From positions 3,804 through 67,803 of the forward strand of contig JBMOMW010000057.1 in the NCBI GenBank assembly GCA_049325255.1: a stretch of 64,000 nucleotides of DNA. Reading direction: 5' to 3'. Positions 1 to 64,000 of this stretch are shown in pieces. The first letter of the stretch is position 1. Each line of letters begins with the position of its first letter. The DNA comes from Pseudomonadota bacterium (GTDB lineage: Bacteria > Pseudomonadota > Alphaproteobacteria > UBA11222). The notes under the pieces were generated by a model. It was not told the origin of the DNA. It was given only the letters and a program-made list of their open reading frames with translations, and did not search any database. The position numbers were made by a program, and so were the translations under genes.

Positions 1-1162
1 CGGGCACGGAGAAAAGCCCTGATTTAGACCCGGATATTGTCCTGTAGGCATTATCCACAAGAATATCAAAGTCGGAGACGATATTACCGATATGATCCGA
101 AAGGCCGCCGGCAATCTCGCCCCGCTTCAGTCCTTGCACAATTGCGCGTACGGAGTCGCCGCCAAGGTTCGAGGTTGTGGAAGGTTGCAGCCAAAGGCGA
201 AATCCGCCGATGCCGTCGCGCTGCATCAATGTCCTGCTGGGACTGAGCACCCCAAATACCCGTGTTCCGGCCAGCGCATTTTCATCAAAATACAGCGGCA
301 GGTCCTGGCCTTCGGTTGTGAACTGAAGATAAGCGCTGTTTTCGATCCAGGGATGGTCCATGAAATACCGGCCAACGAGATCGAATTCGTTACCGGCCCC
401 AGTTGCGTGAATTTTATCGGAGAGGAGAAGAAGCCGCGCCGTTTCAATGCCGCCAACAGCCAGCACCGTGGCGCGGCCCGATACCGTGAACGAATTGCCG
501 GCTAATGTCGCCGCGCGAACACTGCCAACATGCTTTCGTTCGCTGCCTGCATCCGCTTCTTCCGGCGGCAATAATTCAAGCACCGTCGCACCCAGTATAA
601 CCTTTATATTGGGGGCCTTTTGCAGCTCCGGGCCGTATACCTCGGCGAAACGGGTGGGAGGGCTAATTTGAAACATGGCCGTGCGAAGTTTTTCCGGATC
701 AACGGGGAACGCGCGCAGTGTGCTGCCGCCAGGCTGACCAAGCCAGAACAATGGATCGTCGAACGAATAAGGCCCCAATTGACAGACCGCCATGGCTTTC
801 TGATAATAGGGGTCAAGGTCTGCGCGGCTGATTGGCCAACCGCTTTCGGGCCAGTCGGGGCGCGTCTCGAAATCCCAGGGGTCCAGGGGGCGGCACCAGC
901 CAGCCCAATGGTTGGTCGTGCCGCCAAAATAGCGAAGACGGCTTCTGTCGAGAGGTTCCGTGCCGATCCCTGTGACTGCCCCCTTATACAATGCCTGAAT
1001 GGCGTCGTCCGGATCCTCTCCACCGCTTTCGAGCAGGATAACCCGATGCGCCGTACCGGCAAACTGCCGCGCAATCGAAATGCCGGCGGCGCCCGCGCCA
1101 ATGATCAGGAGGTCCGCGTCAATATGACTTCCGCTTTCGATTTTGCCGGCGGGAAGCATCAT
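1..1162 (-). CDS. GMC-family FAD-dependent oxidoreductase (choline dehydrogenase-like); 3' end runs off the window
   Basis: Manual translation from 1162 downward gives MMLPAGKIESGSHIDADLLIIGAGAAGISIARQF (GxGxxG FAD fold), EDPDDAIQALYKGAVTGIGTEPLD and FGGTTNHWAGWCRPLDPWD, all typical of GMC oxidoreductases. Not in the ORF track because it is truncated at the window edge. Confidence 0.7.
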   Translation of the reverse strand, partial: MMLPAGKIESGSHIDADLLIIGAGAAGISIARQFAGTAHRVILLESGGEDPDDAIQALYKGAVTGIGTEPLDRSRLRYFGGTTNHWAGWCRPLDPWDFETRPDWPESGWPISRADLDPYYQKAMAVCQLGPYSFDDPLFWLGQPGGSTLRAFPVDPEKLRTAMFQISPPTRFAEVYGPELQKAPNIKVILGATVLELLPPEEADAGSERKHVGSVRAATLAGNSFTVSGRATVLAVGGIETARLLLLSDKIHATGAGNEFDLVGRYFMDHPWIENSAYLQFTTEGQDLPLYFDENALAGTRVFGVLSPSRTLMQRDGIGGFRLWLQPSTTSNLGGDSVRAIVQGLKRGEIAGGLSDHIGNIVSDFDILVDNAYRTISGSKSGLFSVP

Positions 1163-1327
1163 ATTTGAAATTCCATATCGACCTTGTTCGAATGAACAAG
1201 ACCCTATTTCCTGCGTGTTCAATTATAAAGAGAAAATTATTTCGTCCGCCAAACCCTGACGGCCCGGCGTTGAAAGAGCGCGTCAACATTCCTTTCATAA
1301 CTGAATTTTTGAACGGTCCGTCCGGTA

Positions 1328-2080
1328 TTAAGTAGGCCTATCAGCATAAGAAACCAATAGGTCTGTGGTGCTGAAGAGATAAAGCGTAAGCGCGCCGAAT
1401 GCCGCTTTGCGCCGCTGGGTGGTGTATTCCCTCGTCAACAGGACGTGCGTATATGACAGCCGCGTTTGCCCATAGGTCACGGCCGCGCCCAGTTGCAGGC
1501 TGTTCACCAGCTTTTTCTTGTTTACGTGCGGGCTATCCTTGAATGTACTGCCATCCAGAAAAATATTCCGCGCAACGGCGCGTGCATCAACGGTCGTGAA
1601 AAGATAGCCCCCCAATGTTTTTGTAGGAATAAAAAAATCCGACCCAGGCTGGCTTGGGCGAATGCGTGGCGGCCCATAGTCGGCAGGCAGGTCGTAGCCC
1701 AGACGCAGTGTCGCGCCGGCAGATCCGTCCGTGTTGATATTGCCCAGATTAAAACCCACATGCGGGGTGAAATCCGTACCCAGACCAAAGGGTGAAAATT
1801 CATATATTTTCCGCCATTTTCGCTCATAGGTCAGAATGACGCCGGGTTCGTTTTCAAGAATGCTGATACGTTTGTTGCCATCATCGGCAAGCGGCAGCCT
1901 ACGCGCGATGGCGCGCGCCAGTTCAGGTATATTTTCTTCCGGGGAAAGCCAGGAAAAACGAATGCCATTGGTGTAATCGCGATCCGCGGCGGCAAAAATA
2001 TCATTTTCAATGACGACGTTGAAAATGCCCTTGTCGTCTTCAATCACCCGTTCTTCTGCACCAAGGTCCGGCCCGGACAC
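1328..2080 (-). CDS. DUF2219/LpxR-like (lipid A deacylase family) protein; no recognisable signal peptide, start uncertain or gene degraded
   Basis: 250-aa ORF. N-terminal motif NDIFAAADRDYTNGIRFSW resembles LpxR-family outer membrane proteins, but the longest ORF has no signal peptide and does not end in an aromatic residue. Confidence 0.4.
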   Translation of the reverse strand: MSGPDLGAEERVIEDDKGIFNVVIENDIFAAADRDYTNGIRFSWLSPEENIPELARAIARRLPLADDGNKRISILENEPGVILTYERKWRKIYEFSPFGLGTDFTPHVGFNLGNINTDGSAGATLRLGYDLPADYGPPRIRPSQPGSDFFIPTKTLGGYLFTTVDARAVARNIFLDGSTFKDSPHVNKKKLVNSLQLGAAVTYGQTRLSYTHVLLTREYTTQRRKAAFGALTLYLFSTTDLLVSYADRPT

Positions 2081-2147
2081 ATCGGTAACATCTGCGGGCG
2101 AAGGGAATCATCAAAGGATGGGGCAGGCAGCATCTTGCAACGCAAGG

Positions 2148-3071
2148 CTATGTGCCCATGGCGCGCATGGCGATGGCGGCGGCGGCAGTGCGGTTTTCAA
2201 CGCCAAGCTTTGGATAAATCTGTTCAAGATGCTTGTTCACGGTTCGCGGGCTCATTTTAAGAATCTCGCCGATATCGCGGTTTGATTTGCCGCGTGCGGT
2301 CCATATAAGCACTTCGGCTTCACGCAGGGTCAGCGACAATTTGTCCTGCAACACCCGTTCCTCCTTGCACGCAACATAATTGCTGACGCGCAGGAGTATT
2401 TCATGGTGACCGATTTCGCCATCATAGGAGAACTGTAACTGGGTTAATCCATGGCAGGAGATCAAAACCGGCGCGTTGTTTGCCACATCTGCATTATTGC
2501 ATTGCTGCAACCAGGATCGCACCATACCGGGCAATATAAAATTTCTAGTCCTGAAATCGGGAAACATTGCGCACATGAGTGCATTGGCCTGCGGCGTGCA
2601 CCATAGAATGCGGCCGGAATGATCCACCGCCAGATAATAGCGCCCCGAAGCATCCAGCGCTTCATAGGCCCTATGTGCAAGGCGCGCATTGGCAAGATGC
2701 GTCCGGATACGGGCGATCAATTCATCCGGTACGATGGGCTTTGCGACATAGTCGACACCGCCCGCCTCAAAGCCCATGACGATATGCGCCGTATCCGTCA
2801 ATCCGGTCATGAAAATGACCGGCACATGGGCCGCCGCTATCAGGCGCTTCAGCCGCCGGGTCGTCTCAAAACCATCCATCCCAGGCATGACCGCATCCAT
2901 GAGAATGATATCCGGGGTTACCTTTCCAATCGCGGCCAGGGCCTGATCCCCTTCGAGGGCCGCAAGAACGGTCAGACCCGCATCTTCCAGCACATCGGCA
3001 AGCATTGCGACAGTTTCGGTTGAATCGTCCACAACGAGCACAGTGTCGCGCGCGGATCTAATGGGAATCAT
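2148..3071 (-). CDS. response regulator: N-terminal receiver, atypical ~130-aa middle domain, C-terminal LuxR/FixJ-type HTH
   Basis: REC motifs VLVVDDS and DIILMDAVMPGMDG. C-terminal LTLREAEVLIWTARGKSNRDIGEILKMSPRTVNKHLEQIY is a LuxR-type HTH. ATG at 3071 (MIPIRS) overlaps the upstream kinase stop by 14 nt. Confidence 0.8.
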   Translation of the reverse strand: MIPIRSARDTVLVVDDSTETVAMLADVLEDAGLTVLAALEGDQALAAIGKVTPDIILMDAVMPGMDGFETTRRLKRLIAAAHVPVIFMTGLTDTAHIVMGFEAGGVDYVAKPIVPDELIARIRTHLANARLAHRAYEALDASGRYYLAVDHSGRILWCTPQANALMCAMFPDFRTRNFILPGMVRSWLQQCNNADVANNAPVLISCHGLTQLQFSYDGEIGHHEILLRVSNYVACKEERVLQDKLSLTLREAEVLIWTARGKSNRDIGEILKMSPRTVNKHLEQIYPKLGVENRTAAAAIAMRAMGT

Positions 3072-6000
3072 GTGATTGCACCTTCTCGATTGCTGCAATG
3101 AACCGCTTGAAATCATATGTCGCGGCGATCTGACGCATCTGCGCTACGAATGGTCCGTTGCCGGGGGAGCTGTTTTCAATATCGTCTAGTTTGGCCTGAA
3201 TGCCACGCACATGGCCGATCTGGCCCAGATGCAGCAGCTCCTCAATATGAGGTTCAGATGGTGGTATGATAAGGCAGTTTTGCCCGTTCGCCTCTCCGCC
3301 CACGCTGTCCGATTCATATGTCCATTCCAGTTTCAGAAGCGCCTGGGTTTTATCCAGCAGCGAATTGATTTTCATTGGCTTGATCAGACAGTCATCATGC
3401 GCGCGATCCGGCGCAAGGGTCTGGTGTGTCTCGTTGATATTTGCGGAGAGAATAATGATTGCGGGCTTGTCGAGACCCATAGCCCGCAGTCTGCGCGCCA
3501 CCTCCCAACCGTCCATGCCAGGCATCAACACGTCCAGCAGGATCAGGTCAGGATCGCATTCCTGCGCCAGCGTAATGCAGGCAGGGCCATCCGGCGCATG
3601 CAATACTGTAAATCCAAGCGGCGCGAGCGTCTCGTGGATAAGGTCACGATGGACAGGGTTATCATCTGCGGCAATCACCGTCCTGTGAGGCCCGTGATAC
3701 CCGGTGATGCGTTTTTCCCGCGCGATGGCGGCGCGCGGCCGGATGACTTCCGATAACATCAGCCTGACACGGAAGATGCTGCCTTTGCCCACTATGCTGG
3801 TCACGCTGATCTCGCCGCCCATGGTTTCGGTCAGCACCCGCGCAATGGTAAGGCCAAGGCCGGTTCCAGCGGGAACCTTGATTTCCTCGGGCCCGTGCAC
3901 GCGCTGGAAGGGTTCGAAAATCCGGTCAATATCCTGCGCACGGATGCCAATGCCGGTATCCTCGATTTCAAATACCGCAACCTGGTTGCGGTAAGTCACG
4001 CGCAGCGCGACATGGCCGGCGCCTGTAAACTTGATGGCGTTTGACAGCAGGTTGATCAGAATTTGACGCAGCCGGTTTTCATCCGTATGGACCACCACCG
4101 GTATCTGGTCCGCCACTTCATAGTGGAACGCAATACCTTTAGCGGTTGTCTGTAAACGGAACATATCGACAAGCTGATCCAGAAATTCAATGATACGCAC
4201 TTCTTCGTGGTTGAGTTGAAAACGTCCCGCCTCGATCTTGGAAATATCGAGCAGGCCGTCAATCAGCACCGAAAGATGCTCGGCACTGCGCCGCACGACC
4301 TTGATAGCGTCCACACGCCGCGCCGGAATGGCTTTGTCGCGTTCAAGCAGTTGGGCGTAACCCAGAATCGCATTGAGCGGCGTGCGAAGTTCGTGACTAA
4401 GGCCCACGACATACCGGCTTTTAGCTTCATTCGCCGCCTCGGCCACTTCTTTCGCCCGCTGCAATTTGGCGTCCGTGATCTTGTGCGCCTCGATCTCCTC
4501 AAACAGAAGATTATTCTGACGCAGCGACTCCTCTTCCGCCACATGACGGCTTTCCTTCGCCAGCACGTACAACCAGACGGCGACACAATTAATCAAAGAC
4601 ATGACCAGGAACACGGCCCCCAGAATTGACTGGAACAGCGCCGTGTCCGCATCCGCATCAACCGTCGCCTGCAGATAGACCAGCATCAGTCCGGCGCCCA
4701 GCACGAGCGTGACCATGAAAAACACGCGCAGATAATTGCCCACCCGCGAATTGAGCGGCTTCCTGATCCATTGCGGCAGCGCCATTTCCAAGCCGCTCAA
4801 TAGCTGGCCGCCATGGAGCGCGTCCTGTTTGCATACATCATGACAGCGGGCGTCCAGCGAACAGCACAGGGAACATATCGGCCCCGAATAAGCGGGACAC
4901 ATCGCCATATCTTCCGGCTCGAACTTATGCTCACAGATGCAGCACTTGATGGACGCTTTACCGCGCCAGGCAAGATGCGGTCCGCGCGCAATGTAAAACC
5001 GCCCCCGGGTTAACACTGCAATGACCGGTGATGACACAAAGGCCACGCCAAGTGCTACATAGGAAGCCAGCGCCTGGGACACATCTCCAAACAGATTGAG
5101 GTGGGCGGCAAAACCCGCAGCGACCGCCAATATCATCGCGCCGACGCCAACAGGATTGATGTCATAGAGATGCGCGCGTTTGAATTCGATAAAAGGCGGG
5201 CTAAGGCCCATCGGCTTATTGACAACCAGATCGGCGACAAGCGCGCCTATCCAGGCGATGGCGACAATCGAATACAGCCCGAGTATTTTCTCCAGCGCCC
5301 GGAAAATGCCAATTTCCATCAGCACCAGGGCAATCGCCACATTGAACACCAGCCACACAACCCGGCCGGGATGGGTATGGGTCAGCCGCGAAAAGAAATT
5401 CGACCAGGCCAGCGATCCCGCATAGGCATTGGTCACATTGATCTTGATCTGCGACAGGACAACAAAGATGCCGGTAAAGCCGAGCGCCAGTTCAGGCGAA
5501 GAGAACACATATTCAAATGCGATCAGGTACATTTGCGTCGGTTCCGCCGCGCGTTCCAGTGGCACAAAGTTCTGGACCGCGAGGGCGGCAAGAAACGATC
5601 CGCCCAGTAATTTGAGCACCCCGGGCACGATCCAGCCCGGACCTGCGGCGACCAAACCCGTCCACCAGCCCAGGCGCTGTTTGCGGTTACGTGGCAGAAA
5701 ACGTAAAAAGTCAACCTGTTCGCCGATCTGAGCGATCAGCGCAAAGGCGACAGATGAAGCTGCGCCAAACAGGACTATGTTGAAATTTCCGTCCGTGTTC
5801 TGAGAGCCAGAAAAATTTGTCCAGTCATCAAATTTGCCCGCGCCATGCGCCGGAATGAAAACAAAGGGCAGCAGTTGCAGCAATATCCAGAGCGGCTGTG
5901 TCCATAATTGCAGCCGGCTGATGAAGGTGATGCCATGCGTCACCAGCGGGATTATCACAATGGCGCTGATAATATATCCAAGCGCCAGCGGCACGCCAAA

Positions 6001-6567
6001 GCACAGCTCCAGAGCCAGCGACATGATCGCCGCCTCAATGGCGAAGAAAAGAAACGTGAAGGACGCATATATCAGCGATGTTATGGTGGATCCGATATAG
6101 CCAAATCCCGCGCCGCGCGTCAGCAGGTCGATATCGACACCATATTTGGCCGCGTAAAAAGCAACCGGTAATCCAGTGGCAAAGATAATCACGCTTACCA
6201 CAAGAATGGCGGCGGCGGCATTGGTGAACCCATAATTGAGCGTAATGGCGCCGCCAATAGCTTCCAGCGCAAGAAACGAGATCGCGCCCAGGGCTGCATT
6301 GGTGACACGGAAGTTTGACCATTTTCGCGCATTTTTCGCGGTAAAACGCAGCGCGTAATCTTCCAGGGTCTGGTTGGCGACCCATTTATTATAATTACGT
6401 CGTACACGGATGATTTTCAGCCGCGCCATCATGGCCAATAGCCTTTGTTCAAACCACGCTCCGCCATCCCAGCGATAATGACAGCTTAACGCTATCATTG
6501 TGCGACGCACAAGATTCAATTTGCATCGCAACATAAATCTGGGCGCGCGCACCGGATAAACCGCCAT
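3058..6567 (-). CDS. hybrid sensor histidine kinase with N-terminal NCS1 (purine-cytosine/hydantoin permease)-like 12-TM domain, Cys-rich segment, HisKA, HATPase, one receiver and a possible C-terminal Hpt-like tail
   Basis: 1169 aa. N-terminal 550 aa are polytopic membrane sequence with NCS1-like motifs (FRVTNAALGAISF..., GFGYIGS). Then CCICEHKF...CPAYSGPICSLCCSLDARCHDVC, two TM helices and a coiled coil. LSHELRTPLN is the HisKA H-box, followed by the G-boxes DTGIGI and GTGLGL, and REC with LILLDVLMPGMDG. Likely true start is MMARLK at about 6432. Confidence 0.85.
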   Translation of the reverse strand: MAVYPVRAPRFMLRCKLNLVRRTMIALSCHYRWDGGAWFEQRLLAMMARLKIIRVRRNYNKWVANQTLEDYALRFTAKNARKWSNFRVTNAALGAISFLALEAIGGAITLNYGFTNAAAAILVVSVIIFATGLPVAFYAAKYGVDIDLLTRGAGFGYIGSTITSLIYASFTFLFFAIEAAIMSLALELCFGVPLALGYIISAIVIIPLVTHGITFISRLQLWTQPLWILLQLLPFVFIPAHGAGKFDDWTNFSGSQNTDGNFNIVLFGAASSVAFALIAQIGEQVDFLRFLPRNRKQRLGWWTGLVAAGPGWIVPGVLKLLGGSFLAALAVQNFVPLERAAEPTQMYLIAFEYVFSSPELALGFTGIFVVLSQIKINVTNAYAGSLAWSNFFSRLTHTHPGRVVWLVFNVAIALVLMEIGIFRALEKILGLYSIVAIAWIGALVADLVVNKPMGLSPPFIEFKRAHLYDINPVGVGAMILAVAAGFAAHLNLFGDVSQALASYVALGVAFVSSPVIAVLTRGRFYIARGPHLAWRGKASIKCCICEHKFEPEDMAMCPAYSGPICSLCCSLDARCHDVCKQDALHGGQLLSGLEMALPQWIRKPLNSRVGNYLRVFFMVTLVLGAGLMLVYLQATVDADADTALFQSILGAVFLVMSLINCVAVWLYVLAKESRHVAEEESLRQNNLLFEEIEAHKITDAKLQRAKEVAEAANEAKSRYVVGLSHELRTPLNAILGYAQLLERDKAIPARRVDAIKVVRRSAEHLSVLIDGLLDISKIEAGRFQLNHEEVRIIEFLDQLVDMFRLQTTAKGIAFHYEVADQIPVVVHTDENRLRQILINLLSNAIKFTGAGHVALRVTYRNQVAVFEIEDTGIGIRAQDIDRIFEPFQRVHGPEEIKVPAGTGLGLTIARVLTETMGGEISVTSIVGKGSIFRVRLMLSEVIRPRAAIAREKRITGYHGPHRTVIAADDNPVHRDLIHETLAPLGFTVLHAPDGPACITLAQECDPDLILLDVLMPGMDGWEVARRLRAMGLDKPAIIILSANINETHQTLAPDRAHDDCLIKPMKINSLLDKTQALLKLEWTYESDSVGGEANGQNCLIIPPSEPHIEELLHLGQIGHVRGIQAKLDDIENSSPGNGPFVAQMRQIAATYDFKRFIAAIEKVQSHDSH

Positions 6568-6822
6568 CCCCTATATTTTGCAGACGAGCCATAAGGATGG
6601 CCAATATAAATCAGCCTCAAAAAAATGGCACTCTGTGGCCATAAAATAAGCAGCCGATGACGAAAATATAAGCAGCGGTCTCTGCCTCTCTCCATGGCGC
6701 GGCGCGATTGTTTTTTGCATATACGTCAAACGACGTATTGCTGCGTTGCAATATGTCTGGCGATTGTTGACGCCATGGATCGCGATAGTGCGACTCCGCC
6801 GTTGGATTTTAGGAGGCGTCAA
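6568..6822. promoter_or_regulatory. divergent promoter region between the sensor kinase and urtA, with inverted repeats that are candidate operators
   Basis: Contains ATACGTC-aaac-GACGTAT (perfect 7-bp arms) and ATTGC-N6-GCAAT inverted repeats, plus an AGGAGG RBS 6 nt upstream of the urtA ATG. Confidence 0.4.
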
Positions 6823-8094
6823 ATGTCATCTGATAACAAGAAACCCGGGGGCTGGGATTTTCAATCACCCACACGCCGGCAATTGCTAATCGGCACGGCG
6901 GCGCTTGGCGCCGCAGCAATGCTGCCGCGTGGCGCCTGGGCGCAGGCATTCCCGACCAGTGCGGTCAATACAACCGGACTTGCGGTCACCGATACCGAGG
7001 TGACAGTTGGCATTCTGCATTCCGTCACCGGGACCATGGCGATTTCCGAAACCGGTTCGGTGCAGGCCGAGAAACTGGCCATTGCACAAATAAATGCAGC
7101 AGGCGGCGTGCTGGGCCGCCAGATCAAATTCATCCAGGAGGACGGCGCCAGCGACTGGCCGACCTTTGCTGAAAAGGCCAAAAAGCTACTTGTTAAAGAC
7201 AAATGCGCTTCGGTAATGGGCTGCTGGACATCGGCGTCGCGCAAGGCGGTGCTGCCGGTGTTCGAACAATATAATGGCATGCTGTATTACCCGACCTTCT
7301 ATGAAGGTCTGGAGCAATCCAAGAACGTTATCTATACCGGTCAGGAAGCAACACAGCAGATCATCGCCGGGCTGGACTGGGTGGTGAAGGAAAAGGGCGC
7401 CAAGAGTTTCTATCTGCTGGGATCGGACTATATCTGGCCGCGCACATCGAACAAGATCGCGCGCAAGCACATTGAGAACTTTCTCAAGCTGAAAGTGGTG
7501 GGCGAGGAATATTTCCCGCTTGGGCATACGCAGTTCAACTCCGTTATCAATAAATTGAAACTGACCAAGCCAGACGTGATTTACGCAATCATTGTGGGCG
7601 GCTCGAACGTGGCGTTCTACAAACAGCTTAAAGCCGCAGGCATTGATTTGACCAAGCAGACACTGGTCACAATCTCGGTGACCGAAGATGAAATTCTGGG
7701 TATTGGCGGCGAAAATATCGTTGGCGCCTATGCCTGCATGAAATATTTCCAGTCGCTCGACAATCCCAACAACAAGACCTTTGTCTCCGAATTCAAAAAG
7801 ATGTGGGGCGCAGAAACGGTTATTGGCGACGTCACGCAGGCCGCCTATCTCGGTCCCTGGCTGTGGAAACTGACGGTGGAGAAAGCAGGCTCCTTTGATG
7901 TCGATAAGGTGGCGGCGGCATCACCGGGCATTGAATTCAAGGGCGCGCCCGAGGGTTATGTGCGCATCCACGAAAACCACCATTTATGGAGCAAGACCCG
8001 CGTCGGCCTCGCGCGCCTCGATGGCCAGTATGACGTTGTGTATGAAACGGCTGACCTGATGGAGCCAAATCCCTTTCCCAAGGGCTATCAATGA
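6823..8094 (+). CDS. urtA: urea/short-chain amide ABC transporter substrate-binding protein (UrtA/FmdD), Tat signal
   Basis: Twin-arginine motif RRQLLIGTAALGAAA. Strong similarity to the UrtA/amide-urea binding protein family. Operon context with urtBCDE and fmdA. AGGAGG RBS at 6811-6816. Confidence 0.85.
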   Translation: MSSDNKKPGGWDFQSPTRRQLLIGTAALGAAAMLPRGAWAQAFPTSAVNTTGLAVTDTEVTVGILHSVTGTMAISETGSVQAEKLAIAQINAAGGVLGRQIKFIQEDGASDWPTFAEKAKKLLVKDKCASVMGCWTSASRKAVLPVFEQYNGMLYYPTFYEGLEQSKNVIYTGQEATQQIIAGLDWVVKEKGAKSFYLLGSDYIWPRTSNKIARKHIENFLKLKVVGEEYFPLGHTQFNSVINKLKLTKPDVIYAIIVGGSNVAFYKQLKAAGIDLTKQTLVTISVTEDEILGIGGENIVGAYACMKYFQSLDNPNNKTFVSEFKKMWGAETVIGDVTQAAYLGPWLWKLTVEKAGSFDVDKVAAASPGIEFKGAPEGYVRIHENHHLWSKTRVGLARLDGQYDVVYETADLMEPNPFPKGYQ

Positions 8095-8192
8095 TCTTTC
8101 AGTCATGTCCGGGCGGCGCGCCGCCCGGACGGTAAGGTTCAGCAGTCAATTTGGCAGCCCGCCATATACGGCCACCTGTAGGGAGTAACACG

Positions 8193-9119
8193 ATGTTCAT
8201 GGAGTATTCGCTTGGTGATCTCGGCTCGATTTTTGCGATGCAGGCATTTGCGGGACTGATACTTTTCTCCGTGTACCTCTTAATGGCGCTGGGTCTTGCA
8301 ATCATCTTTGGCCAGATGAACGTCATCAACATGGCGCATGGCGAGTTCATGATCCTCGGCGCCTATATGACATATTTGTGCTCGCACCTGTTTCAGAGCT
8401 ATGCGCCCGGCCTGTATGACGGTTACTTCTTTGTGGCCATGACCGTGGCCTTCATTGTTTCAGGCGGGATGGGGCTGATTGTGGAGTGGCTGCTGATCCG
8501 GCGCCTCTATTCCCGCCCGCTGGATACGCTGCTGGCGACCTGGGGCCTCAGCCTGATCATGCAGCAGACTTTCCGTTCCGTCTTTGGCGCGCGCGAAGTG
8601 GGTGTTGAATTGCCGGCCTGGATGATGGGCTCGCTGCCGGTGACCGGTTCCATCGAAGTGCAGATCAATGGACTGTTCGTCATGGCGCTGACGCTTTTCA
8701 TAACCGGGCTTGTGGCGCTATTGATGCTCCGTTCCCGCTGGGGCCTGCAGGTGCGCGCGGTGCTGTCAAACCGCGTCATGGCGGGCGCTGCCGGCGTCAA
8801 CACACAGCGCGTTGACCGGCTTACCTTCGGGCTTGGCTGCGGCATAGCCGGGATCGCGGGTTCGGCTTTCACCATGATCGGCTCCACCGGCCCGACGGCT
8901 GGTCAGCTTTACATTGTTGACACGTTCCTCGTCGTTGTCTTTGGCGGCGCGCAGAGCCTGCTGGGAACCGTATTTTCGGCACTCTCCATCTCACAGTCGC
9001 AGTCCGTCATGGAGTTCTTCATGTCGGGCTCGATGGCCAAGGTGATCACGCTGCTGTTTGTCATCGGCCTTTTGATGCTGCGCCCGCAGGGCCTGTTTGT
9101 CCTCAAGATTAGAAAGTAA
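8193..9119 (+). CDS. urtB: urea ABC transporter permease UrtB
   Basis: Branched-chain-amino-acid-type permease fold (LivH-like), multiple TM segments, operon position. Confidence 0.85.
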   Translation: MFMEYSLGDLGSIFAMQAFAGLILFSVYLLMALGLAIIFGQMNVINMAHGEFMILGAYMTYLCSHLFQSYAPGLYDGYFFVAMTVAFIVSGGMGLIVEWLLIRRLYSRPLDTLLATWGLSLIMQQTFRSVFGAREVGVELPAWMMGSLPVTGSIEVQINGLFVMALTLFITGLVALLMLRSRWGLQVRAVLSNRVMAGAAGVNTQRVDRLTFGLGCGIAGIAGSAFTMIGSTGPTAGQLYIVDTFLVVVFGGAQSLLGTVFSALSISQSQSVMEFFMSGSMAKVITLLFVIGLLMLRPQGLFVLKIRK

Positions 9120-9125
9120 CGCATC

Positions 9126-10244
9126 ATGTATGACGTCCTTAGAAGAAATCGAAATCTGGAACTGCTGGGCATCATCCTTATCGGCATTCTGATCCTGGTG
9201 GTGCTGCCGCTGGCGCTGGATATTTTCCGGCTTAACCTTGTCGGAAAATATCTCACTTACGCCTTTGTTGCGGTGGGGCTTGTGCTGTGCTGGGGTCATA
9301 CGGCCATCCTGAGCCTTGGGCAGGGGGTGTTCTTCGGCCTTGGCGGCTATTGCATGGCCATGTATCTGAAACTTGAAGCCTCCACGCCCGAGGCCACCAA
9401 AATTCAGTCGACGCCGGGTATTCCCGACTTCATGGACTGGAATCAGTTAACCGAACTTCCTCATTTCTGGGTGCCGTTCCAGTCTTTGCCGCTGGCACTG
9501 ATCGCCGTGTTTGCGGTGCCTGTGCTGATCGCCTTTATCCTTGGCTATGCGCTGTTCAAGCGCCGTGTGGGCGGCGTTTACTTTGCCATCATCACCCAGG
9601 CGCTGGCGGCGGTGCTGACCATTCTGATCATTGGGCGGCAGGATTTTACCGGGGGCATCAATGGCATCACGGACTTGCGCACGCTTCTGGGCTGGGACAT
9701 CCGCACGGACAGCGCCAAATATATTCTCTATTTCGTCTGCTGCTTTGCACTGCTTGGCAGCATACTGCTGGCGCGTCTGGTGATCGCCAGCAAGCTGGGG
9801 CGCATCCTGATCGCAGTGCGCGACAAGGAGGAACGGGTGCGTTTCTCCGGCTATGACCCCGCTTTATTCAAGGTTTTCGTATTCTGTTTCGCGGCTGCTG
9901 TCGCGGCGCTTGGCGGCGCGATGTTTACCTTGCAGGTCGGGTTCATGTCGCCGTCTTTCGTTGGCATCGTGCCCTCCATCGAGATGGTGATTTTCTGCGC
10001 CGTGGGCGGGCGTCACTCGATGGTCGGCGCAGTCACCGGCACCCTGTTGGTGAATTGGGGCAAGACGGTTTTTTCAGAAAGCTTCCCCGAACTGTGGCTG
10101 TTCGCCATGGGGGGGCTGTTTATCGCCGTCGTTCTGGCGTTTCCGCGCGGGCTGGCGGGGCTTTTCACCGATCAGTTGCTGCCGCTGATCAACCGCAAGC
10201 TAAGCGGCAAGCACACCGGCGTCACGCCCGTGCTGGCCGAGTAA
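9126..10244 (+). CDS. urtC: urea ABC transporter permease UrtC
   Basis: LivM-like permease, polytopic, follows urtB after a 6-nt gap. Confidence 0.85.
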   Translation: MYDVLRRNRNLELLGIILIGILILVVLPLALDIFRLNLVGKYLTYAFVAVGLVLCWGHTAILSLGQGVFFGLGGYCMAMYLKLEASTPEATKIQSTPGIPDFMDWNQLTELPHFWVPFQSLPLALIAVFAVPVLIAFILGYALFKRRVGGVYFAIITQALAAVLTILIIGRQDFTGGINGITDLRTLLGWDIRTDSAKYILYFVCCFALLGSILLARLVIASKLGRILIAVRDKEERVRFSGYDPALFKVFVFCFAAAVAALGGAMFTLQVGFMSPSFVGIVPSIEMVIFCAVGGRHSMVGAVTGTLLVNWGKTVFSESFPELWLFAMGGLFIAVVLAFPRGLAGLFTDQLLPLINRKLSGKHTGVTPVLAE

Positions 10245-10254
10245 GGAGAGCAAG

Positions 10255-11001
10255 ATGGCCAACAGAACTGATTTCCTTTTGGCGCTGGAAAATGTCAGCG
10301 TCTCCTTCGATGGCTTCAAGGCGGTCAACGAACTTAACCTCTATATCGACAAGGGCGAGCTGCGGGTCATTATCGGCCCCAATGGCGCGGGCAAAACAAC
10401 GGTGCTTGATCTTATCTGCGGCCGTACCAGGCCAAGCAGCGGTTCCATCAAATTCAACGACAGGGAAATCACCAAACTCAATGAGCAGGATATTGTGCAG
10501 TTGGGTATTGGACGCAAGTTCCAGACGCCTTCGATCTATGAAGACCTGACTGTATTCGAAAATCTCGAAATATCCTTTCCGCGCGGCCGCAATGTTTTCG
10601 GCGCGCTGTTCTGGAAACGCACCAGCGAGATTACCGATCAGGTGCACGCGATCGCCCGCATGATTTTTCTGGAAAAACTTCTGGATAGCCCCGCCGAAAT
10701 GCTGAGCCACGGCCAGAAGCAGTGGCTTGAGATTGGCATGCTGCTGATCCAGGACCCGGAATTGCTGATGCTGGATGAACCGGTCGCGGGCATGAGCGTG
10801 GCGGAGCGCGCAAAGACTGCTGAGTTGCTGAATGAGGTCATCAAGAACCGCTCGGTGATTGTAATCGAACACGACATGAAATTTGTCGAGAGCATTGCCC
10901 ACCGCGTCACTGTGCTGCACCAGGGCAAGGTGCTGGCCGAAGGCAGAATGGAAGCGATACAGGAAAACCCGGAAGTCAAGGAAGTCTATCTCGGCCACTA
11001 A
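10255..11001 (+). CDS. urtD: urea ABC transporter ATP-binding protein UrtD
   Basis: Walker A GPNGAGKTT, ABC signature LSHGQKQWLEIG, Walker B LLMLDEP. Confidence 0.85.
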   Translation: MANRTDFLLALENVSVSFDGFKAVNELNLYIDKGELRVIIGPNGAGKTTVLDLICGRTRPSSGSIKFNDREITKLNEQDIVQLGIGRKFQTPSIYEDLTVFENLEISFPRGRNVFGALFWKRTSEITDQVHAIARMIFLEKLLDSPAEMLSHGQKQWLEIGMLLIQDPELLMLDEPVAGMSVAERAKTAELLNEVIKNRSVIVIEHDMKFVESIAHRVTVLHQGKVLAEGRMEAIQENPEVKEVYLGH

Positions 11002-11012
11002 AGGAAACGGTC

Positions 11013-11702
11013 ATGCTTGAAGTGCGAAACCTTAATGTTGCCTACGGCCAGAGCCAGGTGCTGCATGGCCTTGATTTCACGGTCCAGCCGGGGGAAATTG
11101 TTGCGGTGGTTGGCCGTAACGGCATGGGAAAAACCACCTTGATGAAATCCCTGATCGGCGTCGTCCCGGTAAAAACCGGCGAGATCATCGCCAATGGCGC
11201 CAATGTCACCGCCATGCCCAGCCACGCGCGGGTCGCTAATGGTTTGGCCTATGTGCCGCAGGGACGCCAGATTTTTGGCGCCATGACGGTGGAGGAAAAT
11301 ATCAGGACAGGTCTTTCCGCCACCGGCAGGCGCGTCATACCGGACGAAATCTACAGCCTGTTTCCCATCCTGTGGGAATTCAACAAACGGCGCGGCGGCA
11401 ATCTGTCCGGCGGTCAGCAGCAACAGCTTGCCATCGCGCGCGCGCTGGCAAGCGACCCGAAAGTTCTGCTGCTTGATGAACCCACCGAGGGCATACAGCC
11501 TTCGATCATCAAGGATCTCGCCAAGGTGCTCAAGGAAATCCGCGATATGCGCAATCTGTGCATCATCGTCAGCGAGCAGGTGCTCAGCTTTGTGCTTAGC
11601 GTCGCGGACCGCATTCTGGTTCTGGAAAATGGGCGCATCGTACATAGCGATGTGCGTGAAGGTGTCGATGAGGCGGCCATCGCCCGCTTCCTCGCTGTGT
11701 AA
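11013..11702 (+). CDS. urtE: urea ABC transporter ATP-binding protein UrtE
   Basis: Walker A GRNGMGKTT, signature LSGGQQQQLAIARAL, Walker B LLLDEP. Confidence 0.85.
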   Translation: MLEVRNLNVAYGQSQVLHGLDFTVQPGEIVAVVGRNGMGKTTLMKSLIGVVPVKTGEIIANGANVTAMPSHARVANGLAYVPQGRQIFGAMTVEENIRTGLSATGRRVIPDEIYSLFPILWEFNKRRGGNLSGGQQQQLAIARALASDPKVLLLDEPTEGIQPSIIKDLAKVLKEIRDMRNLCIIVSEQVLSFVLSVADRILVLENGRIVHSDVREGVDEAAIARFLAV

Positions 11703-11740
11703 GGCCATGTGCAACACAAACAAATGGAAGGAGCATCACA

Positions 11741-12970
11741 ATGCCTGAGACCCTGATCAAAGTTGATCTGGCAGATTCCCCCTACAACAACGACATGATC
11801 CATAACCGCTGGCATCCGGATATTCCAATGGTGACATGGGTGAAGCGGGGCGCCGATTTCATTATCGAAACCTATGACTGGACCGGCGGTTTCATCAAGA
11901 ATAATGATAGCGCCGATGATGTCCGCGATATTGATCTGTCGATCGTGCACTTCCTGTCTGGCCCGATTGGCGTTGAAGGAGCTGAACCGGGCGATCTTCT
12001 GGTCGTCGATCTGCTGGATGTCGGCGCCAAGCCGGATAGCCTGTGGGGCTTCAACGGTTTCTTCTCAAAAAAGAATGGCGGCGGCTTTCTGACCGACCAT
12101 TTTCCGTTCGCGCAAAAATCCATCTGGGATATTTCGGGCCTCTATACCCATTCGCGGCATGTGCCCGGCGTTAAATTTGCCGGGCTGATCCATCCGGGCC
12201 TGATTGGCTGTCTGCCGGATCAAAAGCTGCTGGAAATCTGGAACAAGCGCGAAGTGGATTTCATCGCCACCCAGCCCGAGCGGGTGCCGCCGCTGGCCAA
12301 CCCGCCGTTCGGTCCCACCGCCCATGCGGGCAGGGCCAAAGACGCCGCCAAGGCCAAGGTGGCGGCGGAAGGCGCGCGCACAGTGCCGCCGCGCGAGCAT
12401 GGCGGCAATTGCGACATCAAGGATCTGTCGCGCGGCTCAAAGATTTATTTCCCGGTTTATGTCAAGGGCGGCGGACTTTCGATGGGCGATCTGCATTTCA
12501 GTCAGGGGGATGGCGAAATCACTTTCTGCGGCGCCATTGAAATGGCGGGCTGGCTGCATATCAAGGTGGATGTCATCAAGGACGGCATGGCGAAGTACGG
12601 TGTTAAAAACCCGATGTTCAAGCCTTCGCCGATTACGCCGAACTATAATAACTATCTCATCTTCGAGGGTATCTCGGTTGATGAATGGGGCAAGCAGCAT
12701 TATCTCGACGTGCATGTCGCCTACCGGCAGGCCTGCCTGAATGCCATCGAATATATGACCAAGTTTGGTTACTCCAGGGCCCAGGCCTACGCCATTCTTG
12801 GCACCGCGCCGGTGCAGGGGCATATTTCCGGCGTCGTGGATATTCCCAATGCCTGCGCGACGCTGTGGCTGCCAACGGATATTTTTGAATTCGACATCAT
12901 GCCGAACGCCGATGGCCCGGTAAAATATATCAAGGGCGGGGTGGATATTCCAATGTCGCCGGATAAATAA
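11741..12970 (+). CDS. fmdA: formamidase (acetamidase/formamidase family)
   Basis: N-terminus KVDLADSPYNNDMIHNRWHPDIPMVTWVKRGADFIIETYDWTGGFIKNND closely matches characterised FmdA formamidases. 409 aa. Confidence 0.9.
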   Translation: MPETLIKVDLADSPYNNDMIHNRWHPDIPMVTWVKRGADFIIETYDWTGGFIKNNDSADDVRDIDLSIVHFLSGPIGVEGAEPGDLLVVDLLDVGAKPDSLWGFNGFFSKKNGGGFLTDHFPFAQKSIWDISGLYTHSRHVPGVKFAGLIHPGLIGCLPDQKLLEIWNKREVDFIATQPERVPPLANPPFGPTAHAGRAKDAAKAKVAAEGARTVPPREHGGNCDIKDLSRGSKIYFPVYVKGGGLSMGDLHFSQGDGEITFCGAIEMAGWLHIKVDVIKDGMAKYGVKNPMFKPSPITPNYNNYLIFEGISVDEWGKQHYLDVHVAYRQACLNAIEYMTKFGYSRAQAYAILGTAPVQGHISGVVDIPNACATLWLPTDIFEFDIMPNADGPVKYIKGGVDIPMSPDK

Positions 12971-13041
12971 TCTTTTGCGGGTACGGGGCGGCGCCATGCT
13001 GCCCCGTGCGTTCCTCCATCAACAAAACCGGGACGGCAATC

Positions 13042-13377
13042 ATGCCAGTTTACGATTATCTCTGCGACGTCTGCGGCCCGTTTACGGCAATGCGCCCCAT
13101 GGCGGAATATGAAACGCCGCAAACGTGCCCGGAATGCAGCGCGGATGCGCCCCGGTCACTCTCGGTTCCGCATTTCGCCAATATGGCGACGGAACGCCGC
13201 CATGCTTTTTCTACGAACGAGCGCAGCGCCCATGCGCCGCAATCCTCCGCCGAATACAAATCACGGCATGGCGCAAACTGTTCGTGTTGCACGGGGAAGG
13301 GCTCACGCCTTACCGCGCGCGCCAAAGATGGATCAAAGAGTTTCCCGGCCAGCCGCCCCTGGATGATCTCGCACTAG
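13042..13377 (+). CDS. fmdB: FmdB-family zinc-ribbon putative regulatory protein
   Basis: MPVYDYLCDVCGPF...CPECS has the CxxC...CxxC arrangement of FmdB proteins. Sits immediately downstream of fmdA. Confidence 0.7.
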   Translation: MPVYDYLCDVCGPFTAMRPMAEYETPQTCPECSADAPRSLSVPHFANMATERRHAFSTNERSAHAPQSSAEYKSRHGANCSCCTGKGSRLTARAKDGSKSFPASRPWMISH

Positions 13378-13665
13378 AATCCACTTCACATGAAGTCGAA
13401 GCGGAAAATCTTTACCGCGTCCTTTTCCGGGCCGTCATCTTTTATTCAACAAGCCCCCGCGCCAGCCGGCTTTGGCCGGCATGCGTAATGCCAAGCGCGA
13501 ATTTCAGCCCCACGGAGCATAGCCGTTCCGTTCTCTCGTACCCACGCTGTCTGGACCGCTGGAAGTTAGAGTTTTCAGCTTTTTATCGCCGCACCCGCGA
13601 TGACGAGTGCAAGCAGGATGCGCGGCAGTATTGTTGTCAGTGTCATTTGGTTGCCTCCTGCTGGC

Positions 13666-14098
13666 CTAGGGCCTGCCGTCAGTTAAGCCAGATTGTAACA
13701 GAAGCCAGGTAGGTTGCTGCGAGAAAATTGCGCGCGGTTTTGTCATAACGGGTGGCCCCCGGGACCAGCCAAGGCTGGCCCGAGGACAGGCTATGGCCCG
13801 GAATTGCTTGAGTTTGCAAAAGAAGTTCTCGATCAGGTGGCGTGATTTGTAGATGTCCCTGTCATACTCGCGGCTTGACCTTACGAGTGCGTTTTGGCGG
13901 GATGATGACTGTCTTTCCCGCTTGCGTGAGCGGCAAAATGACACGCTCATCCGCATCATAGCCTTTATCAGCAATCACTGTCTGCGCTTCGACAAGAGGC
14001 AAAAGAACATCAGCCCCATCCAGATCACAGGCCTGCCAGGGGGTAAGATCAAAACATGTGTCACTTATCAGTGGAAATTTATGCCCCTCCCGGTGCAA
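13666..14098 (-). mobile_element. IS5-family (IS427-group-like) transposase remnant, 5'-truncated and frameshifted
   Basis: Two overlapping minus-strand ORFs carry ADKGYDADE...IPPKRTRK and YDRDIYKSRHLIENFFCKLKQFRAIA, which are DDE_Tnp_1 C-terminal motifs. The N-terminal HTH region is absent because the fnr paralog stop codon (14126) abuts the remnant. Confidence 0.6.
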
Positions 14099-14125
14099 AT
14101 CAACAGTCAGCGCCCAGGAAGAAAT

Positions 14126-14881
14126 TTAAGTTCCGTGGCCCGGGATTTTTCCCAGCTTTTCATGCAACGCTTGGTGTGTCCCGCATTCTTCGGAGACCGA
14201 GCATTCGTTGCACGCGAAATTACCGGTCTTTCGCATATCCTTGATGGTAACACGCGCGCCGTCGACCGTAATACCCTGATCGCGCAATGTTTGCAGGGTG
14301 CGTGAGAAAGTTTCTTTTTCCATGTGCAGGCGCGAGGCTATCAAGGCTTTGGTATAAGGCAATTCAAACCCGCGCGGATCAAGATTGTACAGCACACAAA
14401 GTTTTTGCAGATAGCAGGCCACCATTTGGGCAGCGGACATGGCCGTAAGATGTTCTACGTCTACCTGCGCGCTATGCAGCCGGTCAGCGATGCCGGCCAG
14501 TAATTTTTCCGCGATATGATCGAAATCTTTGAAGTGCTTCCGCATCCAGGCAATGGGAATTTCAAGCAGCGAACAATCTTCGACCGCGCGCGCATTCATG
14601 GCATGCTCAGCCTGCCCGGCAACGACCTCATCGGCGTTAATGGAATCCCCTGCAATCAGGATATCATTGGTGACCTCACGCCCGCCCGGGGTCTCCCGGA
14701 AAATTTGCATGGCGCCCCGGCAGATCACGTAAAAATGCGTGACTTTATCTCCGTGCATAAACAGGAACTGTCCGCGGGTACAGCTAATTATCCGGCTGTT
14801 GCGGACGAGAATGGCGCCATCATCCAGCGAAAGATCTGAAAACAGAGGAAGCGCCCTGAGTGTATCCAGTGCGGCGGTCAT
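14126..14881 (-). CDS. Crp/Fnr-family transcriptional regulator (paralog 1) with C-terminal CxxC-x5-C-x2-H extension
   Basis: cNMP-binding-like domain plus an HTH with the E--SR recognition motif (ETFSRTLQTLRD) seen in FNR-type TTGAT-box binders. No N-terminal FNR Cys cluster. Instead ends in FACNECSVSEECGTH. About 80% identical to the ORF at 36558-37313. Confidence 0.85.
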   Translation of the reverse strand: MTAALDTLRALPLFSDLSLDDGAILVRNSRIISCTRGQFLFMHGDKVTHFYVICRGAMQIFRETPGGREVTNDILIAGDSINADEVVAGQAEHAMNARAVEDCSLLEIPIAWMRKHFKDFDHIAEKLLAGIADRLHSAQVDVEHLTAMSAAQMVACYLQKLCVLYNLDPRGFELPYTKALIASRLHMEKETFSRTLQTLRDQGITVDGARVTIKDMRKTGNFACNECSVSEECGTHQALHEKLGKIPGHGT

Positions 14882-14978
14882 TTTATCCCCCCAAGATCAA
14901 AATACCCGTATAGAGTATGCATGATACCTGCATAGAATATAAAAAGTCAATTTTTATCCGCCAACCGCGAGGTGCGCC

Positions 14979-15653
14979 ATGTGCTTTTCAGCTGAAGTAA
15001 GTTTTACCGCCGCAGCCATCCTCCTGCCTGCGGGCTTGGCGGCGATCCAGCGCGCCTATAGGACAGATCGGCGCTATGTTCCTATCGCCGCGCTCCCCCT
15101 GTTATTTGGCGTACAGCAGGCATTGGAAGGCGCGGTATGGACGTCAAACGGAAATTCCCAACTGGTGGAGCAATTTTCGCTCGCCTATATGTTTTTTTCC
15201 TGGTTGGCGTGGCCTGTTTGGGTACCATTTTCGGTGTATTTCCTGGAGCCTGCCCGGCGCAAGCCTCTATTTGTCATCCTCGCCATTTTGGGCGGCATAT
15301 TTGGCGGGGCGCAATATTTTCCATATTTTGCCCATGACAATTGGCTGGTCACAACATTCCTGGGACAGGCAATCAGTTACGGGGGCAATGAAATATTTGA
15401 TTACATCATCGGGCGTCCGGCTGCTTATACGCTCTATGTAAGCCTCGTAATCGGATCGTTATTGCTGTCCTCTCATTCAAACATCCGGATTTTTGGCGTG
15501 CTGGTTTTTATGGTGCTGGCCGTCACCTATATATTCTTTGCTTATGCTTACATTTCGGTGTTTTGTTTTGGCGGCGGGCTGATCTCACTTTATCTGGTCT
15601 GGATGCTATTTGGCGGCGGCAAACAATCACATAGCCCCGCAAGGCCGATATAG
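14979..15653 (+). CDS. hypothetical polytopic membrane protein
   Basis: 224-aa ORF with about 6 hydrophobic helices. No family recognised. Confidence 0.5.
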   Translation: MCFSAEVSFTAAAILLPAGLAAIQRAYRTDRRYVPIAALPLLFGVQQALEGAVWTSNGNSQLVEQFSLAYMFFSWLAWPVWVPFSVYFLEPARRKPLFVILAILGGIFGGAQYFPYFAHDNWLVTTFLGQAISYGGNEIFDYIIGRPAAYTLYVSLVIGSLLLSSHSNIRIFGVLVFMVLAVTYIFFAYAYISVFCFGGGLISLYLVWMLFGGGKQSHSPARPI

Positions 15654-15696
15654 GCTGGTTGCTGTATCAGCGTAACATTATGGGAGAAAGACGACG

Positions 15697-15915
15697 ATGA
15701 TGATGAATAACATGATGGTGGGATACGGTTTCAGTCACTGGCTGATGTTCGTAATAATGGCTGCCCTGATACTCTATCCGGTTGGCAGGATCCTTGGCCG
15801 CATTGGTCTGTCGCCATTCTGGTCAGTTGTGGCGATGATTCCGTTCCTGAATCTGATCGGACTTTGGGTTCTGGCTTTCACCCAGTGGCCGCGCGATGGT
15901 ACGGGTGATGCTTAG
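15697..15915 (+). CDS. small hypothetical membrane protein (72 aa, 2 TM)
   Basis: Compact ORF with two hydrophobic helices and good codon usage. Sits between the membrane protein and the AraC gene. Confidence 0.4.
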   Translation: MMMNNMMVGYGFSHWLMFVIMAALILYPVGRILGRIGLSPFWSVVAMIPFLNLIGLWVLAFTQWPRDGTGDA

Positions 15916-15940
15916 TTCAATATGTAGCATGGGTTAAAAT

Positions 15941-16642
15941 ATGTGGAGCGGCGATTTCGTTTTTGGCGAAATGTGGGCGGGGTATCGCGGGCCGGCGTAT
16001 GATACATCTGAACATGCGCATCTCGCGTTGCAAATTGCCCTGGGTGTCAGCGTACCCGTACAGATTGAAGATCAGGGGTCGATGCTTTCGGCATCTTCAG
16101 TCATGATCAGACCTCGTGTACGGCACAAGTTGGTCAGTGCTGGCGAAGAAGTTCTCCTAATTTTTATTGAGCCTCAATCGAACCTGGGAAGGGTATTGAT
16201 TCGCACAATGGGATCCGCTGCTATCTGTATAGCGCCGTCCCCGGTTGCAGATACACTACAGATGGCCCAGCCGCTTCAAAATACCATGGCGCAACTTGTT
16301 ATTTCTCTTGTAGACCCCATACCGTATCACGACGACCGTGTTGCAACCGCCATTCGTATCCTTGCGAACGAGCCGGGACCACAGGCAATCCACAAAGCTG
16401 CGGTTACAGTGGGGCTTTCACCATCGCGTTTGAGGGCGCTCACCCGCGCTGAAACCGGCGCGCCGTTGTCGCAATGGCTGCTCTGGAAAAAACTCGAGCA
16501 TGCCGCACGCGCTATCTCGGCTGGGGCTTCGCTTGCGGAGGCAGCCCACGCAGGAGGCTTTGCAGATCAGCCGCATTTTTCACGGGCGATGCGCCGCATG
16601 TTTGGCCTGACGCCAGGCGCCGCAGCTTTAGCACTACGGTAA
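15941..16642 (+). CDS. AraC-family transcriptional regulator
   Basis: C-terminal HTH_AraC signature GFADQPHFSRAMRRMFGLTP. Confidence 0.7.
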   Translation: MWSGDFVFGEMWAGYRGPAYDTSEHAHLALQIALGVSVPVQIEDQGSMLSASSVMIRPRVRHKLVSAGEEVLLIFIEPQSNLGRVLIRTMGSAAICIAPSPVADTLQMAQPLQNTMAQLVISLVDPIPYHDDRVATAIRILANEPGPQAIHKAAVTVGLSPSRLRALTRAETGAPLSQWLLWKKLEHAARAISAGASLAEAAHAGGFADQPHFSRAMRRMFGLTPGAAALALR

Positions 16643-16668
16643 AAACGTTCCAGGTGGACGAAATGACT

Positions 16669-17334
16669 TTATGCCGGTTTTACAGCAGTGTAGATTGAGA
16701 TAGAGCCGGTGGGCGTATGAATGACATTCGTTTCTGATACGTCCACAAAGCCAGCCTGCGCAATTAACTGCGCAAGCACGCCATCGGCGTTTGGTTGAGT
16801 GGTCTCGAACCCATCGGTCAACTGAACTTGCAGAAATAGCAATCGCATCAGAAGTGCGCGTTGCTGCCCATAATCAGCGATATGCAGCGTGCCTAGTGGC
16901 CGGAGACTCGCATGCATGGCGGCAAGTATTGCCCTTTTCATCGGAATGGAACAGTGGTGGAGCATGAGACTGGAAATTGCCTTATGTGCGACCCCCGCGC
17001 CAACCAACTGCGCCGCCCGATCTCCCATGCCTTCGACACATTCGATCTCTATGCCCGCCGCCCCGGCCTTGGCCTTGGCTAGCCCGAGAGCCTCGGGGTC
17101 CGGATCGAGCGCGATAACACGTGCGCCAGGTGCGGCACACTTGATAATGATAGCCTGCGTGCCGGTACCGGCGCCGGCGTCGAGAATAACTTCGCCATCC
17201 TTTGGATCAATTGCAGCAAGCAGTGCGGCGCGCCAGCGTTTCTCACGCGTCATCAAGGCGATAACGCGATCATATTGTCCTGTGAGCGCCGCGTTGCCGA
17301 GAGCCGGGATAAAATTACGATCAGTCATTCTCAT
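16669..17334 (-). CDS. class I SAM-dependent methyltransferase
   Basis: Motif I VILDAGAGTGTQAI plus downstream motifs. 221 aa. Confidence 0.7.
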   Translation of the reverse strand: MRMTDRNFIPALGNAALTGQYDRVIALMTREKRWRAALLAAIDPKDGEVILDAGAGTGTQAIIIKCAAPGARVIALDPDPEALGLAKAKAGAAGIEIECVEGMGDRAAQLVGAGVAHKAISSLMLHHCSIPMKRAILAAMHASLRPLGTLHIADYGQQRALLMRLLFLQVQLTDGFETTQPNADGVLAQLIAQAGFVDVSETNVIHTPTGSISIYTAVKPA

Positions 17335-17562
17335 TAACCTCTGCTGAGTATATCAGCCGAAAATATGCGGGATTCCAATCATGCGTCTTGAACGAAATGA
17401 CTGCGGCCCCTCTGGGCAGTGTTGAATTTCGTGGGAGAATGCTGATGAAGCACATGACGGTTTGATCCCTAAGCCGCTGGCTCGTCTCGTTGTCGCGGTT
17501 GCTGCCGGATTCTCGCCTTCTCGGAGCGGCAACAACGCGGATATTGTCTCAGGCAGCATCCA

Positions 17563-17590
17563 GTCAGACTGAACCAATTGGTTCAGTCTG
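17563..17590. repeat. 26-bp perfect palindrome CAGACTGAACCAATTGGTTCAGTCTG
   Basis: Read directly in the intergenic region downstream of pcoB. No flanking T-run, so not a canonical terminator. A second, imperfect hairpin lies about 40 nt upstream. Confidence 0.5.
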
Positions 17591-17632
17591 GTTGGATAAA
17601 GCCGTTCCCGACTTCAAATTCACAGAGCGGCT

Positions 17633-18340
17633 TCAAAACCAGAAGCGGATTCCCGCAACCAGCGAGGGGACATTGATATCCTCGCCCTCATCGCGCGCGA
17701 TGTCTGCGGTTTGCCCCAGTTTGCGCTCCCAATTGACGCCGATATAGGGGGCGAATTCGCGCCGTATTTCATATCGCAGGCGCAACCCCAACTCGATGTC
17801 ACTGACGCCCGAACCGATGCCGCGCCCGCTTGTGTCCTGCGCCGCCAGATTAACCTCGAACGAGGGTTGCAGGACCAGACGCTGGGTCAGCAGCAGTTCA
17901 TATTCCGCCTCGAACCGGGCCGACAGTTCGCCCTCATTGCTGAGAAACGCCGCCGCATCGATTTCGAAATATTGCGGCGCCAGGCCCTGAAGACCGATCA
18001 CCGCGAAACCGCGTTCCTGATCCGGTTCGGGGTCGTAGCGAAGCCCCGCCTGCACATCGAAAAAATCTGTCACAAGATGCGAATAGAGCAGCTGCACTTC
18101 GGCTTTTTCCGTTTTGCCTCCGGCAAGTTTTTCGCCCTCGGTTTTCAGCCACGCCTTGTTATAGTCGCCGCCAGCCCAGCCCTGCGCCTCCCATTTCAGG
18201 CTGTTCCTGCCAGCATGGTTCCGGTACTCAAACTGGTCCGCCTGGAAGAAGCTGTAGTTCGGCTCATGTTCTTCCATCGCGGAAGCCTGACTTGTCAGCA
18301 TACAGAGTAATAGTGCAAGTCCGCTGATGCGCCTATTCAT
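17633..18340 (-). CDS. pcoB: copper resistance outer-membrane protein B (CopB/PcoB family)
   Basis: Signal peptide MNRRISGLALLLCMLTSQASA. CopB-family beta-barrel sequence. Overlaps the 3' end of the multicopper oxidase gene. Confidence 0.75.
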   Translation of the reverse strand: MNRRISGLALLLCMLTSQASAMEEHEPNYSFFQADQFEYRNHAGRNSLKWEAQGWAGGDYNKAWLKTEGEKLAGGKTEKAEVQLLYSHLVTDFFDVQAGLRYDPEPDQERGFAVIGLQGLAPQYFEIDAAAFLSNEGELSARFEAEYELLLTQRLVLQPSFEVNLAAQDTSGRGIGSGVSDIELGLRLRYEIRREFAPYIGVNWERKLGQTADIARDEGEDINVPSLVAGIRFWF

Positions 18341-20030
18341 GACCCGTCTCCCTATTGGCGGCAACCGGGCCTTCGACAATCACCTTGCGCATCATGCCCG
18401 TCGCCATGTGATAGAGCAGATGGCAATGAAACGCCCATTCGCCCATCGCGTCGGCGGGTACGTCCACGCTCAGGGATTGCCCGGGCGGCACATTGACCAC
18501 ATGTTTCAGCGGATTGAACTTTTTCTTGCCGGTGTCGAGTTGCATCCACATGCCATGCAGATGCATGGGGTGGCTCATCATGGTCTGATTGACAAATGTG
18601 AAGCGCACCCGCTCGCCATATTTCAGGCGGATGGGTTCGGCATCGGAAAATTTCACGCCGTCGATGGACCAGAAATAGCGCTCCATATTTCCGGTCAGCT
18701 TCATCTCGATCTCGCGGTCCGGTGCGCGATATTCCGCATAGGGTTTCATGGCTTTCAGATCGCCATACACCAGAACCTTGCCGCCCGGCTTTGCGGCTAT
18801 GGGCGCGAGGCCGCTCTGCATGCCAGCTTTTTCCGTCCCCCCCATATCCATGCCAGGCATGGCGCTGTGATCCATTCCCGCCATCCCGGCCATGGCGCCA
18901 TGATCCATTGCGGGCGCTGTATCCGCGCCCGGCGCTGCCCCATGATCCATGCCGCCCATATCCATGCCCATATCCGCCATGGTCAGTTGCGGGCGCGGGC
19001 GCAGCGCCGGAATTTCCCCGCTCATGCCTTGCGCAGGCGCCAGCGTTGCGCGCGCATAGCCGGTGCGGTCGAGAGATTCAGCGAAGATCGTAAAAGCTTT
19101 TTCTTCTTCAGGCTGAACAATCACGTCATAGGTTTCAGCAACCGCGATGCGCAGTTCATCCACCGGAACCGGCTGCACATTATTGCCATCGGCCTGCACC
19201 ACGGTCATTTTCAGGCCTGGAATGCGCACATCGAAATAGCTCATGCTGGAGCCGTTGATCAGGCGCAAGCGCACCCGCTCGCCCGGTTTGAACAGGCCGG
19301 TCCAGTTTTGCGCGGCGCTTTTACCGTTGATCAGGAATGTATAACCGCTGACATCGGAAATATCCGTGGGGGTCATGCGCATCTGCCCCCACGCGGCGCG
19401 ATCCTTCACGGTTGCCGCCAATCCCTTTTCCGAAACATCCCTGAAAAAGGTTCCAACGGTGCGTTGCGCATAATTATAATAATCGCTGTTTTTCTTCAGA
19501 TGGCCAAGGATGGCTTCGGGCTTTTCATCCGTCCAGTCCGACAGCATCACCACATAGTCGCGATCATATTTGTACGGCTCGCGCTTTGCAGGCGTGATGA
19601 TTATCGGGCCATACATGCCTTCCTGTTCCTGCAGGCCGGAATGGCTGTGATACCAGTAGGTGCCAGCCTGTTTGATCCTGAAGTTATAGGTGAACGTCTC
19701 GCCCGGTTTGATGCCGGGAAAGCTGATACCCGGCACGCCGTCTTGCGTGAACGGCAGCAAAATCCCGTGCCAGTGAAGGGACGTATCCGTGTCCATCTTG
19801 TTGGTCACATTGATGGTCACCTCCTCGCCCTCCGTAAATCGCAGGGTTGGTCCGGGTATCTGCCCGTTGATCGCCATGGTCAGGCGCTCCCCCCTGTCAT
19901 AGCCCGCGCGCATCTCATCAATCGTCAGGTTATAGGTTCCAGCGAACGCGCCGGAACCGGTGAGCAGTGTAAAGAGTGCTGCAAGGCCCACAAAAGCTAT
20001 GTAAAAATTGCGCATGATCATCCCCTTCAT
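18333..20030 (-). CDS. pcoA: copper resistance multicopper oxidase (CopA/PcoA)
   Basis: Copper-binding motifs HWHG, HSH, HPMHLHG, HCHLLYH. Met-rich insert MADMGMDMGGMDHG... 565 aa. Confidence 0.9.
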   Translation of the reverse strand: MKGMIMRNFYIAFVGLAALFTLLTGSGAFAGTYNLTIDEMRAGYDRGERLTMAINGQIPGPTLRFTEGEEVTINVTNKMDTDTSLHWHGILLPFTQDGVPGISFPGIKPGETFTYNFRIKQAGTYWYHSHSGLQEQEGMYGPIIITPAKREPYKYDRDYVVMLSDWTDEKPEAILGHLKKNSDYYNYAQRTVGTFFRDVSEKGLAATVKDRAAWGQMRMTPTDISDVSGYTFLINGKSAAQNWTGLFKPGERVRLRLINGSSMSYFDVRIPGLKMTVVQADGNNVQPVPVDELRIAVAETYDVIVQPEEEKAFTIFAESLDRTGYARATLAPAQGMSGEIPALRPRPQLTMADMGMDMGGMDHGAAPGADTAPAMDHGAMAGMAGMDHSAMPGMDMGGTEKAGMQSGLAPIAAKPGGKVLVYGDLKAMKPYAEYRAPDREIEMKLTGNMERYFWSIDGVKFSDAEPIRLKYGERVRFTFVNQTMMSHPMHLHGMWMQLDTGKKKFNPLKHVVNVPPGQSLSVDVPADAMGEWAFHCHLLYHMATGMMRKVIVEGPVAANRETGHE

Positions 20031-20596
20031 CTGGCAAAATCGATACGGCCCAACATACCGGACTCATAGTGCCCCGGCATGTTGCAGGCGAATTCAATCT
20101 CCATGGCTTTGGTGAATTTCCATACCAGTTCTTTGCTCTCACCTGGCGCCAGCAGGACGGTGTTGGGATCATCATGGCGCATGGGCATATCCTTGCCCTT
20201 TTTGGCATGGCTCATGCCGCCCATATCCATTTTGGAATGGTCCATGTTCATCTTCTCCGGGTCGATGCCGGTTGGGGTGAGCATGCCCATCTCCATCATC
20301 TCCGCCATTTCCTTGCGGTGCTCCGTATGAGCGGCCAGGGTGTCGATGCTGAACTCGTGCAGAAATTCGCCGCTGTTCTTCAGAACGAAACGAACGGTTT
20401 CGCCCTGCTTCACCGATATAGCGTCCGGTTCATAGTAATTATCAGCCAAATTGACTTCGATGGTGCGGGTGGCGGACGCGGGCGCGCCAGGCGCGCCAAA
20501 TTCGTAACCGTGACCGGCGGCGGCGAGCGCCGGAGCGGCAAGGCCGGAGACAACGGCGCTGAGTGCTACAGCCAGGGGTAAAAAGACGGGATTCAT
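20027..20596 (-). CDS. cupredoxin-domain copper-binding protein, Met-rich
   Basis: Signal peptide. CNMPGHYESGM is a type-1 copper site-like motif. Met-rich stretch MAEMMEMGM...MNMDHSKMDMGGM. Confidence 0.75.
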   Translation of the reverse strand: MNPVFLPLAVALSAVVSGLAAPALAAAGHGYEFGAPGAPASATRTIEVNLADNYYEPDAISVKQGETVRFVLKNSGEFLHEFSIDTLAAHTEHRKEMAEMMEMGMLTPTGIDPEKMNMDHSKMDMGGMSHAKKGKDMPMRHDDPNTVLLAPGESKELVWKFTKAMEIEFACNMPGHYESGMLGRIDFAR

Positions 20597-20692
20597 GGTG
20601 TATCCTTTGCATTGATAGATGATCGGCCTGACGCACGCTTGGGCGCGGCAATTGGGCCGGAATGTCTGGGAATGTTTAGCGGCGTGCGCGGA

Positions 20693-21037
20693 TCAGGCGC
20701 GGCGCGGCGGATGAAATGGCGGCTCGCCGCGATACACGGCCGTGATGCGCGCTAACATAGGCGCAACGCGTTCCGTCGCCCGCAACCTTACTTGAGCCGG
20801 GGGGCGCTCATTCATAATGACCGGCACACAGGCCTGCATACAGCAGGTCCCGCCGGCTTTTGCGTCATCTTGCGAATGATCGGGTGTTGGATGATGGGAT
20901 GCGGCTGCATGGGTGTGAGCAGCGTCTATCTTCATATGATTTGTAGTCAAATGGGCTGCAGCCGGTGACGGCCCCAGCAGGGCGCTTACCACCAGCGAAA
21001 CGGTAAAGGCAATGATAATGCCTACAGACCACCGCAC
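20693..21037 (-). CDS. small secreted His-rich CC-motif protein (DUF2946-like), possible metal binding
   Basis: N-terminal signal/TM segment. HxxxH-rich region and a GTCCMQAC motif. Copper-cluster context. Confidence 0.45.
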   Translation of the reverse strand: MRWSVGIIIAFTVSLVVSALLGPSPAAAHLTTNHMKIDAAHTHAAASHHPTPDHSQDDAKAGGTCCMQACVPVIMNERPPAQVRLRATERVAPMLARITAVYRGEPPFHPPRRA

Positions 21038-21186
21038 GGTATAACAGCCTCCTCACGACTTTGAAAAACGCCTCGCGTGGTACCCTAATGGTTGGAGGCG
21101 CTGATGGCAAGTACATGCTTGCGCATACTTCTCGTTAATACCAAGAATGAGTTACAGTAGCGGGACAGTTGAAGAACACCGGCTGC

Positions 21187-21200
21187 TTGATTTGGATCAA
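21187..21200. promoter_or_regulatory. FNR-type box TTGATttggATCAA in the divergent promoter between the His-rich protein gene and lemA
   Basis: Perfect TTGAT-N4-ATCAA palindrome read directly from sequence. Confidence 0.5.
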
Positions 21201-21261
21201 CGACCAGTATCGGCTAAGGTGTCACCAATAAACTTGCTTTATATCAGCCAGGAGGATTTCC

Positions 21262-21864
21262 GTGATCCGCACATTTTTCCCCCGCGCCCGCCAGATTTTT
21301 TTAATCCTGTTCTTTGCCATGGGGCTGGCGGCATGCGATATCAACGCAGTGCCGCGCTATGACGAGGAAACCAAGGCGGCATGGAGCGAAGTGCTGAACC
21401 AGTATCAGCGGCGCGCCGATCTGGTGCCGAACCTGGTCGAGACGGTTGCGGGCTTTGCGCGGCAGGAAAAGGAAACCCTGACTGCGGTGGTGGAGGCGCG
21501 CAGCAAGGCGACGCAGATGCAGTTGCCGCCCGATATCCTCACCAACCCTAAGGCGTTCAGGCAGTTCCAGCAGAGCCAGGCGGCCCTGGGCGGTGCCCTG
21601 GCGCGCCTGCTGGTGGTGGTGGAAAAATATCCCGAACTGAAATCAAACCAGAATTTTTTATCGCTGCAATCCCAGCTTGAAGGCACGGAAAACCGCATAA
21701 CCGTTGCGCGGCGCGATTATATTCTTAGTGTGCAGAAATATAATACCGAGCTGCGCACCATTCCCGGCCGGTGGGTTGCAGGCGTGCTGTATCCCGAGGC
21801 GGAGGTCAAGCAGACCTTCGATATCGCCGAGCAGGCGAAAGAGGCCCCGAAGGTCAAGTTCTGA
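21262..21864 (+). CDS. lemA: LemA family protein
   Basis: N-terminal TM anchor. LemA domain similarity (RRADLVPNLVETV, YPELKSNQNF). Confidence 0.85.
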   Translation: MIRTFFPRARQIFLILFFAMGLAACDINAVPRYDEETKAAWSEVLNQYQRRADLVPNLVETVAGFARQEKETLTAVVEARSKATQMQLPPDILTNPKAFRQFQQSQAALGGALARLLVVVEKYPELKSNQNFLSLQSQLEGTENRITVARRDYILSVQKYNTELRTIPGRWVAGVLYPEAEVKQTFDIAEQAKEAPKVKF

Positions 21865-22610
21865 TGTTGCGTTACATGCGCGTGCTGGGTGCTTGCACAT
21901 GGGCCATTCGCGGCCTGGCGCTGTTCTTGTGCGCCATCCATAGTGTTGCGGGGCAGCCCGGCTTTGCCGCGGAACCCAAATTTCCCCAGCTTTCGGGCCG
22001 GGTGGTTGACGAGGCCACACTTCTTTCCGCACCTGCGCGCGAGCGCATCACAGGCTGGCTTGCGGAGTTTGAGCGCGCCTCAAAGCGGCAGCTTGTCGTG
22101 GTGACGGTTAAAGACTTGCAGGGCTACCCGATTGAGGATTTCGGCTACCGCCTTGGCCGCGCCTGGGGCATTGGCGAAAAGGGCCGTAATACCGGCGCCA
22201 TCCTGCTTGTCGCACCGAAAGAGCGCACCGTGCGCATCGAAGTTGGCTATGGCCTTGAAGGGGAACTGACTGACGCGGTTAGCCGCGCCATCATTGAGCA
22301 GAATATTCTGCCCGCTTTCAAGGACGGCAATTATGAGCAGGGGATCATCAACGGAACTGCGGCGATCCTGAAAACGCTTGGCTGGGAGGGTGATACGCCC
22401 GGCGTCACGCCCGCTGCGCCGCAAAGCCAGACAGAGCTTTCACCTCTATCACTGCTGATACTCATTATCCTGTTTGTCATTTTTCGTTTTGGATGGCATG
22501 GTGTTTTTACCGGGCGTCATGGGCCGGGCGTGTGGGGTGCGCGTTCACGCGGCGGCTTCTCCGGGTGGGGCGGCTCGTTTGGCGGCGGCGGCGCATCGGG
22601 GCGATGGTGA
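21864..22610 (+). CDS. TPM (YgcG-like) domain protein with C-terminal TM and Gly-rich tail
   Basis: ATG overlaps the lemA stop (TGATG). TPM_phosphatase/DUF477-like core. Canonical LemA-TPM-TPM gene order. Confidence 0.75.
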   Translation: MLRYMRVLGACTWAIRGLALFLCAIHSVAGQPGFAAEPKFPQLSGRVVDEATLLSAPARERITGWLAEFERASKRQLVVVTVKDLQGYPIEDFGYRLGRAWGIGEKGRNTGAILLVAPKERTVRIEVGYGLEGELTDAVSRAIIEQNILPAFKDGNYEQGIINGTAAILKTLGWEGDTPGVTPAAPQSQTELSPLSLLILIILFVIFRFGWHGVFTGRHGPGVWGARSRGGFSGWGGSFGGGGASGRW

Positions 22611-23233
22611 GCGGTATGCGCAAACTGTCTCCGGAGGAACGCGACCGGATTGAAGCGGCGGTCGCTGCGGCGGAAAAACGCACCAGTGTGGAATTCGCCG
22701 TGGTGGTCGCCCAAGCAAGCGATGAATATGCTTTTTTTCCTTTGCTGTGGGCCGGCGTCCTGGCGCTATTGAGCGGCGGCGCCATAGCAATCGCCATGCC
22801 CGTGCTGAGCACAAGCCTGAGTTTTGCGATTCAGGCTGGTGTCTTCATTGCCGCAGGCCTGCTGCTGCAACTCAAATATCTGCGGCCGCATCTGGCCCCG
22901 CCTGCTACGCAGCGCGCGTATGCCTCCCGCATGGCGCAACAGCAATTCGCCGCACTCGTCAATGAGCAAACGCGGGGTGATGTTGGCTTGCTGTTATTCG
23001 TATCCCTTGCCGAACGCCATGTTGAGGTTCTGGCAGATAACGGGATCGGCGCGCGCATTCCGCAATCGGCGTTTCAGAGCATCATCAAGGGGTTTATCCA
23101 GGACGTGCACCGGGGAAAAATTGCCGATGGCTTCATTGCAGCCATCGAAGGCTGCACCCTGCTTCTACAGCAACATTTTCCGGCCCGCCCGGATGAGCCG
23201 GATGAAATCGCCAACCGGGTGACGGAAATTTAA
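22602..23233 (+). CDS. TPM-domain protein (second, membrane-associated)
   Basis: Start overlaps the upstream stop (ATGGTGA). DUF477/TPM-like with TM helices. Confidence 0.7.
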
Positions 23234-23250
23234 CCGGAAATATTCCTGTT

Positions 23251-23264
23251 ATTGATTTGCGTCA
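23251..23264. promoter_or_regulatory. FNR-like box TTGATttgcGTCAA upstream of the CFA-synthase-like gene
   Basis: Matches 9 of 10 positions of the TTGAT-N4-ATCAA consensus. About 100 nt upstream of the ORF start. Confidence 0.4.
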
Positions 23265-23354
23265 ATGTCGCCATTGCGGCTGTATTGATACCTTAACCCC
23301 CATGGGGTAATTTTCAGGAACGCTATCCGATTGCCCTGTTGCTCATAACGGGCC

Positions 23355-24740
23355 ATGTGCAGAGGGAGGATGATTGCGATGACGATTGACGCAACATTTA
23401 TCAGCGATGCTAATTCCGCCATACAGGGTGACGTCCGCAGAAATTCCGGAAGGCCCGCGTCATTGGCTTCGTCAGTAACGGAAAAACTCCTGACGAGTTT
23501 CTTTGGCAGGCTGGTCACCACCGGGCGGCTTACTCTTATTGATCCCTGGGGGCATATTCATCACTTTGGTCTGGCTGATGGGCCGCACGTAACCGTCAGG
23601 GTAAAGACGGCGGCCGCCCTCTACAGGATATTGTTGCGGCCGGATCTCTATGCAGGCGAAGCCTATATGGATGGCGCGCTCAGCATTGAGGAAGGCGGGC
23701 TGCGCGAGTTTTTATATATTTGCACATCGAACCAGGATGCGCTGAACAACCACCCTCTCGCTTTGGCTTTTGGCAAGGCTGGCAAGGCGTTACGCAAGCT
23801 GCACCAGTTTAACCCGCAAAGCCGCTCGCGGTCTAATGTCGCGCATCATTATGATTTATCTGCGACGCTTTACGACCTGTTCCTGGATGCGGACCGGCAA
23901 TATTCCTGCGCTTACTTTCCCGATGGCGATGAAACTCTGGAACAGGCGCAGTACAAGAAAAAGCAACTGATCGCATCGAAGCTTGTGCTTGAACCGGGCC
24001 AGCGCGTGCTGGATATTGGCTGCGGCTGGGGCGGCATGGCGTTGCATCTGGCGCGCACCGCCGGCGCGGATGTCACCGGCATCACTCTGTCGCAAGAACA
24101 GCTAAGCATCGCGCAACAGCGGGCGGCGGATGCAAACCTGTCCGGTCAAGCACGATTTGTATTGCGCGATTACCGCGATGAATGTGGCGCCTATGACCGG
24201 CTGGTGTCGGTGGGCATGTTCGAGCATGTCGGCGTCAATCACTATGCTCAATTCTTTGAAAAATGCCGTGATCTTCTGAAGCCGGATGGCGTTGGGCTGT
24301 TGCACGCCATCGGGCGCATGGCGCCGCCGGACAGCACCAATCCCTGGATCAGGAAATATATTTTCCCCGGGGGCTATTGCCCGGCTTTGTCGGAAGTGCT
24401 TGGGGCCATCGAACATGCCGGGCTGTGGGTGACGGATATTGAAATATTGCGGCCGCATTATGCCGACACGCTGCGCCATTGGCAGGACCGGTTTCAGGCC
24501 AACCGGGACGCCATCAAGGCGCTGTATGACGAGCGCTTCTGCCGGATGTGGGAGTTTTATCTGGCGAGTTGCGAGATATCCTTCCGCACCGGCCCGATGA
24601 TGGTGTTCCAGATTCAGTTCGCCCGCAGCCGCGACGCCGTGCCGCGCACCCGCAGCTATCTTGGTGATGTGAACGCCGCGCCAGTTGTCCTTACGGCGGA
24701 AAAAAACGCACCGGCAAATGACTGGAGGATCGCACAATGA
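23355..24740 (+). CDS. cyclopropane-fatty-acyl-phospholipid synthase family SAM-dependent methyltransferase
   Basis: CFA-synthase-like sequence with motif VLDIGCGWGG and C-terminal conserved block FYLASCEISFRTG. Confidence 0.8.
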   Translation: MCRGRMIAMTIDATFISDANSAIQGDVRRNSGRPASLASSVTEKLLTSFFGRLVTTGRLTLIDPWGHIHHFGLADGPHVTVRVKTAAALYRILLRPDLYAGEAYMDGALSIEEGGLREFLYICTSNQDALNNHPLALAFGKAGKALRKLHQFNPQSRSRSNVAHHYDLSATLYDLFLDADRQYSCAYFPDGDETLEQAQYKKKQLIASKLVLEPGQRVLDIGCGWGGMALHLARTAGADVTGITLSQEQLSIAQQRAADANLSGQARFVLRDYRDECGAYDRLVSVGMFEHVGVNHYAQFFEKCRDLLKPDGVGLLHAIGRMAPPDSTNPWIRKYIFPGGYCPALSEVLGAIEHAGLWVTDIEILRPHYADTLRHWQDRFQANRDAIKALYDERFCRMWEFYLASCEISFRTGPMMVFQIQFARSRDAVPRTRSYLGDVNAAPVVLTAEKNAPANDWRIAQ

Positions 24741-25066
24741 ATAGCCTGTTGTATTTCGCGCTCTGGGCCGCTCTGATTTTTGTGATGATGCGCTTTGGCT
24801 GCGGCGCCCATATCATGGGGCATGGTGGACACCGGCGCCGGCATCGGCACGATGCAGGCGGACAGGCGCCGCCCGTGAAAGCCGCCGACCCGGTGTGCGG
24901 CATGACCGTCGAAACCGCCACGGCGAAATCAAGCGCTTACGAAGGACATGTCTACTATTTTTGTTCGCAAGCCTGCCGCGAAAAACTTGAAGCAACCCCC
25001 GAGGCTTATCTCAAAAACCCGCCCGCAACCCAAAAACCAATGGAGGCCCATCATGGCGCACATTGA
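24737..25066 (+). CDS. membrane-anchored YHS-domain (TRASH-like) copper-binding protein
   Basis: N-terminal TM helix, His-rich linker, then DPVCGMTV...YYFCSQAC, the YHS motif. Confidence 0.7.
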   Translation: MNSLLYFALWAALIFVMMRFGCGAHIMGHGGHRRRHRHDAGGQAPPVKAADPVCGMTVETATAKSSAYEGHVYYFCSQACREKLEATPEAYLKNPPATQKPMEAHHGAH

Positions 25067-25370
25067 AACCCGTCAGATACAGGTTGAAACGCACCCTGCA
25101 CATGCCGTTCCGGCTTCGATCTCCGTCGTCGCATTCGGCGTCAGCCTGAGTGTTTTTCTCGCGATCTCCTATGCGCTCTGCATCCTGTTCTATGTGCTTT
25201 TTCCAGGCACGGCGGAACAGCATGTCGTTCTTTCACTGTTCCTGCCCTGGCTCAAGGTATTGACACTGCCAGGCTTTTTGCTGGGACTTGCGGCGAGCAT
25301 CGTCTGCGCCTGGTACATCACGCTGATCTTCTGCCCGCTCTATAATTATTTCACGGCGCGCGGGCTGTGA
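25053..25370 (+). CDS. small integral membrane protein (3 TM), partner of the YHS protein
   Basis: Start overlaps the upstream gene end. Hydrophobic helices. No family assigned. Confidence 0.5.
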   Translation: MAHIETRQIQVETHPAHAVPASISVVAFGVSLSVFLAISYALCILFYVLFPGTAEQHVVLSLFLPWLKVLTLPGFLLGLAASIVCAWYITLIFCPLYNYFTARGL

Positions 25371-25413
25371 CCAAGCAGATCCATTAAGGCCCAGCCGCGC
25401 GAAGGCAGGTGGT

Positions 25414-26019
25414 TCACTTGCCTCCGCGCCTGCCGCCCATGTTCATGCCCACTGCGCCAGGCATTAGCGGCATTAGCTCATCCGCTTTTTTCTTCTGTTC
25501 CGGGGTCAGCGCCTCGTACAATGCCGTGGCGGCGGGCCGGATTTTTTTCATCGCCTCCAGATGCTCACTCACGGCTGCTTCGCTATCGGTCAGCCGCTCA
25601 ATCCAGTTGCGCGGTTTCGCGCCAGGACTGGGCATCATCTGCATGGCGTCCTGGTGTTGTTTGATCAGCGGCTTCAGTTGCGCCGTGTACGCCGTCCAGA
25701 CGGCGTTCTGCGCATCGGTGATTCCGAGTTCAGCTTTTAGAAAAGCAAAGAACCCCTCAGAATGCGTAATCATCATCCCCATCATGGGGTGGCGCATATC
25801 CGCACCCATCATGCCGCCGCCCATCATTTGACCCATCATCGGCATCATTCCACCCTCCATCATTAGCATCGTCATGCCTGGGGCTGCGGGCGCGCCAGTG
25901 GCGGGCGCACCCGCCGGATGATGCGGGTCCGGCGCTGGCGTCTGCGCCATTGCGGGGCTTGCCATCAGCAAGCCGAACGCGGTTAAGGGGGCGAAGATTG
26001 TACGAAATAGACTGGACAT
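25414..26019 (-). CDS. Spy/CpxP/ZraP-family periplasmic protein with Met-rich N-terminal region
   Basis: Signal peptide. MTMLMMEGGMMPMMGQMMGGGMMGADMRHPMMGMM is a Met-rich metal-binding tract. LTXXQ-like C-terminal helices (LTDSEAAVSEHLEAMKK..LTPEQKKKADELM). Confidence 0.7.
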   Translation of the reverse strand: MSSLFRTIFAPLTAFGLLMASPAMAQTPAPDPHHPAGAPATGAPAAPGMTMLMMEGGMMPMMGQMMGGGMMGADMRHPMMGMMITHSEGFFAFLKAELGITDAQNAVWTAYTAQLKPLIKQHQDAMQMMPSPGAKPRNWIERLTDSEAAVSEHLEAMKKIRPAATALYEALTPEQKKKADELMPLMPGAVGMNMGGRRGGK

Positions 26020-26057
26020 TGGACATCCTCTCCTGTTGGCGGCGCCGGATATCCCGC

Positions 26058-26333
26058 CTAGCGGCGTTGACTGTCCAGAACCTGGATTAATTCGTCGATC
26101 TTTTGCTTTCGTTCCTTAAGCGATCCGTTGTGAAAAGCGTGCGTGACGCAACTTTGCAAATGCTCGCGCAGCACCTCCTGCTCCACTCTATCAAGGGCGG
26201 CGCGCGCGGCATTGATCTGGGTCAATATTTCGATGCAATAACGGTCTTGCTCAACCATGTTGCGCACGCCGCGCACCTGCCCCTCGATCCGGGCGAGACG
26301 GTTCAGGCAGCCTTTTTTAGTTTTCATATCCAT
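26058..26333 (-). CDS. csoR: CsoR/RcnR-family metal-sensing transcriptional repressor, copper-type C-H-C ligands
   Basis: DUF156 fold. Ligand positions YC(IEIL) and H-x3-C (EHLQSC) match the Cu(I)-sensing CsoR W-X-Y-Z fingerprint. Confidence 0.75.
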   Translation of the reverse strand: MDMKTKKGCLNRLARIEGQVRGVRNMVEQDRYCIEILTQINAARAALDRVEQEVLREHLQSCVTHAFHNGSLKERKQKIDELIQVLDSQRR

Positions 26334-26341
26334 GCTTGAAA

Positions 26342-26362
26342 TATACCCTGTATAGGTATATA
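26342..26362. promoter_or_regulatory. CsoR-operator-like pseudo-palindrome ATACCCTGTATAGGTAT
   Basis: TACC-N-GGTA type inverted repeat immediately upstream of the csoR start. It lies in the divergent region towards the Cu-ATPase gene. Confidence 0.4.
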
Positions 26363-26497
26363 TGGCAAGAGGATTGTTGCTTGAATTGGCATGCTAGCCT
26401 AGGAAAATGTCTGGGGCTTTGACTTGGCTCAACATCCAGGCGTGTAAGTTGCTGTCAAATCACGCAACTGATGGCAGAATGCAAAAGGAGCACGCCA

Positions 26498-28681
26498 ATG
26501 ACTGATCATGCTCACCCACACGCGCATCATGGCGCCGCCGCCGCCGTGGCCCCTGGCGGCATGGCCAAAGACCCGATCTGCGGCATGGTGGTCAACAAGG
26601 CGGGGGCTGTTGCGGCCCATCTGACGTCAGAAAGAAGCGCGCGGATCTATTATTTTTGCAGTTCCGGCTGCAAAAGCACCTTTGAGGACCCGGAGCGCGA
26701 ACTTAAATCCATGCGGACGCGGGTCGCCGTCGCGCTGACCGGCGTGCTTGCATTGGCCATGTTGCGCGCGGGCGCATTCATCGTGCTCGCCACAGGCGCC
26801 ACCATCGTAAGTTGGGCGCCGATCCCGGCATTGCCCTGGTTCACCTGGGGGGTATGGTTGTTCATTCTGGTGACGCCGGTGCAATTCATCGGCGGCTGGG
26901 GATTCTATAAAGGCGCATGGGCGGCGCTGCGCTCTGGTTCCATCAATATGGATTTCCTGATCGCGCTCGGCACCAGTGTCGCCTATTTTTTCAGTGTCGC
27001 GGTGGTGTTCTTCCCGGATGTGCTTCCCGTGAAGGTGGATGAGCGGGAAGTTTATTTCGAGGTTTCGGCGGTCATCATCGCCTTTGTGCTGCTCGGCAAA
27101 TATATGGAGGAGATCATCAAGAAGCGATCCTCGGCGGCGGTGCGCAAGCTGATGGATCTGCGGCCCGCCGTCGCGCATGTGGTCCGCGACGGCAAGGAAG
27201 AGGAAATCCCCGCCGAGGCGATCATGGCGGGCGAGATTGTTGTGGTGCGCCCCGGCGAGCGCATTCCAACCGATGGCGACGTGCTGGAGGGTGCCTCAAG
27301 CGTGGACGAATCCATGCTTACGGGCGAATCCATGCCGGTGGAAAAAGCGCCGGGGGCCAAACTGATCGGCGGCACGCTGAACCGCAGCGGCATGCTGCGC
27401 TTCACGGCGACGCGCATCGGCAGGGAAACGGCGCTGGCGCAAATTATCAAGCTGGTGGAAGAGGCGCAGACCAGCACGGCGCAGGTGCAGCGCCTGGCTG
27501 ATCAGGTCACCGGATATTTCGTGCCCGCCGTGGTGGGGGTGGCCTTTCTGGCGTTCTTTGGCTGGTGGCTGGCCGGGGATTTTCCGCAGGCGCTGTTATC
27601 TTTCATTGCGGTGCTGATCATTTCGTGCCCCTGCGCGCTTGGGGTGGCGACGCCCGCTGCGCTGATGGTGGGGGTTGGCAAGGGGGCGGAGGCCGGCATT
27701 CTGATCCGCGGCGCCGAGGTGCTGGAGCGGGCGCGTAATTTGAACATGATCGTGTTCGACAAGACCGGAACCCTGACGCGGGGCGCGCCGGAAATTACCG
27801 ATATCGTGCCGTTTGGCGGGCAAAATGAAGCCGATGTGTTGCGGCTTGCGGCGGCGGTGGAGGTTGGCTCGGAGCATCCGCTGGGCGAGGCGATTGTGCG
27901 GGCGGCACAAATGCGCAGCCTGGCATTGCCCGCCGTCACCACATTTAACAGCATTGCGGGGCACGGCATTTCCGGGACTGTGGAGGGGCAGTCTATCCTG
28001 CTTGGCAATCGCCGCTTACTGTTACGGGAAAAAGTCAGCATCGAAAATGCCGAACCGGATATGATCCGGCTGGAGCGCGAAGGCAAAACCGCGATGCTGG
28101 TGGCGGCTGGCGGCGTGCTGATCGGCGTCATCGCGGTGGCCGACACCATCAAGCCCGAAGCAAAAGAGGCGGTGGCGGCGCTGCGCCAGGAGGGCATAGA
28201 GGTCATCATGCTGACCGGCGACAATGAACGCACGGCGCAGGCGATTGGCCGTGAACTTGGCATTGACCGGATCATCGCCGAGGTGCTGCCCGGCGACAAG
28301 GCGAAAATCATCAAAGACATGCAGGCGCAAAACAAAATGGTGGCCATGGTGGGCGATGGCGTGAATGACGCCCCCGCGCTGGCCACCGCCGATATCGGCA
28401 TCGCCATCGGTTCGGGCTCGGACGTCGCCAAGGAAACCGGCGGCATCATCCTGATCAAGAATGACGTGCGCGAGGTGGTGCTGGCGATCCGCCTGTCGCG
28501 CCTGACGCTGCGCAAGATCAAGCAGAACCTGTTCTGGGCGTTTGTCTACAACACAATCGGCATACCGGTTGCGGCGCTTGGATATCTGAACCCGATTATC
28601 GCGGCGGCGGCGATGGCGCTCAGCTCGCTTTCCGTCATCGCCAATTCGGCGCTGCTCAAGCGGGTGAGGTTGTCACTATGA
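26498..28681 (+). CDS. copA: copper-translocating P1B-type ATPase with N-terminal His-rich/YHS domain instead of a CxxC HMA domain
   Basis: CPC motif (ISCPCALG), [16 protein letters not shown]-terminus HAHPHAHHG...DPICGMVV...YYFCSSGCK is a YHS/TRASH motif. RBS AAAAGGAG lies before the ATG at 26498. Confidence 0.9.
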
Positions 28682-28721
28682 TCCGCGATCATCCCGGTGT
28701 GATCGGGCTGGAGGCTGATGC

Positions 28722-29088
28722 ATGAAATCGCCGCTGCTGGCGCTACCCGGAAATGGGGCTATCAGCGAGCGCCTTACGGCGGCGCTCGTGGAGGAATATG
28801 CCGCTCCTGAAATCCGCCAATTTCCATATGGTGAGATCCATGTACGGCTCACCACCAATCTGGAGGCGCCCCCGGGTGGGTGTCCATGGCCTGTTCGCCG
28901 GTAAGGCCTATGACGAACTGTTTGCTACGGGCGCCAGGAAAATCGCGACCTGCAATACGGTTGCACATCCCAGCAACGCTATTGATGTTAAGGCGCTGAT
29001 TGCCGGAGCGGCGGAAGAATTATTGAAAGAACAGAAAACTAACAGCAGTTGCCCCATGTTAAGAGGTAATATTTTTGACCAGGTTTAG
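28722..29088 (+). pseudogene. remnant of a ribose-phosphate pyrophosphokinase-like gene (internal deletion plus frameshift)
   Basis: Frame 1 gives MKSPLLALPGNGAISERLTAALVEEYAAPEIRQFPYGEIHVRL, matching the N-terminus of the intact prs-like gene at 45133-46113. A second frame gives VHGLFAGKAYDEL...KIATCNTV...IAGAAEELL, matching its C-terminus. The central ~230 codons are missing. Confidence 0.55.
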
Positions 29089-29121
29089 GTGCTGCACACT
29101 GGCAAAACACAAGGAGATGAG

Positions 29122-31485
29122 ATGACGGCTATACCCGGCCCAGCAGAATTGGCGGCCCTCGACGCCTATTGGCGGGCGGCGAATTATTTGTCCGCCGGGC
29201 AGATTTATCTGCTCGATAACCCGCTGCTGCGCCAGCCGTTGACGCTTGAACATATCAAGCCGCGTTTGCTGGGGCATTGGGGCACTGTGCCGGGTTTGAA
29301 TTTTATTTACGCGCATCTGAACCGGATCATCCGGCGGGACGATCTTGATATGATTTATGTGACCGGGCCGGGGCACGGTGCGCCGGGTATTCTCGCCAAT
29401 GTCTATCTGGAGGGAACCTATAGCGCGTTCTACCCGGAAATCTCGCAGGACGAAGAGGGGTTGCGGAAATTTTTCCGGCAGTTTTCGTTTCCCGGCGGCA
29501 TCCCCAGCCATACCGCGCCAGAAACGCCGGGATCGATCCATGAGGGCGGGGAACTGGGCTATGCCCTGTCGCATGCCTATGGCGCGGCGTTCGATAATCC
29601 CGGTCTGATTGTGGCCTGTGTGGTGGGTGACGGCGAGGCTGAAACCGGGCCGCTCGCCACCGCATGGCATTCGAATAAATTCCTCAATCCGGCGCGCGAC
29701 GGCGCAGTGCTGCCGATCCTGCATCTCAATGGTTACAAGATCGCCAATCCCACGGTGCTTGCCCGCATCCCGCAGGCGGAACTGGAAAGCCTGTTCATCG
29801 GCTATGGCTATGAACCCTATATCATTGAAGGCAGTGATCCGACGCTTATGCATCAGCACATGGCCGAAATCATGGATAAGGTCATTGCACAGATCAAAAC
29901 CATCCAGCATGACGCGCGCGTAAATGGCGTGCGCGAGCGCCCGCGCTGGCCGGTGATTATTCTGCGCACTCCCAAGGGATGGACCGGCCCGAAGCAGGTG
30001 GATGGATTAAAGACCGAGGGATATTGGCGCTCGCATCAGGTGCCGGTGGCGGAACTGGCAAAAAAGCCGGGACATGTCGCGCTATTGGAACAATGGCTGC
30101 AAAGCTATCGTCCGCAGGAATTGTTTGATGAAACCGGACGTTTGCTGCCAGCCCTTGCGGCGCTGGCGCCTTCGGGCGCGCGGCGGATGGGCGCCAATCC
30201 GCATGCCAATGGCGGTCTGCTGCTGAAAAGCCTGAAGCTGCCGGACTTTCGCGATTATGCTGTCAAGGTGGTGACACCGGGGGAAGCAGAAGGCGAATCA
30301 ACCCGTGTCATGGGCAATTATTTGCGCGATGTAATGAAAGATAATCTCGCCACGCAGAATTTCCGCGTCTTTGGCCCCGATGAGACCGCATCGAACCGGC
30401 TGGGCGCACTGTTCGAGGTAACCGATCGCGCCTGGATGGGCGAACGCGATGCCGAAGACGATCATCTGGGGCCGGACGGCCGCGTCATGGAAATCCTGAG
30501 CGAGCATACCTGTCAGGGCTGGCTGGAAGGTTATCTGCTGACCGGGCGGCATGGGCTGTTTTCCAGCTATGAGGCGTTCGTGCATATTGTCGATTCGATG
30601 TTCAACCAGCACGCCAAATGGCTGAAGGTCAGCAGCGCCAGCATTGCCTGGCGGCGGCCGATTGCATCGCTGAATTACCTGCTGACTTCGCATGTCTGGC
30701 GCCAGGACCATAATGGTTTCAGCCATCAGGATCCGGGTTTCATCGACCATGTGGTGAACAAATCCGCCGATGTGGTGCGGGTGTATTTCCCGCCCGACGC
30801 CAATACGCTGTTATGGGTCACGGACCACTGCCTGCGCAGCCGCAATCTGGTGAATGTCATTGTCGCGGGTAAACAGAAGCAGCCGCAATGGCTGGATATG
30901 GAGGCGGCGATTTTACATTGCCAGGCCGGCGTCAGCATCTGGGAATGGGCCAGTACCGACCGGGACGCCGAACCGGATGTGGTGCTGGCCTGTTGCGGCG
31001 ACGTGCCGACGCTGGAGGTTTTGGCCGCCGTCGAGATTTTGCGCACCCATCTGCCGGAACTGAAAATCCGCGTCGTCAACATCATCGATCTGATGCGCCT
31101 GCAACCGCCCGAAGAACATCCAAACGGCCTGCCGGACGCCGAGTTCGACACGCTGTTCACCACGGACAAGCCGGTCATCCTTGCCTATCACGGCTATCCC
31201 TGGCTGATCCACCGTCTGACATACCGGCGCACCAATCACGGCAATCTGCATGTGCGCGGCTACAAGGAGGAAGGCACAACGACAACCCCGTTCGACATGG
31301 TGGTGCGCAACGATATTGACCGCTATCACCTGGTCGAGGACGTGATTGACCGGGTACCGGGGCTGGGCTACCGGGCGGCCTATCTGCGCCAGTTAGTTGG
31401 CGAGAAACTGATCGCGCATAAGGACTATATCGCGCGGCACGGCGATGACATGCCGGAAGTGCGCGACTGGAAATGGACGTGCTGA
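29122..31485 (+). CDS. xfp: phosphoketolase (xylulose-5-P/fructose-6-P phosphoketolase)
   Basis: N-terminal [27 protein letters not shown] and [15 protein letters not shown](A)FDNP are hallmark XFP motifs. RBS AAGGAG at 29111. Confidence 0.9.
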
Positions 31486-31500
31486 GATGGCTATGGCTGC

Positions 31501-32611
31501 ATGAATATTCTGACGATTAATGCAGGCAGTTCCTCTGTCCGTTTTGAATTGTTCACAGTAGTTGATGACGTTCCGCAATCGTTGGGACAGGCAATGTCGG
31601 CGGCAGGTGATCCAACCACTCTGTTCGCGCAGTTGGCGGCAGAAGCGGGGCTGGGGATAGAACCACCGTCCGCCGTCGCCCATCGCTGGGTGCATGGCGG
31701 ACCACAGGTGCGCAAGGCGGCGTTGATCGACGCGAATATAGAAGCGGCGCTTGCACAGGCCGCGCCTCTGGCGCCGCTGCATGCGCCCGCAAGCCTGGCC
31801 TGGCTTGCCCATTGCCGCACAATCATGGGGCCAGATGTGCGCCAGATTGTCGTTCCTGACACAGCGTATTTCGCCAGCATGCCGGATGTTGCAGCTAATT
31901 ACGCCTTGCCGCGGGAACTTTCCGCGCTGCACGGCCTTCGCCGTTACGGCTTTCATGGTCTGGCGCATCAGTCCCATGGTCACCCAATGGCTTGCCAGCC
32001 GTGGCGGCGATTTTGGCGATGCAAAGGTGATTTCATTGCAATTGGGTGCAGGGTGTTCCATCACCGCGAGCCGTGGTGGCGCGCCCGTGGACACCTCGAT
32101 GGGCTTCACGCCGCTGGAAGGCCTGGTCATGGCCACCCGCGCGGGCGATGTGGATGCGGGTTTGCTGTTTTATCTGCAACGCGAAGCAGGGATCGATGCA
32201 GCGCAACTGGAAACGCTTTTACAAAAGGAATCGGGACTGCTCGGCCTTTCGGGCGTCAGTGGAGACATGCGGGTTCTGCTCGCCGCTGACAAGTCCGCGG
32301 CAAAAAGCGCCATTGCGCTTTATTGCTATCGCGCGAAAAAATATATTGGCGCCTATCTTGCGGTGCTGGGCGGCGCCGACGCTGTGCTGTTTGGCGGCGG
32401 CGTTGGTGAGAACAGCCCGGAAATCCGTGCGCGCATACTTGCAGGAATGGGATGGTGCGGCCTTAAGCTCGACACCGCCGCAAATCAGGCGCCAAAGTTG
32501 CAAGGCGGACGTATCAGCACCGCCAATAGCAAAATCGAAATCGCCGTGATCCGCGTCGATGAAGCGCACATCATGGCGCAAGCCGCCGCTGATCTGCTAC
32601 GGGGAAAGTAA
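31501..32611 (+). CDS. ackA: acetate kinase, interrupted by a +1 frameshift near 31975-31985 (pseudogene or sequencing error)
   Basis: ORF 31501-32289 matches the AckA N-terminus (MNILTINAGSSSVRF..., RYGFHGLAHQ) and then loses similarity. ORF 31751-32611 in the next frame continues VTQWLASRGG...ISLQLGAGCSI...SMGFTPLEGLVMATRAGDVD...GGGVGENS. Confidence 0.7.
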
Positions 32612-32741
32612 TAACCGCCCCCGGCGCCGCTCCCTCTCCCACGCCATGAAACCGCAAGAACAAGGGTATCAGCGGCGAATAGACCGTATACGGAAGGCGT
32701 TTGTGAAGGGAGAAGATCGCAGTTAAATCTATTTTTTGCTG

Positions 32742-32755
32742 TTGATTTGCATCAA
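32742..32755. promoter_or_regulatory. perfect FNR box TTGATTTGCATCAA upstream of the MBL/beta-CASP gene
   Basis: Read directly. Identical 14-mer to the box at 44038. Confidence 0.6.
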
Positions 32756-32859
32756 GGAGCCAATTGCCGCTAACCTGTTATTTGTATAATCGTTGGGGTT
32801 ATAGGAAAGGGACAAATGGCGGTGACATATGAAATAGCCGGTATGATTCCAGCGCCAAC

Positions 32860-34251
32860 ATGACGCATCTCAACTTTCTTGGCGGTGTTGGAACTGTCAC
32901 TGGATCAAAATATCTGCTTGAGGCGGCCGGCCGGAAAATCCTCATTGATTGCGGGTTGTTTCAGGGGCTGAAGCAATTGCGGCTGCGCAACTGGGACAAG
33001 TTCCCGGTCAATCCCGCCCGGATCGATGCGGTGGTGCTGACCCATGCGCATCTTGATCATTCGGGCTATCTTCCGCTGCTCGTTAAAAACGGTTTCAGGG
33101 GGCCCGTGTTTTGTACGTCCGGCACCCGGGATTTGTGCGGCATCCTGCTGCCAGACTCAGGATATCTGATGGAACGCGACGCAGATTTCGCCAACCGGCA
33201 TGGTTTCTCCAAACACAAACCCGCATTGCCGCTATATACGGAGAAAGAAGCGCGCGCCTGCCTTGAGCAACTCGTTACAAAGAAATTTAACCGGCATTTT
33301 GATGTGACCCCTGAAATACAGGCCCAGTTCCATCCGGCGGGACATATTCTCGGCGCGGCGATCGTCACGCTCACCATAAACAAAACGAGGCTGGTCTTTT
33401 CCGGCGATCTTGGCAGGACCGGTGATCCGATCATGCACGATCCGGCGCATATTGCGCAGGCGGATTATCTGGTTGTTGAATCTACCTATGGCGACCGGAC
33501 GCACGAACCAGCCGATCCGCAGGATGCGCTGGCCGAAGTGATCGCCGCCACGGCGCAGCGCGGCGGTGTAATTCTGATCCCGACATTTGCCGTCGGACGG
33601 GCGCAGACACTGCTCTATCATCTGGAACAGCTCAAACGCGCGCGCCGCATCCCGGATCTGCCCGTCTATCTCGATAGCCCCATGGCGGTGAATGCAAGTG
33701 ACGTATTTTGCAACTATTTCGGCGAACATAGGTTGAATGCGGAACAGTGCCGTTCGCTGTGCGGCGTGGCGCGCTATGTGCGGGACGCCGAAGAATCAAA
33801 AAGCCTTGACCGGGACAAGATGCCAAAGGTGATCCTCGCGGCGAGCGGCATGGCGACCGGTGGCCGCGTCCTGCATCATCTCAAGGTCTTTGCGCCCGAT
33901 CCGCGCAACACGATCCTGTTTACAGGTTTTCAGGCTGCCGGAACCAGAGGCGCGGCGATGATGGCGGGGGCGCAAAGCGTCAAAATCCACGGCGGCTATG
34001 TACCGGTTCTGGCGGAGGTGAAAAATCTCCGGATGCTTTCGGCGCATGCGGACCGCCCGGAAATCCTGACCTGGCTCAGGCATTTTGACAGACCGCCACG
34101 CATGACATTTATCACCCATGGCGAACCGGTGGCGTCCGATGCGCTGCGGCTTGCGATTGAAGAACAGTTCAAATGGACCACGCGCGTGCCCGAGCATATG
34201 GAACGCGCTACGCTAGAGAACATTGAGCACACGCATGTCAAATCCACATAA
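32860..34251 (+). CDS. MBL-fold metallo-hydrolase with beta-CASP/RNA-metabolising domain (RNase J/CPSF-like)
   Basis: HAHLDHSG motif, beta-CASP region, C-terminal RMMBL-like segment. 463 aa. Confidence 0.8.
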   Translation: MTHLNFLGGVGTVTGSKYLLEAAGRKILIDCGLFQGLKQLRLRNWDKFPVNPARIDAVVLTHAHLDHSGYLPLLVKNGFRGPVFCTSGTRDLCGILLPDSGYLMERDADFANRHGFSKHKPALPLYTEKEARACLEQLVTKKFNRHFDVTPEIQAQFHPAGHILGAAIVTLTINKTRLVFSGDLGRTGDPIMHDPAHIAQADYLVVESTYGDRTHEPADPQDALAEVIAATAQRGGVILIPTFAVGRAQTLLYHLEQLKRARRIPDLPVYLDSPMAVNASDVFCNYFGEHRLNAEQCRSLCGVARYVRDAEESKSLDRDKMPKVILAASGMATGGRVLHHLKVFAPDPRNTILFTGFQAAGTRGAAMMAGAQSVKIHGGYVPVLAEVKNLRMLSAHADRPEILTWLRHFDRPPRMTFITHGEPVASDALRLAIEEQFKWTTRVPEHMERATLENIEHTHVKST

Positions 34252-35770
34252 TCTTCCCGGACATGCGCGGCCGCACACGCTACGCCTGCGGCGGCTGGGT
34301 ATCGACACGCATCAGGAGCTTGTCGTTTATATGCGGCAGGATTGTCATATCTGCCGGTCTGAAGGTTTTGCGGCGCAGGCGCGCATCCAGGTGACAGCCA
34401 ACGGCCACAGCATCATTGCAACACTGGGCAAGATCACCAGTGATTTGCTGGGTCATGGCGAGGCAAGCCTGTCTGAAAGCGCGTGGCGGCTGCTGGGGGT
34501 GGCGGAGGGCAGTGAGATTTCGTTCGCGCATCCGCCGCTTGTTGAATCGCTTGGCCTGATGCGGGGCAAAATCTATGGGCAGCGTCTGGATACGCGCGCC
34601 GCGCAGCAGATCATTCAGGACATTGTTGCGGGCCGCTATGCGGATGTGCATCTGTCCGCCTTTATCACGGCCTGTTCGGGGCGCGCCCTGAACCGCAACG
34701 AGATGGCCGCACTGACCAAGGCGATGGTTACAACAGGAAGCAGGCTGGACTGGGGAAACCAGCCGATTGCCGACAAACATTGTATTGGCGGCCTGCCAGG
34801 CAACCGCACAACGCCGATCGTGGTGGCGATTGCGGCGGCCTGCGGGCTTATCATCCCAAAAACCTCTTCACGGGCGATCACCTCTCCGGCGGGAACGGCG
34901 GATACGATGGAGACGCTGACCACCGTTGATCTGGATGTGGCCGCCATGCGCCGCGTGGTGGAGCAGGAGGGCGGCTGCATGGTCTGGGGCGGGGCTGTCG
35001 ATCTTAGTCCGGCCGATGATATTTTAATCCGTGTAGAGCGGATGCTTGATCTGGACAGTGAAGGTCAACTGGTTGCCTCTGTGCTGTCCAAGAAAATTGC
35101 CGCAGGCGCCACCCATGTGGTGCTTGATCTGCCCGTCGGACCAACCGCAAAACTGCGGACCATCACCGACGGGCATCATCTGACGAGCGCCCTGCGCGGC
35201 GTGGCCGAGGCCATGGGTCTGCATGTGCGTGTGACTGTAACGGATGGAACACAGCCGGTAGGGCGCGGCATTGGCCCCTCACTGGAGGCGCGTGACGTGC
35301 TGGCGGTGTTGCGCAATGATCCATCGGCGCCACAGGATCTGAGAGATCGCGCCGTCGATCTGGCGGCAATCCTGCTGGAGCTGGTGTTGCAGCTTTCTGC
35401 CAGAGAGGCCCTGGCCAAAGCCACGGAGGCGTTGCGCGATGGCAGCGCATGGCGGAAATTTGAGGCGATCTGCATGGCGCAGGGTGGCCTGCGCGAACCG
35501 CCACAGGCCACCCATAAACATCCGGTTCTGGCCGCGCATTCGGGTACGGTCACAAATATTGATAATCGCGTCCTGGCGAAAATCGCCAAGCTCGCAGGCG
35601 CGCCAAGCGCCAAGGCGGCGGGCCTTGAATTTCATACACCACTTGGCACGCAGGTTGCGGCAGGCATGCCGCTCTATACGGTGCATGCGCAATCCAGGGG
35701 TGAACTCGCCTATGCGCTTGACTATGTCCGCGCGCATCCCGGCGTAATCCGGCTGGAGGCCGACGCCTGA
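34223..35770 (+). CDS. thymidine phosphorylase-family protein (AMP phosphorylase-like, about 500-aa type)
   Basis: Glycosyl-transferase family 3 motifs (DKHCIGGLPGNRTTPIVVAIAAACG, SSRAITSPAGTADTMETL). Overlaps the MBL gene 3' end, suggesting an operon. Confidence 0.8.
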   Translation: MSTRMSNPHNLPGHARPHTLRLRRLGIDTHQELVVYMRQDCHICRSEGFAAQARIQVTANGHSIIATLGKITSDLLGHGEASLSESAWRLLGVAEGSEISFAHPPLVESLGLMRGKIYGQRLDTRAAQQIIQDIVAGRYADVHLSAFITACSGRALNRNEMAALTKAMVTTGSRLDWGNQPIADKHCIGGLPGNRTTPIVVAIAAACGLIIPKTSSRAITSPAGTADTMETLTTVDLDVAAMRRVVEQEGGCMVWGGAVDLSPADDILIRVERMLDLDSEGQLVASVLSKKIAAGATHVVLDLPVGPTAKLRTITDGHHLTSALRGVAEAMGLHVRVTVTDGTQPVGRGIGPSLEARDVLAVLRNDPSAPQDLRDRAVDLAAILLELVLQLSAREALAKATEALRDGSAWRKFEAICMAQGGLREPPQATHKHPVLAAHSGTVTNIDNRVLAKIAKLAGAPSAKAAGLEFHTPLGTQVAAGMPLYTVHAQSRGELAYALDYVRAHPGVIRLEADA

Positions 35771-35788
35771 AACTGTTGCAGGATTTTA

Positions 35789-35802
35789 TTTGACCCAGAT
35801 CA
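35789..35802. promoter_or_regulatory. FNR/FixK-type box TTGACccagATCAA upstream of the nitroreductase gene
   Basis: Read directly, about 130 nt upstream of 35931. Confidence 0.5.
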
Positions 35803-35930
35803 AATCCGCAGACCAGATCATGTATTAGGCTGCCCTTGTCGTAGGGAGGAATTCTTTATGCCGGCTCCATCCGTATTTTTTGATATTTCCAGCAGAACGC
35901 GGCGGTCTGTTCGCATGAAAAGTTCAGGAC

Positions 35931-36542
35931 ATGAATAAATCTTCGTTTGCGCCCAATCACCCCAATAATCCGATGAGCGTGATGGACGCAATTTATCATC
36001 GCCGCTCGGTGCGCGATTACACGCCTGAGAAAGTCAGCGAGGCCAGCATCCATATGCTGATGTACGCGGCCATCCAGGCGCCCACCGCCATGCATGAGGA
36101 ACCGTGGGCTTTTGCTGTTATTCAGGACCGGCACTTGCTGGACCGTCTGTCTGAAACCGCCAAGCGGACAATATGGCTGCAGGCGCAAGGCGAGGAAAAT
36201 TCAGGGCTGGCGCGACGCTCCGTAAATATTATCAGCGATCCGTCATACAATGTTTTCTATAATGCGGGCGCGCTGATTGTTATTTATGGCAAGCCGCTGG
36301 GGCCGTTCGTGGCTGCCGATTGCTGGCTTGCGGCGGAAAATCTGATGCTTGCCGCATGCGCCGCCGGACTTGGAACGTGCGTGATCGGTCTTGCCGTGCC
36401 GGCGCTCAATACACCCGAATGGAAGAATCTGCTGGATATTCCATTGGAAATGACGGCCCATGCGCCAATTCTGCTGGGCTATCCGGCCGGTACGCCACCA
36501 CCACCCGCCCGTAAATCTCCGGAAATGATATGCTGGAAATAA
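35931..36542 (+). CDS. nitroreductase-family protein
   Basis: Nitroreductase fold similarity (IYHRRSVRDY..., conserved C-terminal GxxGxG-like region). 203 aa. Confidence 0.8.
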   Translation: MNKSSFAPNHPNNPMSVMDAIYHRRSVRDYTPEKVSEASIHMLMYAAIQAPTAMHEEPWAFAVIQDRHLLDRLSETAKRTIWLQAQGEENSGLARRSVNIISDPSYNVFYNAGALIVIYGKPLGPFVAADCWLAAENLMLAACAAGLGTCVIGLAVPALNTPEWKNLLDIPLEMTAHAPILLGYPAGTPPPPARKSPEMICWK

Positions 36543-36557
36543 ATATTCCGGAATTGG

Positions 36558-37313
36558 TCAGCCGCTGTGCCTTATGTGTTTATCCAGCTTTTCATGCAGC
36601 ACACGGTGTGTTCCGCATTCATCAGCCATTGAGCATTCGCCGCACGCAAAGTTATCGGCCTTGCGCATATCCTGGATGGAGACGTGCGTGCCAGCAACCG
36701 TAATCCCGTGATCCCGCAGGGTTTGCAGCGTGCGCGAGAAAGTTTCCTTTTTGATCCGCAGACGCGAGGCGATCAGGGTTTTCGTGTAAGGCAATTCAAA
36801 CCCGTGCGGGTCGAAATTATACAGCACACAGAGCTTCTGAAGATAGCATGCGACCATCTGCGATGCGGACATGGTGGTAAGCTGTTCCGCCTCGAGCTGT
36901 GTGCCATGCAACCGGTCGGCGATGCTTGCCAGCAGTTTCTCCGCCATATGGTCGAAATCCTTGATATGCTCGCGCATCCAGGAAATCGGGATTTCGAGTA
37001 GTGAGCAATCTTCCACTGCGCGGGCATTCATCTGATGCGCGTCCTGACGGGCAAGCACTTCATCGGCATTGATGCTGTCCCCGGCTATCAGAATATTGCT
37101 GGTGACTTCGTGTCCGCCCGGCGTCTCACGGAAGATTTGCATGGCGCCCCGGCAGATCACATAAAAATGGGTGATCTTGTCCCCGTGCATAAACAGGCAC
37201 TGTCCGCGTTTGCAGATGATGATCCGGCTGTTGCAAACCAGCAGGTCGCCGTCCGCCCTGCTGATATCCGAAAACAGGGGAAGCGCCTGAAGTGTATCCA
37301 ATGCGGTAGTCAT
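36558..37313 (-). CDS. Crp/Fnr-family transcriptional regulator (paralog 2) with C-terminal CxxC-x5-C-x2-H extension
   Basis: About 80% aa identity to 14126-14881. Same E--SR HTH (ETFSRTLQTLRD). C-terminal FACGECSMADECGTH. Confidence 0.85.
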   Translation of the reverse strand: MTTALDTLQALPLFSDISRADGDLLVCNSRIIICKRGQCLFMHGDKITHFYVICRGAMQIFRETPGGHEVTSNILIAGDSINADEVLARQDAHQMNARAVEDCSLLEIPISWMREHIKDFDHMAEKLLASIADRLHGTQLEAEQLTTMSASQMVACYLQKLCVLYNFDPHGFELPYTKTLIASRLRIKKETFSRTLQTLRDHGITVAGTHVSIQDMRKADNFACGECSMADECGTHRVLHEKLDKHIRHSG

Positions 37314-37401
37314 GTCGCCCCCAATGGCCAGTTTCTACGCATGGCTCACAGGTTGCACCCGGCGGGGGAAATCCGTCAACTATAAAATGATCTTCAGGAA
37401 A

Positions 37402-37415
37402 TTGACTGTAATCAA
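37402..37415. promoter_or_regulatory. FNR box TTGACtgtaATCAA upstream of fnr paralog 2 and divergent from the small Met-rich protein gene
   Basis: Read directly, about 90 nt upstream of the fnr-2 start codon. Confidence 0.55.
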
Positions 37416-37727
37416 TTCATTAGCTGGCAATTGTAATTAGTTTGAGAATGTCTTTTCGTAACGTCACGGAAGGATGTTAACCCAACCCCACCCTTTCCCT
37501 GGATGTAATCGTTGCATTCCGGGGATTTTTTTGTGCTGCGCGCTTGTTAGTGCGCCTGCTCAAAGCCAGCATCGCGGCGGCGGTGTGCGCCTTCCAATTT
37601 TATCAATTCCAGCGTGACCGGCGCCGGGAAAATGAGTTGATTAAAATCAAAGCCATCCAGGCCTCGTAATGATCAAATTCACATTGGTGGAGTTTTAATG
37701 GTTCACATAACAGGAAGGAGCATCAGG

Positions 37728-38030
37728 ATGAATAACATTCTAAAAATACTGGCGGCCGGCGCTATTCTGGCGCTTCCGCTGACAGCTAGCGCTGCAGACA
37801 CAGCCGCGCAACCAGGCACGCCGCCGCAAAACACGCCTGTCTATCCCTGCTGGGATATGATGAAGGATGGCAAGATGACGCCAATGCGCGGCATGTGGCA
37901 TGGAACCGGTCCCGGCAATGCGCAAGGCGGCATGATGATGATGAACGCCCAGGAAGTGCAGCGCATGCAAAAGGAAATCGAGACATTGCGCAAGCAGGTA
38001 ACAGAAATGCAGAACAAACAGCCAAAGTAA
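37728..38030 (+). CDS. small secreted Met-rich protein with C-terminal coiled coil
   Basis: Strong RBS AGGAAGGAG. Signal peptide MNNILKILAAGAILALPLTASA. MMKDGKMTPMRGMWHG...GGMMMM motifs. C-terminal heptad-like QRMQKEIETLRKQVTEMQ. Confidence 0.5.
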   Translation: MNNILKILAAGAILALPLTASAADTAAQPGTPPQNTPVYPCWDMMKDGKMTPMRGMWHGTGPGNAQGGMMMMNAQEVQRMQKEIETLRKQVTEMQNKQPK

Positions 38031-38054
38031 CAACCTCTGCTGGAGGCTCAAAAA

Positions 38055-38621
38055 ATGCAAGTCCCCTATGAAATTACATTTGACGGCATGGACCCCTCGG
38101 ACGCCGTGCGTGCGCGGGTTCAAAAAGAAATCGACAGGCTGGAGCGGTTCCATGACCGCATCACCTCGTGCCGCATCGCCATCACGGCGCCGGGTAAACA
38201 CAAGCGTCAGGGGGGCCTGTACGATGTAAGAATTTTCATGGCCATCCCCGGTGGTGGCGAAGTCAGTGCGCAACGCAATCCTGTCAACAATCATGCGCAT
38301 GAAGATGTCTATGTTGCGATCCGTGACGCCTTCGCGGCTGCGCGCCGTCAATTGCAGGACAAGGACCGCAAGATCGAAAATAACGTCAAGGCGCATGAGA
38401 CGCCGCCGCATGGCCGTATCGCCCGCATATTCTATTATGAAGGCTATGGCTTCATCGAAACCCCGGACGGCGGCGAGGTGTATTTTCATCGCAACAGCGT
38501 AACCGGTACGAAGTTTGAGAAGCTGGAAGCCGGGCATGAGGTGCGTTTTACCGAGGAACTTGGCGAAAAGGGACCGCAGGCAAGTGTTGTGCATCTGATT
38601 GGTAATCACCATCCGGTTTGA
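38055..38621 (+). CDS. ribosome hibernation factor (HPF/RaiA, sigma-54 modulation protein domain) fused to a C-terminal cold-shock domain
   Basis: N-terminal ~100 aa are HPF-like (YEITFDGMDPSDAVRARVQKEIDRLERFHDRITSCRIAI). C-terminal GRIARIFYYEGYGFIETPDGGEVYFHRNSV is a CSD (RNP1-like GYGFI). Confidence 0.75.
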   Translation: MQVPYEITFDGMDPSDAVRARVQKEIDRLERFHDRITSCRIAITAPGKHKRQGGLYDVRIFMAIPGGGEVSAQRNPVNNHAHEDVYVAIRDAFAAARRQLQDKDRKIENNVKAHETPPHGRIARIFYYEGYGFIETPDGGEVYFHRNSVTGTKFEKLEAGHEVRFTEELGEKGPQASVVHLIGNHHPV

Positions 38622-38681
38622 TCATCTGGTAAATGCACGAATCTCAAATGCTCTTCGAGAGTGGGCGCGCGTGTGGGCCGT

Positions 38682-38930
38682 TCATCCGTTCACTTTCTGA
38701 AGCAGGTAAGCCACGGCGCCATCAAGCGTTGCAAGCTTTGGATAATCGCTTTCCGGAATTTCGACATTGAGCGACTTGTGCAGGGCGATGACGAAATTGA
38801 GAAAGTCCATGGAATCGATATCAAGCTCATCGTGCAGATCCGCGCCGGGATCGGCGTTCTCGGGCGCACATCCTGGTGCGACACTCTCAAGCTCGGCAAA
38901 TACCCGCGCCAATATTTCATCCCGGGTCAT
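38682..38930 (-). CDS. acyl carrier protein-like (phosphopantetheine-attachment DIDSMD motif)
   Basis: 82-aa acidic four-helix-type sequence with LDIDSMDFLNFV. Last gene of an operon; its start sits 4 nt from the E2 stop. Confidence 0.55.
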   Translation of the reverse strand: MTRDEILARVFAELESVAPGCAPENADPGADLHDELDIDSMDFLNFVIALHKSLNVEIPESDYPKLATLDGAVAYLLQKVNG

Positions 38931-40138
38931 AGCTTTTCAGGCTCCTGCAAAAGTGCTGCGATCTCCGACAGAAAGCGCGCGCCGAGATGGCCGTCTGTCA
39001 CCCTGTGATCGGCGGCAAGGCTTGCGAGCATGACAGGCTCTACCGCAAGTCCGCCATCGGCATGTGCGACGGGCGCAAGGTGCGGTGCGCCAAATCCGAC
39101 AATCGCCACCTGCGGCGGAAAGATAACGCCAAACACGCCATCAACGCCACGTTCTCCAAGCGCCGTAACCGTGATCGCCGGGTCTGACATTTCGGAGCTT
39201 CGAAGGGATCCCGCGCGCACCCGCGCAACCAGATCGCGCAAGGCGATCATGATTTCATCCAGCGATTTTTGATCACAGTCGTGGATGGCGGGCGCAATCA
39301 GGCCGCCGCCGCGTATGGCGATGGCCGGACCAATATGAACGCCTTGCGCCTGCATGAAGCCGTCTTTCAAATAAAAGCCGTTAAACCTGGGATAGGCTTT
39401 CACGGCCTGCGCCACCGCTTTCAGCAGAAGCACATTCATCAGCAGGCGCTTTTCCGGCTTGCGGCTGCGATTGGTATCGGCAAGCCATTCGGTGGCGCAT
39501 CGTAAATTGATTTGCGTACTGAGATAATAATGCGGGATTTCCCGTTTTGACCGCGCCATGGCGGCGGCGATCGCATGGCGCATTTTGTCGAAATCCAGAC
39601 CGGGCTTTGTTTTGCGCGCAGGCGCAGGCGCGGGCCCGGCTGCGGCGCCACGCACCGCATCGGCACGCAATATGGCGCCGCCAGGTTTTCCCGGCGTAAT
39701 CGCGGCAAGATCAACCCCATGTTCGCGGGCATAGGCGCGGGCGGCGGGCGACGCCTTGACCCGCGCCTGCGCAGACCTGGCGATAGGCGTCAGCGGGGCC
39801 TGCGCAACTGGCGGTGGCCCCGTCTGGACGGCAGCCATGGCGGCCATGGCAGGCTCTGGCGCCAGGGCAGGTGCGGTTATGGATGTCGCGGCTTCTTCTT
39901 TATCCGTAGCTATCAGCGCAAGCGGCATCCCAACCGGAACGGTGGCCCCTTCCTGCACCAGCCATTGATTGAGGACGCCTGCGGCAAAAATTTCAATCTC
40001 GATCGCGCCTTTCTCGGTTTCGACAACCGCGACAATATCACCGCGCGCGATGGCGTCGCCCGGCTTCTTCAGCCATTCGGCCAGCGTACCCGCCTCCATA
40101 TCCGCCCCCAAAGAAGGCATGCGGAATTCATACATCAC
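38927..40138 (-). CDS. 2-oxoacid dehydrogenase E2 component (dihydrolipoamide acyltransferase)
   Basis: N-terminal lipoyl domain ([12 protein letters not shown]), E3-binding region, C-terminal catalytic motif DHRVTDG. Confidence 0.85.
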
Positions 40139-42132
40139 TGGCTCATAAGCTTTTGCGCCGCAGCAATAATGGCCGGTATCTGCGGCAGCGCGGCTTCTTC
40201 AAGGTGGCGCGGATAGGGGATGGGAACCTCTGCGCTGCACACCCGCGCGACCGGCGCGTCCAGTTCCCAGAAGGCCTGCTCAACGATGACGGCGAAAATC
40301 TCCGCCGAAATACTACCTGTGCGCCAGCCCTCGTCAACGATCAGGGCGCGGCGCGTTTTGGCGACGGAAGCGATGATCGTTGCGGTGTCGAGCGGACGCA
40401 AAACGCGCAGATCGATCACCTCGGCATTGATGCCCTGGGCGGCAAGCGCGCCGGCCGCAGCAAGTGTTTTGGGAAGCGATCCACCATAGGTAATCAGCGT
40501 CACATCGCTGCCGGGGCGGCGGATGGCGGCTTTGGAAATATTCACCGCGCCCGCATTCTCCGGCAATGCGCCTTGCGTATTATACAGCATGACATGCTCG
40601 AAAATCAGAACCGGATCCGGGTCTTCCAGCGCCGTCAGCACCATGCCGAACACATCTTCATGCGTGGCGGGCGCAAGCACCTTGATGCCGGGAATATGCG
40701 CGAACCACCCCTCAAGACTGTGTGAATGTTGTGCGGCAAGCTGGCGTCCCGCGCCTGTCGCCATGCGCAGCACCAGCGGAACGCCGAATTGCCCGCCCGA
40801 CATATGCCGGATGGTGGCGGCGCTGTTGACGATCTGATCAAGCGCGAGAAGCGAAAAATTAACCGTCATCACCTCGACGATGGGCCGCATGCCGGACATT
40901 GCAGCGCCTATGCCCGCACCCACAAAACCGGACTCGGAAAGCGGCGTGTCGCGTATCCGCTCAGGCCCGAATTCGGCGAGCATGCCTTTCGACACCGCAT
41001 AACAGCCGCCATAGCGGCCAATATCCTCGCCCATCATAAAAACCTGCGGATCGCGCATAAACGCCGCACGCAATCCTTCGCGCGCCGCATCCCGATAGGT
41101 CAGTTTACCCGCTGGCGCAGTGATTACTGACGGAACAGCGGAGGCGGCTGTGCTGTAAACATGCTCTGCCAGCGTTTCAACAGGTTCCCACGGCGCCGCA
41201 TCAGCGAAACTTACGGCGTCCTTGATCTCTGCGTCTACCGCCTGCTCAACCGTCTGTAGTGCTTCGTCATGGGCGAGATGCGCATCGTGCAGCCAGGCGC
41301 GAAACCGCAGCAGCGGGTCTTTTGCTTTCCAGGCTTCGACCTCCGCCTTGTCACGATACAGTTGCGGATCAAACATGGAATGTGCGCGGAAGCGATAGGT
41401 CCGGCATTCAAGGAAATAGGGGCCATCTCCATTGCGAATGGCCGCGACGGCGCGGTGGGCAGTGGCGGCGAGCGCTACGACATCCATGCCATCGATCACC
41501 TCCGACGGCATATTGTAGCTCTGCGCCTTGAGGTGAATGTCCGGTTGCGATTCAGAAAGATCGAGCCTTGTTCCCATCGCATACAGGTTATTCTCGCAGA
41601 CGAACAGCACCGGCAGTTTCCAGAGCGCTGCAAGATTGAGGCTTTCATGAAACTCACCCTCGGCTGCCGCGCCCTCGCCGAAGAAGCAGGCAGCTATGCT
41701 GTCCTGTCCCTGCATCTTGTCGGCAAGGGCTGCGCCAACCGCAAGCGGCAGGCCGCCGCCGACAATGGCGTTGCCGCCATAAAACCGCGTAGTCTTGTCG
41801 AAAAGATGCATGGAGCCGCCGCGCCCGCCGCTGCACCCCGCCGCCTTGCCAAACATCTCGGCCATAATGGCGCGCATCGGAATGCCGCGCGCCAGGGCAT
41901 GACCATGCTCGCGATAGGTTGAAACAATGGTGTCATCGGTGCGCAATACCCGCATGATGGCTGCGGCGATGGCTTCCTCGCCAATCGCCAGATGCAGAAA
42001 GCCGCGAATTTTTTCCGCCTGATAAAGCTCGGCGCATTTTTCCTCAAAACGCCGGATGCGCAGCATCTGCCGGTAGAACTCCAGCAGTTCATCATGGGTC
42101 AGACGGAATTTCGGCCCTGTCGCCGCTGTCAT
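40135..42132 (-). CDS. fused E1 alpha/beta component of a pyruvate/acetoin-type 2-oxoacid dehydrogenase (TPP-dependent)
   Basis: 665 aa. N-terminal half has the E1-alpha TPP motif ([31 protein letters not shown]). C-terminal half is E1-beta/transketolase-like. Confidence 0.85.
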
Positions 42133-43886
42133 GGCGCGCCCTCTAATGTCGATATATCGCCTTCCGGCAAGCCAAGTTCGCGCGCCTTAAGCAACCGGCG
42201 CATGATCTTGCCACTGCGCGTCTTTGGAAGATTCCCGGTAAACTCCAGAAACTTTGGCGCGACAGCGGGCCCAAGGCGCTTGCGCGTATATCCCAAAATA
42301 TCTTTTCTGATTTCCTCGCTTGGCGCAATGCCAGGTTTGAGTGCGACGAAAGCCTTCACAACTTCGCCTGCCACCTCATCCGGCAACCCGATGACAGCGG
42401 CTTCCGCGATGGCTGGATGTTCGGTCAATGCGCTTTCAACCTCGAACGGGCCGATAAGATGCCCGGCCGATTTGATAAGATCGTCTGCCCTTCCGACGAA
42501 CCAGAAATATCCATCTGCATCCTGCATCGCCAGATCACCGGTCAGATACCAGCCGTTACGAAAATGTTTCTGATAACGTTCTTCCTCATGCAGATACCCG
42601 CGAAACATCGAAGGCCAGCCTGTCTTAAGCGCCAGCTCGCCCACCGTCATCGGTTTGCTGGTGATCTCAATGCGGCCTTCTTCAGTCGCATTAACGATTG
42701 CCGCCTCCATCCCTGGCAACGGACGTCCCATGGAACCAGGTTTCACGTCCATCGACGCGTAATTGGCAATCATGATGCCGCCGGTTTCCGTCTGCCACCA
42801 ATTGTCGTGGAACGGCAGGCCAAATTTTTCGTTGCTCCAGACCACGGCGTCGGGATTAAGCGGCTCGCCGACGCTCGCCATAAAGCGCAGACTATGGCGG
42901 GTTGGCGGGGGCACGGAATCTTCGCTTTTCATCAGCATACGGATGGCGGTCGGCGCGGTATACCAGATTGTCACCTTTTCTTCCTGGAGAATGCGGTACC
43001 AGCGCGCGGCGTCAAATTCGGCCTCATCGACGATCATGGTGAGCCCATTGGTCAGCGGGGCGATAATACCGTAAGAGGTGCCCGTCACCCAGCCGGGGTC
43101 GGCCGTGCACCAGAAAATATCGTCCGGGTGCATATCCAGCGCAAATTGCCCGGTCACGTGATGGGCGATCACTGCGGCATGTACGTGGATGGCGCCTTTG
43201 GGCCGCCCGGTCGTGCCGCTGGTGAAATGCAGCAGCGCGCGGTCCTCCGGCATGGTCTGCACCAGCGCCGGTCCGCCGCCGGCTTTTTGCAGGGCCTGGC
43301 TCCAGCCAATCACGCCGTCTTCCTTGGAATCACCGGCATCAATAAGGATAATGTGTTTCAGCGATGGCAGCTCCCGCCACCAGTTCGCCACCTTGCGCTC
43401 AAAGAGCCGCTGGGTGGTGACAAGCACGGCGGCGTCTCCGCGCTCCATCCGTGTGCGAATGGGTTCCGGCCCGAAGGCCGAAAACATCGGGCAGAACACG
43501 CTGCCGTTTTTCAGAGTTCCGAGCGCCGCGATATAAAGTTCAGGAACCCGGCCAGCCAGGACGAAAACAGCATCGTCTTTGCCAACGCCAAGCGCCTTCA
43601 GCGCATTGGCGAAACGATCTGTCCCGGTAGAAAGTTCTGCATAGCAAATGTCACGCCGTACATTGTCTTTTGAGATCCAGCGAATGGCGGTCTTGCCGCC
43701 AAGACCGTGAAGGACGTGCCGGTCGACTGCCTCATAGGCAATATTCAACCTGCCATCCGGCAAACCGTCAAGATCACCGCGCGCTTCCGCCCACGAAAAA
43801 TTCCGGCGTGCTTCCTCGTAGTTCTCGAGGTTGGGCGGTATGGCGAAAGAACCGCCCTTGCGGATGATAGGTGTTTCATTTGGCAC
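42129..43886 (-). CDS. AMP-forming acyl-CoA synthetase (acetyl/propionyl-CoA synthetase-like)
   Basis: AMP-binding motifs [10 protein letters not shown], YGxTE-like and a C-terminal lysine region. First gene of a 4-gene operon with 4-nt ATGA overlaps. Confidence 0.85.
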
Positions 43887-44037
43887 GGCGCGGCGGCGCC
43901 TTTTTTATTAGGGTAAAACGGCCCTGTTGAAGCAGCATGCGACCGCGCGCCTTCGCCGAATCGCCACAACAGCCCTCCAAGCACCAATTCCCAATATATT
44001 CCTGAAAAATGATCCTAGACAGGGCACCTCTATATTT

Positions 44038-44051
44038 CCTTGATTTGCATC
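44038..44051. promoter_or_regulatory. perfect FNR box TTGATTTGCATCAA in the divergent promoter between the acyl-CoA synthetase operon and the APH-like kinase gene
   Basis: Read directly. Identical to the 32742 box. Confidence 0.6.
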
Positions 44052-44123
44052 AACTTCTGGTACAATGAATCGATGTTGCCAAGCAAAGCCGCCAGTGGCC
44101 GATTAAAAAGACGACGGTAACAA

Positions 44124-45161
44124 TTGATCAGGCCCCAGGAAATCTCTATCGAAGAAAAGGTGCGATTCCTGCAGCATCCGGCTGCCTATGGGCAACCGGG
44201 CACAGCGGAAGTGCTGGTCAAGGAAACGCATATGTCATGGGTGTTTCTGACCGGCGCGCGCGTTTACAAACTCAAGAAACCAGTCCGTTATGATTTCCTT
44301 GATTTCAGCACCCTTGATGCGCGCGAAAGAAATTGCCGCGAAGAAGTCCGGCTCAACCGCCGGCTGGCGGAAAATGTCTATCTCGGCGTTCTGCCGCTAA
44401 CGCTGAGCAGTAAAGGCGAACTTGCCATCGGCGGTGAGGGGCCATCGGTCGACTGGCTCGTCTTGATGCGCCGCCTCCCCTTGGATCGCATGCTGGATCA
44501 AGCCATCGAGAGGAGCACAGTCAGCCGCGCTGAAATCATCTCCGTCGCAGACCGGCTTTCGGATTTTTACGGACTTGCGCCGCCTGCGGAACTGACGCCG
44601 GAGGCTTATGTAGAGCAGTTCATCCGCGAGCAGGCGCAGACGCGGGCGGTGCTCACAGACCGGACTTTTGACTTGGACGGCGCGCGGATCGGGAAAATTC
44701 TTGGCGGCATAGAGGATATATTGTTTGCGCAATCTGAACTTCTGAAGGCGCGTGTTGAAGGTGGCAGGATCATTGAGGGACATGGGGATCTGCGGCCTGA
44801 ACATGTATGTCTCAATACGCCCCCGGTCATCATCGATTGCCTGGAGTTCAACCGGGGATTCCGGCTGGTTGATCCGGCCGACGAACTGACTTTTCTTGGC
44901 CTTGAATGCGAGCATCTCGGGGCGGGCTGGATTGGACCAGCGCTGTTAAACCGCTACACTGAGCGGCTTGGCGATACGCCATCGGCCAGGCTTATCGCGT
45001 TCTACCGCAGCCACCGCGCCTGCCTGCGGGCGCGCCTGTCACTGGTTCATATTCTGGAGCACGACCCGCGCAAACCGGAACACTGGCTGCCCCTGGCGCG
45101 CCACTATCTGGAACTGGCCGATACGACCGAACTCAATCCCGGCTTTCCAGAATCTCATTGA
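44124..45161 (+). CDS. aminoglycoside-phosphotransferase-like kinase (Rv2004c-like N-terminal family)
   Basis: HGDLRPEHV catalytic-loop motif. N-terminal SWVFLTGARVYKLKKPV...FLDFST...R motif is typical of the dormancy-associated APH-like family. Start could be the ATG near 44230. Confidence 0.65.
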   Translation: MIRPQEISIEEKVRFLQHPAAYGQPGTAEVLVKETHMSWVFLTGARVYKLKKPVRYDFLDFSTLDARERNCREEVRLNRRLAENVYLGVLPLTLSSKGELAIGGEGPSVDWLVLMRRLPLDRMLDQAIERSTVSRAEIISVADRLSDFYGLAPPAELTPEAYVEQFIREQAQTRAVLTDRTFDLDGARIGKILGGIEDILFAQSELLKARVEGGRIIEGHGDLRPEHVCLNTPPVIIDCLEFNRGFRLVDPADELTFLGLECEHLGAGWIGPALLNRYTERLGDTPSARLIAFYRSHRACLRARLSLVHILEHDPRKPEHWLPLARHYLELADTTELNPGFPESH

Positions 45162-46113
45162 CCGATCCTCCCTCGCGCAACACGCGGATCGTTTCGGCAA
45201 ACAGCGGCGCGGCGCTGACGATTTTGACATGGCCTGCAAGCACATCTTTGCCGAGCCGGAACGGCGGAAGGGAGTCGGTGATGAATAACCTGGCGAGATC
45301 GGGATGGCGCAGGGTGCCTGCTGCATCACCCGTAAACAGCCCATGGGCCGCAAACCCATAAACCGCCGTTGCGCCCGCTTGGCGGCAAGCCTGAGCCGCG
45401 CGAAGCATCGTTCCGCCGCCGCCGATCAGATCATCGAGGATCAGAACCGCCGCGCCGCTTACGTCGCCGGCCAGAAGCGTGCCGCTGACTTTTCCGGCGC
45501 TGCGGCGCTTGTCCATGAAGGCGCCGCCAACGGGCCGGCCAAGCGCCGTTTCCAGCGCCTCGCGAAACAGTTGCGCGCGCTTTACGCCGCCGGGGTCGGG
45601 CGATGCGACCACCAGTGGTTCGCTGCCAGCAAGTTCGCCTGCGCATTTGGTAAATAAACGCCTCGTGTCGAGATGAACCGTCCGGCAGCGAAAGGCGTTC
45701 TGGAAGGCGACGATATTGTGGACTTCCAGCGTGACGACGCAGTCAGTCCCAACGGCTTCCAGAAGCTGTGCGATATAGCGTGTTGTCACCGGATCATGGC
45801 TTTTGGTCTGCCGGTCCTTCCGGGCATAGGCCAGATAGGGAATGACCGCCGTTACGCGCGCCGCGCCGTTTTCCTTCATCGTCGCGATAAAAAAAAGCAG
45901 CCGGCAAAGCTTGTCGTTTGGCGACTGCTCCGGACCGCCATACAGGCTTTGGATAATATAGACATCCTCGCCGCGCACGCTCACCAGCGGCCGCGCCTTG
46001 TGCTCGCCATCCTCAAACTCGCGCTCTTCGTGCGCATCAAGCGTGACGCCAAGCGCCCTTGCTACCTTTTCGCCGAAGGTCCGGCTGGCATTGAGAGCAA
46101 ACAGTTTCATCAC
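45133..46113 (-). CDS. ribose-phosphate pyrophosphokinase-like protein (Prs family, divergent)
   Basis: Prs-like N-domain (FEDGEHKARP) and PRPP-binding loop VLILDDLIGGGGTM. 326 aa. Confidence 0.75.
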   Translation of the reverse strand: MMKLFALNASRTFGEKVARALGVTLDAHEEREFEDGEHKARPLVSVRGEDVYIIQSLYGGPEQSPNDKLCRLLFFIATMKENGAARVTAVIPYLAYARKDRQTKSHDPVTTRYIAQLLEAVGTDCVVTLEVHNIVAFQNAFRCRTVHLDTRRLFTKCAGELAGSEPLVVASPDPGGVKRAQLFREALETALGRPVGGAFMDKRRSAGKVSGTLLAGDVSGAAVLILDDLIGGGGTMLRAAQACRQAGATAVYGFAAHGLFTGDAAGTLRHPDLARLFITDSLPPFRLGKDVLAGHVKIVSAAPLFAETIRVLREGGSVNEILESRD

Positions 46114-46781
46114 CGTGTACGTCTGGCGCCGGGTGGGGGATGCGGAGCGGGCGCCTGCGCCATTAGCGCGCGCATCTCTTCGTCGTCTATCTGATGGAAA
46201 TCCTGATAATAAAGGCCGATTGCCCCGAAATAGTCATGCGTTTCAAGGCAGACGATCTCGTCGACCGTGTGCTTCAGGGCTGCGATCGTGTCCGCCGGCG
46301 CGACCGGCGCCGCTAGCACGAGCTTTTTTGGGGCAAGCGCCCGGACGGCGAGAATGGCCGCTTTGATTGTTGCGCCCGTCGCTATGCCGTCATCGACGAT
46401 AATTGCCGTTTGCCCCGGGATGCTGACGCGCGGCCTGCCAGCAAGATAGGTCTGCTGGCGGCGTTTGATTTCCGCAAGCTGCCGCTGCTTCTCTGCCTCG
46501 ATATAGGCAGGGGAAATATCAAGTTGGGCTATAATATCCTCGTTGAGGACAAGCTGTGGTTTTTCGCCGTCGACTACGGCGCCGATGGCAAGCTCCGGCT
46601 GCGATGGCGCGCCAAGCTTGCGCACGATAATGAGGTCGAGCGGCGCGTTGAGCAGCTTCGCGATTTCAAGCCCGACGGGCACACCGCCGCGCGGCAGCGC
46701 CAGCACGCAAGCATTCTTATTCTTGTAACCCATCAGCCTGGCCGCCAGGCGTTGGCCTGCTTCTTCACGGTTGGCGAACAT
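46110..46781 (-). CDS. phosphoribosyltransferase-domain protein
   Basis: PRTase type I PRPP-binding motif TAIIVDDGIATGATIKAA. 4-nt overlap with the downstream prs-like gene. Confidence 0.75.
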   Translation of the reverse strand: MFANREEAGQRLAARLMGYKNKNACVLALPRGGVPVGLEIAKLLNAPLDLIIVRKLGAPSQPELAIGAVVDGEKPQLVLNEDIIAQLDISPAYIEAEKQRQLAEIKRRQQTYLAGRPRVSIPGQTAIIVDDGIATGATIKAAILAVRALAPKKLVLAAPVAPADTIAALKHTVDEIVCLETHDYFGAIGLYYQDFHQIDDEEMRALMAQAPAPHPPPGARRTR

Positions 46782-47455
46782 CAGGAAATCCCCTTGCCTG
46801 GGCGCAAATGCGCGAGGAACCAGTCGCGAGCCAGTTCTATGACCTGCTCGAGCGCGCCCTGTTCCTCGAACAGATGGGTGGCGCCCGGCACAATCTCAAG
46901 CGCTTTGGCGCAACGCAGCTCTGCGAGAGCCGCCTGATTGAGAGAAAGCACCTCGAAATCTTGCCCGCCGGCAATGAGTAAAGTGGGCGCCGTGACGCGC
47001 CGCAACGCTGTGCCGGCAAGATCGGGCCGGCCGCCACGCGAGACCACCGCGCGAAACATGTCCGGTGCGCGCGCCGCCGTGACAAGCGCCGCCGCCGCGC
47101 CGGTGCTCGCGCCGAAAAGACCCAGGGGCAGGGCTGCCGCCGAAGGCTGTGTCACGACCCATTCGGCCGCCATTGACAACCGCCCGGCCAGCAGTTCGAT
47201 ATCGAACACATGCGAACGGCTGGCCGCTTCCTCCTCGCTCAGAAGATCAAAAAGCAACGTGCCGAAACCTGCCTCCCGCAGGGCGTTGGCGACGTGCATA
47301 TTGCGCGGGCTGAGCCTGCTGCTGCCGCTGCCATGGGCAAACAGGACAAGGCCATGCGCGGCCCTGGGGATATCAAGCGTACCCGGCAGCCCAAGCGGCG
47401 GTAACCGAACTTCCTCAAGCGTTGCGGATTGCATGGATTTACCCGACATAGGCAC
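46781..47455 (-). CDS. alpha/beta hydrolase (dienelactone hydrolase family)
   Basis: GLVLFAHGSGSS and the nucleophile elbow GLFGASTGAAAAL. Start/stop overlap with the PRTase gene. Confidence 0.7.
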   Translation of the reverse strand: MPMSGKSMQSATLEEVRLPPLGLPGTLDIPRAAHGLVLFAHGSGSSRLSPRNMHVANALREAGFGTLLFDLLSEEEAASRSHVFDIELLAGRLSMAAEWVVTQPSAAALPLGLFGASTGAAAALVTAARAPDMFRAVVSRGGRPDLAGTALRRVTAPTLLIAGGQDFEVLSLNQAALAELRCAKALEIVPGATHLFEEQGALEQVIELARDWFLAHLRPGKGIS

Positions 47456-47499
47456 TTTTTATCCTTAGATATGTAGCGCATCAGGCGCAATGCACTGGC

Positions 47500-49122
47500 C
47501 TACATCTGCATTTCTGCGCCCGGCATGTGCGCCCTCTCAGGCTCTGGAATTTCGGTCATGGTCGCCTCGGTCAGCAGCAAAATACCTGCCACGGATACGG
47601 CGTTTTCAAGGCCGATACGCACGACCTTGGTTGGATCAATAATGCCGGCTTCCACCAGATCGACATATTCTTTCCGCCCGGCGTCAAAACCGTAATTGCC
47701 CTTGCCTTCGAGCATACGGGCGACCACCACGCCGCCGTCCACCGCCGAGTTTTCGGCAATCTGGCGTGTTGGCGCCTCAAGCGCGCGTTTGACGATGAGG
47801 ACGCCGGTCCGTTCATCGCCTTCGCATTTCGCCTCCTCCTGCGCCACGGCCGCGATGCAGCGCAGCAGCGCCAAACCGCCGCCGGGTACAATGCCCTCCG
47901 CGACCGCAGCCTTGGTGGCGTTGATGGCGTCGTCGAGCGCCTCTTTTTTGGATTTCATTTCCGCTTCCGAAGGCGCGCCGACACGGATCACGGCGACGCC
48001 CCCGGAGAGCTTCGCCAGGCGCTCCTGCAGTTTTTCTTTGTCGTAATCGCTGGTGGTCTTTTCGATTTCGCGGCGGATTTGTTCAACGCGGCCGTCGATT
48101 TGTGCACGATCACCGCCGCCGCCGATAACCGTGGTATTATCCTTGTCGATGACAACGCGCTTGGCGCGCCCGAGCTGCTCAAGCGTCATATGCTCAAGCT
48201 TCAGGCCCAGCTCCTCGGAAATCACCTGTCCGCCTGTTAGAACTGCAATGTCCTGCAGCATCGCCTTGCGGCGGTCGCCAAATCCCGGGGCCTTGACGGC
48301 GCAGCATTTCAGCACACCGCGGATCTGGTTGACGATGAGCGTGGCGAGCGCCTCGCCCTCAACTTCCTCCGCAATCACCAGCAGGGTTTTCCCGGCCTTT
48401 ACGACTTGTTCGAGCAAAGGGATCATGTCGTTGAGGACGCTGATCTTGCGATCAGACAGCAGGATCAGGCAATTTTCCAGCACCGCCTCCATCTTTTCCG
48501 GATTGGTGATGAAATAGGGTGACTGAAAGCCCCGGTCGAACCGCATGCCTTCAACAACATCAAGCGCTGTTTCCGTCGTCTTGGATTCCTCGACCGTAAT
48601 CACCCCGTCGTTTCCGACCTTGTCCATCGCCTCCGCGATAAGCTCGCCGATGGCGGGATCATTGTGCGCGGAGATCGCGGCGACCTGCGCCTTCTCCTTG
48701 CGTGTCGCCACCGGCCGCGATAAGGCCCGCAACGCTTCTATCGCGGCCCTGGCGCCCCGATCCAGACCGCGCCTGATATCGATTGCGCTGGCGCCCGCGA
48801 CAACATTGCGGATGCCATCGGCCAGTATTGCGTGCGCCAGGATGGTTGCGGTGCTGGTGCCGTCGCCAACCATCTCGCCGGTCTTTTCCGCCGCCTGGCG
48901 CAGCATCCGGGCGCCCAGATTCTCTTCCGGATCTTTGAGATCGAATTCCTTGGCGATGGTGACGCCGTCGTTACAGACGATGGGCGCGCCCCACTTTTTT
49001 TCGATCAATACCGATTTCGATCGCGGCCCCAGCGTTACGCGGACTGCGTCAGCAAGCTGCGCAGCGCCACGCAGTATTTTTTCGCGGGCTGCGGATCGGA
49101 AAAAAACCTGTTTATGCGCCAT
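47500..49122 (-). CDS. groL: chaperonin GroEL paralog (no adjacent groES; C-terminus lacks the GGM repeat)
   Basis: Full-length Cpn60 similarity ([35 protein letters not shown]). Ends ...[18 protein letters not shown]. No co-chaperonin ORF upstream. Confidence 0.9.
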
Positions 49123-49209
49123 CCGTTATCTCCCTGAATTGTGGCGTGGCGGGCGATTTCGTCACAATGGAAATAAAGTATCGAAAAAAATCTGATATTG
49201 AATTGATTT

Positions 49210-49223
49210 CGGTCAAGGCAGAC
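49210..49223. promoter_or_regulatory. FixK/FNR-type box TTGATttcgGTCAA in the groEL/hsp20 divergent promoter
   Basis: TTGA-N6-TCAA core read directly between 49122 and 49277. Confidence 0.45.
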
Positions 49224-49276
49224 GCGGCTCGCAGTACTTAGTTTGTAATCCTAACCCCCTAACAGGAGAAACAGAC

Positions 49277-49807
49277 ATGACCGAACCGACATCCAAACTA
49301 CCTGTACTTACGGAGAAAAAATCATCCGGGCTGCAGACCTGGCATCCGATCGAGAGCCTGCGCCGTGAGGTCGACCGGATATTCGAAGATTTCGACCGGG
49401 ATTTCTGGCGCGCGCCTTTCCGCCGCTCGTTTCAGGACATCGAACCGGTGCTGCGGCGCGGGTTAAGCTGGGGCGCCAGTCCGGCTATTGACATTGTGGA
49501 CAAGAGCGAAGCCTATCAGGTCGTGGCGGAATTGCCCGGCATGGATGAAAAGAATGTTGAGGTAAAGCTGGTCAACGGCAGTCTGACCATCAAGGGCGAG
49601 AAGCGCGACGAGAAAGAGGAGAAGAAAAAGGATTACTATCTTCATGAGCGCAGCTTCGGCTCTTTTGAACGCAGCTTCGCCCTGCCCGATGAAGTCGATG
49701 CCGACAAGATTGAAGCGAGCTTCAGCAAAGGCGTGCTTACAGTGACCCTTCCCAAAAAGCCAGAAGCCGTGAAGCCCGAGAAAAAGATCGAGGTCAAGGC
49801 TGCCTGA
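49277..49807 (+). CDS. Hsp20/alpha-crystallin family small heat-shock protein
   Basis: Alpha-crystallin domain (AIDIVDKSEAYQVVAELPGMDEKNVEVKL...GVLTVTLPK). Confidence 0.9.
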   Translation: MTEPTSKLPVLTEKKSSGLQTWHPIESLRREVDRIFEDFDRDFWRAPFRRSFQDIEPVLRRGLSWGASPAIDIVDKSEAYQVVAELPGMDEKNVEVKLVNGSLTIKGEKRDEKEEKKKDYYLHERSFGSFERSFALPDEVDADKIEASFSKGVLTVTLPKKPEAVKPEKKIEVKAA

Positions 49808-50005
49808 ATCGCCGCATGGAAAACAATGGTCAGCGCGGCTTTGATTCGGCCTTTCGCCGATTGATGCTGCGCTGGCGCAATTAATAGTTTATCCCTCAGC
49901 GGCATCATGGTGGTTTTCAGCCAGCCTTAAATATGCGTGGCGCATTTACCGCCAGCGGCGGGCCGGCGGCAAAGCGCCGGACATTCTGTCGTATAGGGCT
50001 GCATA

Positions 50006-51622
50006 ATGCGATCTGTTCGCGTGTTGATTTTGGCGCTTTTTGCCGTTCTTGTCGCGCCGATGCCGGCCCATGCGGACGAGGATCCGGTGGCGCGTGACAC
50101 GCGCGCGCTTATCAGTGGCGTCATCGCAATCCCGCATGATATCTCGCCCGTGCATACAGATATGGCCCGGAGGTTATACGCCGAACGGCAGGGGGCGTCC
50201 CTGTGGCGGACGGATCGTGGCTGGCAGGACAAAGCCGTTATGGCGCAAAATGTCCTGGCAAATGCAGGCAAGGAGGGGCTGCGCCCCGGCGATTATGCCG
50301 CCGGGCTGCGCGCATTGCCACCCGCCAATGCCCCGGCGCGCCAGGTTGCTGAAGCTGATGTGCTGCTGTCGGTTGCTTTGCTGCGGTATATTGCAGATAT
50401 CCGTAATGGCCGGCGCAGGCCCTATGAGATCGATCCGGAACTGCAGATCACGCCAGCTTTTACCGATCCGCTTGAGACCCTGCGTGAGGGACTAAAGGCC
50501 CCTGACTTTGCCGCCTGGCTAAGGGGGCTGGCGCCATCCACGCACGGCTATACACAGTTGCGCGATGCACTGGCGCGGATGCGGTCGTTGGCAGGAACCG
50601 GCGCATGGCCAAAATTACCGGATGGACCCAAACTGGAAAAGGGGCAACAGGCGCCCGTCATCGTGACACTGCGGCGGCAGTTGACGCTGCTTGGCGATCT
50701 GCACGGGGGCCTGCCCAACAATGATCAATTCGACGCTGCACTTGATCTTGCGGTCAAAGCGTTTCAGGCGCGGCACGGTCTGAATGTGGACGGCGTGGCG
50801 GGCCGGGACACACGGCGCGCGCTTAATCTTGGCCCGGCGGAGCGCGTCAAACAGATCATACTCAATATGGAGCGGTTGCGCTGGCTTGATGATAATTTCG
50901 GACCGCGATATGTGCTGGTCAATATTGCCAGCTTCGAGTTAATTGCGGTAAACCAAAATAAAATTATCCTGCGCAGTCCGGTCGTCGTTGGACGAGAATA
51001 TCGCCGGACCCCGATATTCAGTGATCAGATTATCAACCTTGTGCTGTCGCCTAGCTGGACGCCGCCGCCAAGACTTGCGAAACTGGATGTATTGCCAAAG
51101 GTTAAAGCCAACCCCGCCTATCTCAGGGAGCAGGGGTTTCGCGTCTTTGATGGCTGGCGAGCGGACGCCAGGGAATTGAATGCCGGCACGATCAACTGGC
51201 GCGCCGTCACGGCAGGCAATTTACGCTTCCGTTTCCGGCAGGATCCTGGGCCGCTCAGCGCGTTGGGCGGGGTCCGTTTTTCACTGACCAATTCATTTGG
51301 CATTTACCTTCACGACACACCGCATAAGGAACTATTCGGCAAGCATAGCCGCACTTTCAGTTCCGGCTGCATCCGTGTTGCGAAGGCGGCGGAACTGGCG
51401 CTGTTTGCCTTGGACAATGATGTCAACTGGCCGGCCGCGCGTCTGGCGGATGCCATGATCAGCGCAAAAACCGAGGTGGTTAAACTCTCCAGGCCCCTGC
51501 CAGTTCACATTATTTACCGTACCGCATGGGTCGACGGTGCGGGCGCGTTGCAGTTCCGGGATGACATATATGGCCGCGACGCCTTGCTGCGTAACGCATT
51601 AAAACTTGACGCGCCAGAGTAA
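50006..51622 (+). CDS. L,D-transpeptidase family protein with peptidoglycan-binding domain (YcbB/LdtD-like)
   Basis: Signal peptide, PG_binding_1-like segment (LDLAVKAFQARHGLNVDGVAG), and YkuD catalytic motif HDTPHKELFGKHSRTFSSGCIRV. Confidence 0.75.
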   Translation: MRSVRVLILALFAVLVAPMPAHADEDPVARDTRALISGVIAIPHDISPVHTDMARRLYAERQGASLWRTDRGWQDKAVMAQNVLANAGKEGLRPGDYAAGLRALPPANAPARQVAEADVLLSVALLRYIADIRNGRRRPYEIDPELQITPAFTDPLETLREGLKAPDFAAWLRGLAPSTHGYTQLRDALARMRSLAGTGAWPKLPDGPKLEKGQQAPVIVTLRRQLTLLGDLHGGLPNNDQFDAALDLAVKAFQARHGLNVDGVAGRDTRRALNLGPAERVKQIILNMERLRWLDDNFGPRYVLVNIASFELIAVNQNKIILRSPVVVGREYRRTPIFSDQIINLVLSPSWTPPPRLAKLDVLPKVKANPAYLREQGFRVFDGWRADARELNAGTINWRAVTAGNLRFRFRQDPGPLSALGGVRFSLTNSFGIYLHDTPHKELFGKHSRTFSSGCIRVAKAAELALFALDNDVNWPAARLADAMISAKTEVVKLSRPLPVHIIYRTAWVDGAGALQFRDDIYGRDALLRNALKLDAPE

Positions 51623-51691
51623 CTTCTTGTTAAAAGGCGTCCTGGATAATGATCTGCGCCGGATAATCTGTTAACCAGTTTCAGGGAATGC

Positions 51692-52273
51692 ATGCAGGGA
51701 ACAAGAAAGAATCAATCGCCGGGCCAGGCTTTGCCCCTTAATCGCCGCAGCCTGTTAAGGCTTGGCGGCGCCTGTGCGTTCAGCCTTCTGTCCGTGCGCG
51801 CCTTTGCCTATGGTGACGCCCCGGCGCAAGCCAAAACGCTTTCTTTCTATAATTTGCACACCGGTGAAAAACTGCGTACGGAATTTTTCGCTGAAGGAAA
51901 ATTCATCCCCGAGGCGCTGGGGCAGATCAACCATGTGCTGCGCGACCATCGCACCAATGAAATCAGCCGGATCGATCCTGAATTGCTGGACCTGCTATAT
52001 GCGCTACAGCGCAGGATCGAGACCAGCGAAACCTTCCATGTGATCTCCGGCTACCGCTCGCCTGCAAGCAATGCAAGCCTGCGCGCCCATGGCAGCGGCG
52101 TCGCCAATCGCAGCCTGCATATGAGCGGCAAGGCCATCGACATCGCGCTACCCGGCTGCAAGCTGGCCGATCTGCGCCACGCCGCGCTCAGCCTGCGTGC
52201 GGGGGGCGTCGGCTATTACCCGGCTTCGGGCTTTGTCCATGTTGACACCGGACGGGTCAGGCAGTGGTCGTAG
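51692..52273 (+). CDS. DUF882 (YcbK-like, M15-peptidase-like) Tat-secreted protein
   Basis: Tat motif RRSLLRLGGA. Conserved HxxGxAxD-type segment (LHMSGKAIDIALPG). Classic ycbB-ycbK adjacency. Confidence 0.7.
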   Translation: MQGTRKNQSPGQALPLNRRSLLRLGGACAFSLLSVRAFAYGDAPAQAKTLSFYNLHTGEKLRTEFFAEGKFIPEALGQINHVLRDHRTNEISRIDPELLDLLYALQRRIETSETFHVISGYRSPASNASLRAHGSGVANRSLHMSGKAIDIALPGCKLADLRHAALSLRAGGVGYYPASGFVHVDTGRVRQWS

Positions 52274-52358
52274 GGGCATGGATAACCGCGTGCGCTGCGC
52301 TTGAAGCAGCTTCGTGAGCCGCGCATGCAGGCAGGGCCGACGCGGCAGCCTCCGCTTA

Positions 52359-52396
52359 GCTGCTCGCTTGTCTCGGCGCTGCTCGCTTGTCTCGGC
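52359..52396. repeat. tandem duplication of a 19-nt unit (GCTGCTCGCTTGTCTCGGC x2) about 40 nt from the tRNA-Ala 3' end
   Basis: Read directly from the sequence. Confidence 0.4.
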
Positions 52397-52432
52397 AATG
52401 GCTTGCCGAGCCGTAGCTCGCAGAGCGTAGGC

Positions 52433-52508
<76 letters not shown>

Positions 52509-52663
52509 GTGCCAATTTGCCCCGCCGGGCGCGTCTTGCGCCAAACAGGGGTCAGGGAAGGTTTTGTAGGGTCGGCGGCGTCTTATGTCAAGCTGTTCGG
52601 CCCTTGCATGATGGGCCGGGCGCGGGTACATGTTGACAGAACAACCGGCAGAACAAGGCGCAC

Positions 52664-52955
52664 CATGCAAGCAGTTTTCTGGCTAATCAACGAACTTTTG
52701 AACCTGTACTGGTGGGTAATCATCATCGGGGCGGTTTTAAGCTGGCTGGTGGCCTTTGAAGTCATCAATACCCGCAACCGTTTTGTCGCTATGGCGCTGG
52801 ACTTTACCTACCGCCTGACGGAACCGGCCCTGCGCCCGATTCGCCGTATCCTGCCCGATCTTGGGGGCATCGACATATCGCCGGTGCTGCTGCTGCTGGG
52901 GATCATGTTTTTGCAGAAACTGCTGTATGATCTGGCTCGAATGATGCTCACCTGA
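52664..52955 (+). CDS. yggT: YggT family membrane protein
   Basis: WLINELLNLYWWVIIIGAVLSW and the second helix are typical of YggT/Ycf19. Confidence 0.7.
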
Positions 52956-52967
52956 TCTGAGTGTCCG

Positions 52968-53318
52968 TTGCCGCCCGCTTCGCCTTTTTTGCCCGTCAGC
53001 AATGGCGTGCAGGTTTCCATCCGGCTCATCCCCAATGCAAGGCGAAATCTTGTCGAAGGGGTGGTTGAGCGGGCGGACGGGGCCGGGGCGCTCAGGGTGC
53101 GGGTCACAGCGGCGCCGGAAAAGGGCAATGCCAATGCCGCACTGCTTGATCTGCTGGCCACAGTCTGGGATGTGCCAAAATCGCATCTGAGCATCAAAAC
53201 GGGCGCGGCAAGCCGCAACAAGATCGTGCTGATCAAGGGTGATCCAGACAGACTGCTGGCGCATCTGGGCGCAGCATGGAAGGAGATGAGGGGTAATGAG
53301 CAAGGCGCGCATCATTGA
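52968..53318 (+). CDS. DUF167 (YggU) family protein
   Basis: [10 protein letters not shown]...[21 protein letters not shown] matches the DUF167 core. Usual partner of yggT. Confidence 0.6.
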
Positions 53319-54195
53319 CGGCAAAGCCTATGCGCAAGGTTTGCGCACCAATCTGGCGCGTGAGGTCGCGGCGCTGAAAAATTCGCACAATCTGACGCCC
53401 GGGCTTGGCGTCGTACTGGTAGGCGATGATCCCGCCAGCCAGATTTATGTGCGCAACAAGGGGGTGCAGGCAACCGAGGCAGGCATGCGCAGTTTTGAAA
53501 CCAGACTGCCTGCGGACGCTTCTCTTCAGGATGTGCTCGGCGCCGTGCGCGCATTTAACGACAATCCATCCGTACACGGATTTCTGGTGCAGTTGCCGCT
53601 GCCCAAACATCTGTCAGAATCCGAAGTGCTGGCCGCCATTGATCCCGCCAAGGACGCGGATGGCATACATCTGATCAATGCAGGGCTGCTGGCAAGCGGC
53701 CTTGATGGCCCGGCGCCCTGCACCCCGGTAGGTTGCGTTCTGCTGATCAAGGATGTGCGCGGGCCTGATTTGTCGGGGCTGGAAGCCGTGGTGATCGGGC
53801 GTTCCAATATTGTTGGCAAGCCTGTCGCGCAATTATTGCTGCGGGAAAACTGCACGGTTACCATTGCGCATTCGCGCACCCGTGACCTGGCCGGCGTGTG
53901 CCGCCGCGCGGATATTCTGATTGCGGCTGCGGGCCAGCCGGAACTGGTGCGCGGCGGCTGGATAAAACCCGGCGCCACGGTCATTGATGTGGGCGTGAAC
54001 CGGTTGCCAGCACCAGAAAAGGGTGCGGGCAAAACCCGGCTTGTGGGCGATGTAAACTTCGCCGAAGCGCTAGGGGTTGCAGACGCGATTACCCCCGTGC
54101 CGGGCGGTGTTGGCCCGATGACGATCGCCTGTCTGTTGCGTGCAACACTGATCGCGGCATGCCGGCAGAACGCGATACCGGTTCCGGAAATTTAG
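53296..54195 (+). CDS. folD: bifunctional methylenetetrahydrofolate dehydrogenase/cyclohydrolase
   Basis: FolD motifs ([36 protein letters not shown]). Confidence 0.9.
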
Positions 54196-54220
54196 CGCTG
54201 CGAACAAAGGAACGCTGACG

Positions 54221-55435
54221 ATGCATGCAGGCCGGATCATATTACTGATCGTCAGCGTCCTGCTTGCAGGCTGCGATGCGCCTTCGCCATTGCGCGGTGA
54301 ATGCAATGGTGAAGATTTGAATACCGGCCTGCTTTATGCAGATTGTTCGCATGGCGGGCCTGGCGTTGCGCTACGCACGGACCGGCCCAGAGTTGGACTG
54401 CTGGACCGTGTCACAGTCTATCCGGTGCGCGGTGATTTTGATGGTCCCGTGCAGGGCGTTCGCCCGGACTATCTGTTTTACCCGGTTTCCGCCGAAGCAT
54501 TGGTCAATCGGGCCGTGGCGCGGGTGCGTGCGGGCTATTATCAGGGCGCAATCGAGGATCTGGATTCGGCGCTGAATTTCAATCCTGTGGCGGCGGATGC
54601 GTTTTACGCGCGCGGACGGCTTTACGTTCTGATCGGGCGTCCGCGTCAGGCGATCAGCGATCTGAACGAAGCCTGGCGATTAACCGGGGGGCGCAGTGAT
54701 ATTGCCTATCATCGCGCCAATGCCAACCGGCAGATCGGGCGGCTGCAAGCGGCGCTGAATGATTATGATTTTGTTCTGAAGCAGGAGCCGCTGCATGTGG
54801 GCGCCTATATCAACCGGGGCGCCGTGCGTCAGCTATTGGGATATTTGCCCGAAGCGCTTGCTGATTATGATACCGCATTAAAGTACCAGCCCGATAGCCG
54901 CGAAGCGCGGTTCGACCACAGCCTTGTCAATATCGCGAGGGGTAACTTTCCCGCTGCGCTGGCTGATCTTGATATGCTGGTGCGGCGCTTCCCGCTGGAT
55001 CTGGACCTCTACCGCAGCCGCGCTCTGGCGCATGCCCTGTCCGGGGATGTGGCGGCGGCGCATCGTGATTATGAACAGGTGCTGGCCGTATTCCCGGATG
55101 ATGCGGACGCCCTGATTGGCCGTGGCCGCCTGCATGCGGGGAGCAGCGACTACAAGGCGGCCGAAATTGATTTTAACCATGCCCTCAGGGCGCATCCGGG
55201 CCATGCGGAGGGCCTGTTGGCGCGCGGCCAGGCCTATGGGGCGCAGGGCCGCCTGGAGGAGGCGCTGCTCAATCTTGACGCCGCCATCCAGAATGCCCCG
55301 GGCAAGGCGGCGGCCTATGCCGCCCGCGCCGGATTATATCGCCAGATGGGGCAGATGGCGCGCGCCAGCGCAGACGAGGAAATGGCCGCAAAACTGCTTT
55401 CGCGTCCGGGATCGGCCGGGTTAAGCTGGCGATAA
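54221..55435 (+). CDS. TPR-repeat lipoprotein
   Basis: Lipobox LLAGC. Multiple 34-aa TPR-like repeats (AxxxYxxG...). Confidence 0.7.
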   Translation: MHAGRIILLIVSVLLAGCDAPSPLRGECNGEDLNTGLLYADCSHGGPGVALRTDRPRVGLLDRVTVYPVRGDFDGPVQGVRPDYLFYPVSAEALVNRAVARVRAGYYQGAIEDLDSALNFNPVAADAFYARGRLYVLIGRPRQAISDLNEAWRLTGGRSDIAYHRANANRQIGRLQAALNDYDFVLKQEPLHVGAYINRGAVRQLLGYLPEALADYDTALKYQPDSREARFDHSLVNIARGNFPAALADLDMLVRRFPLDLDLYRSRALAHALSGDVAAAHRDYEQVLAVFPDDADALIGRGRLHAGSSDYKAAEIDFNHALRAHPGHAEGLLARGQAYGAQGRLEEALLNLDAAIQNAPGKAAAYAARAGLYRQMGQMARASADEEMAAKLLSRPGSAGLSWR

Positions 55436-55513
55436 GCCTTTACTTGAATTTATCGCGCCTTGGGGATAAGTTGCGCGGCGCCTGAAACATCCGGTTTCAA
55501 TTTGCAGGTAAAT

Positions 55514-55590
55514 GCCGCCGTAGCTCAGTTGGTTAGAGCGCTTGATTGTGGATCAAGAGGCCCCTGGTTCGAATCCAGGCGGTGGTACCA
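55514..55590 (+). tRNA. tRNA-His (anticodon GTG), no encoded G-1 partner, A73, encoded CCA
   Basis: Manual fold gives acceptor GCCGCCG, D-arm GCUC-AGUUGGUUA-GAGC, anticodon stem CUUGA/UCAAG with loop UUGUGGA, T-arm CCUGG-UUCGAAU-CCAGG, then A-CCA. Confidence 0.85.
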
Positions 55591-55751
55591 TCGGTCGCGC
55601 CAACGCGGGCGCAGCAGGCCGGATCTCCCCGGAACAGGATCCCAAGCGGATATGCGCGATCAGGCCATTTGGCCGACGATGGGGCTTTTTATGCTTGACG
55701 CGGATCAAATTATATACGGAAGAGACCGGCTAAAATTTTATTATATATAGC

Positions 55752-57299
55752 ATGCAAGCCAGTACCGGCAGAATGGACCACATTACAATGACAATGACCG
55801 AAACACGACCAACGCCTACGTCAAAGCCGAAGCAGGAAAGCACCCATTTTGATGTCATAATCGCCGGGGCGGGCATCTCCGGAGTGGGAGCTGCGTACCA
55901 TCTTACCCAACAGTGCCCGGATAAAAGCTTTGTCGTCCTTGAAGGACAGGAGAGCTTTGGCGGCACATGGCACACCCACCGTTATCCCGGCATCCGCTCC
56001 GATAGCGATCTCTATACTTTTGGCTACCGTTTCAAGCCGTGGATCGGCGCGCCAATTGCAACAGCAGAAGAAATTCTTTCCTATATGGGTGAAGTCATCG
56101 AGGAGAACGGCCTCGCCCGGCATATCCGTTACCGGCATAAAATCACGTCGGCGAGCTGGTCGAGCAAGAACAATCTCTGGACCCTGGAGGTCACCCGCAC
56201 GGATACGGGCGAACAGCTTCATTTCACCACCAATTTCCTCTGGATGTGCCAGGGCTATTACCGCCACGAGAAGGGATATACGCCAGAATGGGAGGGGATG
56301 AAGGATTTCAAGGGCGTGATCGTTCACCCGCAACAATGGCCCGAAGATCTGGATTATAAGGGCAAGCGGGTCATCGTGATCGGTTCCGGCGCGACGGCGG
56401 CGACCGTTGTTCCGGCAATGGCGGCCGACTGCGCGCATATCACGGTGCTGCAACGCTCGCCTACCTATTTTATTCCAGCACGCAATGAGAACAAACTGGC
56501 CGACCAGTTGCGCGCGCTGGAGATCGACGAAATCTGGATCCATGAAATTGCGCGTCGGCAGATCCTGCAGGAGCAGGCCGAATTCACCCGGCGCTCGTTC
56601 GAGGAGCCGGAAGCGGTCAAACGGGATCTGCTCGGCGCCGTTCGCGCCTATCTGGGGCCGGACTATGATATAGAAAAGCATTTCACGCCGAAATACCGGC
56701 CATGGCGCCAGCGCGTCGCCTTTATTCCGGACGGCGACCTGTTCAGGGGCATCGCCTCGGGAAAAGCGTCGATGGTCACAGACGAGATCGAAAGATTTAC
56801 GGAAAAGGGCATCCTGCTAAAGTCCGGCGAAGTGCTGGAGGCCGATATTATCGTCACCGCAACGGGCTTCGATCTCAGCGTACTCGGCGATATCGGCTTT
56901 ACCGTGGACGGCGCCCCTGTCGACTTCTCGAAGACGGTAACCTATCGCGGGATGATGTTTACCGGCGTGCCCAATATGGTGTGGATTTTTGGGTATTTCC
57001 GCGCCAGTTGGACCTTGCGCGTGGACCTGGTTGCCGATTTCGTATGTCGACTGTTCAATCACATGAAAAAGAAGCATGTACGCAAGGTCACGGTGGCGCT
57101 CCGGCCCGAAGACAGGGATATGCCGCTCAAATCCTGGATTGACCCGGAAAACTTCAATCCCGGCTATCTGATGCGCGGCATGCATCTGATGCCCAAACGG
57201 GGCGATAAGCCGGAATGGCAGCACACACAGGATTACTGGACCGAGAAGAAGGAGCTGCCGAAGGTTGACCTTGACGCAAGCGAGTTTCATTACGAATGA
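55752..57299 (+). CDS. flavin-containing / Baeyer-Villiger-type monooxygenase
   Basis: FAD motif VIIAGAGISGVGAA, FMO/BVMO fingerprint FKGVIVHPQQWP, second Rossmann GKRVIVIGSGATA. Probable start is MTMTETRP at about 55788. Confidence 0.8.
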   Translation: MQASTGRMDHITMTMTETRPTPTSKPKQESTHFDVIIAGAGISGVGAAYHLTQQCPDKSFVVLEGQESFGGTWHTHRYPGIRSDSDLYTFGYRFKPWIGAPIATAEEILSYMGEVIEENGLARHIRYRHKITSASWSSKNNLWTLEVTRTDTGEQLHFTTNFLWMCQGYYRHEKGYTPEWEGMKDFKGVIVHPQQWPEDLDYKGKRVIVIGSGATAATVVPAMAADCAHITVLQRSPTYFIPARNENKLADQLRALEIDEIWIHEIARRQILQEQAEFTRRSFEEPEAVKRDLLGAVRAYLGPDYDIEKHFTPKYRPWRQRVAFIPDGDLFRGIASGKASMVTDEIERFTEKGILLKSGEVLEADIIVTATGFDLSVLGDIGFTVDGAPVDFSKTVTYRGMMFTGVPNMVWIFGYFRASWTLRVDLVADFVCRLFNHMKKKHVRKVTVALRPEDRDMPLKSWIDPENFNPGYLMRGMHLMPKRGDKPEWQHTQDYWTEKKELPKVDLDASEFHYE

Positions 57300-57356
57300 G
57301 GCTGATCGGGGCCGGATTCCCGGAATGCGCCAGCCGAAGCCTTTAAGGGCAAAGCC

Positions 57357-57431
<75 letters not shown>

Positions 57432-57523
57432 AATGCGCCGGTCCTGATGGTCAGGCGACGGGGTATGAAGAGGCGCGCAAACTGCCACAGGCGCGGCCTG
57501 TCCGCAAGGATTGATATGCGCGA

Positions 57524-57853
57524 TCAGGAAGCGGACTTATTAGCAGGTTTGTTTTGCGCCAGCATAAAGGCGCGCAGCACCGCGTTGATGCGCGTCTGAT
57601 AGCCTTTGCCGTCCTTGCGGAACCAGTCCAGCACATCCTGATCCAGCCGCAGCGCCACCATTTTCTTGTTCTGGGGCATGACCCATTTTGCAGTCGCAAA
57701 AAATTCATCATCCAGCATCATGGTGTCCGGGTCATCGGCCACCGCGCGCGCAATATCCTCATCGGTCATGGTGCGCAGGCGCTCCCAATCGGTTTCATCT
57801 TTCATTTTAAGCGCCTGTTTGAGGGTAACTCGTGTAATATTTTTTTCGCGCAT
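57524..57853 (-). CDS. brnA: BrnA-family antitoxin (DUF4415/COG3514-like)
   Basis: 109-aa protein downstream of and overlapping the brnT-like gene. C-terminal RLDQDVLDWFRKDGKGYQTRINAVLRAFM is typical of BrnA. Confidence 0.7.
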   Translation of the reverse strand: MREKNITRVTLKQALKMKDETDWERLRTMTDEDIARAVADDPDTMMLDDEFFATAKWVMPQNKKMVALRLDQDVLDWFRKDGKGYQTRINAVLRAFMLAQNKPANKSAS

Positions 57854-58100
57854 TGTTTCCAGCCTTTCTGGCGCTAATTAGTCTGCGATTACCGCCGCGC
57901 CACGTGTAGACAACCACAAACACTTCGTTCTCGACTACTCCAGTGGCGATAATACGATCTTCTCCGTAAACACGCCGGTGGTCTGAAGTTTCCAGTGTGG
58001 TTCCGTCAAAAATCCGCAGGGCCCTCACAAAGTCCACACCGTACTTGACGAGATTTACTTGCCGTTTGGTTTCATCCCATTCAAGACTCAATTCATCCAT
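57807..58100 (-). CDS. brnT: BrnT-family toxin (DUF497)
   Basis: LEWDETKRQVNLVKYGVDFVRALRIFDG is the DUF497/BrnT signature. Start is at the internal ATG (MDELSLEWDE). Confidence 0.7.
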   Translation of the reverse strand: MDELSLEWDETKRQVNLVKYGVDFVRALRIFDGTTLETSDHRRVYGEDRIIATGVVENEVFVVVYTWRGGNRRLISARKAGNNARKKYYTSYPQTGA

Positions 58101-58177
58101 TCTGAATGGACCCCAGAGTGTATATATATTTTGTATATACAAATGTCAAGGGAATATTGCAGTTTAGGCGCCATCGC

Positions 58178-59398
58178 TCATTCCGGTATATTGCGTTTGC
58201 GCGCGGCCAGGGTGCGCAGGCGGAGGGCGTTCAGGCGGATAAAGCCCGCCGCGTCCTTCTGGTCATAGGCGCCGCGGTCGTCCTCGAATGTCACCAGGGC
58301 ATCGGAATACAGGGATTTCGGGCTTTTGCGGCCCACCACCATGACATTGCCCTTGTACAGTTTCAGCCGCACCGTGCCCTCGACATGTTCCTGGCTCTTG
58401 TCGATCAGCGCCTGCAACATTTCGCGTTCGGGCGCAAACCAGAAGCCGTAATAGACCAGTTCGGCATAGCGCGGCATCAGGCTTTCCTTCAGATGCATGG
58501 CCTCGCGATCCAGGGTTAGCGATTCCATCGCCCGGTGCGCCACATGCAGGATGGTCCCGCCCGGCGTTTCGTAAATGCCGCGCGATTTCATGCCGACAAA
58601 CCGGTTTTCCACCAGATCGATGCGGCCAATGCCGTTTTCATGGCCCAGCCCGTTCAGCGCCGCCAGCATGGCGGCGGGCGAAAGCTGCTTGCCGTTCAGG
58701 CCAACCGGATTGCCGTGTTTGAATTCTATCGTGATTTCCGTGGTTTTGTCGGGCGCGTCCTGAGGGGAAACCGTGCGCATATAGACGGCCTCGGGCGCTT
58801 CCTCCCACGGGTCCTCCAGCACTTTGCCCTCGGATGAGGAATGCAGCAGATTGGCGTCCACCGAAAAGGGCGCATCGCCATGTTTGTCTTTCGGCACCGG
58901 GATCTGATGTTTTTGCGCAAACTGAATGAGATCGGTGCGCGATTTGAAATCCCATTCCCGCCAGGGTGCTATCACTTTGATATCCGGGTTCAGCGCGCAG
59001 GCCGCCAACTCGAACCGCACCTGATCATTGCCCTTGCCGGTGGCGCCATGCGCTATTGCGTCGGCACCCGTTTCAGCCGCGATTTCAATCAGCCGCTTGG
59101 CGATCAGCGGCCGGGCGATACTGGTGCCGAGCAGATAGACGCCTTCATACAGCGCATTGGCGCGAAACATCGGAAACACAAAATCGCGCACAAATTCCTC
59201 GCGCATATCCTCGATATAGATATGTTTGATGCCCAGCATTTCGGCCTTTTTGCGCGCCGGGGCCAGTTCCTCGCCCTGGCCCAGATCGGCGGTAAACGTC
59301 ACCACCTCGCAGCCATAGGTCTCCTGCAACCATTTCAGGATGATGGACGTATCCAGCCCGCCGGAATAGGAGAGCACGACTTTTTTGATGTCAGACAT
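58178..59398 (-). CDS. argG: argininosuccinate synthase
   Basis: [11 protein letters not shown]-loop and full-length ArgG similarity. 406 aa. Confidence 0.95.
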
Positions 59399-59560
59399 GG
59401 GCTTGGGGGTCCGTTTTTATAATGTTGCAGATTTGCGCGCACTATAGGCAAAACGGGCTGCGCTGGCCATGCTCATATGTAGTTGCCAGCATCGTTGAAT
59501 TGGTCCTATCCTTCCCGAAAGCGGGTGAAATAATAATCCGGTCAAGGATGGGAGGGGCAC

Positions 59561-60295
59561 ATGGGACGAGTGCTTGCGGTTGTGTACGGCGTGCTTGGTT
59601 ATCTGATCTTTTTGATCTCATTTCTCTACGCCATTGGCTTTGTCACCAATTTCGGCGTTCCAAAGGGTATTGACTCAGGCGTGCCGGGGCCGGTGCTGGG
59701 TTCGGTTATCGTCAATATGCTGCTGATGGGGCTGTTCGCCGTGCAGCACAGCGTCATGGCCCGCCCGGAGTTCAAGCGCTGGTGGACCAGAATAATCCCG
59801 GAACCAATCGAGCGCAGCACCTATGTGCTGCTGTCCAGTCTGGCGCTGCTGTTGCTGTATTGGCAGTGGCAGCCGATTCCCGGTCTGGTTTGGAGCGTTG
59901 AGGGTATGGGCGCAACCATCCTGTGGGCGATATGCGCTCTCGGTTGGGCAGTGGTGTTGCTCTCAACCTTGATGATCGGGCATTTCGAACTGTTTGGCCT
60001 GCAGCAGGTCTATCAGAATCTGCGGAATCTGAAGCCCTCCGAACCCAACCTGATCACACCGGGTTTTTATGCGCTGGTGCGGCATCCGATCATGACCGGT
60101 TTCATCATCGCCTTCTGGGCCACGCCGCAAATGAGCTGGGGGCATCTGCTGTTCGCCACCGTGACGACGATTTATATTGTGCTGGCGCTGCAATTTGAAG
60201 AACGCGATCTGATCGGCATATTTGGCGAGCGTTATCACGAATATAAAAGCAAAGTGCCAATGCTGATTCCGTTTCTGAAACGCGGGCCTAAATGA
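59561..60295 (+). CDS. isoprenylcysteine carboxyl methyltransferase (ICMT)-family membrane methyltransferase, MddA-like
   Basis: Polytopic membrane protein. C-terminal [16 protein letters not shown]...[24 protein letters not shown] matches the ICMT/PEMT catalytic region. Confidence 0.65.
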
Positions 60296-61439
60296 CTGAC
60301 TGGGTTTGAGTTCCCTTGCGCGCCCGTTCGCTGTTACTTTTCAACTGGCCGCAGGCGGCCATGATGTCGCGGCCGCGTGGGGTGCGCACCGGGCTGGCGT
60401 AGCCCGCGCGGTTGACGATTTCGGCGAAGGCTTCGATCTGATCCCAGCCGCTGCATTCATAGGGCGCGCCCGGCCACGGATTGAACGGGATCAGATTTAT
60501 CTTGGCCGGAATGCCCGCGATGATGCGCACCAGTTCGCGCGCATCGGCCAGGCTGTCATTGACGCCTTTCAGCATCACATATTCAAAGGTGATGCGCCGC
60601 GCATTGGAGGCGCCCGGATAGGCGCGGCAGGCGGCCAGCAGTTCGGCAATCGGATATTTGCGGTTCAGCGGCACGATTTCATCGCGGATTTCATCGCGCA
60701 CCGCATGCAGGGACACCGCCAGATTGGTGCCGATTTCTTCACCACAGCGCTTCATCATCGGCACGACGCCAGCGGTTGACAGCGTGATGCGGCGGCGCGA
60801 CAGGCTCAGCCCTTCATTGTCCATGACGATCTGCAACGCGGCTTTGACATTGTCGAAATTATACAGCGGCTCGCCCATGCCCATCATGACCACATTGGTC
60901 AGGTGGCGGTCGCAGCTCTGCCATTCATCCAGCGCATCGCGGGCCACCATCATCTGCGCGATAATTTCCGCGGGCGTCAGATTGCGCACCAGCATCTGGG
61001 TGCCGGTGTGGCAGAATTTACAATTCAGCGTGCAACCGACCTGCGACGACACACACAATGTGCCGCGTTCATCTTCGGGAATAAAAACCGTTTCGGCTTC
61101 CTTGCCGTCGGCGAACCGCATCAGCCATTTGCGGGTGCCGTCCTTTGAAATCTGTTCGCTGGTGATTTCGGGCCGCGCCAGCGTGAAACGCTCACTGAAC
61201 AGGCTGCGTAAATCCTTCGAGATATTCGACATGGCGTCAAAATCCTGCACACCGCGAAAATACATCCAGTGCCAGATCTGTTGCGCGCGCATCTTTACAT
61301 GATGTTCGGGAATGCCTGCGGCGCGCAGATGCGGCGCCAGCTCCGCACGCGAAAGCCCGATAAGATTGGTCTGCCCCGTTACCGGCGCGTTGATAGTGGC
61401 GATTTGCATAACAGCTTTTATTGGTACATGCGTCTTCAT
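60288..61439 (-). CDS. rlmN: 23S rRNA (adenine2503-C2)-methyltransferase, radical SAM
   Basis: Radical SAM motif [18 protein letters not shown] and RlmN-type flanking sequence. Confidence 0.9.
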
Positions 61440-61440
61440 G

Positions 61441-61980
61441 CTATTTTACGCCGCAGGCCTTGTTGATGGTCTTTAGCGCGGCGCTAAAGCCAGCCAGTGA
61501 ATAAGTGTCCGTGGTTTTGGTGCCGCGCGCCGATGCGCCGCTGACGGTCAAGCTGTCGCCCTGCTTCATGGCGGTAATCACGCGGGCCTCGTCTGCGGGT
61601 TTTTCAACCCAGGCGCCATCGCCTTCCGTGAACAGGGTAAAATTCTGTTTGCCAATGGTCAGGGTGGCGCCACTGCCGGGTTTGAACGGATAGCCCGCAA
61701 TCACACTCACCTCATTGACCACCTTGCTGGCGGGGCGATGGGTGATAAACAGATAGACTTCGCCGCGCTTGGCGCCCGCCGGTTCGCTTTTCCCGGGGGC
61801 GGCGCGCATATAGCAGGATTTGGTTTTTCCTTCGGTGACCACAAACGCATCCCAGTCACGGCTGCTGCCCAGCAGGGTCGGCGCCGCCATGGCCTGCGGC
61901 ATGCCCAGAACAAATATCAGCAGGGCGCCATGGTAGAGCCGGGTCAATTTTTTCATACAAAGCTTCATATGGGTATGCAT
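61441..61980 (-). CDS. ialB: invasion-associated locus B (IalB) family protein
   Basis: Signal peptide and IalB-family sequence ([19 protein letters not shown]..., C-terminal INKACGVK). Family is typical of Alphaproteobacteria. Confidence 0.75.
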
Positions 61981-62124
61981 ACGGCCACCTTCATCGTCTT
62001 CAGCTTCAGCCCTATACTATTTATTGACCTGCAAGGGCAAGTACGGGAGGTTCGCAAGCCGTACATCTTGTGATAAGTCTAATTCACAGACATTTAATTA
62101 AACCTACGAAAACGGGAAACACTG

Positions 62125-63114
62125 ATGAAAGCAGTTTTATGCAAGGCCCTGGGAATGCCAGAAACGCTGGTTCTGGAGGAAGTGGCCGATTTCAAGGCCG
62201 GTCCGGGCCAGGTGGTGATAGACGTCCATGCCTGCGGGGTGAATTTCCCGGATTACCTGATCATTCAGGGTAAATATCAGTCCAAACCGAAACTGCCCTT
62301 TTCGCCGGGGGGCGAGGTGGCGGGCGTCGTTCATGCGGTGGGCGAAGGGGTCAAGGGGCTGGCCAAAGGGGACCGGGTGCTGTCCTTTATTGGCGCCGGC
62401 CATGGCGGTTTTGCCGAACAGGCGCTGGTAAAGGCCGAAATGGTGACCAAAATTCCGCCCCAGATGGATTTCACCACGGCGTCAGCGTTTCTGCTGACCT
62501 ATGGCACTTCCTATTATGCGCTGAAAGACCGGGGCGATCTGAAGCCGGGCGAAACCCTGCTGGTGCTGGGGGCCTCTGGCGGTGTGGGGCTGGCGGCGGT
62601 GGAACTGGGCAAGGCCATGGGCGCGCGGGTGATTGCGGCGGCGTCCACCGATGACAAGCTGGCGGTGTGCAAGGCGCATGGCGCGGATGCGCTGATCAAT
62701 TATGACACGGAAGATCTGAAAGAACGCATCAAGGCGCTGACGGGCGGCAAGGGCGCGGATGTGATTTATGACCCGGTCGGCGGTGATTATTCCGAGGCCG
62801 CGCTGCGCGCCATCAACTGGGGTGGCCGCTTTCTGGTGGTGGGATTCGCCAATGGCGAAATCCCGAAAATTCCGCTCAATCTGACTTTGCTGAAAGGCTG
62901 CCAGATTGTCGGCGTATTCTGGGGCGCAAGCATCGAACGCGACATTGCGCATTTCCAGAAGCGCAATGACGAATTGCTGGCCTATTATGTGGCGGGCAAA
63001 CTGAAGCCGCTGGTGACGGGAACCTATCCGCTGAAAGACGTGGCGACGGCGCTGAATCTGCTGGCGGCGCGCAAGGTAACAGGTAAGCTGGTGCTGCTGA
63101 CGGGGCGTTCTTAG
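62125..63114 (+). CDS. NADPH:quinone oxidoreductase (zinc-type ADH superfamily, MDR)
   Basis: GASGGVGLAAVELGKAMGARV Rossmann motif. Qor-like sequence. Confidence 0.85.
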   Translation: MKAVLCKALGMPETLVLEEVADFKAGPGQVVIDVHACGVNFPDYLIIQGKYQSKPKLPFSPGGEVAGVVHAVGEGVKGLAKGDRVLSFIGAGHGGFAEQALVKAEMVTKIPPQMDFTTASAFLLTYGTSYYALKDRGDLKPGETLLVLGASGGVGLAAVELGKAMGARVIAAASTDDKLAVCKAHGADALINYDTEDLKERIKALTGGKGADVIYDPVGGDYSEAALRAINWGGRFLVVGFANGEIPKIPLNLTLLKGCQIVGVFWGASIERDIAHFQKRNDELLAYYVAGKLKPLVTGTYPLKDVATALNLLAARKVTGKLVLLTGRS

Positions 63115-63133
63115 TCCGTACAAGGAGAAAGCC

Positions 63134-63676
63134 GTGGCTGAATTTTTCGATCATATACCGGAAAATCTGCAAGCATTTATTGCGGAACAGAAACTGTTTT
63201 TCATCGCCACGGCGGCCTCCACCGGGCGCATCAGCCTGTCGCCCAAGGGCATGGATACGTTTCGTTGCCTTGACGCACACAGGGCCGCCTATCTGGACCT
63301 GACCGGCAGCGGCAATGAAACGGCGGCCTATCTCAAGGCCGACGGGCGCGCCACCATCATGTTTTGCAGCTTTGATCACCGGGCGCTGATCCTGCGTCTG
63401 TACGGCAAGGGGCGCGCCGTGCGGCCCGGTGCATCCGAATGGAACGCCCTGATCGGAAAATTCCCGGAAATTCCCGGCGCGCGCCAGATCATGCTGTTTG
63501 ATATCAACAGCGTGCAAACCTCGTGCGGCTATGCCGTACCGGAATATGAACTGAAACAGGAACGCCAGATTCTGAAACAGTGGGCCGGGAAAAAATCGCC
63601 CGAAGAACTGACAGACTATCAGCGGCAAAAAAATGCTGTTAGCATTGACGGCTTCGACACAGGCCTGATTAACTAG
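63134..63676 (+). CDS. pyridoxamine 5'-phosphate oxidase-family (FMN-binding split barrel) protein
   Basis: N-terminal IPENLQAFIAEQKLFFIATAASTGRISLSPKG is typical of the PNPOx-like/general stress protein 26 fold. Confidence 0.65.
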   Translation: MAEFFDHIPENLQAFIAEQKLFFIATAASTGRISLSPKGMDTFRCLDAHRAAYLDLTGSGNETAAYLKADGRATIMFCSFDHRALILRLYGKGRAVRPGASEWNALIGKFPEIPGARQIMLFDINSVQTSCGYAVPEYELKQERQILKQWAGKKSPEELTDYQRQKNAVSIDGFDTGLIN

Positions 63677-63705
63677 CGAAACAGAATAATGAAAGGGAAT
63701 GGCGA

Positions 63706-64000
63706 TGGAAAAGCTGGAACAGACAGTGCCGGGTGGGCGGGTGGCGGGCCAGTTTGATCCGCGTTTCAAGGCGGTGGCGGATCGCTTCGCCGCAAACTTT
63801 TCCGAGTTCGACGAACTAGGGGCATCTGTTTGCGTAACATTGAACGGCGAAACCGTGCTGGATTTATGGGGCGGCCGTGTGGTGCCTGATGCGCCCGCAG
63901 CGTGGAATGCCGATACCGTGTCGATCGTGTTTTCTTCCACCAAGGGGGCGACGGCGTTGTGCGCGCATATTCTGGTGGACCGGGGCTTGCTTGATCTTGA
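63706..64000 (+). CDS. beta-lactamase-family serine hydrolase (class C/esterase-like), 5' partial, continues beyond the window
   Basis: Manual translation gives MEKLEQTVPGGRVAGQFDPRFKAVADRFAANF...VSIVFSSTKGATALCAHILVDRGLLDL. SSTK is the S-x-x-K active-site motif. Not in the ORF track because it runs off the edge. Confidence 0.65.

Follow-up and report, generated by a model that had tools for sequence, protein, structure and literature searches.

In the window, as the whole 64,000-nucleotide stretch analysed is called here, the region that starts near 21 kb (possibly as far left as 14 kb) and ends at 49.8 kb probably forms a low-oxygen stimulon island, composed of co-regulated cassettes, in the genome of an uncultured alphaproteobacterium; we put the probability of this reading at about three in four. 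The cluster of low-oxygen survival genes is real, with an FNR/FixK-type box ahead of each operon, and its unifying feature is co-regulation, not a single linear pathway. Pfam and NCBIfam profile searches recovered the complete gene set that a first-pass annotation had listed between 28722 and 49807 (Table 1). The left edge proposed there did not hold: the box-bearing region begins further left and also takes in a copper ATPase (box at 26419), a cyclopropane-fatty-acid (CFA) synthase (23252) and a LemA-TPM operon (21187).

The island is a mosaic, each cassette of which is conserved separately in other genomes: Cu-ATPase; phosphoketolase (Xfp)-AckA; beta-CASP RNase - AMP-phosphorylase-like enzyme (- class III Prs-like protein); nitroreductase; HPF-CSD; Acs-PDH(E1E2)-ACP; APH-like kinase; GroEL-hydrolase-PRTase-Prs; Hsp20; LemA-TPM; and CFA synthase. 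Its base composition is uniform with that of the flanks, and the scan of ORFs in the window revealed neither an integrase nor a transposase.

Table 1. Genes and FNR-type boxes of the island and its surroundings (window coordinates)
Feature	Position	Strand	Remarks
Second Crp/Fnr paralogue	14126-14881	-	Pfam cNMP_binding + HTH_Crp_2; adjoins DUF6629 gene (14979-15653)
Exact box TTGATTTGGATCAA	21187-21200		~68 bp upstream of LemA-like ORF
LemA-like ORF	21262-21864		Named from sequence reading; then two TPM-domain genes
Box, 1 mismatch	23252-23265		~97 bp upstream of CFA synthase
CFA synthase	23355-24740		Behind box 23252-23265
Core box TTGACTTGGCTCAA	26419-26432		Head of ATPase-(prsL remnant)-xfp-ackA unit
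Copper-type P1B heavy-metal ATPase	26471-28681	+	YHS domain; TIGR01511, 597 bits (cutoff 397)
Class III (PRK07199-type) Prs-like pseudogene remnant	28722-29040	+	
Phosphoketolase (Xfp)	29122-31485	+	1485 bits (cutoff 962)
Acetate/propionate-family kinase (ackA)	31501-32611	+	Two reading frames
Exact box TTGATTTGCATCAA	32742-32755		~111 bp upstream of beta-CASP gene
Beta-CASP metallo-beta-lactamase (MBL) ribonuclease, TTHA0252/CPSF type	32860-34251	+	Pfam Beta-Casp + RMMBL
Thymidine-phosphorylase-family protein, AMP-phosphorylase-like clade	34223-35770	+	N-terminal extra domain
Box, 1 mismatch	35790-35803		~134 bp upstream of nitroreductase gene
Nitroreductase-family protein	35931-36542	+	Profile search
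Crp/Fnr regulator (island copy)	36558-37313	-	Profile searches
Box, 1 mismatch	37402-37415		~95 bp upstream of fnr gene
Exact box	37637-37650		~84 bp upstream of small secreted protein/HPF-CSD pair
Small Met-rich protein	37728-38030	+	Signal peptide
Short HPF (S30AE)-cold-shock domain (CSD) fusion	38055-38621	+	Pfam S30AE 55.8 bits, CSD 47.3 bits
ACP-like	38682-38930	-	
E2	38927-40138	-	
Fused PDH-type E1 alpha+beta	40135-42132	-	
Acetate-CoA ligase (acsA)	42129-43886	-	
Exact box	44040-44053		Divergent promoter region, acsA/APH-like gene
Putative APH/kinase-like protein	44124-45161	+	Pfam APH weak (E = 0.0025); JGI names
Prs, divergent class I-type	45133-46113	-	
PRTase	46110-46781	-	
Alpha/beta hydrolase	46781-47455	-	
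GroEL	47500-49122	-	
Box, 1 mismatch	49203-49216		Between groEL and hsp20
Hsp20/alpha-crystallin	49277-49807	+	Profile search

FNR-type boxes and Crp/Fnr regulators

The sequence TTGAT-N4-ATCAA is found at four sites of the window in its exact form (0.05 expected) and at 10 sites with at most one mismatch (1.9 expected), and the core TTGA-N6-TCAA at 11 sites (0.48 expected). Ten of these 11 core boxes lie ~45-160 bp upstream of gene starts and jointly cover every island transcription unit, one being present upstream of each unit from 26.4 to 49.8 kb; this enrichment and full coverage bear out the FNR-type wiring proposed earlier. A box at 26212, inside csoR, may be non-functional, and the box preceding the fnr gene points to possible autoregulation. 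The box at the head of the ATPase unit is identical in the relatives L001, L083 and L084. Around the operons of the AMP-phosphorylase-like enzyme in 80 other genomes, core boxes are enriched about 5-fold (67 vs 14 expected) and the strict form is found 20 times (1.15 expected), with at least one box at 40 of the 80 loci. Many phosphorylase loci of Gammaproteobacteria and Bacteroidota are devoid of such a box, and the FNR wiring is therefore lineage-specific.

As had been noted, the island encodes one of two paralogous Crp/Fnr regulators; the second lies outside 28722-49807. The two proteins are ~78% identical (alignment, tblastn), have no N-terminal FNR cysteine cluster and score far under the curated cutoffs set for the named FNR/FixK/FtrB families (best 67.9 bits, cutoff 211). 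The recognition helix of the island regulator reads ETFSR, and the pattern E--SR is present in both paralogues; this motif, together with proximity, suggests that the regulators pair with the island boxes. Both also conserve a C-terminal motif (C224-x2-C227-x5-C233 in the island regulator), which recurs in homologues of L001 (two copies), L085 and L034. In this respect they resemble Bacillus subtilis Fnr, where the cluster is bound via C227/C230/C235 and D141 (PMC3520743), and by analogy the C-x2-C-x5-C motif may hold an O2-labile Fe-S cluster.

We propose that both paralogues recognise the box behind which each cassette is placed, and that a drop in O2 would allow the holo-regulator, carrying its C-terminal Fe-S cluster, to bind these boxes and activate all units jointly. 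Xfp and AckA would then provide substrate-level ATP out of sugar phosphates, the RNase/phosphorylase/Prs cassette would handle the nucleoside-monophosphate (NMP) pool, HPF-CSD would preserve ribosomes, and GroEL and Hsp20 would ensure proteostasis.

Gene content of the cassettes

The second, decayed Prs copy reported earlier is an internal-deletion pseudogene of a class III Prs-like gene: residues 1-49 (28722-28868) and 245-299 (28876-29040) of a ~300-residue protein are kept in separate frames, and ~195 codons are deleted. Phosphoketolase and acetate kinase were both found as announced. Xfp likely starts at ATG 29122, preceded by AGGAG. The acetate kinase gene is not intact, as it carries a 1-nt (+1/-1) frameshift near 31970, after repair of which the product passes TIGR00016 (308 bits, cutoff 293). 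On the sequence at hand, two nucleotide/acetyl-phosphate genes, the class III Prs-like gene and ackA, are inactivated in the present copy; since the source is a metagenome-assembled genome (MAG), artefacts of assembly or population may account for both lesions. The remaining ORFs are all intact. At 24 of 80 phosphorylase loci, an ATPase homologue is encoded no more than 10 kb away from the phosphorylase.

The beta-CASP protein, previously described as RNase J-like, is of the TTHA0252/CPSF type: among proteins of solved structure it is nearest to RNase TTHA0252 (E = 9e-75), and the RNase J1 model gave only 18.6 bits. Its gene runs on past the point where the phosphorylase gene begins, so that the two overlap. 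The phosphorylase passes PRK04350 (668 bits, cutoff 434) and remains under the cutoff of TIGR03327 AMP_phos (468 bits, cutoff 535); among solved structures it is closest to the Thermococcus kodakarensis AMP phosphorylase (PDB 4GA4/5/6, E = 9e-98), which accepts all NMPs (PMC8376864). Classical TP/PyNP enzymes matched at ~1e-35, so a plain thymidine phosphorylase was rejected and the AMP-phosphorylase-like assignment stands. The Prs-like partner of this enzyme is a dedicated class III-type gene and not the housekeeping prs, again as suggested; it retains RQDK, DPHxH, the K-x-R loop and DDIISTxxT, the catalytic signature of archaeal class III PRPP synthases.

For the small Met-rich protein, the profile search gave no family match. 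The HPF-CSD family is widespread, and among the 120 best matches listed nearly all have the identical two domains. The acsA - fused E1 alpha+beta - E2 - ACP-like cassette (38682-43886, minus strand) contains no E3 gene and is also present on plasmids of Methylocystis rosea and Burkholderia sp. JP2-270. The APH-like protein conserves the catalytic-loop motif HGDLRPEH and has no sequence match in the PDB. The genes groEL, alpha/beta hydrolase, PRTase and Prs (45133-49122, minus strand) form an apparent operon, whose order is repeated on an independent Logan contig (L086); no groES adjoins this groEL.

Linkage in other genomes and possible functions

Co-occurrence was analysed at the phosphorylase loci of 80 genomes and, separately, at the loci of the 80 closest Xfp homologues. 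The class III Prs-like gene adjoins the phosphorylase in 67/80 genomes and the beta-CASP RNase in 50/80, and the three genes constitute a conserved operon. A phosphoketolase-family gene is in or beside this operon at 13/80 loci and ackA at 6/80; L027 and L055 share the arrangement TP-ackA-xfp-like-prsL, with an overlap between the ORFs of ackA and the xfp-like gene in L027. Eight loci encode an archaeal type II GAPDH near the phosphorylase and eight encode PPK2, which directly follows the phosphorylase in the closest relatives. The co-occurrence expected in the first-pass annotation thus was observed for phosphorylase and Prs-like protein, in part for Xfp and ackA, and not for HPF-CSD (1/80 loci). 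The single unit claimed earlier is not borne out: no more than 0-2 of 80 genomes have HPF-CSD, PRTase, hydrolase, GroEL or the E1/E2/ACP/Acs cassette in the vicinity of the phosphorylase (GroEL, E1, hydrolase and ACP at 0/80 loci). The phosphorylase operon is near only 2/80 of the closest Xfp loci and ackA near 35/80, so Xfp-AckA is an autonomous module. Close relatives (82-91% phosphorylase identity) differ in gene order: they lack xfp and have PPK2, a methyltransferase and a Prs-like gene that is intact.

The pathway originally put forward is an ATP salvage under anoxia, in which HPF-CSD would hibernate ribosomes and the beta-CASP RNase, AMP-phosphorylase-like enzyme, phosphoketolase and AckA would in turn yield 5'-NMPs from RNA, ribose-1,5-bisphosphate (to be turned into a pentose phosphate), acetyl-phosphate and ATP. 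It agrees with the conserved RNase/phosphorylase/Prs-like operon, the closeness of the phosphorylase to an NMP-accepting enzyme, the xfp-like, ackA, GAPDH and PPK2 genes at some loci, and the common box wiring of all island units. We nevertheless consider it unlikely. At the 80 phosphorylase loci HPF-CSD is rarely, and GroEL, E1, hydrolase and ACP are never, linked to the phosphorylase, Xfp-AckA is autonomous, and ackA and the Prs-like partner are damaged in the window. Neither a ribose-1,5-bisphosphate isomerase nor RuBisCO nor a phosphatase could be identified, whether in the window or among recurrent neighbours, and no enzyme turned up that would link the bisphosphate to xylulose-5-P or fructose-6-P. 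Furthermore, Prs and PRTase suit salvage better than catabolism because both consume ATP or PRPP. The RNA-to-ATP proposal thus has partial support, and its genes are damaged in this copy.

Alternatively, NMPs freed by RNA turnover may be phosphorolysed into bases and ribose-1,5-bisphosphate, and a putative class III Prs-like activity may regenerate PRPP with either R5P or the bisphosphate itself as substrate, after which PRTases would rebuild the nucleotides or NAD required for dormancy, Xfp/AckA being a separate, co-regulated module. This pool rebalancing, which we regard as doubtful, is consistent with the class III catalytic motifs, the operon shared by the second Prs and a PRTase, the position of PPK2 in the closest relatives, a Burkholderia plasmid island that joins PRTase, nicotinate PRTase, the Acs-PDH-ACP cassette, nitroreductases and Hsp20, and the putative PRTase Rv0571c of the DosR regulon (PMC5309233); it leaves unexplained the phosphoketolase-family, ackA and GAPDH inserts within the operon of several genomes. 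Finally, horizontally acquired stress and copper-resistance genes, partly pseudogenised, could lie together without joint function, or the lesions could have arisen during metagenome assembly. The two lesions, the variable gene order among relatives, the plasmid location of cassettes elsewhere, the interleaved copper genes and the MAG origin would fit, but the boxes are strongly enriched and reach every unit, which argues for maintained regulation, and the base composition, the lack of integrase or transposase among scanned ORFs and the intact remaining ORFs also make such a decaying assemblage quite improbable.

Comparison with known low-oxygen systems

A low-oxygen stimulon has precedents. 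In Bradyrhizobium diazoefficiens, the orthologous operons bll3117-3116-3115 (TP family-Prs-MBL) and bll2518-2517 (phosphoketolase-acetate/propionate kinase) are FixK2-dependent and box-bearing, as are groEL5, hspC2 and the nitroreductase gene blr4652; protein levels of the bll3117-3116-3115 products, phosphoketolase, a nitroreductase and an Hsp20 increase in microoxia (PMC9104804, PMC6515984). By analogy, this supports the predicted co-induction of the gene set by low oxygen. Since these operons are microoxia-induced, FixK2-dependent and box-bearing, the island is a compact representative of a regulon type that is already known; the claim of a system undescribed in an alphaproteobacterium holds for the pathway idea and fails for the set of co-regulated genes. 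A comparable low-oxygen locus, lxa of Burkholderia, combines a TGA-N6-TCA motif with genes for Hsp20, a nitroreductase, AckA, a P-type ATPase and Fnr-like regulators (PMC3721108), and the likeness to the DosR regulon is one of analogy.

Gene content and FNR-type boxes

The ORFs of the window were mapped in six frames and then scanned against Pfam and NCBIfam, which recovered every gene that the first-pass annotation had listed for the island (Table). The claim that FNR-type boxes stand at the island promoters was borne out. In the window, the exact form TTGAT-N4-ATCAA occurs four times for 0.05 sites expected, the same form with at most one mismatch 10 times (1.9 expected), and the core TTGA-N6-TCAA 11 times (0.48 expected). 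Gene starts lie about 45–160 bp downstream of 10 of the 11 core boxes, and between 26.4 and 49.8 kb one box is found per transcription unit, all island units being covered. As boxes also belong to the CFA synthase gene and to the LemA-like ORF, the box-bearing region starts further left than the island had been placed by the first-pass annotation. A sigma-70 promoter and terminator scan was uninformative (4 promoter-like sites, 8.5 expected). It was also observed that a box inside the csoR-like coding sequence, TTGATCTGGGTCAA, is present besides the intergenic box at 26419 and is identical in two related loci (L083 and L084), and that outside the island, just past tRNA-His, there is a further core box, TTGACGCGGATCAA, 57 bp ahead of a flavin-monooxygenase-like gene.

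Features of the window and of related loci from other genomes that carry the phosphorylase operon (handles in L)
Feature	Location	Position	Strand	Remarks
Hybrid histidine kinase, LuxR-type response regulator, branched-chain/amide-type ABC transporter, formamidase (FmdA_AmdA)	window	2148-12970		left of island
LuxR-type response regulator	window	2148-3116		
Crp/Fnr regulator, second paralogue	window	14126-14881	-	
DUF6629 membrane protein (cluster 5)	window	14979-15653	+	adjoins second Crp/Fnr paralogue; recurs in L001, L009, L038, L043, L057, L062, L063, L068, L069
Copper-homeostasis genes	window	17633-21037, 25414-28681		
Putative (likely) CopA	window	~18.3-20.0 kb	-	
Box	window	21187		LemA-like ORF, then two TPM genes
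Box	window	23252		CFA synthase
Box in csoR-like gene	window	26212-26225		
Box	window	26419		ATPase-(prsL remnant)-xfp-ackA
Copper-type P1B ATPase	window	26471-28681	+	just left of island start in first-pass annotation
Prs-like gene remnant	window	28722-29040	+	
Phosphoketolase (Xfp)	window	29122-31485	+	NF003619 1484.8 bits (cutoff 962); all three XFP Pfam domains; full-length
Acetate/propionate-family kinase	window	31501-32611	+	
Box	window	32742		beta-CASP-phosphorylase
beta-CASP metallo-beta-lactamase	window	32860-34251	+	
Thymidine-phosphorylase-family protein	window	34223-35770	+	
Box	window	35790		nitroreductase
Nitroreductase	window	35931-36542	+	directly after phosphorylase
Crp/Fnr regulator	window	36558-37313	-	
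Box	window	37402		fnr
Box	window	37637		secreted protein-HPF-CSD
Small Met-rich secreted protein	window	37728-38030	+	signal peptide, GGMMMMN stretch, no family match
S30AE(HPF)-cold-shock-domain fusion	window	38055-38621	+	
ACP-like, E2, fused PDH-type E1 alpha+beta, acetate-CoA ligase	window	38682-43886	-	ligase PRK04319 882 bits (cutoff 729)
Box	window	44040		divergent: acsA-E1-E2-ACP and APH-like gene
Weakly APH-like protein	window	44124-45161	+	
Prs, PRTase, alpha/beta hydrolase, solitary GroEL	window	45133-49122	-	
Box	window	49203		divergent: groEL-hydrolase-PRTase-prs and hsp20
Hsp20	window	49277-49807	+	
Core box outside island	window	55695-55708		
Flavin-monooxygenase-like gene	window	55752-57299		
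Crp/Fnr homologues with C-terminal Cys motif	L001	4096-4830, 14341-15075		
	L085	13355-14089		
	L034	3075-3806		
Divergent phosphoketolase-family genes	L027	12621-15035		also in L028, L034, L040, L050, L055, L061, L077
	L056	12481-14886		
Class I PPK2	L085	4895-5701		
	L083	7355-8161		
	L001	11533-12336		
Archaeal type II GAPDH	L063	16017-17072		448 bits (cutoff 185); homologues in L019, L050, L057, L062, L068, L069, L078

Beyond 50 kb the window carries housekeeping genes (L,D-transpeptidase, folD, argG, rlmN, tRNAs). The genes to the left of the island, at 2148–12970, look like an amide-utilisation cluster unrelated to it. Copper-homeostasis genes (CopB, cupredoxin, an LTXXQ protein, a CsoR-like repressor and the copper-type P1B ATPase) are interleaved with the low-oxygen genes, as they are in L083 and L084.

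Two genes appear broken, both lesions being seen in metagenome-assembled sequence. The ackA reading frame breaks near 31970: a first frame carries residues 1 to about 157 and the following one the remainder, and only the repaired version passes TIGR00016 (308 bits, cutoff 293). No independent assembly spanning ackA came up in exact-protein searches, in which the APH-like protein alone was on record, on the source contig and on one Logan contig. The second Prs copy reported by the first-pass annotation is indeed decayed; it can now be described as the internal-deletion remnant of a PRK07199/class III-type Prs-like gene (prsL), a pseudogene from which about 195 codons are gone through a deletion of 585 bp. 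Positions 28722–28868 encode residues 1–49 and positions 28876–29040, in a different frame, residues 245–299. This remnant scores 46.7 bits against PRK07199 (cutoff 322), over model positions 245–299 only, whereas L085 has an intact homologue that reaches 408 bits.

The S30AE-cold-shock-domain fusion (HPF-CSD) reached 55.8 bits with Pfam S30AE (cutoff 23.7) and 32.1 bits with TIGR00741 (cutoff 40.9). Such fusions form a large family that is annotated already, and nothing relevant to them was found in the literature searched. The gene for the small Met-rich secreted protein and HPF-CSD seem to share a transcript downstream of an exact FNR box.

We read the region as a low-oxygen stimulon island, with a probability of about three in four. 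Two FNR-family regulators would switch on about ten units through TTGA-N6-TCAA boxes. Xfp/AckA and Acs-PDH-ACP would serve respiration-independent ATP formation and the handling of acetyl groups; the beta-CASP RNase, the AMP-phosphorylase-like enzyme and Prs/PRTase would manage nucleoside monophosphates from RNA turnover. HPF-CSD would preserve ribosomes and GroEL and Hsp20 would maintain proteostasis, while redox, envelope and metal functions would fall to the nitroreductase, CFA synthase, LemA-TPM and Cu-ATPase.

Two Crp/Fnr paralogues with a C-terminal cysteine motif

Two paralogous Crp/Fnr regulators, one of them inside the island, had been reported, and the second copy was found; the two proteins are about 78% identical. 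Both have cNMP-binding-like and HTH_Crp_2 domains and an ETFSR (E--SR) recognition helix, which is the type expected for TTGA-N6-TCAA sites. None of the curated FNR/FixK/FtrB family cutoffs was reached. No conserved N-terminal FNR cysteine cluster (C-x2-C-x5-C plus a central Cys) was found in the two paralogues; both have a conserved C-terminal C224-x2-C227-x5-C233 motif. In all Crp/Fnr homologues found beside related islands the C-terminal motif is kept, as C-x2-C-x5-C-(G/A)-T-H, and the N-terminal FNR cysteines are absent. The motif is still present in the homologue of L034, which is only 43% identical; seven strict boxes were found in that locus.

In Bacillus subtilis Fnr, three C-terminal cysteine residues plus one aspartate ligate a [4Fe-4S] cluster (PMC3520743). 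The window regulators resemble this type: they are Crp/Fnr proteins in which a cysteine cluster at the C terminus replaces the N-terminal one of FNR. The cysteines are spaced C-x2-C-x4-C in B. subtilis but C-x2-C-x5-C here, and the lineage is another one. By analogy, the two regulators probably sense O2 through a C-terminal Fe-S site, and such C-terminal-cysteine regulators may be an unrecognised O2-sensor subtype in Alphaproteobacteria. The DUF6629 gene next to the second paralogue recurs near the phosphorylase operon in nine other genomes.

The phosphorylase operon and its neighbours in other genomes

Judged by its sequence, the phosphorylase is AMP-phosphorylase-like, which narrows the AMP/thymidine-phosphorylase-family assignment made before. 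It matched the Thermococcus kodakarensis AMPpase (4GA4/5/6) with 332 bits (4GA5, E = 9e-98), compared with at most 125 bits for classical PyNP/TP, and has an extra N-terminal domain in which the 4GA5 alignment begins. It passes PRK04350 (668 bits, cutoff 434) and TIGR02645 ARCH_P_rylase (585, cutoff 435) and scores 468.2 bits with the AMP_phos equivalog TIGR03327, below the cutoff of 535, the model covering residues 20–505. Being far closer to TkAMPpase than to the classical enzymes, it is not a plain thymidine phosphorylase. A housekeeping PRPP synthetase is likewise ruled out for its Prs-like partner, which is of class III type and nearest to archaeal class III Prs. The label 'RNase J-like' for the beta-CASP protein had to be abandoned: the RNase J1 model gave 18.6 bits (cutoff 820), and among solved structures the protein comes nearest to T. 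thermophilus RNase TTHA0252 (E = 9e-75), Cas14 and the aCPSF/CPSF73-type proteins of archaea and eukaryotes, RNase J being absent from the 26 structure matches. In the N-terminal domain of the phosphorylase, D40-C41-x2-C44-R45 is invariant in 28 of 28 aligned homologues and is a possible metal-binding or redox site of an enzyme that hypoxia induces. The closest characterised relatives of the phosphorylase, of the Prs-like enzyme and of type II GAPDH are all archaeal.

The first-pass annotation had presented the island as one unit. We examined 80 phosphorylase loci from species-representative genomes, 10 kb on either side; since many contigs are incomplete, the neighbour counts are lower bounds. 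The class III Prs-like gene was found in 67 loci, nearly always directly downstream of the phosphorylase (a class I Prs query undercounts it, at 56), and the beta-CASP gene in 50. A P1B-type ATPase was present in 24 of the 80 loci, a phosphoketolase-family gene in 13, archaeal type II GAPDH and class I PPK2 in eight each, ackA and Hsp20 in six each, Acs, nitroreductase and Fnr in two each, and HPF-CSD, E2, PRTase and an APH-like gene in one each; E1, ACP, the hydrolase and GroEL were found in none. In metagenome contigs, conversely, the closest 80 homologues of Xfp have ackA alongside in 35 cases and the phosphorylase operon in only two. The two counts single out the RNase-phosphorylase-Prs-like operon as the conserved unit, and the larger unit does not hold. 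Xfp-AckA is an autonomous pair, joined to this operon in a minority of lineages, and the hibernation, chaperone and PDH/Acs cassettes are connected with it, in this island, through shared regulation only. Recurrent neighbour clusters c12–c24 were rejected as parts of a module, as they reflect Oceanospirillales/Burkholderiales lineage synteny.

Carriers of the operon are spread over Alpha-, Beta- and Gammaproteobacteria, Bacteroidota, Planctomycetota and Myxococcota, and the cultured ones include Achromobacter ruhlandii LMG 1866, Paracoccus endophyticus and Legionella drancourtii. The closest GTDB relative of the source genome is an alphaproteobacterial MAG (L001, phosphorylase identity 82–83%). 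In the 80 loci, core boxes are about fivefold enriched (67, 14 expected) and the strict form occurs 20 times (1.15 expected). At least one box is present in 40 of them, often heading the ATPase or the beta-CASP gene, and boxes are absent from many of the loci of Gammaproteobacteria and Bacteroidota. When the 21-kb island was compared with plasmids by megablast, no syntenic island emerged, only single genes or cassettes at about 70–75% identity. One of these, the acsA-E1-E2-ACP cassette, is conserved on Methylocystis and Burkholderia plasmids, where it adjoins a USP gene or PRTase, nitroreductase and Hsp20 genes.

The first-pass annotation had proposed a linear pathway from RNA through nucleoside monophosphates and ribose to acetyl-phosphate and ATP. 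Phosphoketolase-family, ackA and GAPDH genes are inserted into the phosphorylase operon in several phyla, which lends the proposal genuine support. Four of the 13 phosphoketolase-family neighbours are canonical; the other nine or so form a divergent clade whose members are about 800 residues long, match Pfam XFP and score 124–148 bits against NCBIfam cutoffs of at least 777. They often lie inside the operon: L027 and L055 have the order TP-ackA-xfp-like-prsL, and the ackA and xfp-like ORFs of L027 overlap. However, the route has a gap between ribose-1,5-bisphosphate and a phosphoketolase substrate, its genes are linked only facultatively, and the ackA and Prs-like genes of the window are broken; we consider the linear pathway unlikely. 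The Prs and PRTase genes fit equally well with a salvage route from ribose-bisphosphate through PRPP to nucleotides or NAD, about which we are just as doubtful.

A more speculative proposal, improbable in our estimate, is that the beta-CASP/AMP-phosphorylase-like/Prs-like operon, with the phosphoketolase-family and other genes, is a bacterial, RuBisCO-independent counterpart of the archaeal pentose bisphosphate pathway, forming an Fnr-switched energy shunt from nucleotides to acetyl-phosphate. In hypoxia, RNA turnover would supply NMPs for phosphorolysis, the Prs-like enzyme would conserve the glycosyl-phosphate energy of ribose-1,5-bisphosphate, e.g. by phosphoryl transfer to AMP/ADP or by PRPP formation, and a phosphoketolase-family enzyme would split the pentose to acetyl-phosphate for respiration-independent ATP; the switch for the whole module would be a novel kind of alphaproteobacterial Fnr that carries its Fe-S motif at the C terminus. 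In many genomes a phosphoketolase gene, canonical or divergent, an acetate kinase gene, or one for archaeal type II GAPDH or PPK2 lies in or beside the operon. Class I PPK2 directly follows the phosphorylase, overlapping its stop codon, in the three closest relatives, and is absent from the window. The archaeal pathway (T. kodakarensis DeoA, ribose-1,5-bisphosphate isomerase and type III RuBisCO) shares with these loci a TkAMPpase-like phosphorylase, a class III-like Prs and, in some genomes, type II GAPDH, but the phosphorylase is here accompanied by a beta-CASP RNase and a Prs-like enzyme, and at times by phosphoketolase, AckA or PPK2. No ribose-1,5-bisphosphate isomerase, type III RuBisCO or RuBP phosphatase/aldolase was found in the window or among the annotated recurrent neighbour clusters within 10 kb on either side in the 80 loci.

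The operon's recurrent neighbours (phosphoketolase-family, AckA, type II GAPDH, PPK2, Cu-ATPase) suggest a testable hypothesis, namely that they serve adenylate management and ATP supply of non-fermenting aerobes in hypoxic dormancy, a question that bears on rhizobial bacteroids and on the persistence of opportunistic pathogens.

Comparison with known low-oxygen regulons

The widespread operon is oxygen-regulated in a model rhizobium. In Bradyrhizobium diazoefficiens, a FixK2 box is located at -74 of bll3117-bll3116-bll3115 (TP family, ribose-phosphate pyrophosphokinase, MBL-fold hydrolase), and the two operon genes listed are decreased in a fixK2 mutant, bll3117 7-fold and bll3115 31-fold; bll2518-bll2517 (phosphoketolase, acetate/propionate kinase), groEL5, hspC2 (Hsp20), the nitroreductase blr4652, USP and ppsA are likewise FixK2-dependent (PMC9104804). 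At the protein level, the three operon products, phosphoketolase, a nitroreductase and an Hsp20 are increased in microoxia (PMC6515984). Beyond these two papers, no published function for the phosphorylase/Prs/MBL operon and no link to phosphoketolase was found in the literature searched. Both hosts are Alphaproteobacteria and have TP-Prs-MBL, phosphoketolase-kinase, solitary GroEL, Hsp20 and nitroreductase units, each with a TTGA-N6-TCAA-type box. In B. diazoefficiens, however, the operons are spread over the chromosome, whereas they are packed into about 28 kb here, and the order is TP-Prs-MBL there and MBL-TP here. The window regulator is not a FixK2 orthologue, having the C-terminal Cys motif and falling below all family cutoffs; the window adds HPF-CSD, Acs-PDH-ACP and a Prs-PRTase-hydrolase unit to the FixK2 set, and two of its genes are broken.

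The lxa locus of Burkholderia cenocepacia is required for anoxic survival and is also a contiguous low-oxygen-induced island, with an Fnr/Anr-like TGA-N6-TCA motif, Fnr-like regulators, alpha-crystallin/Hsp20, nitroreductase, acetate kinase and a cation P-type ATPase (PMC3721108). It differs in being betaproteobacterial and in its many genes for universal stress proteins, PHA synthesis, ribonucleotide reductase and alcohol dehydrogenases, whereas no Usp or PHA synthase domain was matched among the window ORFs scanned with Pfam; conversely, neither 'phosphoketolase' nor 'thymidine phosphorylase' is named in the lxa paper (PMC3721108).

The parallel between lxa and the Mycobacterium tuberculosis DosR regulon was drawn already by the lxa authors (PMC3721108). 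The DosR regulon has analogous content, with Hsp20 (HspX), nitroreductases, the ribosome-associated Rv0079, the putative PRTase Rv0571c, a P-type ATPase and Rv2004c (PMC5309233, PMC3721108), but is without phosphoketolase or AMP-phosphorylase-like genes and depends on a NarL-type response regulator and Dev boxes instead of Crp/Fnr regulators and FNR-type boxes; a LuxR-type response regulator in the window lies far outside the island. We regard the island as another case of a known strategy, the FNR/FixK-, Anr- or DosR-controlled gene set with which aerobes survive anoxia, and most of it would be recognisable to a specialist in rhizobial or Burkholderia hypoxia responses.

Follow-up and report, generated by a model that had tools for sequence, protein, structure and literature searches.

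Promoter-located FNR-type boxes and two Crp/Fnr paralogs with a C-terminal cysteine triad in an alphaproteobacterial accessory region

Identical FNR-type boxes at two promoters, with related boxes elsewhere in the 64-kb stretch of DNA of an uncultured alphaproteobacterium analysed here (the window), raise the question of whether these sites are the operators of a single regulon, and if so which regulator reads them. The exact 14-mer TTGATTTGCATCAA is found only twice in the 64-kb window, at 32742-32755 and 44040-44053, and did not arise in 100 shuffles. Around the two copies the 60-nt flanks show no relationship, with 11–18 of 60 positions identical, and the copies are therefore independent sites and not parts of a repeat element. 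The strict motif TTGAYNNNNRTCAA (TTGAY-N4-RTCAA) has ten matches, at 21187, 23252, 26212, 32742, 35790, 37402, 37637, 44040, 49203 and 55695, compared to 0.30 expected and a maximum of two in any shuffle (n=100). All but one are intergenic, while non-coding DNA makes up 13.8% of the window (binomial P=1.6e-7), and a PWM scan of the window shows a clean gap between the nine intergenic sites, which score 15.8–23.8, and everything else, including a coding-region match at 12.1. Sites with two mismatches have a background-like distribution, with 5 intergenic and 18 coding. The scan covered the 64-kb window and the related loci that were fetched, and approximates a genome-wide scan. The nine boxes are a real, non-random, promoter-located family, and are listed here with the genes that they adjoin.

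21187..21200, no strand assigned: box TTGATTTGGATCAA (PWM score 18.6), between the divergent His-rich/cupredoxin/MCO/CopB operon (minus strand) and lemA-TPM-TPM (plus strand)
23252..23265, plus strand: box TTGATTTGCGTCAA, 5′ of a CFA-synthase-like gene and a YHS gene
32742..32755, plus strand: first copy of box TTGATTTGCATCAA, 5′ of an operon of MBL/beta-CASP RNase-like and thymidine/AMP-phosphorylase-like genes (32860-35770)
35790..35803, plus strand: box TTGACCCAGATCAA, 5′ of a nitroreductase gene (35931-36542)
37402..37415, no strand assigned: box TTGACTGTAATCAA, with its centre 95.5 nt 5′ of crp/fnr paralog 2
37637..37650, plus strand: box TTGATTAAAATCAA (PWM score 23.8, the highest in the window), 5′ of an operon encoding a small secreted protein and an HPF-CSD fusion (37698/37728-38621)
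44040..44053, no strand assigned: second copy of box TTGATTTGCATCAA, in the divergent promoter between acsA-pdhE1-E2 (minus strand, 38927-43886) and an APH-like gene (plus strand, 44124-45161)
49203..49216, no strand assigned: box TTGATTTCGGTCAA, common to the two divergent promoters of the groEL operon and hsp20
45133-49122, minus strand: groEL-DLH hydrolase-PRTase-PRPP synthetase operon, with TACTTT at 49175-49180
49277-49807, plus strand: hsp20, with TAGTTT at 49239-49244
55695..55708, plus strand: box TTGACGCGGATCAA, 5′ of a flavin monooxygenase-like gene (55752-57299)

The repeated 14-mer reported in the preliminary description is thus present, with the second copy at 44040 and not at about 44038, and all of the boxes that it listed exist, with small offsets for those at 35790 (given as 35789), 23252 (23251) and 49203 (49210). 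Its list was incomplete, however, lacking the strong intergenic boxes at 37637 and 55695 and the match at 26212, and the statement that every hit is intergenic holds for nine of the ten strict boxes. The tenth, at 26212, of which box 35790 is the exact reverse complement, lies within a CsoR-family gene where its letters encode ILTQIN, and is probably a chance match.

26058-26333, minus strand: CsoR-family gene, 91 aa (PF02583, E=1e-30)

The variant TTGACTTGGCTCAA at 26419, previously assigned to the Cu-ATPase, is indistinguishable from background: it departs from the motif at two positions, and its PWM score, 11.8, is lower than that of the coding-region match. Close to it is a perfect CsoR-type palindrome, and the region upstream of crp/fnr paralog 1 has two palindromes resembling CsoR operators. 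The genes of the regulon are interspersed with copper-homeostasis genes and CsoR-type operators, the latter also at the paralog 1 promoter.

The spacing between the boxes and candidate −10 hexamers is informative as to how they might act. In class II promoters the activator site is centred approximately −41.5 from the transcription start, and a 14-bp box followed by a 22-nt gap and a −10 hexamer places the site centre at −41.5. Of the 18 flanks in the window, 6 have TAnnnT at a gap of precisely 22 nt from the box (P~1.6e-6), and in three related loci, L084, L087 and L089, the same spacing recurs in 8 of 28 flanks (P=8e-9). Six of the nine boxes have at least one oriented −10-like hexamer. The gap is 22 nt for box 35790 (TAGGCT, 35826-35831), for box 44040 in the acsA direction (TAGGAT, 44012-44017), for box 55695 (TAAAAT, 55731-55736) and, on both the groEL and hsp20 sides, for box 49203, and it is 23 nt for box 23252 (TACCTT, 23289-23294). 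Box 37402 has a canonical −10 (TAGTTT, 37438-37443, 22 nt), but on the plus strand facing away from the regulator gene; towards paralog 2 there is only TATAGT at a 17-nt gap, a spacing that would fit repression or some other arrangement better than class II activation. The other three boxes, 21187, 32742 and 37637, have no TAnnnT at 21–23 nt: for box 21187, centred at a distance of 68.5 nt from the start of lemA, this is true of either side, and box 32742 has only a weak −10 (TTATTT/TATTTG at 32778-32784). No suitably spaced −10 was seen from box 44040 in the direction of the APH-like gene. Judged by these hexamers, which serve as a proxy for transcription starts, the boxes appear to behave like class II FNR/CRP activator sites.

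Four related loci (L081, L084, L087 and L089), fetched through homologs of the regulators that are 60–86% identical, contain 16 strict boxes, and all 16 are intergenic. The boxes track the hsp20, acsA, nitroreductase, hyp100-HPF, lemA and CFA synthase (CMAS) families despite rearranged gene order, and additional boxed families in these loci are USP, phasin, PhaC and an N-ATPase. In the syntenic locus L081, which also has a syntenic ortholog of paralog 1, an identical box is kept at the lemA-side position of 21187 and another is kept 5′ of the CMAS ortholog, as for box 23252. In L084 the nitroreductase ortholog and acsA each have an upstream box with a hexamer at 22 nt (TAAGGT and TATTCT, respectively), and a box equivalent to 37637 lies between the hyp100-HPF operon and ADH; box 37637 and its flanks are perfectly conserved in two other loci, L091 and L092. 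The hsp20 upstream box is also present in L084 and L087, and in a 94%-identical relative one half-site of the 37402 box is degenerate (TTGACTGTGATCAT). The regulator gene has a box 74–118 nt upstream in the window, L087 and L089, and its family co-occurs with strict boxes in all four related loci. The boxes of L087 and L089 hardly vary (TTGATTGCA[AG]TCAA), suggesting that regulator and operator form a dedicated pair. Conservation extends to the APH-like ortholog, which has a box 66–125 nt upstream in 13 of the 18 closest genomes.

The window contains exactly two Crp/Fnr genes.

14126..14881, minus strand: Crp/Fnr paralog 1, 251 aa, 76% identical to paralog 2 and with the same C-terminal Cys triad
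36558..37313, minus strand: Crp/Fnr paralog 2, 251 aa, with a cNMP-binding-like sensor domain and an HTH, embedded in the island

Both proteins have the same FNR-type E--SR recognition helix, ETFSRTLQTLRD, containing E190-T-F-S193-R194, and the E--SR motif specifies TTGAT half-sites. In an alignment of the family T191, S193 and R194 are invariant, with position 190 occupied by Glu in 27 of 36 members and Ala in the remaining nine, the latter a point against the model proposed below. Neither paralog is an FNR or FnrN in the strict sense: there is no N-terminal Cys cluster in the first 45 residues of either, both of which start MT(A/T)ALDTL, and their scores with the Fnr model (NCBIfam PRK11161) are 57.0 and 58.3 bits, far below the curated cut-off of 228 bits. 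An N-terminal Cys cluster is found in one of 150 top clade representatives. A FixK assignment in the strict sense can also be rejected, given the invariant Cys triad and scores of 31.6–34.6 bits with the FixK (Caulobacter) model, for which the cut-off is 300; the FtrB model gives 68–76 bits with a cut-off of 211. Neither a PAS/heme FixL-like kinase nor FixLJ is encoded in the 64-kb window, whose lone kinase/regulator pair flanks amide/urea transport genes. Dnr/NnrR proteins sense NO by means of heme and control denitrification genes (nir, nor, nos); none of these genes is encoded in the window or in L081, L084, L087 or L089, and the paralogs do not appear to belong to this group. The nearest solved relatives are DNR (3dkw, E=2e-17), with similarity at the family level only, the FNR of A. 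fischeri (~4e-12), and the uncharacterised cNMP-binding-type proteins 3h3z/3fx3. By sequence, the regulators group within a large unnamed metagenomic clade, some members of which are named 'dissimilatory nitrate respiration regulator' by JGI.

The C-terminus of paralog 2 contains C224-x2-C227-x5-C233 plus H236, and the C-x2-C-x5-C arrangement is invariant across the regulator family; it is a putative sensor motif, unusual and uncharacterised, with a position like that in Bacillus Fnr. The earlier description calls these genes fnr paralogs; the helix is of the FNR type, but the protein has this C-terminal triad and is not FNR proper. The earlier proposal of one regulon under the two paralogs gains from the conserved, promoter-located family of boxes and the identical helices, with the assignment to these paralogs being a step that we infer.

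We consider that the nine boxes are probably the operators of an FNR-class activator with an E--SR helix, forming one stress/energy-limitation regulon that is likely under both local paralogs. A dimeric Crp/Fnr activator of this class would bind the nine intergenic TTGAY-N4-RTCAA boxes, each centred about 41.5 bp upstream of the start at a sigma-70-type promoter, where in class II fashion the bound dimer would contact RNA polymerase directly and replace the −35 element. The palindromic form of the box would allow a single site to act on two divergent promoters, as with groEL/hsp20. At least nine promoters would be coupled in this way, with a predicted regulon that includes acetyl-CoA synthetase and PDH-like E1/E2; nucleotide salvage functions (PRPP synthetase, PRTase, the thymidine/AMP-phosphorylase-like enzyme and the MBL/beta-CASP RNase); the chaperones GroEL and Hsp20, together with a ribosome-hibernation factor fused to a cold-shock domain; and the nitroreductase, LemA/TPM, CFA synthase and flavin monooxygenase. 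The two window paralogs, which share one recognition helix, are the best candidates for the regulator. The gene for paralog 2 is itself within the regulon and has a box 5′ of it, an arrangement that would allow autoregulation or a feed-forward loop; no FNR box precedes paralog 1. Binding, the choice between activation and repression, and the signal are the parts of this model that we infer; as a signal, low oxygen or redox state is the most plausible, and would be perceived through the C-terminal Cys triad as an Fe-S or thiol switch. The design of the regulon is real but ordinary, and its regulator is probably a new variant.

The alternative that the boxes arise from composition or chance, or belong to a dispersed repeat without regulatory role, is effectively refuted. 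A strict box does occur within the csoR coding sequence and about 0.3 are expected per window, but ten are present, their intergenic bias is strong, and the unrelated flanks, fixed −10 spacing and conservation at orthologous promoters in rearranged loci all argue against it. A second alternative is that a canonical regulator of the FnrN/FixK/Anr type, encoded outside the window, occupies the boxes while the local paralogs bind a different sequence or only modulate. In many Alpha-, Beta- and Gammaproteobacteria the same box is found 5′ of the APH-like/PRTase module, yet no gene of this regulator clade lies within 10 kb. The box is thus not specific to this clade, and any E--SR-type regulator could use it. 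FnrN and FixK read essentially the same consensus (PMC4999443), and Crp/Fnr-family regulators with similar helices are computationally indistinguishable (PMC8510549). We nevertheless regard an outside regulator as unlikely, because the local paralogs carry the helix needed for TTGAT, strict boxes surround the regulator in four of four loci and lie directly upstream of its gene in L087 and L089, and the boxes of these two loci are so nearly invariant.

The regulon could also be real but respond to a signal other than oxygen, such as NO (as for Dnr/NnrR), an effector in the cNMP-like pocket, or metal or thiol oxidation, with the C-terminal Cys residues perhaps forming structural zinc sites or disulfides. 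We view this as somewhat less improbable than an outside regulator, though still doubtful. The closeness of the DNR and 3h3z/3fx3 structures, the JGI names, and the interleaving of copper genes and CsoR-type operators are in its favor, but nir, nor and nos are absent from the window and the related islands, the gene content matches hypoxia/anoxic-persistence sets such as lxa, and the C-x2-C pair is matched in alignment with C227 and C230, which are [4Fe-4S] ligands in B. subtilis Fnr (PMC3520743).

The closest known systems to the proposed FNR-class regulon are the lxa locus of Burkholderia cenocepacia and the rhizobial FnrN/FixK regulons. In lxa an Fnr/Anr-like motif is present at 17 intergenic points with an embedded Crp regulator (Sass et al. 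2013, PMC3721108), and the layout here is similar, with inverted repeats (TGA-N6-TCA in lxa) at many intergenic points and a Crp-family gene inside: seven boxes lie at 32.7–55.7 kb, with paralog 2 among them, and two at 21–23 kb. PHA synthase, acetoacetyl-CoA reductase and USPs, a further likeness to lxa, occur in L087 and L089. The lxa regulator paralogs appear redundant: loss of both anr1 and anr2 is lethal under anoxia (Ibrahim et al. 2015, PMC4505428; PMC9104464). However, lxa is betaproteobacterial, contains 50 genes and is USP-rich, whereas the window has no USPs, and the listed lxa genes do not include the acsA-PDH, PRPP/PRTase/APH-like, GroEL and HPF-CSD modules. The lxa Anr regulators also keep the canonical N-terminal FNR cysteine cluster (PMC4505428), which those described here lack, having the C-terminal triad.

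The alphaproteobacterial FnrN/FixK consensus is TTGANCNNGATCAANG, the 'anaerobox' TTGA-N6-TCAA (Tsoy et al. 2016, PMC4999443), such that organism class, box and the presence of two paralogs are all shared. In Rhizobium leguminosarum FnrN has been demonstrated to control hsp20 under microaerobic conditions, through an anaerobox whose centre is at −87.5 relative to the start codon, and the fnrN paralogs are autoregulated (PMC11784457); the corresponding hsp20 distance here is 67.5 nt, and boxes at the regulators' own promoters are restricted to paralog 2. FnrN has an N-terminal C-x2-C-x5-C cluster and a central Cys, FixK has no cluster and is under FixLJ control, and the regulators here fit neither; of the classical targets (fixNOQP, hup/hyp, nif and denitrification genes) the window contains none. 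With E. coli FNR at class II sites there is a shared TTGAT-N4-ATCAA palindrome, E--SR helix and placement near −41.5 (here, the 22-nt gap between box and −10), but model scores of 57–58 bits against the 228-bit Fnr cut-off and the missing N-terminal [4Fe-4S] motif set these regulators apart. The DosR dormancy regulon of Mycobacterium tuberculosis has an analogous hypoxia repertoire of alpha-crystallin/Hsp20, nitroreductases, PRTase/hydrolase-type proteins, a cation ATPase and ribosome/energy shutdown. DosR is a NarL-type response regulator, entirely different in protein and operator.

The C-terminal triad itself has a positional counterpart in Bacillus. The [4Fe-4S] ligands of B. subtilis Fnr are C227-x2-C230-x4-C235 together with Asp141 (PMC3520743), and in an hhalign profile alignment (19% identity) the family C224-x2-C227 falls on C227-x2-C230, with the third Cys one residue further. 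In the Asp141 column the family has H/Q144, next to the invariant E143, although this part of the alignment is of low confidence. The B. subtilis and B. cereus Fnr proteins and those described here have a Cys triad in a C-terminal extension just past the DNA-binding domain, and an acidic residue within two positions of the fourth-ligand column. The differences are the spacing (C-x2-C-x5-C here and C-x2-C-x4-C in Bacillus), the low identity (~19–21%; BLASTP 21%, E=5e-5, with the sensor domain alone), the operation of B. subtilis Fnr with ResDE, and the Gram-negative hosts of this family, which is nearer to DNR and FNR. Close kinship to B. subtilis Fnr is rejected in light of the stronger DNR and A. 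fischeri FNR matches, and the resemblance is likely to be convergent or very ancient. We tentatively propose, as a reading less likely than not, that this unnamed Gram-negative and mostly alphaproteobacterial clade may sense oxygen, or NO/redox, through a [4Fe-4S] or thiol switch on the invariant C-x2-C-S-x3-5-C, probably with C156/C162 or E143, acting as the master switch of lxa-like anoxic-persistence islands, with the paralog 1 promoter cross-wired to copper sensing via CsoR-type operators. In the current textbook division, Gram-negative FNRs hold the cluster N-terminally and Gram-positive ones C-terminally (PMC12937710); if the proposal is true, a C-terminal sensor in Gram-negative bacteria would contradict this division, and the clade would have reached the Bacillus Fnr solution independently.

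FNR-type boxes are far more frequent in the window than in shuffled sequence. The exact 14-mer TTGATTTGCATCAA, reported in the preliminary description as occurring twice, is recovered in both copies by exact search (32742-32755 and 44040-44053), with none expected from 100 dinucleotide-preserving shuffles, and the relaxed FNR consensus TTGAYNNNNRTCAA has 10 matches against 0.30 expected and a shuffle maximum of 2. The 60-nt flanks of the two TTGATTTGCATCAA copies are unrelated (11–18 of 60 positions identical), so the copies are independent sites, and a mobile or dispersed repeat is ruled out by the same comparison.

Matches to the relaxed FNR consensus by start position, with the adjoining genes and the spacing from box end to a TAnnnT hexamer
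21187: lemA-TPM-TPM, divergent from a His-rich/cupredoxin/multicopper-oxidase/CopB operon; no clean TAnnnT at 22 nt
23252: CFA-synthase-like and YHS genes; TAnnnT toward the CFA synthase after a 23-nt gap
26212: within a csoR-family gene
32742: MBL/beta-CASP RNase-like and thymidine/AMP-phosphorylase-like genes; no clean TAnnnT at 22 nt
35790: nitroreductase gene; TAnnnT at 22 nt
37402: crp/fnr paralog 2; TAnnnT at 22 nt on the plus strand, i.e. away from paralog 2
37637: genes for a small secreted protein and an HPF-cold-shock-domain fusion; no clean TAnnnT at 22 nt
44040: acsA with the fused E1 and the E2 of a PDH-like complex, divergent from an APH-like gene (family unassigned); TAnnnT toward acsA at 22 nt
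49203: groEL-DLH hydrolase-PRTase-PRPP synthetase, divergent from hsp20; TAnnnT at 22 nt both ways
55695: flavin monooxygenase-like gene; TAnnnT at 22 nt

Judged against a gene map built from ORFs and their Pfam and NCBIfam matches, nine of the ten strict boxes fall between genes in a window of which 13.8% is non-coding (P=1.6e-7 for at least 9 of 10), and the comparison of promoters with coding sequence proposed in the preliminary description thus comes out, within the window, as promoter enrichment. The one box in coding DNA, 26212, encodes the conserved ILTQIN of a 91-aa CsoR-family repressor, and a single such match is consistent with the approximately 0.3 expected by chance. Sites carrying two mismatches follow the background, with 5 in intergenic and 18 in coding DNA. 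A palindromic PWM trained on 23 intergenic boxes from the window and related loci scores the nine intergenic sites at 15.8–23.8 bits, sets them apart from all other window positions, and finds no additional box upstream of the phosphoketolase, paralog 1 or L,D-transpeptidase genes. A raw ranking of all 5-N-5 palindromes, made with no composition correction, is dominated by GC-rich palindromes and uninformative, and for this reason the shuffle test and the PWM gap are used instead. The boxes listed earlier are all present, at coordinates shifted by 1–7 nt, with 37637, 55695 and 26212 having been overlooked; the ‘variant’ placed before the Cu-ATPase gene (26419) has a background-like PWM score of 11.8, and because this falls below a coding match at 12.1 it is not callable as a site.

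The boxes also share a promoter geometry. TAnnnT hexamers, profiled on both flanks of every box, peak exactly 22 nt past the box end, where 6 of the 18 oriented flanks carry one and the background is 0.34 per position (Poisson P=1.6e-6), and this peak is repeated in three loci encoding regulator homologs (8/28 flanks, P=8e-9) and is also present in 80 loci fetched through the APH-like protein. In class II CRP/FNR promoters the box is centred at -41.5, and a 22-nt gap from a 14-bp box to the -10 element matches this position. With hexamers on both sides, the single palindrome at 49203 would act on two promoters that diverge from it. For box 37402, the sole good -10 element in the direction of crp/fnr paralog 2 is TATAGT with a 17-nt gap, so autoregulation of paralog 2 could be negative, or could proceed through a different architecture. 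The canonical -10 of this box (TAGTTT, 37438-37443, plus strand) faces about 200 nt (37416-37636) in which there is no convincing ORF, and an Rfam search returns nothing across the two-box region at 37.3-37.7 kb; this plus-strand promoter could serve the small-protein/HPF operon as a second promoter in tandem, further upstream, or could produce an unannotated small RNA. Between 37445 and 37636 there is a 35-nt indel, deleted in the closest relative. The 94%-identical relative keeps box 37637 and its flanks without any change, and its copy of box 37402 has one degenerate half-site.

Conservation was followed in two independent sets of loci, one fetched through the APH-like protein (80 genomes) and one through regulator homologs. 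In the first set the best APH-like identity is 69% (Parvibaculum, Methylocella, Methylocapsa and others). The APH-like ortholog is preceded by a strict box, at a distance of 66-125 nt, in 20 of all 80 loci and in 13 of the closest 18; of 19 boxed loci examined, 10 have the box in a promoter region that also serves divergent PRTase and/or DLH-hydrolase genes. The gene neighborhood is itself conserved, with a PRPP synthetase in 73 of the 80 loci, a PRTase in 50 and a DLH hydrolase in 39. None of the 80 loci has a Crp/Fnr gene within 10 kb of the APH-like ortholog, and they are therefore unable to test co-occurrence of regulator and box.

Loci fetched through regulator homologs, with regulator identity and boxes
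L081: 82%, syntenic with window 14-25 kb; lemA and CFA-synthase boxes kept
L084: 86%, gene order rearranged; five boxes, all intergenic (hsp20/acsA, hyp100-HPF/ADH, nitroreductase and two others)
L087: 64%; six boxes, all intergenic (phasin, hsp20/YkuD, MgtC, PepSY, regulator/CBS operon and a USP gene)
L089: 60%; three boxes (SDR-PhaC, regulator/DUF5765 and an N-ATPase operon)

All 16 boxes of this set are intergenic, and the boxes thus accompany both the genes and the regulator. Those of L087 and L089 hardly vary, even in the spacer and one flanking base (TTGATTGCA[AG]TCAA, then A); this constraint, well beyond the FNR consensus, hints that the regulator clade may read the spacer. Spacers in the window and in the Parvibaculum and Methylocella loci favor yTGs (TTGATyTGsrTCAA). 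In L089 an N-type (AtpR/gene1-containing) ATPase operon (11492-17904) lies directly downstream of a box with TAACAT at 22 nt and adjoins a regulator of the clade; this arrangement suggests that the alternative ATPase may be under hypoxia control.

The APH-like protein (345 aa) has no Pfam match and a weak match to APH(3') (E=0.005); its module with PRPP synthetase, phosphoribosyltransferase and dienelactone-hydrolase-type genes (window 44124-47455) ranges over Alpha-, Beta- and Gammaproteobacteria, Acidobacteriota, Opitutaceae and Desulfobulbaceae MAGs (L001-L080), and presumably resembles PRTase and hydrolase members of the mycobacterial DosR regulon. The PDH-like E1 (40135-42132, minus strand) is a single 665-aa polypeptide in which alpha (E1_dh) and beta (Transket_pyr/Transketolase_C) parts are fused; its gene is transcribed together with acsA and a lipoyl E2 gene, has no adjoining E3 gene, and the acsA-pdhA arrangement is likewise annotated on Methylocystis, Sinorhizobium and Burkholderia plasmids. 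The HPF-CSD fusion (188 aa; S30AE/HPF domain with a C-terminal cold-shock domain) is found at 38055-38621 (plus strand) in the window, at 7670-8236 in L084 and at 3080-3646 in L091, a locus of the 94%-identical relative, always preceded by an approximately 100-aa secreted protein (family unassigned) and an FNR box; 12 of the 80 APH-like loci encode homologs. Downstream of the phosphoketolase gene, the acetate kinase gene (31501-32611, plus strand) is split over two reading frames (31501-32289, profile positions 85-183; 31751-32611, profile positions 198-392), which reflects either pseudogene formation by frameshift or an error in sequencing or assembly; the PWM scan assigns no FNR box to the phosphoketolase and acetate kinase pair itself. 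At its right edge, the box-bearing region contains three tRNA genes (52436-52508, minus; 55514-55587, plus; 57360-57431, minus), which are the only Rfam matches in the window, and a BrnA-type antitoxin gene (57524-57853, minus), with box 55695 directly downstream of the second tRNA. GC content is even across the window (51-62%), a PLSDB plasmid search finds no close DNA relative of the island, and ArgG shares 94-96% identity with proteins from alphaproteobacterial MAGs and about 84-86% with those from Hyphomicrobiales, Aestuariivirgaceae, Afifellaceae and Bauldia.

The csoR-family gene (26058-26333, minus strand; PF02583, E=1e-30), with a C...H-x3-C pattern, was hidden by a 100-aa ORF cut-off and lies upstream of a YHS-domain P-type ATPase gene. 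A perfect palindrome, ATACCCTGTATAGGTAT, is located at 26343-26359, 10 nt upstream of its start, and imperfect relatives (ATACCCGTATAGAGTAT and ATACCTGCATAGAATAT) are found at 14902-14940 in the intergenic region between crp/fnr paralog 1 and DUF6629; the orthologous region of L081 has a perfect ATACCAATGCGGGGTAT. These repeats suggest that paralog 1 and/or DUF6629 may be under CsoR-type (copper?) control, which, if true, would join metal sensing to the FNR-box regulon.

The window encodes exactly two Crp/Fnr proteins, at 14126-14881 and 36558-37313 (both minus strand). They are 76% identical, have in common the recognition helix ETFSRTLQTLRD with the FNR-type E--SR, and score below the curated equivalog cut-offs for FtrB (68-76 vs 211 bits), Fnr (57-58 vs 228) and FixK (32-35 vs 300). 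Both lack an N-terminal Cys cluster and end in C224-x2-C227-x5-C233, followed by H236. In an alignment of 36 family sequences (53-86% identity) C156, C224, C227, C233, T191, S193, R194 and E143 are invariant, with C54, C162 and H236 at least 90% conserved. An exhaustive profile search of 1.84 billion representatives of 50%-identity clusters yields 174 clusters at E<=1e-30; the tail C-x2-C-x4-6-C is present in 111 of the best 150 of these (15/15, 13/15, 13/15 and 14/15 in the first four rank bins), an N-terminal cluster in 1 of the best 150, and E..SR in nearly all. Clade members are essentially all metagenomic and the representatives looked up are singletons; the clade is absent from PLSDB (identity at most 30%), and an exact-sequence lookup of paralog 2 matched no record. 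By sequence, the regulators are thus neither FnrN nor FixK, and they belong to a sizeable, uncharacterised Gram-negative clade. A FixLJ system within the window was also considered as an oxygen sensor; no PAS or heme domain is detected in the hybrid kinase (3058-6567) or the LuxR-type regulator (2148-3116), and the pair, which adjoins genes for an amide/urea ABC transporter and a formamidase, is not a convincing O2 sensor.

The tail was compared with that of genuine Bacillus Fnr sequences, retrieved with a query that matched P0241 (Bacillus subtilis) at 99%. Overall identity is 19-21%, and profile-profile comparison aligns C224-x2-C227 of the family with C227-x2-C230 of the B. subtilis protein. 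Invariant E143 falls within two positions of the column aligned with B. subtilis Asp141, in a part of the alignment where confidence is low. For paralog 2 the AF2 model (pLDDT 77.8) has its lowest confidence at 138-146, the hinge, which aligns to the B. subtilis D141 region, and at the extreme C-terminus. The nearest solved structures, an uncharacterised cNMP-binding-type protein (3h3z/3fx3), DNR (3dkw) and A. fischeri FNR, do not cover the Cys tail. In B. subtilis Fnr the cluster ligands are C227, C230, C235 and D141 (PMC3520743), and a 2026 review places the FNR cluster N-terminally in Gram-negatives and in the C-terminal DNA-binding domain in Gram-positives (PMC12937710).

The box family is thus non-random, conserved and promoter-located with class II spacing, and it is accompanied by two local regulators with a matching helix and a conserved Cys motif. 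It is probable that these boxes constitute a regulon with class II placement, and we favor, with somewhat less assurance, these paralogs as box binders; that the C-terminal cysteines form an Fe-S tail is a tentative proposal. A dimer of paralog 1 and/or paralog 2 would occupy each box at -41.5 and recruit RNA polymerase, switching the operons on together, with paralog 2 tied into the regulon through boxes 37402 and 37637, and the C-terminal cysteines would sense the activating condition, a limitation in oxygen or redox state. The single regulon under two paralogs put forward in the preliminary description is borne out as regards conserved promoter boxes, class II spacing and matching helix; binding by the paralogs we infer. 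Of use mainly for annotation, such a regulon would join about 25 genes of mostly vague function in one stress/hypoxia-persistence programme of an uncultured Hyphomicrobiales-like alphaproteobacterium, among them the APH-like kinase, PRPP synthetase/PRTase/DLH, MBL RNase, AMP/thymidine-phosphorylase-like, HPF-CSD and LemA/TPM genes.

The closest known system is the lxa (low-oxygen-activated) locus of Burkholderia cenocepacia, in which low oxygen induces 50 genes, a TGA-N6-TCA Fnr/Anr-like motif recurs at 17 points between genes, and the Crp regulator BCAM0287 is encoded within the cluster (PMC3721108). Alpha-crystallin, nitroreductase, acetate kinase, metal-dependent RNase and cation ATPase families are common to lxa and the window, and the lxa PHA synthase and USPs have counterparts in L087 and L089 (PMC3721108); lxa-like islands would thus reach well beyond Burkholderia. 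The lxa regulators keep the N-terminal FNR cysteines (PMC4505428), whereas the window paralogs do not. Rhizobial FnrN/FixK regulons use a box identical to that of the window (PMC4999443), and include demonstrated FnrN-dependent hsp20 expression and autoregulated duplicate fnrN genes (PMC11784457). Desulfovibrio HcpR2 is a Gram-negative Fe-S Crp/Fnr protein, but its DNA motif is unlike the window boxes; RedB, with a non-palindromic, AT-rich motif and no cysteines (PMC9603854), is irrelevant as a comparator. The regulon design is therefore an already known one, in ordinary FNR/FixK/Anr style, and the regulator subtype appears to lie outside those described, because the probable regulators fail the FNR, FnrN and FixK definitions and share a positionally Bacillus-like C-terminal Cys motif. 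The invariant Cys triad of the clade occupies the position at which Bacillus Fnr holds its oxygen-sensing cluster; if it does bind Fe-S, C-terminal cluster FNRs would not be restricted to Gram-positives, and the clade, with its near-invariant TTGATTGCARTCAA boxes in some lineages, would offer a compact regulator-operator pair for studying C-terminal sensing.

Follow-up and report, generated by a model that had tools for sequence, protein, structure and literature searches.

A predicted HPFcold-class ribosome hibernation factor behind an FNR-type box in an uncultured Pseudomonadota lineage

The closest described relative of the protein studied here is CBU_0020 of Coxiella burnetii, named HPFcold and present as chain 9 in PDB entry 9T0Z (Stuart et al., bioRxiv 10.1101/2025.11.08.686982; Nat Commun 2026;17:7049). 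In that report, cryo-EM located the PF02482 domain of CBU_0020 in the decoding centre of the 30S subunit and its cold-shock domain (CSD) on the anti-Shine-Dalgarno (aSD) 3' end of 16S rRNA, where it is pincered by bS21 and touched by bS7. HPFcold was found bound in native ribosome preparations, and only 70S particles were observed. The authors propose that the CSD shields the rRNA 3' end from RNases, replacing 100S dimerisation; they do not exclude 100S particles in Coxiella in vivo, as dimers were possibly lost in preparation and dimerisation through the CSD is possible. By their account, every class of Proteobacteria has members with the PF02482-PF00313 fusion, as do Cyanobacteria and further phyla (Nat Commun 2026;17:7049). 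Independently, a survey described HPF-Csp chimeras, i.e. HPF homologues without the C-terminal dimerisation domain and fused to a Csp domain, which occupy variable genomic locations, often near stress or hibernation genes and sometimes on plasmids, and which are said to coexist with canonical HPF (bioRxiv 10.1101/2025.11.04.686544). Two further systems are of interest for comparison: RafH (Rv0079/MSMEG_3935), a DosR-regulated, hypoxia-specific 70S hibernation factor of mycobacteria (PMC10799931), and the lxa locus of Burkholderia cenocepacia, a large low-oxygen-activated island with a TGA-N6-TCA Anr/Fnr-like motif before its genes (PMC3721108).

The preliminary description of the locus presented below had implied that a fusion of this kind was new. 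This did not hold, since the class has been published as HPFcold, noted separately as HPF-Csp chimera and named by NCBI. With the Coxiella structure and mechanism published in 2025-26 and the class recognised by annotation pipelines, the fusion itself is no longer a novelty: NCBI names several homologues 'HPF/RaiA family ribosome-associated protein', and some carry the JGI name 'cold shock CspA family protein/ribosome-associated translation inhibitor RaiA'. What the present locus adds is modest and of an ecological and regulatory kind, namely a recurrent FNR-type box upstream of HPFcold genes, among genes for low-oxygen stress.

The 188-aa protein and its likeness to CBU_0020

The window, by which we mean the whole stretch of 64,000 nucleotides that was analysed, carries the HPFcold-type gene at 38055-38621 on the plus strand. 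It is a single ORF of 188 aa plus stop codon, starting with ATG, without internal stops or frameshifts, and a Shine-Dalgarno sequence GGAGG (38042-38046, +) was read from the sequence 8 nt 5' of the ATG. Pfam detected two domains in the same frame: PF02482 (Ribosomal_S30AE), covering residues 6-107 with 55.8 bits (cut-off 23.7, E 7.8e-15), and PF00313 (CSD), covering residues 129-180 with 47.3 bits (cut-off 27, E 1.9e-12). The initial observation that one ORF joins an HPF/RaiA-like and a CspA-like domain was thus confirmed. The N-terminal HPF/RaiA (S30AE) domain covers 38070-38375 (+) and the CSD residues 119-181 (38409-38597, +), with a linker of residues 108-118 in between (38376-38408, +), in which pLDDT is low at residues 112-115. 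The CSD shows an RNP1-like motif GYGFI and an RNP2-like motif VYFH, and the peptide GYGFIETPDGGEVYFHRNSV corresponds to residues 130-149 of the protein. An antisense ORF overlapping the gene (37740-38612, minus strand, 290 aa) was treated as a shadow ORF and rejected as a gene, because the domain and homologue evidence lies entirely on the plus strand.

An AlphaFold2 model was built from a 50-sequence alignment (mean pLDDT 75, CSD blocks 82-91, pTM 0.48). It shows the beta-alpha-beta-beta-beta-alpha order in the N-terminal domain followed by a five-stranded CSD; given the pTM of 0.48, the placement of the domains relative to each other is undefined in this model. When compared with the PDB by Foldseek, the N-terminal domain matched RaiA, HPF and pY structures with TM(target) of 0.78-0.85 and the CSD matched Csp structures with TM(target) of 0.85-0.90. 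Only separate domains were matched, 9T0Z being absent among the Foldseek matches listed, from PDB entries released up to 8 April 2026. In a PDB sequence search, CspB structures matched the C-terminal domain with E about 1e-8. The other reading of this tail, a standard long-HPF C-terminal domain mistaken for a CSD, was therefore set aside: the PF00313 score lies above its cut-off, and both the CspB match and the Csp fold matches agree with it. A search of the protein against Pfam at E<=1 gave no match to the long-HPF C-terminal dimerisation domain, which we take to be PF16321; the C-terminal half is occupied by the CSD.

Both Csp and HPF/YfiA models of NCBIfam matched the protein, all under their equivalog cut-offs. 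The HPF/YfiA model TIGR00741 gave 32.1 bits against 40.9, and two other HPF/RaiA/YfiA models gave 16.1 against 158 (NF007654) and 14.6 against 125 (NF007780). The best Csp model reached 35.1 bits against 120, the CSD being only the C-terminal third of the protein. By these scores, the protein belongs with neither the standard Csps nor the standard HPF/RaiA proteins. Its length and architecture say the same: short HPF/RaiA (YfiA) proteins have a single domain of about 95-113 aa and stand-alone CspA-family proteins a single CSD of about 70 aa, whereas this protein has 188 aa and a domain of each kind.

The sequence search recovered the Coxiella factor over its full length: chain 9 of 9T0Z matched residues 1-178 with E 7.6e-39 (phmmer), and BLASTP gave 43% identity and 61% positives with 6 gap positions. 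PDB entry 9TZE was matched as well, and the PDB label is 'Ribosome hibernation promoting factor'. The two proteins share the order PF02482, short linker, PF00313, have similar lengths (188 and 183 aa) and align end to end. By sequence, then, the 188-aa protein is a member of the HPFcold class, and at this identity a fairly divergent one.

According to the supplement of Stuart et al., Y142 of CBU_0020 offers a stacking surface to U1534 and F132 does so to C1535, with which R123 also pairs, while R177 bridges rRNA backbones and the KLEVG motif (K155) faces 16S h40. The aligned equivalents in the 188-aa protein are R124 for R123, F133 for F132, Y143 for Y142, KLEAG (156-160) for KLEVG and V178 for R177; the protein thus retains the aSD-stacking R, F and Y as well as KLExG, but not the R177 bridge. 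We looked at these positions in an alignment of 134 sequences, made up of 132 diverse family representatives, the 188-aa protein and CBU_0020. The F133 position holds F in 117/134 and the Y143 position Y in 124/134, and R or K stands at the R124 position in 96/134. Within KLExG, L157 is kept in 122/134 and G160 in 130/134 sequences. In the linker, K112 is kept in 117/134 and H114 in 102/134. The position of R177 is usually T or S in the family. These counts indicate that an aromatic platform for aSD binding is shared across the family and present here, and that R177 is specific to Coxiella. Two more differences concern short segments: a 5-residue insertion before helix 2, 'NNHAH' here (family consensus HAHED), and the tail 'IGNHH' (family consensus GKHH), are both absent in Coxiella. 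The source also differs, the 188-aa protein belonging to an uncultured, free-living lineage of Pseudomonadota and its gene lying in an operon and an island marked by FNR-type boxes.

In the same alignment, Cys39 is near-invariant (115/134 sequences, Coxiella included), and several His residues are family-specific: H80 and H82, which lie in the HAHED motif missing from Coxiella; H145; and the C-terminal GKHH tail (H185-H186 here). The roles of Cys39 and of these His residues are not discussed in the available portions of the HPFcold paper. They could form a metal or redox site. More speculatively, Cys39 together with H80, H82, H145 and the C-terminal HH might make ribosome binding redox- or metal-sensitive.

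The preliminary description had suggested that the CSD tail would add single-stranded RNA binding to a ribosome-silencing factor, and the solved homologue supports this by analogy, as the CSD of CBU_0020 binds the 16S aSD tail. In another reading, the protein is a cold-shock-type RNA chaperone or mRNA-binding regulator acting mainly off the ribosome, with the S30AE part as no more than an accessory or degenerate module. The RNP1- and RNP2-like motifs and the matches to stand-alone Csp proteins are in line with it, and so is the score of the NCBIfam HPF/YfiA model, which stays under its cut-off. However, the N-terminal domain exceeds its Pfam cut-off, and across the family it is conserved no less than the CSD. 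The KLExG motif, which contacts 16S h40, is family-specific and absent from free Csps, and every NCBIfam Csp model stays far under its cut-off. Moreover, native ribosome preparations contained the homologue in the 30S decoding centre. We consider the off-ribosome role improbable.

A role on the ribosome might also take the form of 100S dimer promotion as by long HPF, with the CSD as the dimerisation or bridging module. Long HPFs do dimerise ribosomes via their C-terminal domain, and the Coxiella authors allow both for dimer loss and for CSD dimerisation, as mentioned above. Against this, the protein has no dimerisation domain of the PF16321 type. In the Coxiella structure, moreover, one and the same ribosome supplies the aSD on which the CSD is buried and the proteins bS21 and bS7 that flank it, and 70S was the only particle seen. 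Dimer promotion seems to us slightly less probable still than the off-ribosome role. The preferred reading remains that of a 70S-type factor of the HPFcold class.

The fusion was sought in other taxa, as had been proposed at the outset, in a search covering about 5.8 billion proteins that gave matches in the thousands. Both Pfam domains were found in 118 of the best 120 homologues, which are mostly 180-200 aa long. An exhaustive HMMER search of 50%-identity representatives gave 240 family clusters at E<=1e-30, nearly all of them aligning end to end. This indicates that the fusion is neither rare nor an assembly artefact, and a sequencing or assembly error merging an adjacent short HPF and csp gene has a negligible chance of being the explanation: nothing was found in its favour, yet an acetate kinase gene in the window does look frameshifted, and against it stand one clean ORF with no stop or frameshift between the domains, the same architecture in best homologues from independent sources and in the clusters at 50% identity, and a solved protein built in the same way.

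The operon, its FNR-type box and the surrounding island

The HPFcold gene is the second of a two-gene operon. The first gene (37728-38030, +) encodes a Met-rich protein of 100 aa and stops 24 nt before the ATG of the HPFcold gene, and no plus-strand terminator was found between the two. Its product has a signal-peptide-like N-terminus (…LTASA/AD…), a Met-rich core (…MMKDGKMTPMRGMWHG…GGMMMMNAQ…) and a coiled-coil-like C-terminal tail, and the ORF has its own ribosome-binding site, GGAAGGAG. The position described for the HPFcold gene, directly after a small Met-rich and probably secreted protein, stands.

The Met-rich protein has no match in Pfam or NCBIfam, and its homologues form only 20 clusters. 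Upstream of HPFcold it is conserved only in the close relatives L001 and L003; elsewhere, without HPFcold, it is found alone or beside MgtC and a P-type ATPase, which it precedes in L086. These neighbours hint at a periplasmic metal-related role. We considered it as an obligate partner of HPFcold and rejected this, given the 20 clusters, the lack of a domain and its absence beside the 90%-identical HPFcold of L002. The small number of clusters and the other contexts point to a lineage-specific passenger.

Upstream of the operon lies a perfect FNR/FixK-type box, TTGATTAAAATCAA (TTGAT-N4-ATCAA, 37637-37650), centred 84.5 nt before the ATG of the Met-rich ORF, that is, at the promoter distance looked for in members of an FNR/FixK regulon. 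The layout of box, Met-rich gene and HPFcold gene is conserved in L001 and L003. In L002, which lacks the Met-rich gene, a box stands directly at -116 of HPFcold. A promoter scan detected no sigma-70-like -35/-10 pair near the box at 37637-37650, and Rfam and tRNA scans showed no RNA element near the HPFcold gene.

On the other side of the box, a divergent gene (36558-37313, -) encodes a Crp/Fnr-family regulator with cNMP-binding and HTH_Crp_2 domains (Pfam). A second FNR-core box, TTGACTGTAATCAA (37402-37415), lies upstream of this gene. The recognition helix of the regulator reads 'ETFSR' (E-x2-S-R), and the E--SR motif is one that reads TTGAT half-sites. In NCBIfam it resembles FtrB and Fnr most, with scores far under both cut-offs. 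We also noted that the N-terminal Cys cluster known from E. coli FNR is missing and that a C-terminal CGECSMADEC motif (C-x2-C-x5-C) is present instead, which we take to resemble the [4Fe-4S] site near the C-terminus of Bacillus subtilis Fnr. An adjacent Crp/Fnr gene with an E--SR helix is suggestive of control of the HPFcold operon by such a regulator, with the box as its putative target.

The box is not an isolated one. Perfect TTGAT-N4-ATCAA boxes occur four times in the window, the one at 37637-37650 included, against 0.05 expected, and the FNR-box setting claimed for the gene was thus upheld. The shorter FNR-core form, TTGA-N6-TCAA, occurs 11 times in the window, between 21187 and 55708, against 0.87 expected; the four perfect boxes are among them, and all 11 are intergenic with respect to the ORFs taken as genes. 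Boxes precede a LemA/TPM operon, a cyclopropane-fatty-acid synthase, a P-type ATPase, a nitroreductase, a beta-CASP RNase with a thymidine-phosphorylase-like enzyme, an AMP-ligase/E1/E2/ACP operon, GroEL and Hsp20, and a flavin monooxygenase-like gene; phosphoketolase, acetate kinase and PRPP synthetase/phosphoribosyltransferases also belong to the island. We regard 21187-55708 (roughly 35 kb) as a putative Crp/Fnr regulon island of stress/dormancy and fermentation genes.

Two genes of the island call for a remark. The acetate kinase, directly downstream of the phosphoketolase gene, is split (31501-32611) into two ORFs that overlap in different frames, with ORF 31501-32289 covering Pfam profile positions 85-183 and ORF 31751-32611 covering positions 198-392; this frameshift is either a pseudogene or an assembly error. 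The second is ORF 44124-45161 (+, 345 aa), which has no family assignment and stands directly behind the perfect FNR box at 44040. It was considered as a Balon-like hibernation factor and rejected, having no PDB sequence match and a weak APH phosphotransferase/kinase resemblance (E 0.0025).

Boxes upstream of HPFcold genes in other loci

To see how far the box accompanies the gene, we fetched 84 further loci with family members and counted those 79 in which 250 nt or more of upstream sequence was available. TTGA-N6-TCAA was found within 300 nt upstream of the HPFcold start codon in 19 of these 79 independent loci, against a background in the same loci of about 0.03 boxes per 300 nt (binomial P about 1e-12). 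As a control, 11 composition-matched palindromes with permuted half-sites were found in 0-1 of the same 79 upstream windows. Relative to the start codon, boxes were present in 19/78 loci at -300 to 0, in 8/67 at -600 to -300 and in 2/59 at -900 to -600, and in 0/83 inside the HPFcold gene itself, so that the positional peak of FNR-core boxes is just upstream of the gene. The share of family loci with such a box is only about a quarter to a third.

This recurrence suggests hibernation induced by oxygen limitation. In the literature, partly judged by title and abstract, we found nothing relevant on FNR/FixK control of such a factor, and we found mention of neither FNR nor hypoxia nor anaerobiosis in the main text of the HPFcold paper (Nat Commun 2026;17:7049).

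The closest genomic relatives of the locus are MAGs of uncultured Pseudomonadota and Alphaproteobacteria, and cultured carriers of HPFcold include Methylocella, Sinorhizobium fredii, Azospirillum and Pelagibius. Homologues are plasmid-borne in Methylocella tundrae, Azospirillum and S. fredii, which agrees with the survey of HPF-Csp chimeras; the survey differs from the present work in having no FNR-box analysis. The neighbours of HPFcold across loci are varied and stress-themed (RtcB, archease, BON, Usp, DUF2267, Hsp20, CBS, GroEL and nitroreductase) and also include Host_attach/baeRF12 proteins, which we assume to be Balon-like.

Some of these neighbourhoods deserve mention in their own right. 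On the conjugative S. fredii plasmid pSF45436d, the homologue lies near two Crp/Fnr regulators, a P-type ATPase and a hemerythrin, as well as a 'host attachment' protein, again presumably Balon-like. On plasmid 2 of M. tundrae it adjoins an erythromycin esterase-family gene, and the same pairing was seen in two metagenome loci. Among 138 immediate HPFcold neighbours, counted in loci among L006-L085, the commonest Pfam families were the RNA-repair ligase RtcB and its cofactor archease, with 5 ORFs each; in L025, RtcB (486-1919) immediately precedes HPFcold, and an FNR-core box lies between the two. This neighbourhood may reflect a functional link of RNA repair to a factor guarding the 16S 3' end.

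Proposed function and comparison with known systems

We propose that the 188-aa protein is an HPFcold-class factor that blocks the decoding centre, clamps the 16S 3' tail and stores 70S ribosomes, and that it is made under limitation of oxygen or a related signal; we give this reading a probability of about 0.8. By homology to CBU_0020, the N-terminal domain would insert into the 30S decoding centre and block the path of tRNA and mRNA, and the CSD would clamp the 3' tail of 16S rRNA at the aSD, preventing initiation and shielding the rRNA end from RNases. With initiation blocked and the 3' end shielded, ribosomes would be kept as inactive 70S monomers and not as 100S dimers. The gene would be co-transcribed with that of the small Met-rich, presumably periplasmic protein from a promoter with the perfect FNR box, beside the Crp/Fnr regulator. 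Given the boxed operon, the regulator and the island, production of the factor would most likely follow a shortage of oxygen, or of a related signal to which a Crp/Fnr-family protein responds. The architecture, the homology and the kept contact residues are observed; that the protein binds ribosomes, stores them in the 70S form and responds to oxygen is inferred.

A broader version of the proposal would be that, in a large fraction of its carriers, HPFcold is an oxygen-limitation-specific factor wired directly to Crp/Fnr-type regulators (FNR, FixK, Dnr). We hold this tentatively, at a little under even odds. The box pattern suggests that HPFcold serves many free-living Proteobacteria to park their ribosomes once oxygen runs out. 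If confirmed, this would tie the new class of hibernation factor to a defined environmental signal, a matter left open by the structural paper.

Compared with long HPF, short HPF with RMF, and RaiA/YfiA, the 188-aa protein shares the N-terminal fold and probably the same decoding-centre site. Unlike long HPF and RaiA/YfiA, it has neither a PF16321 domain nor a RaiA tail and carries an extra CSD.

In composition and motif, the island recalls the lxa locus and the DosR regulon. As context, it has in common with lxa an alpha-crystallin/Hsp20, a nitroreductase, an acetate kinase, a cation ATPase and a Crp/Fnr regulator. The likeness is one of content and motif, with gene contents that overlap only partly, and a ribosome factor is not mentioned in the lxa paper (PMC3721108).

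Like the present protein, RafH is a two-domain HPF linked to 70S monomers that engages the aSD region (here by homology), and its low-oxygen regulon also has Hsp20, a nitroreductase and a cation ATPase. The two differ in that RafH has a duplicated C-terminal domain of the long-HPF type on the platform, and that its linker, not a CSD, touches the aSD. Control differs too, being exerted by DosR and not through a Crp/Fnr-type box. If the broader proposal is true, HPFcold would be the proteobacterial counterpart of the mycobacterial DosR-RafH module, and the present locus would show the arrangement at its clearest, with a perfect box, an adjacent regulator and a co-regulated dormancy island around them.
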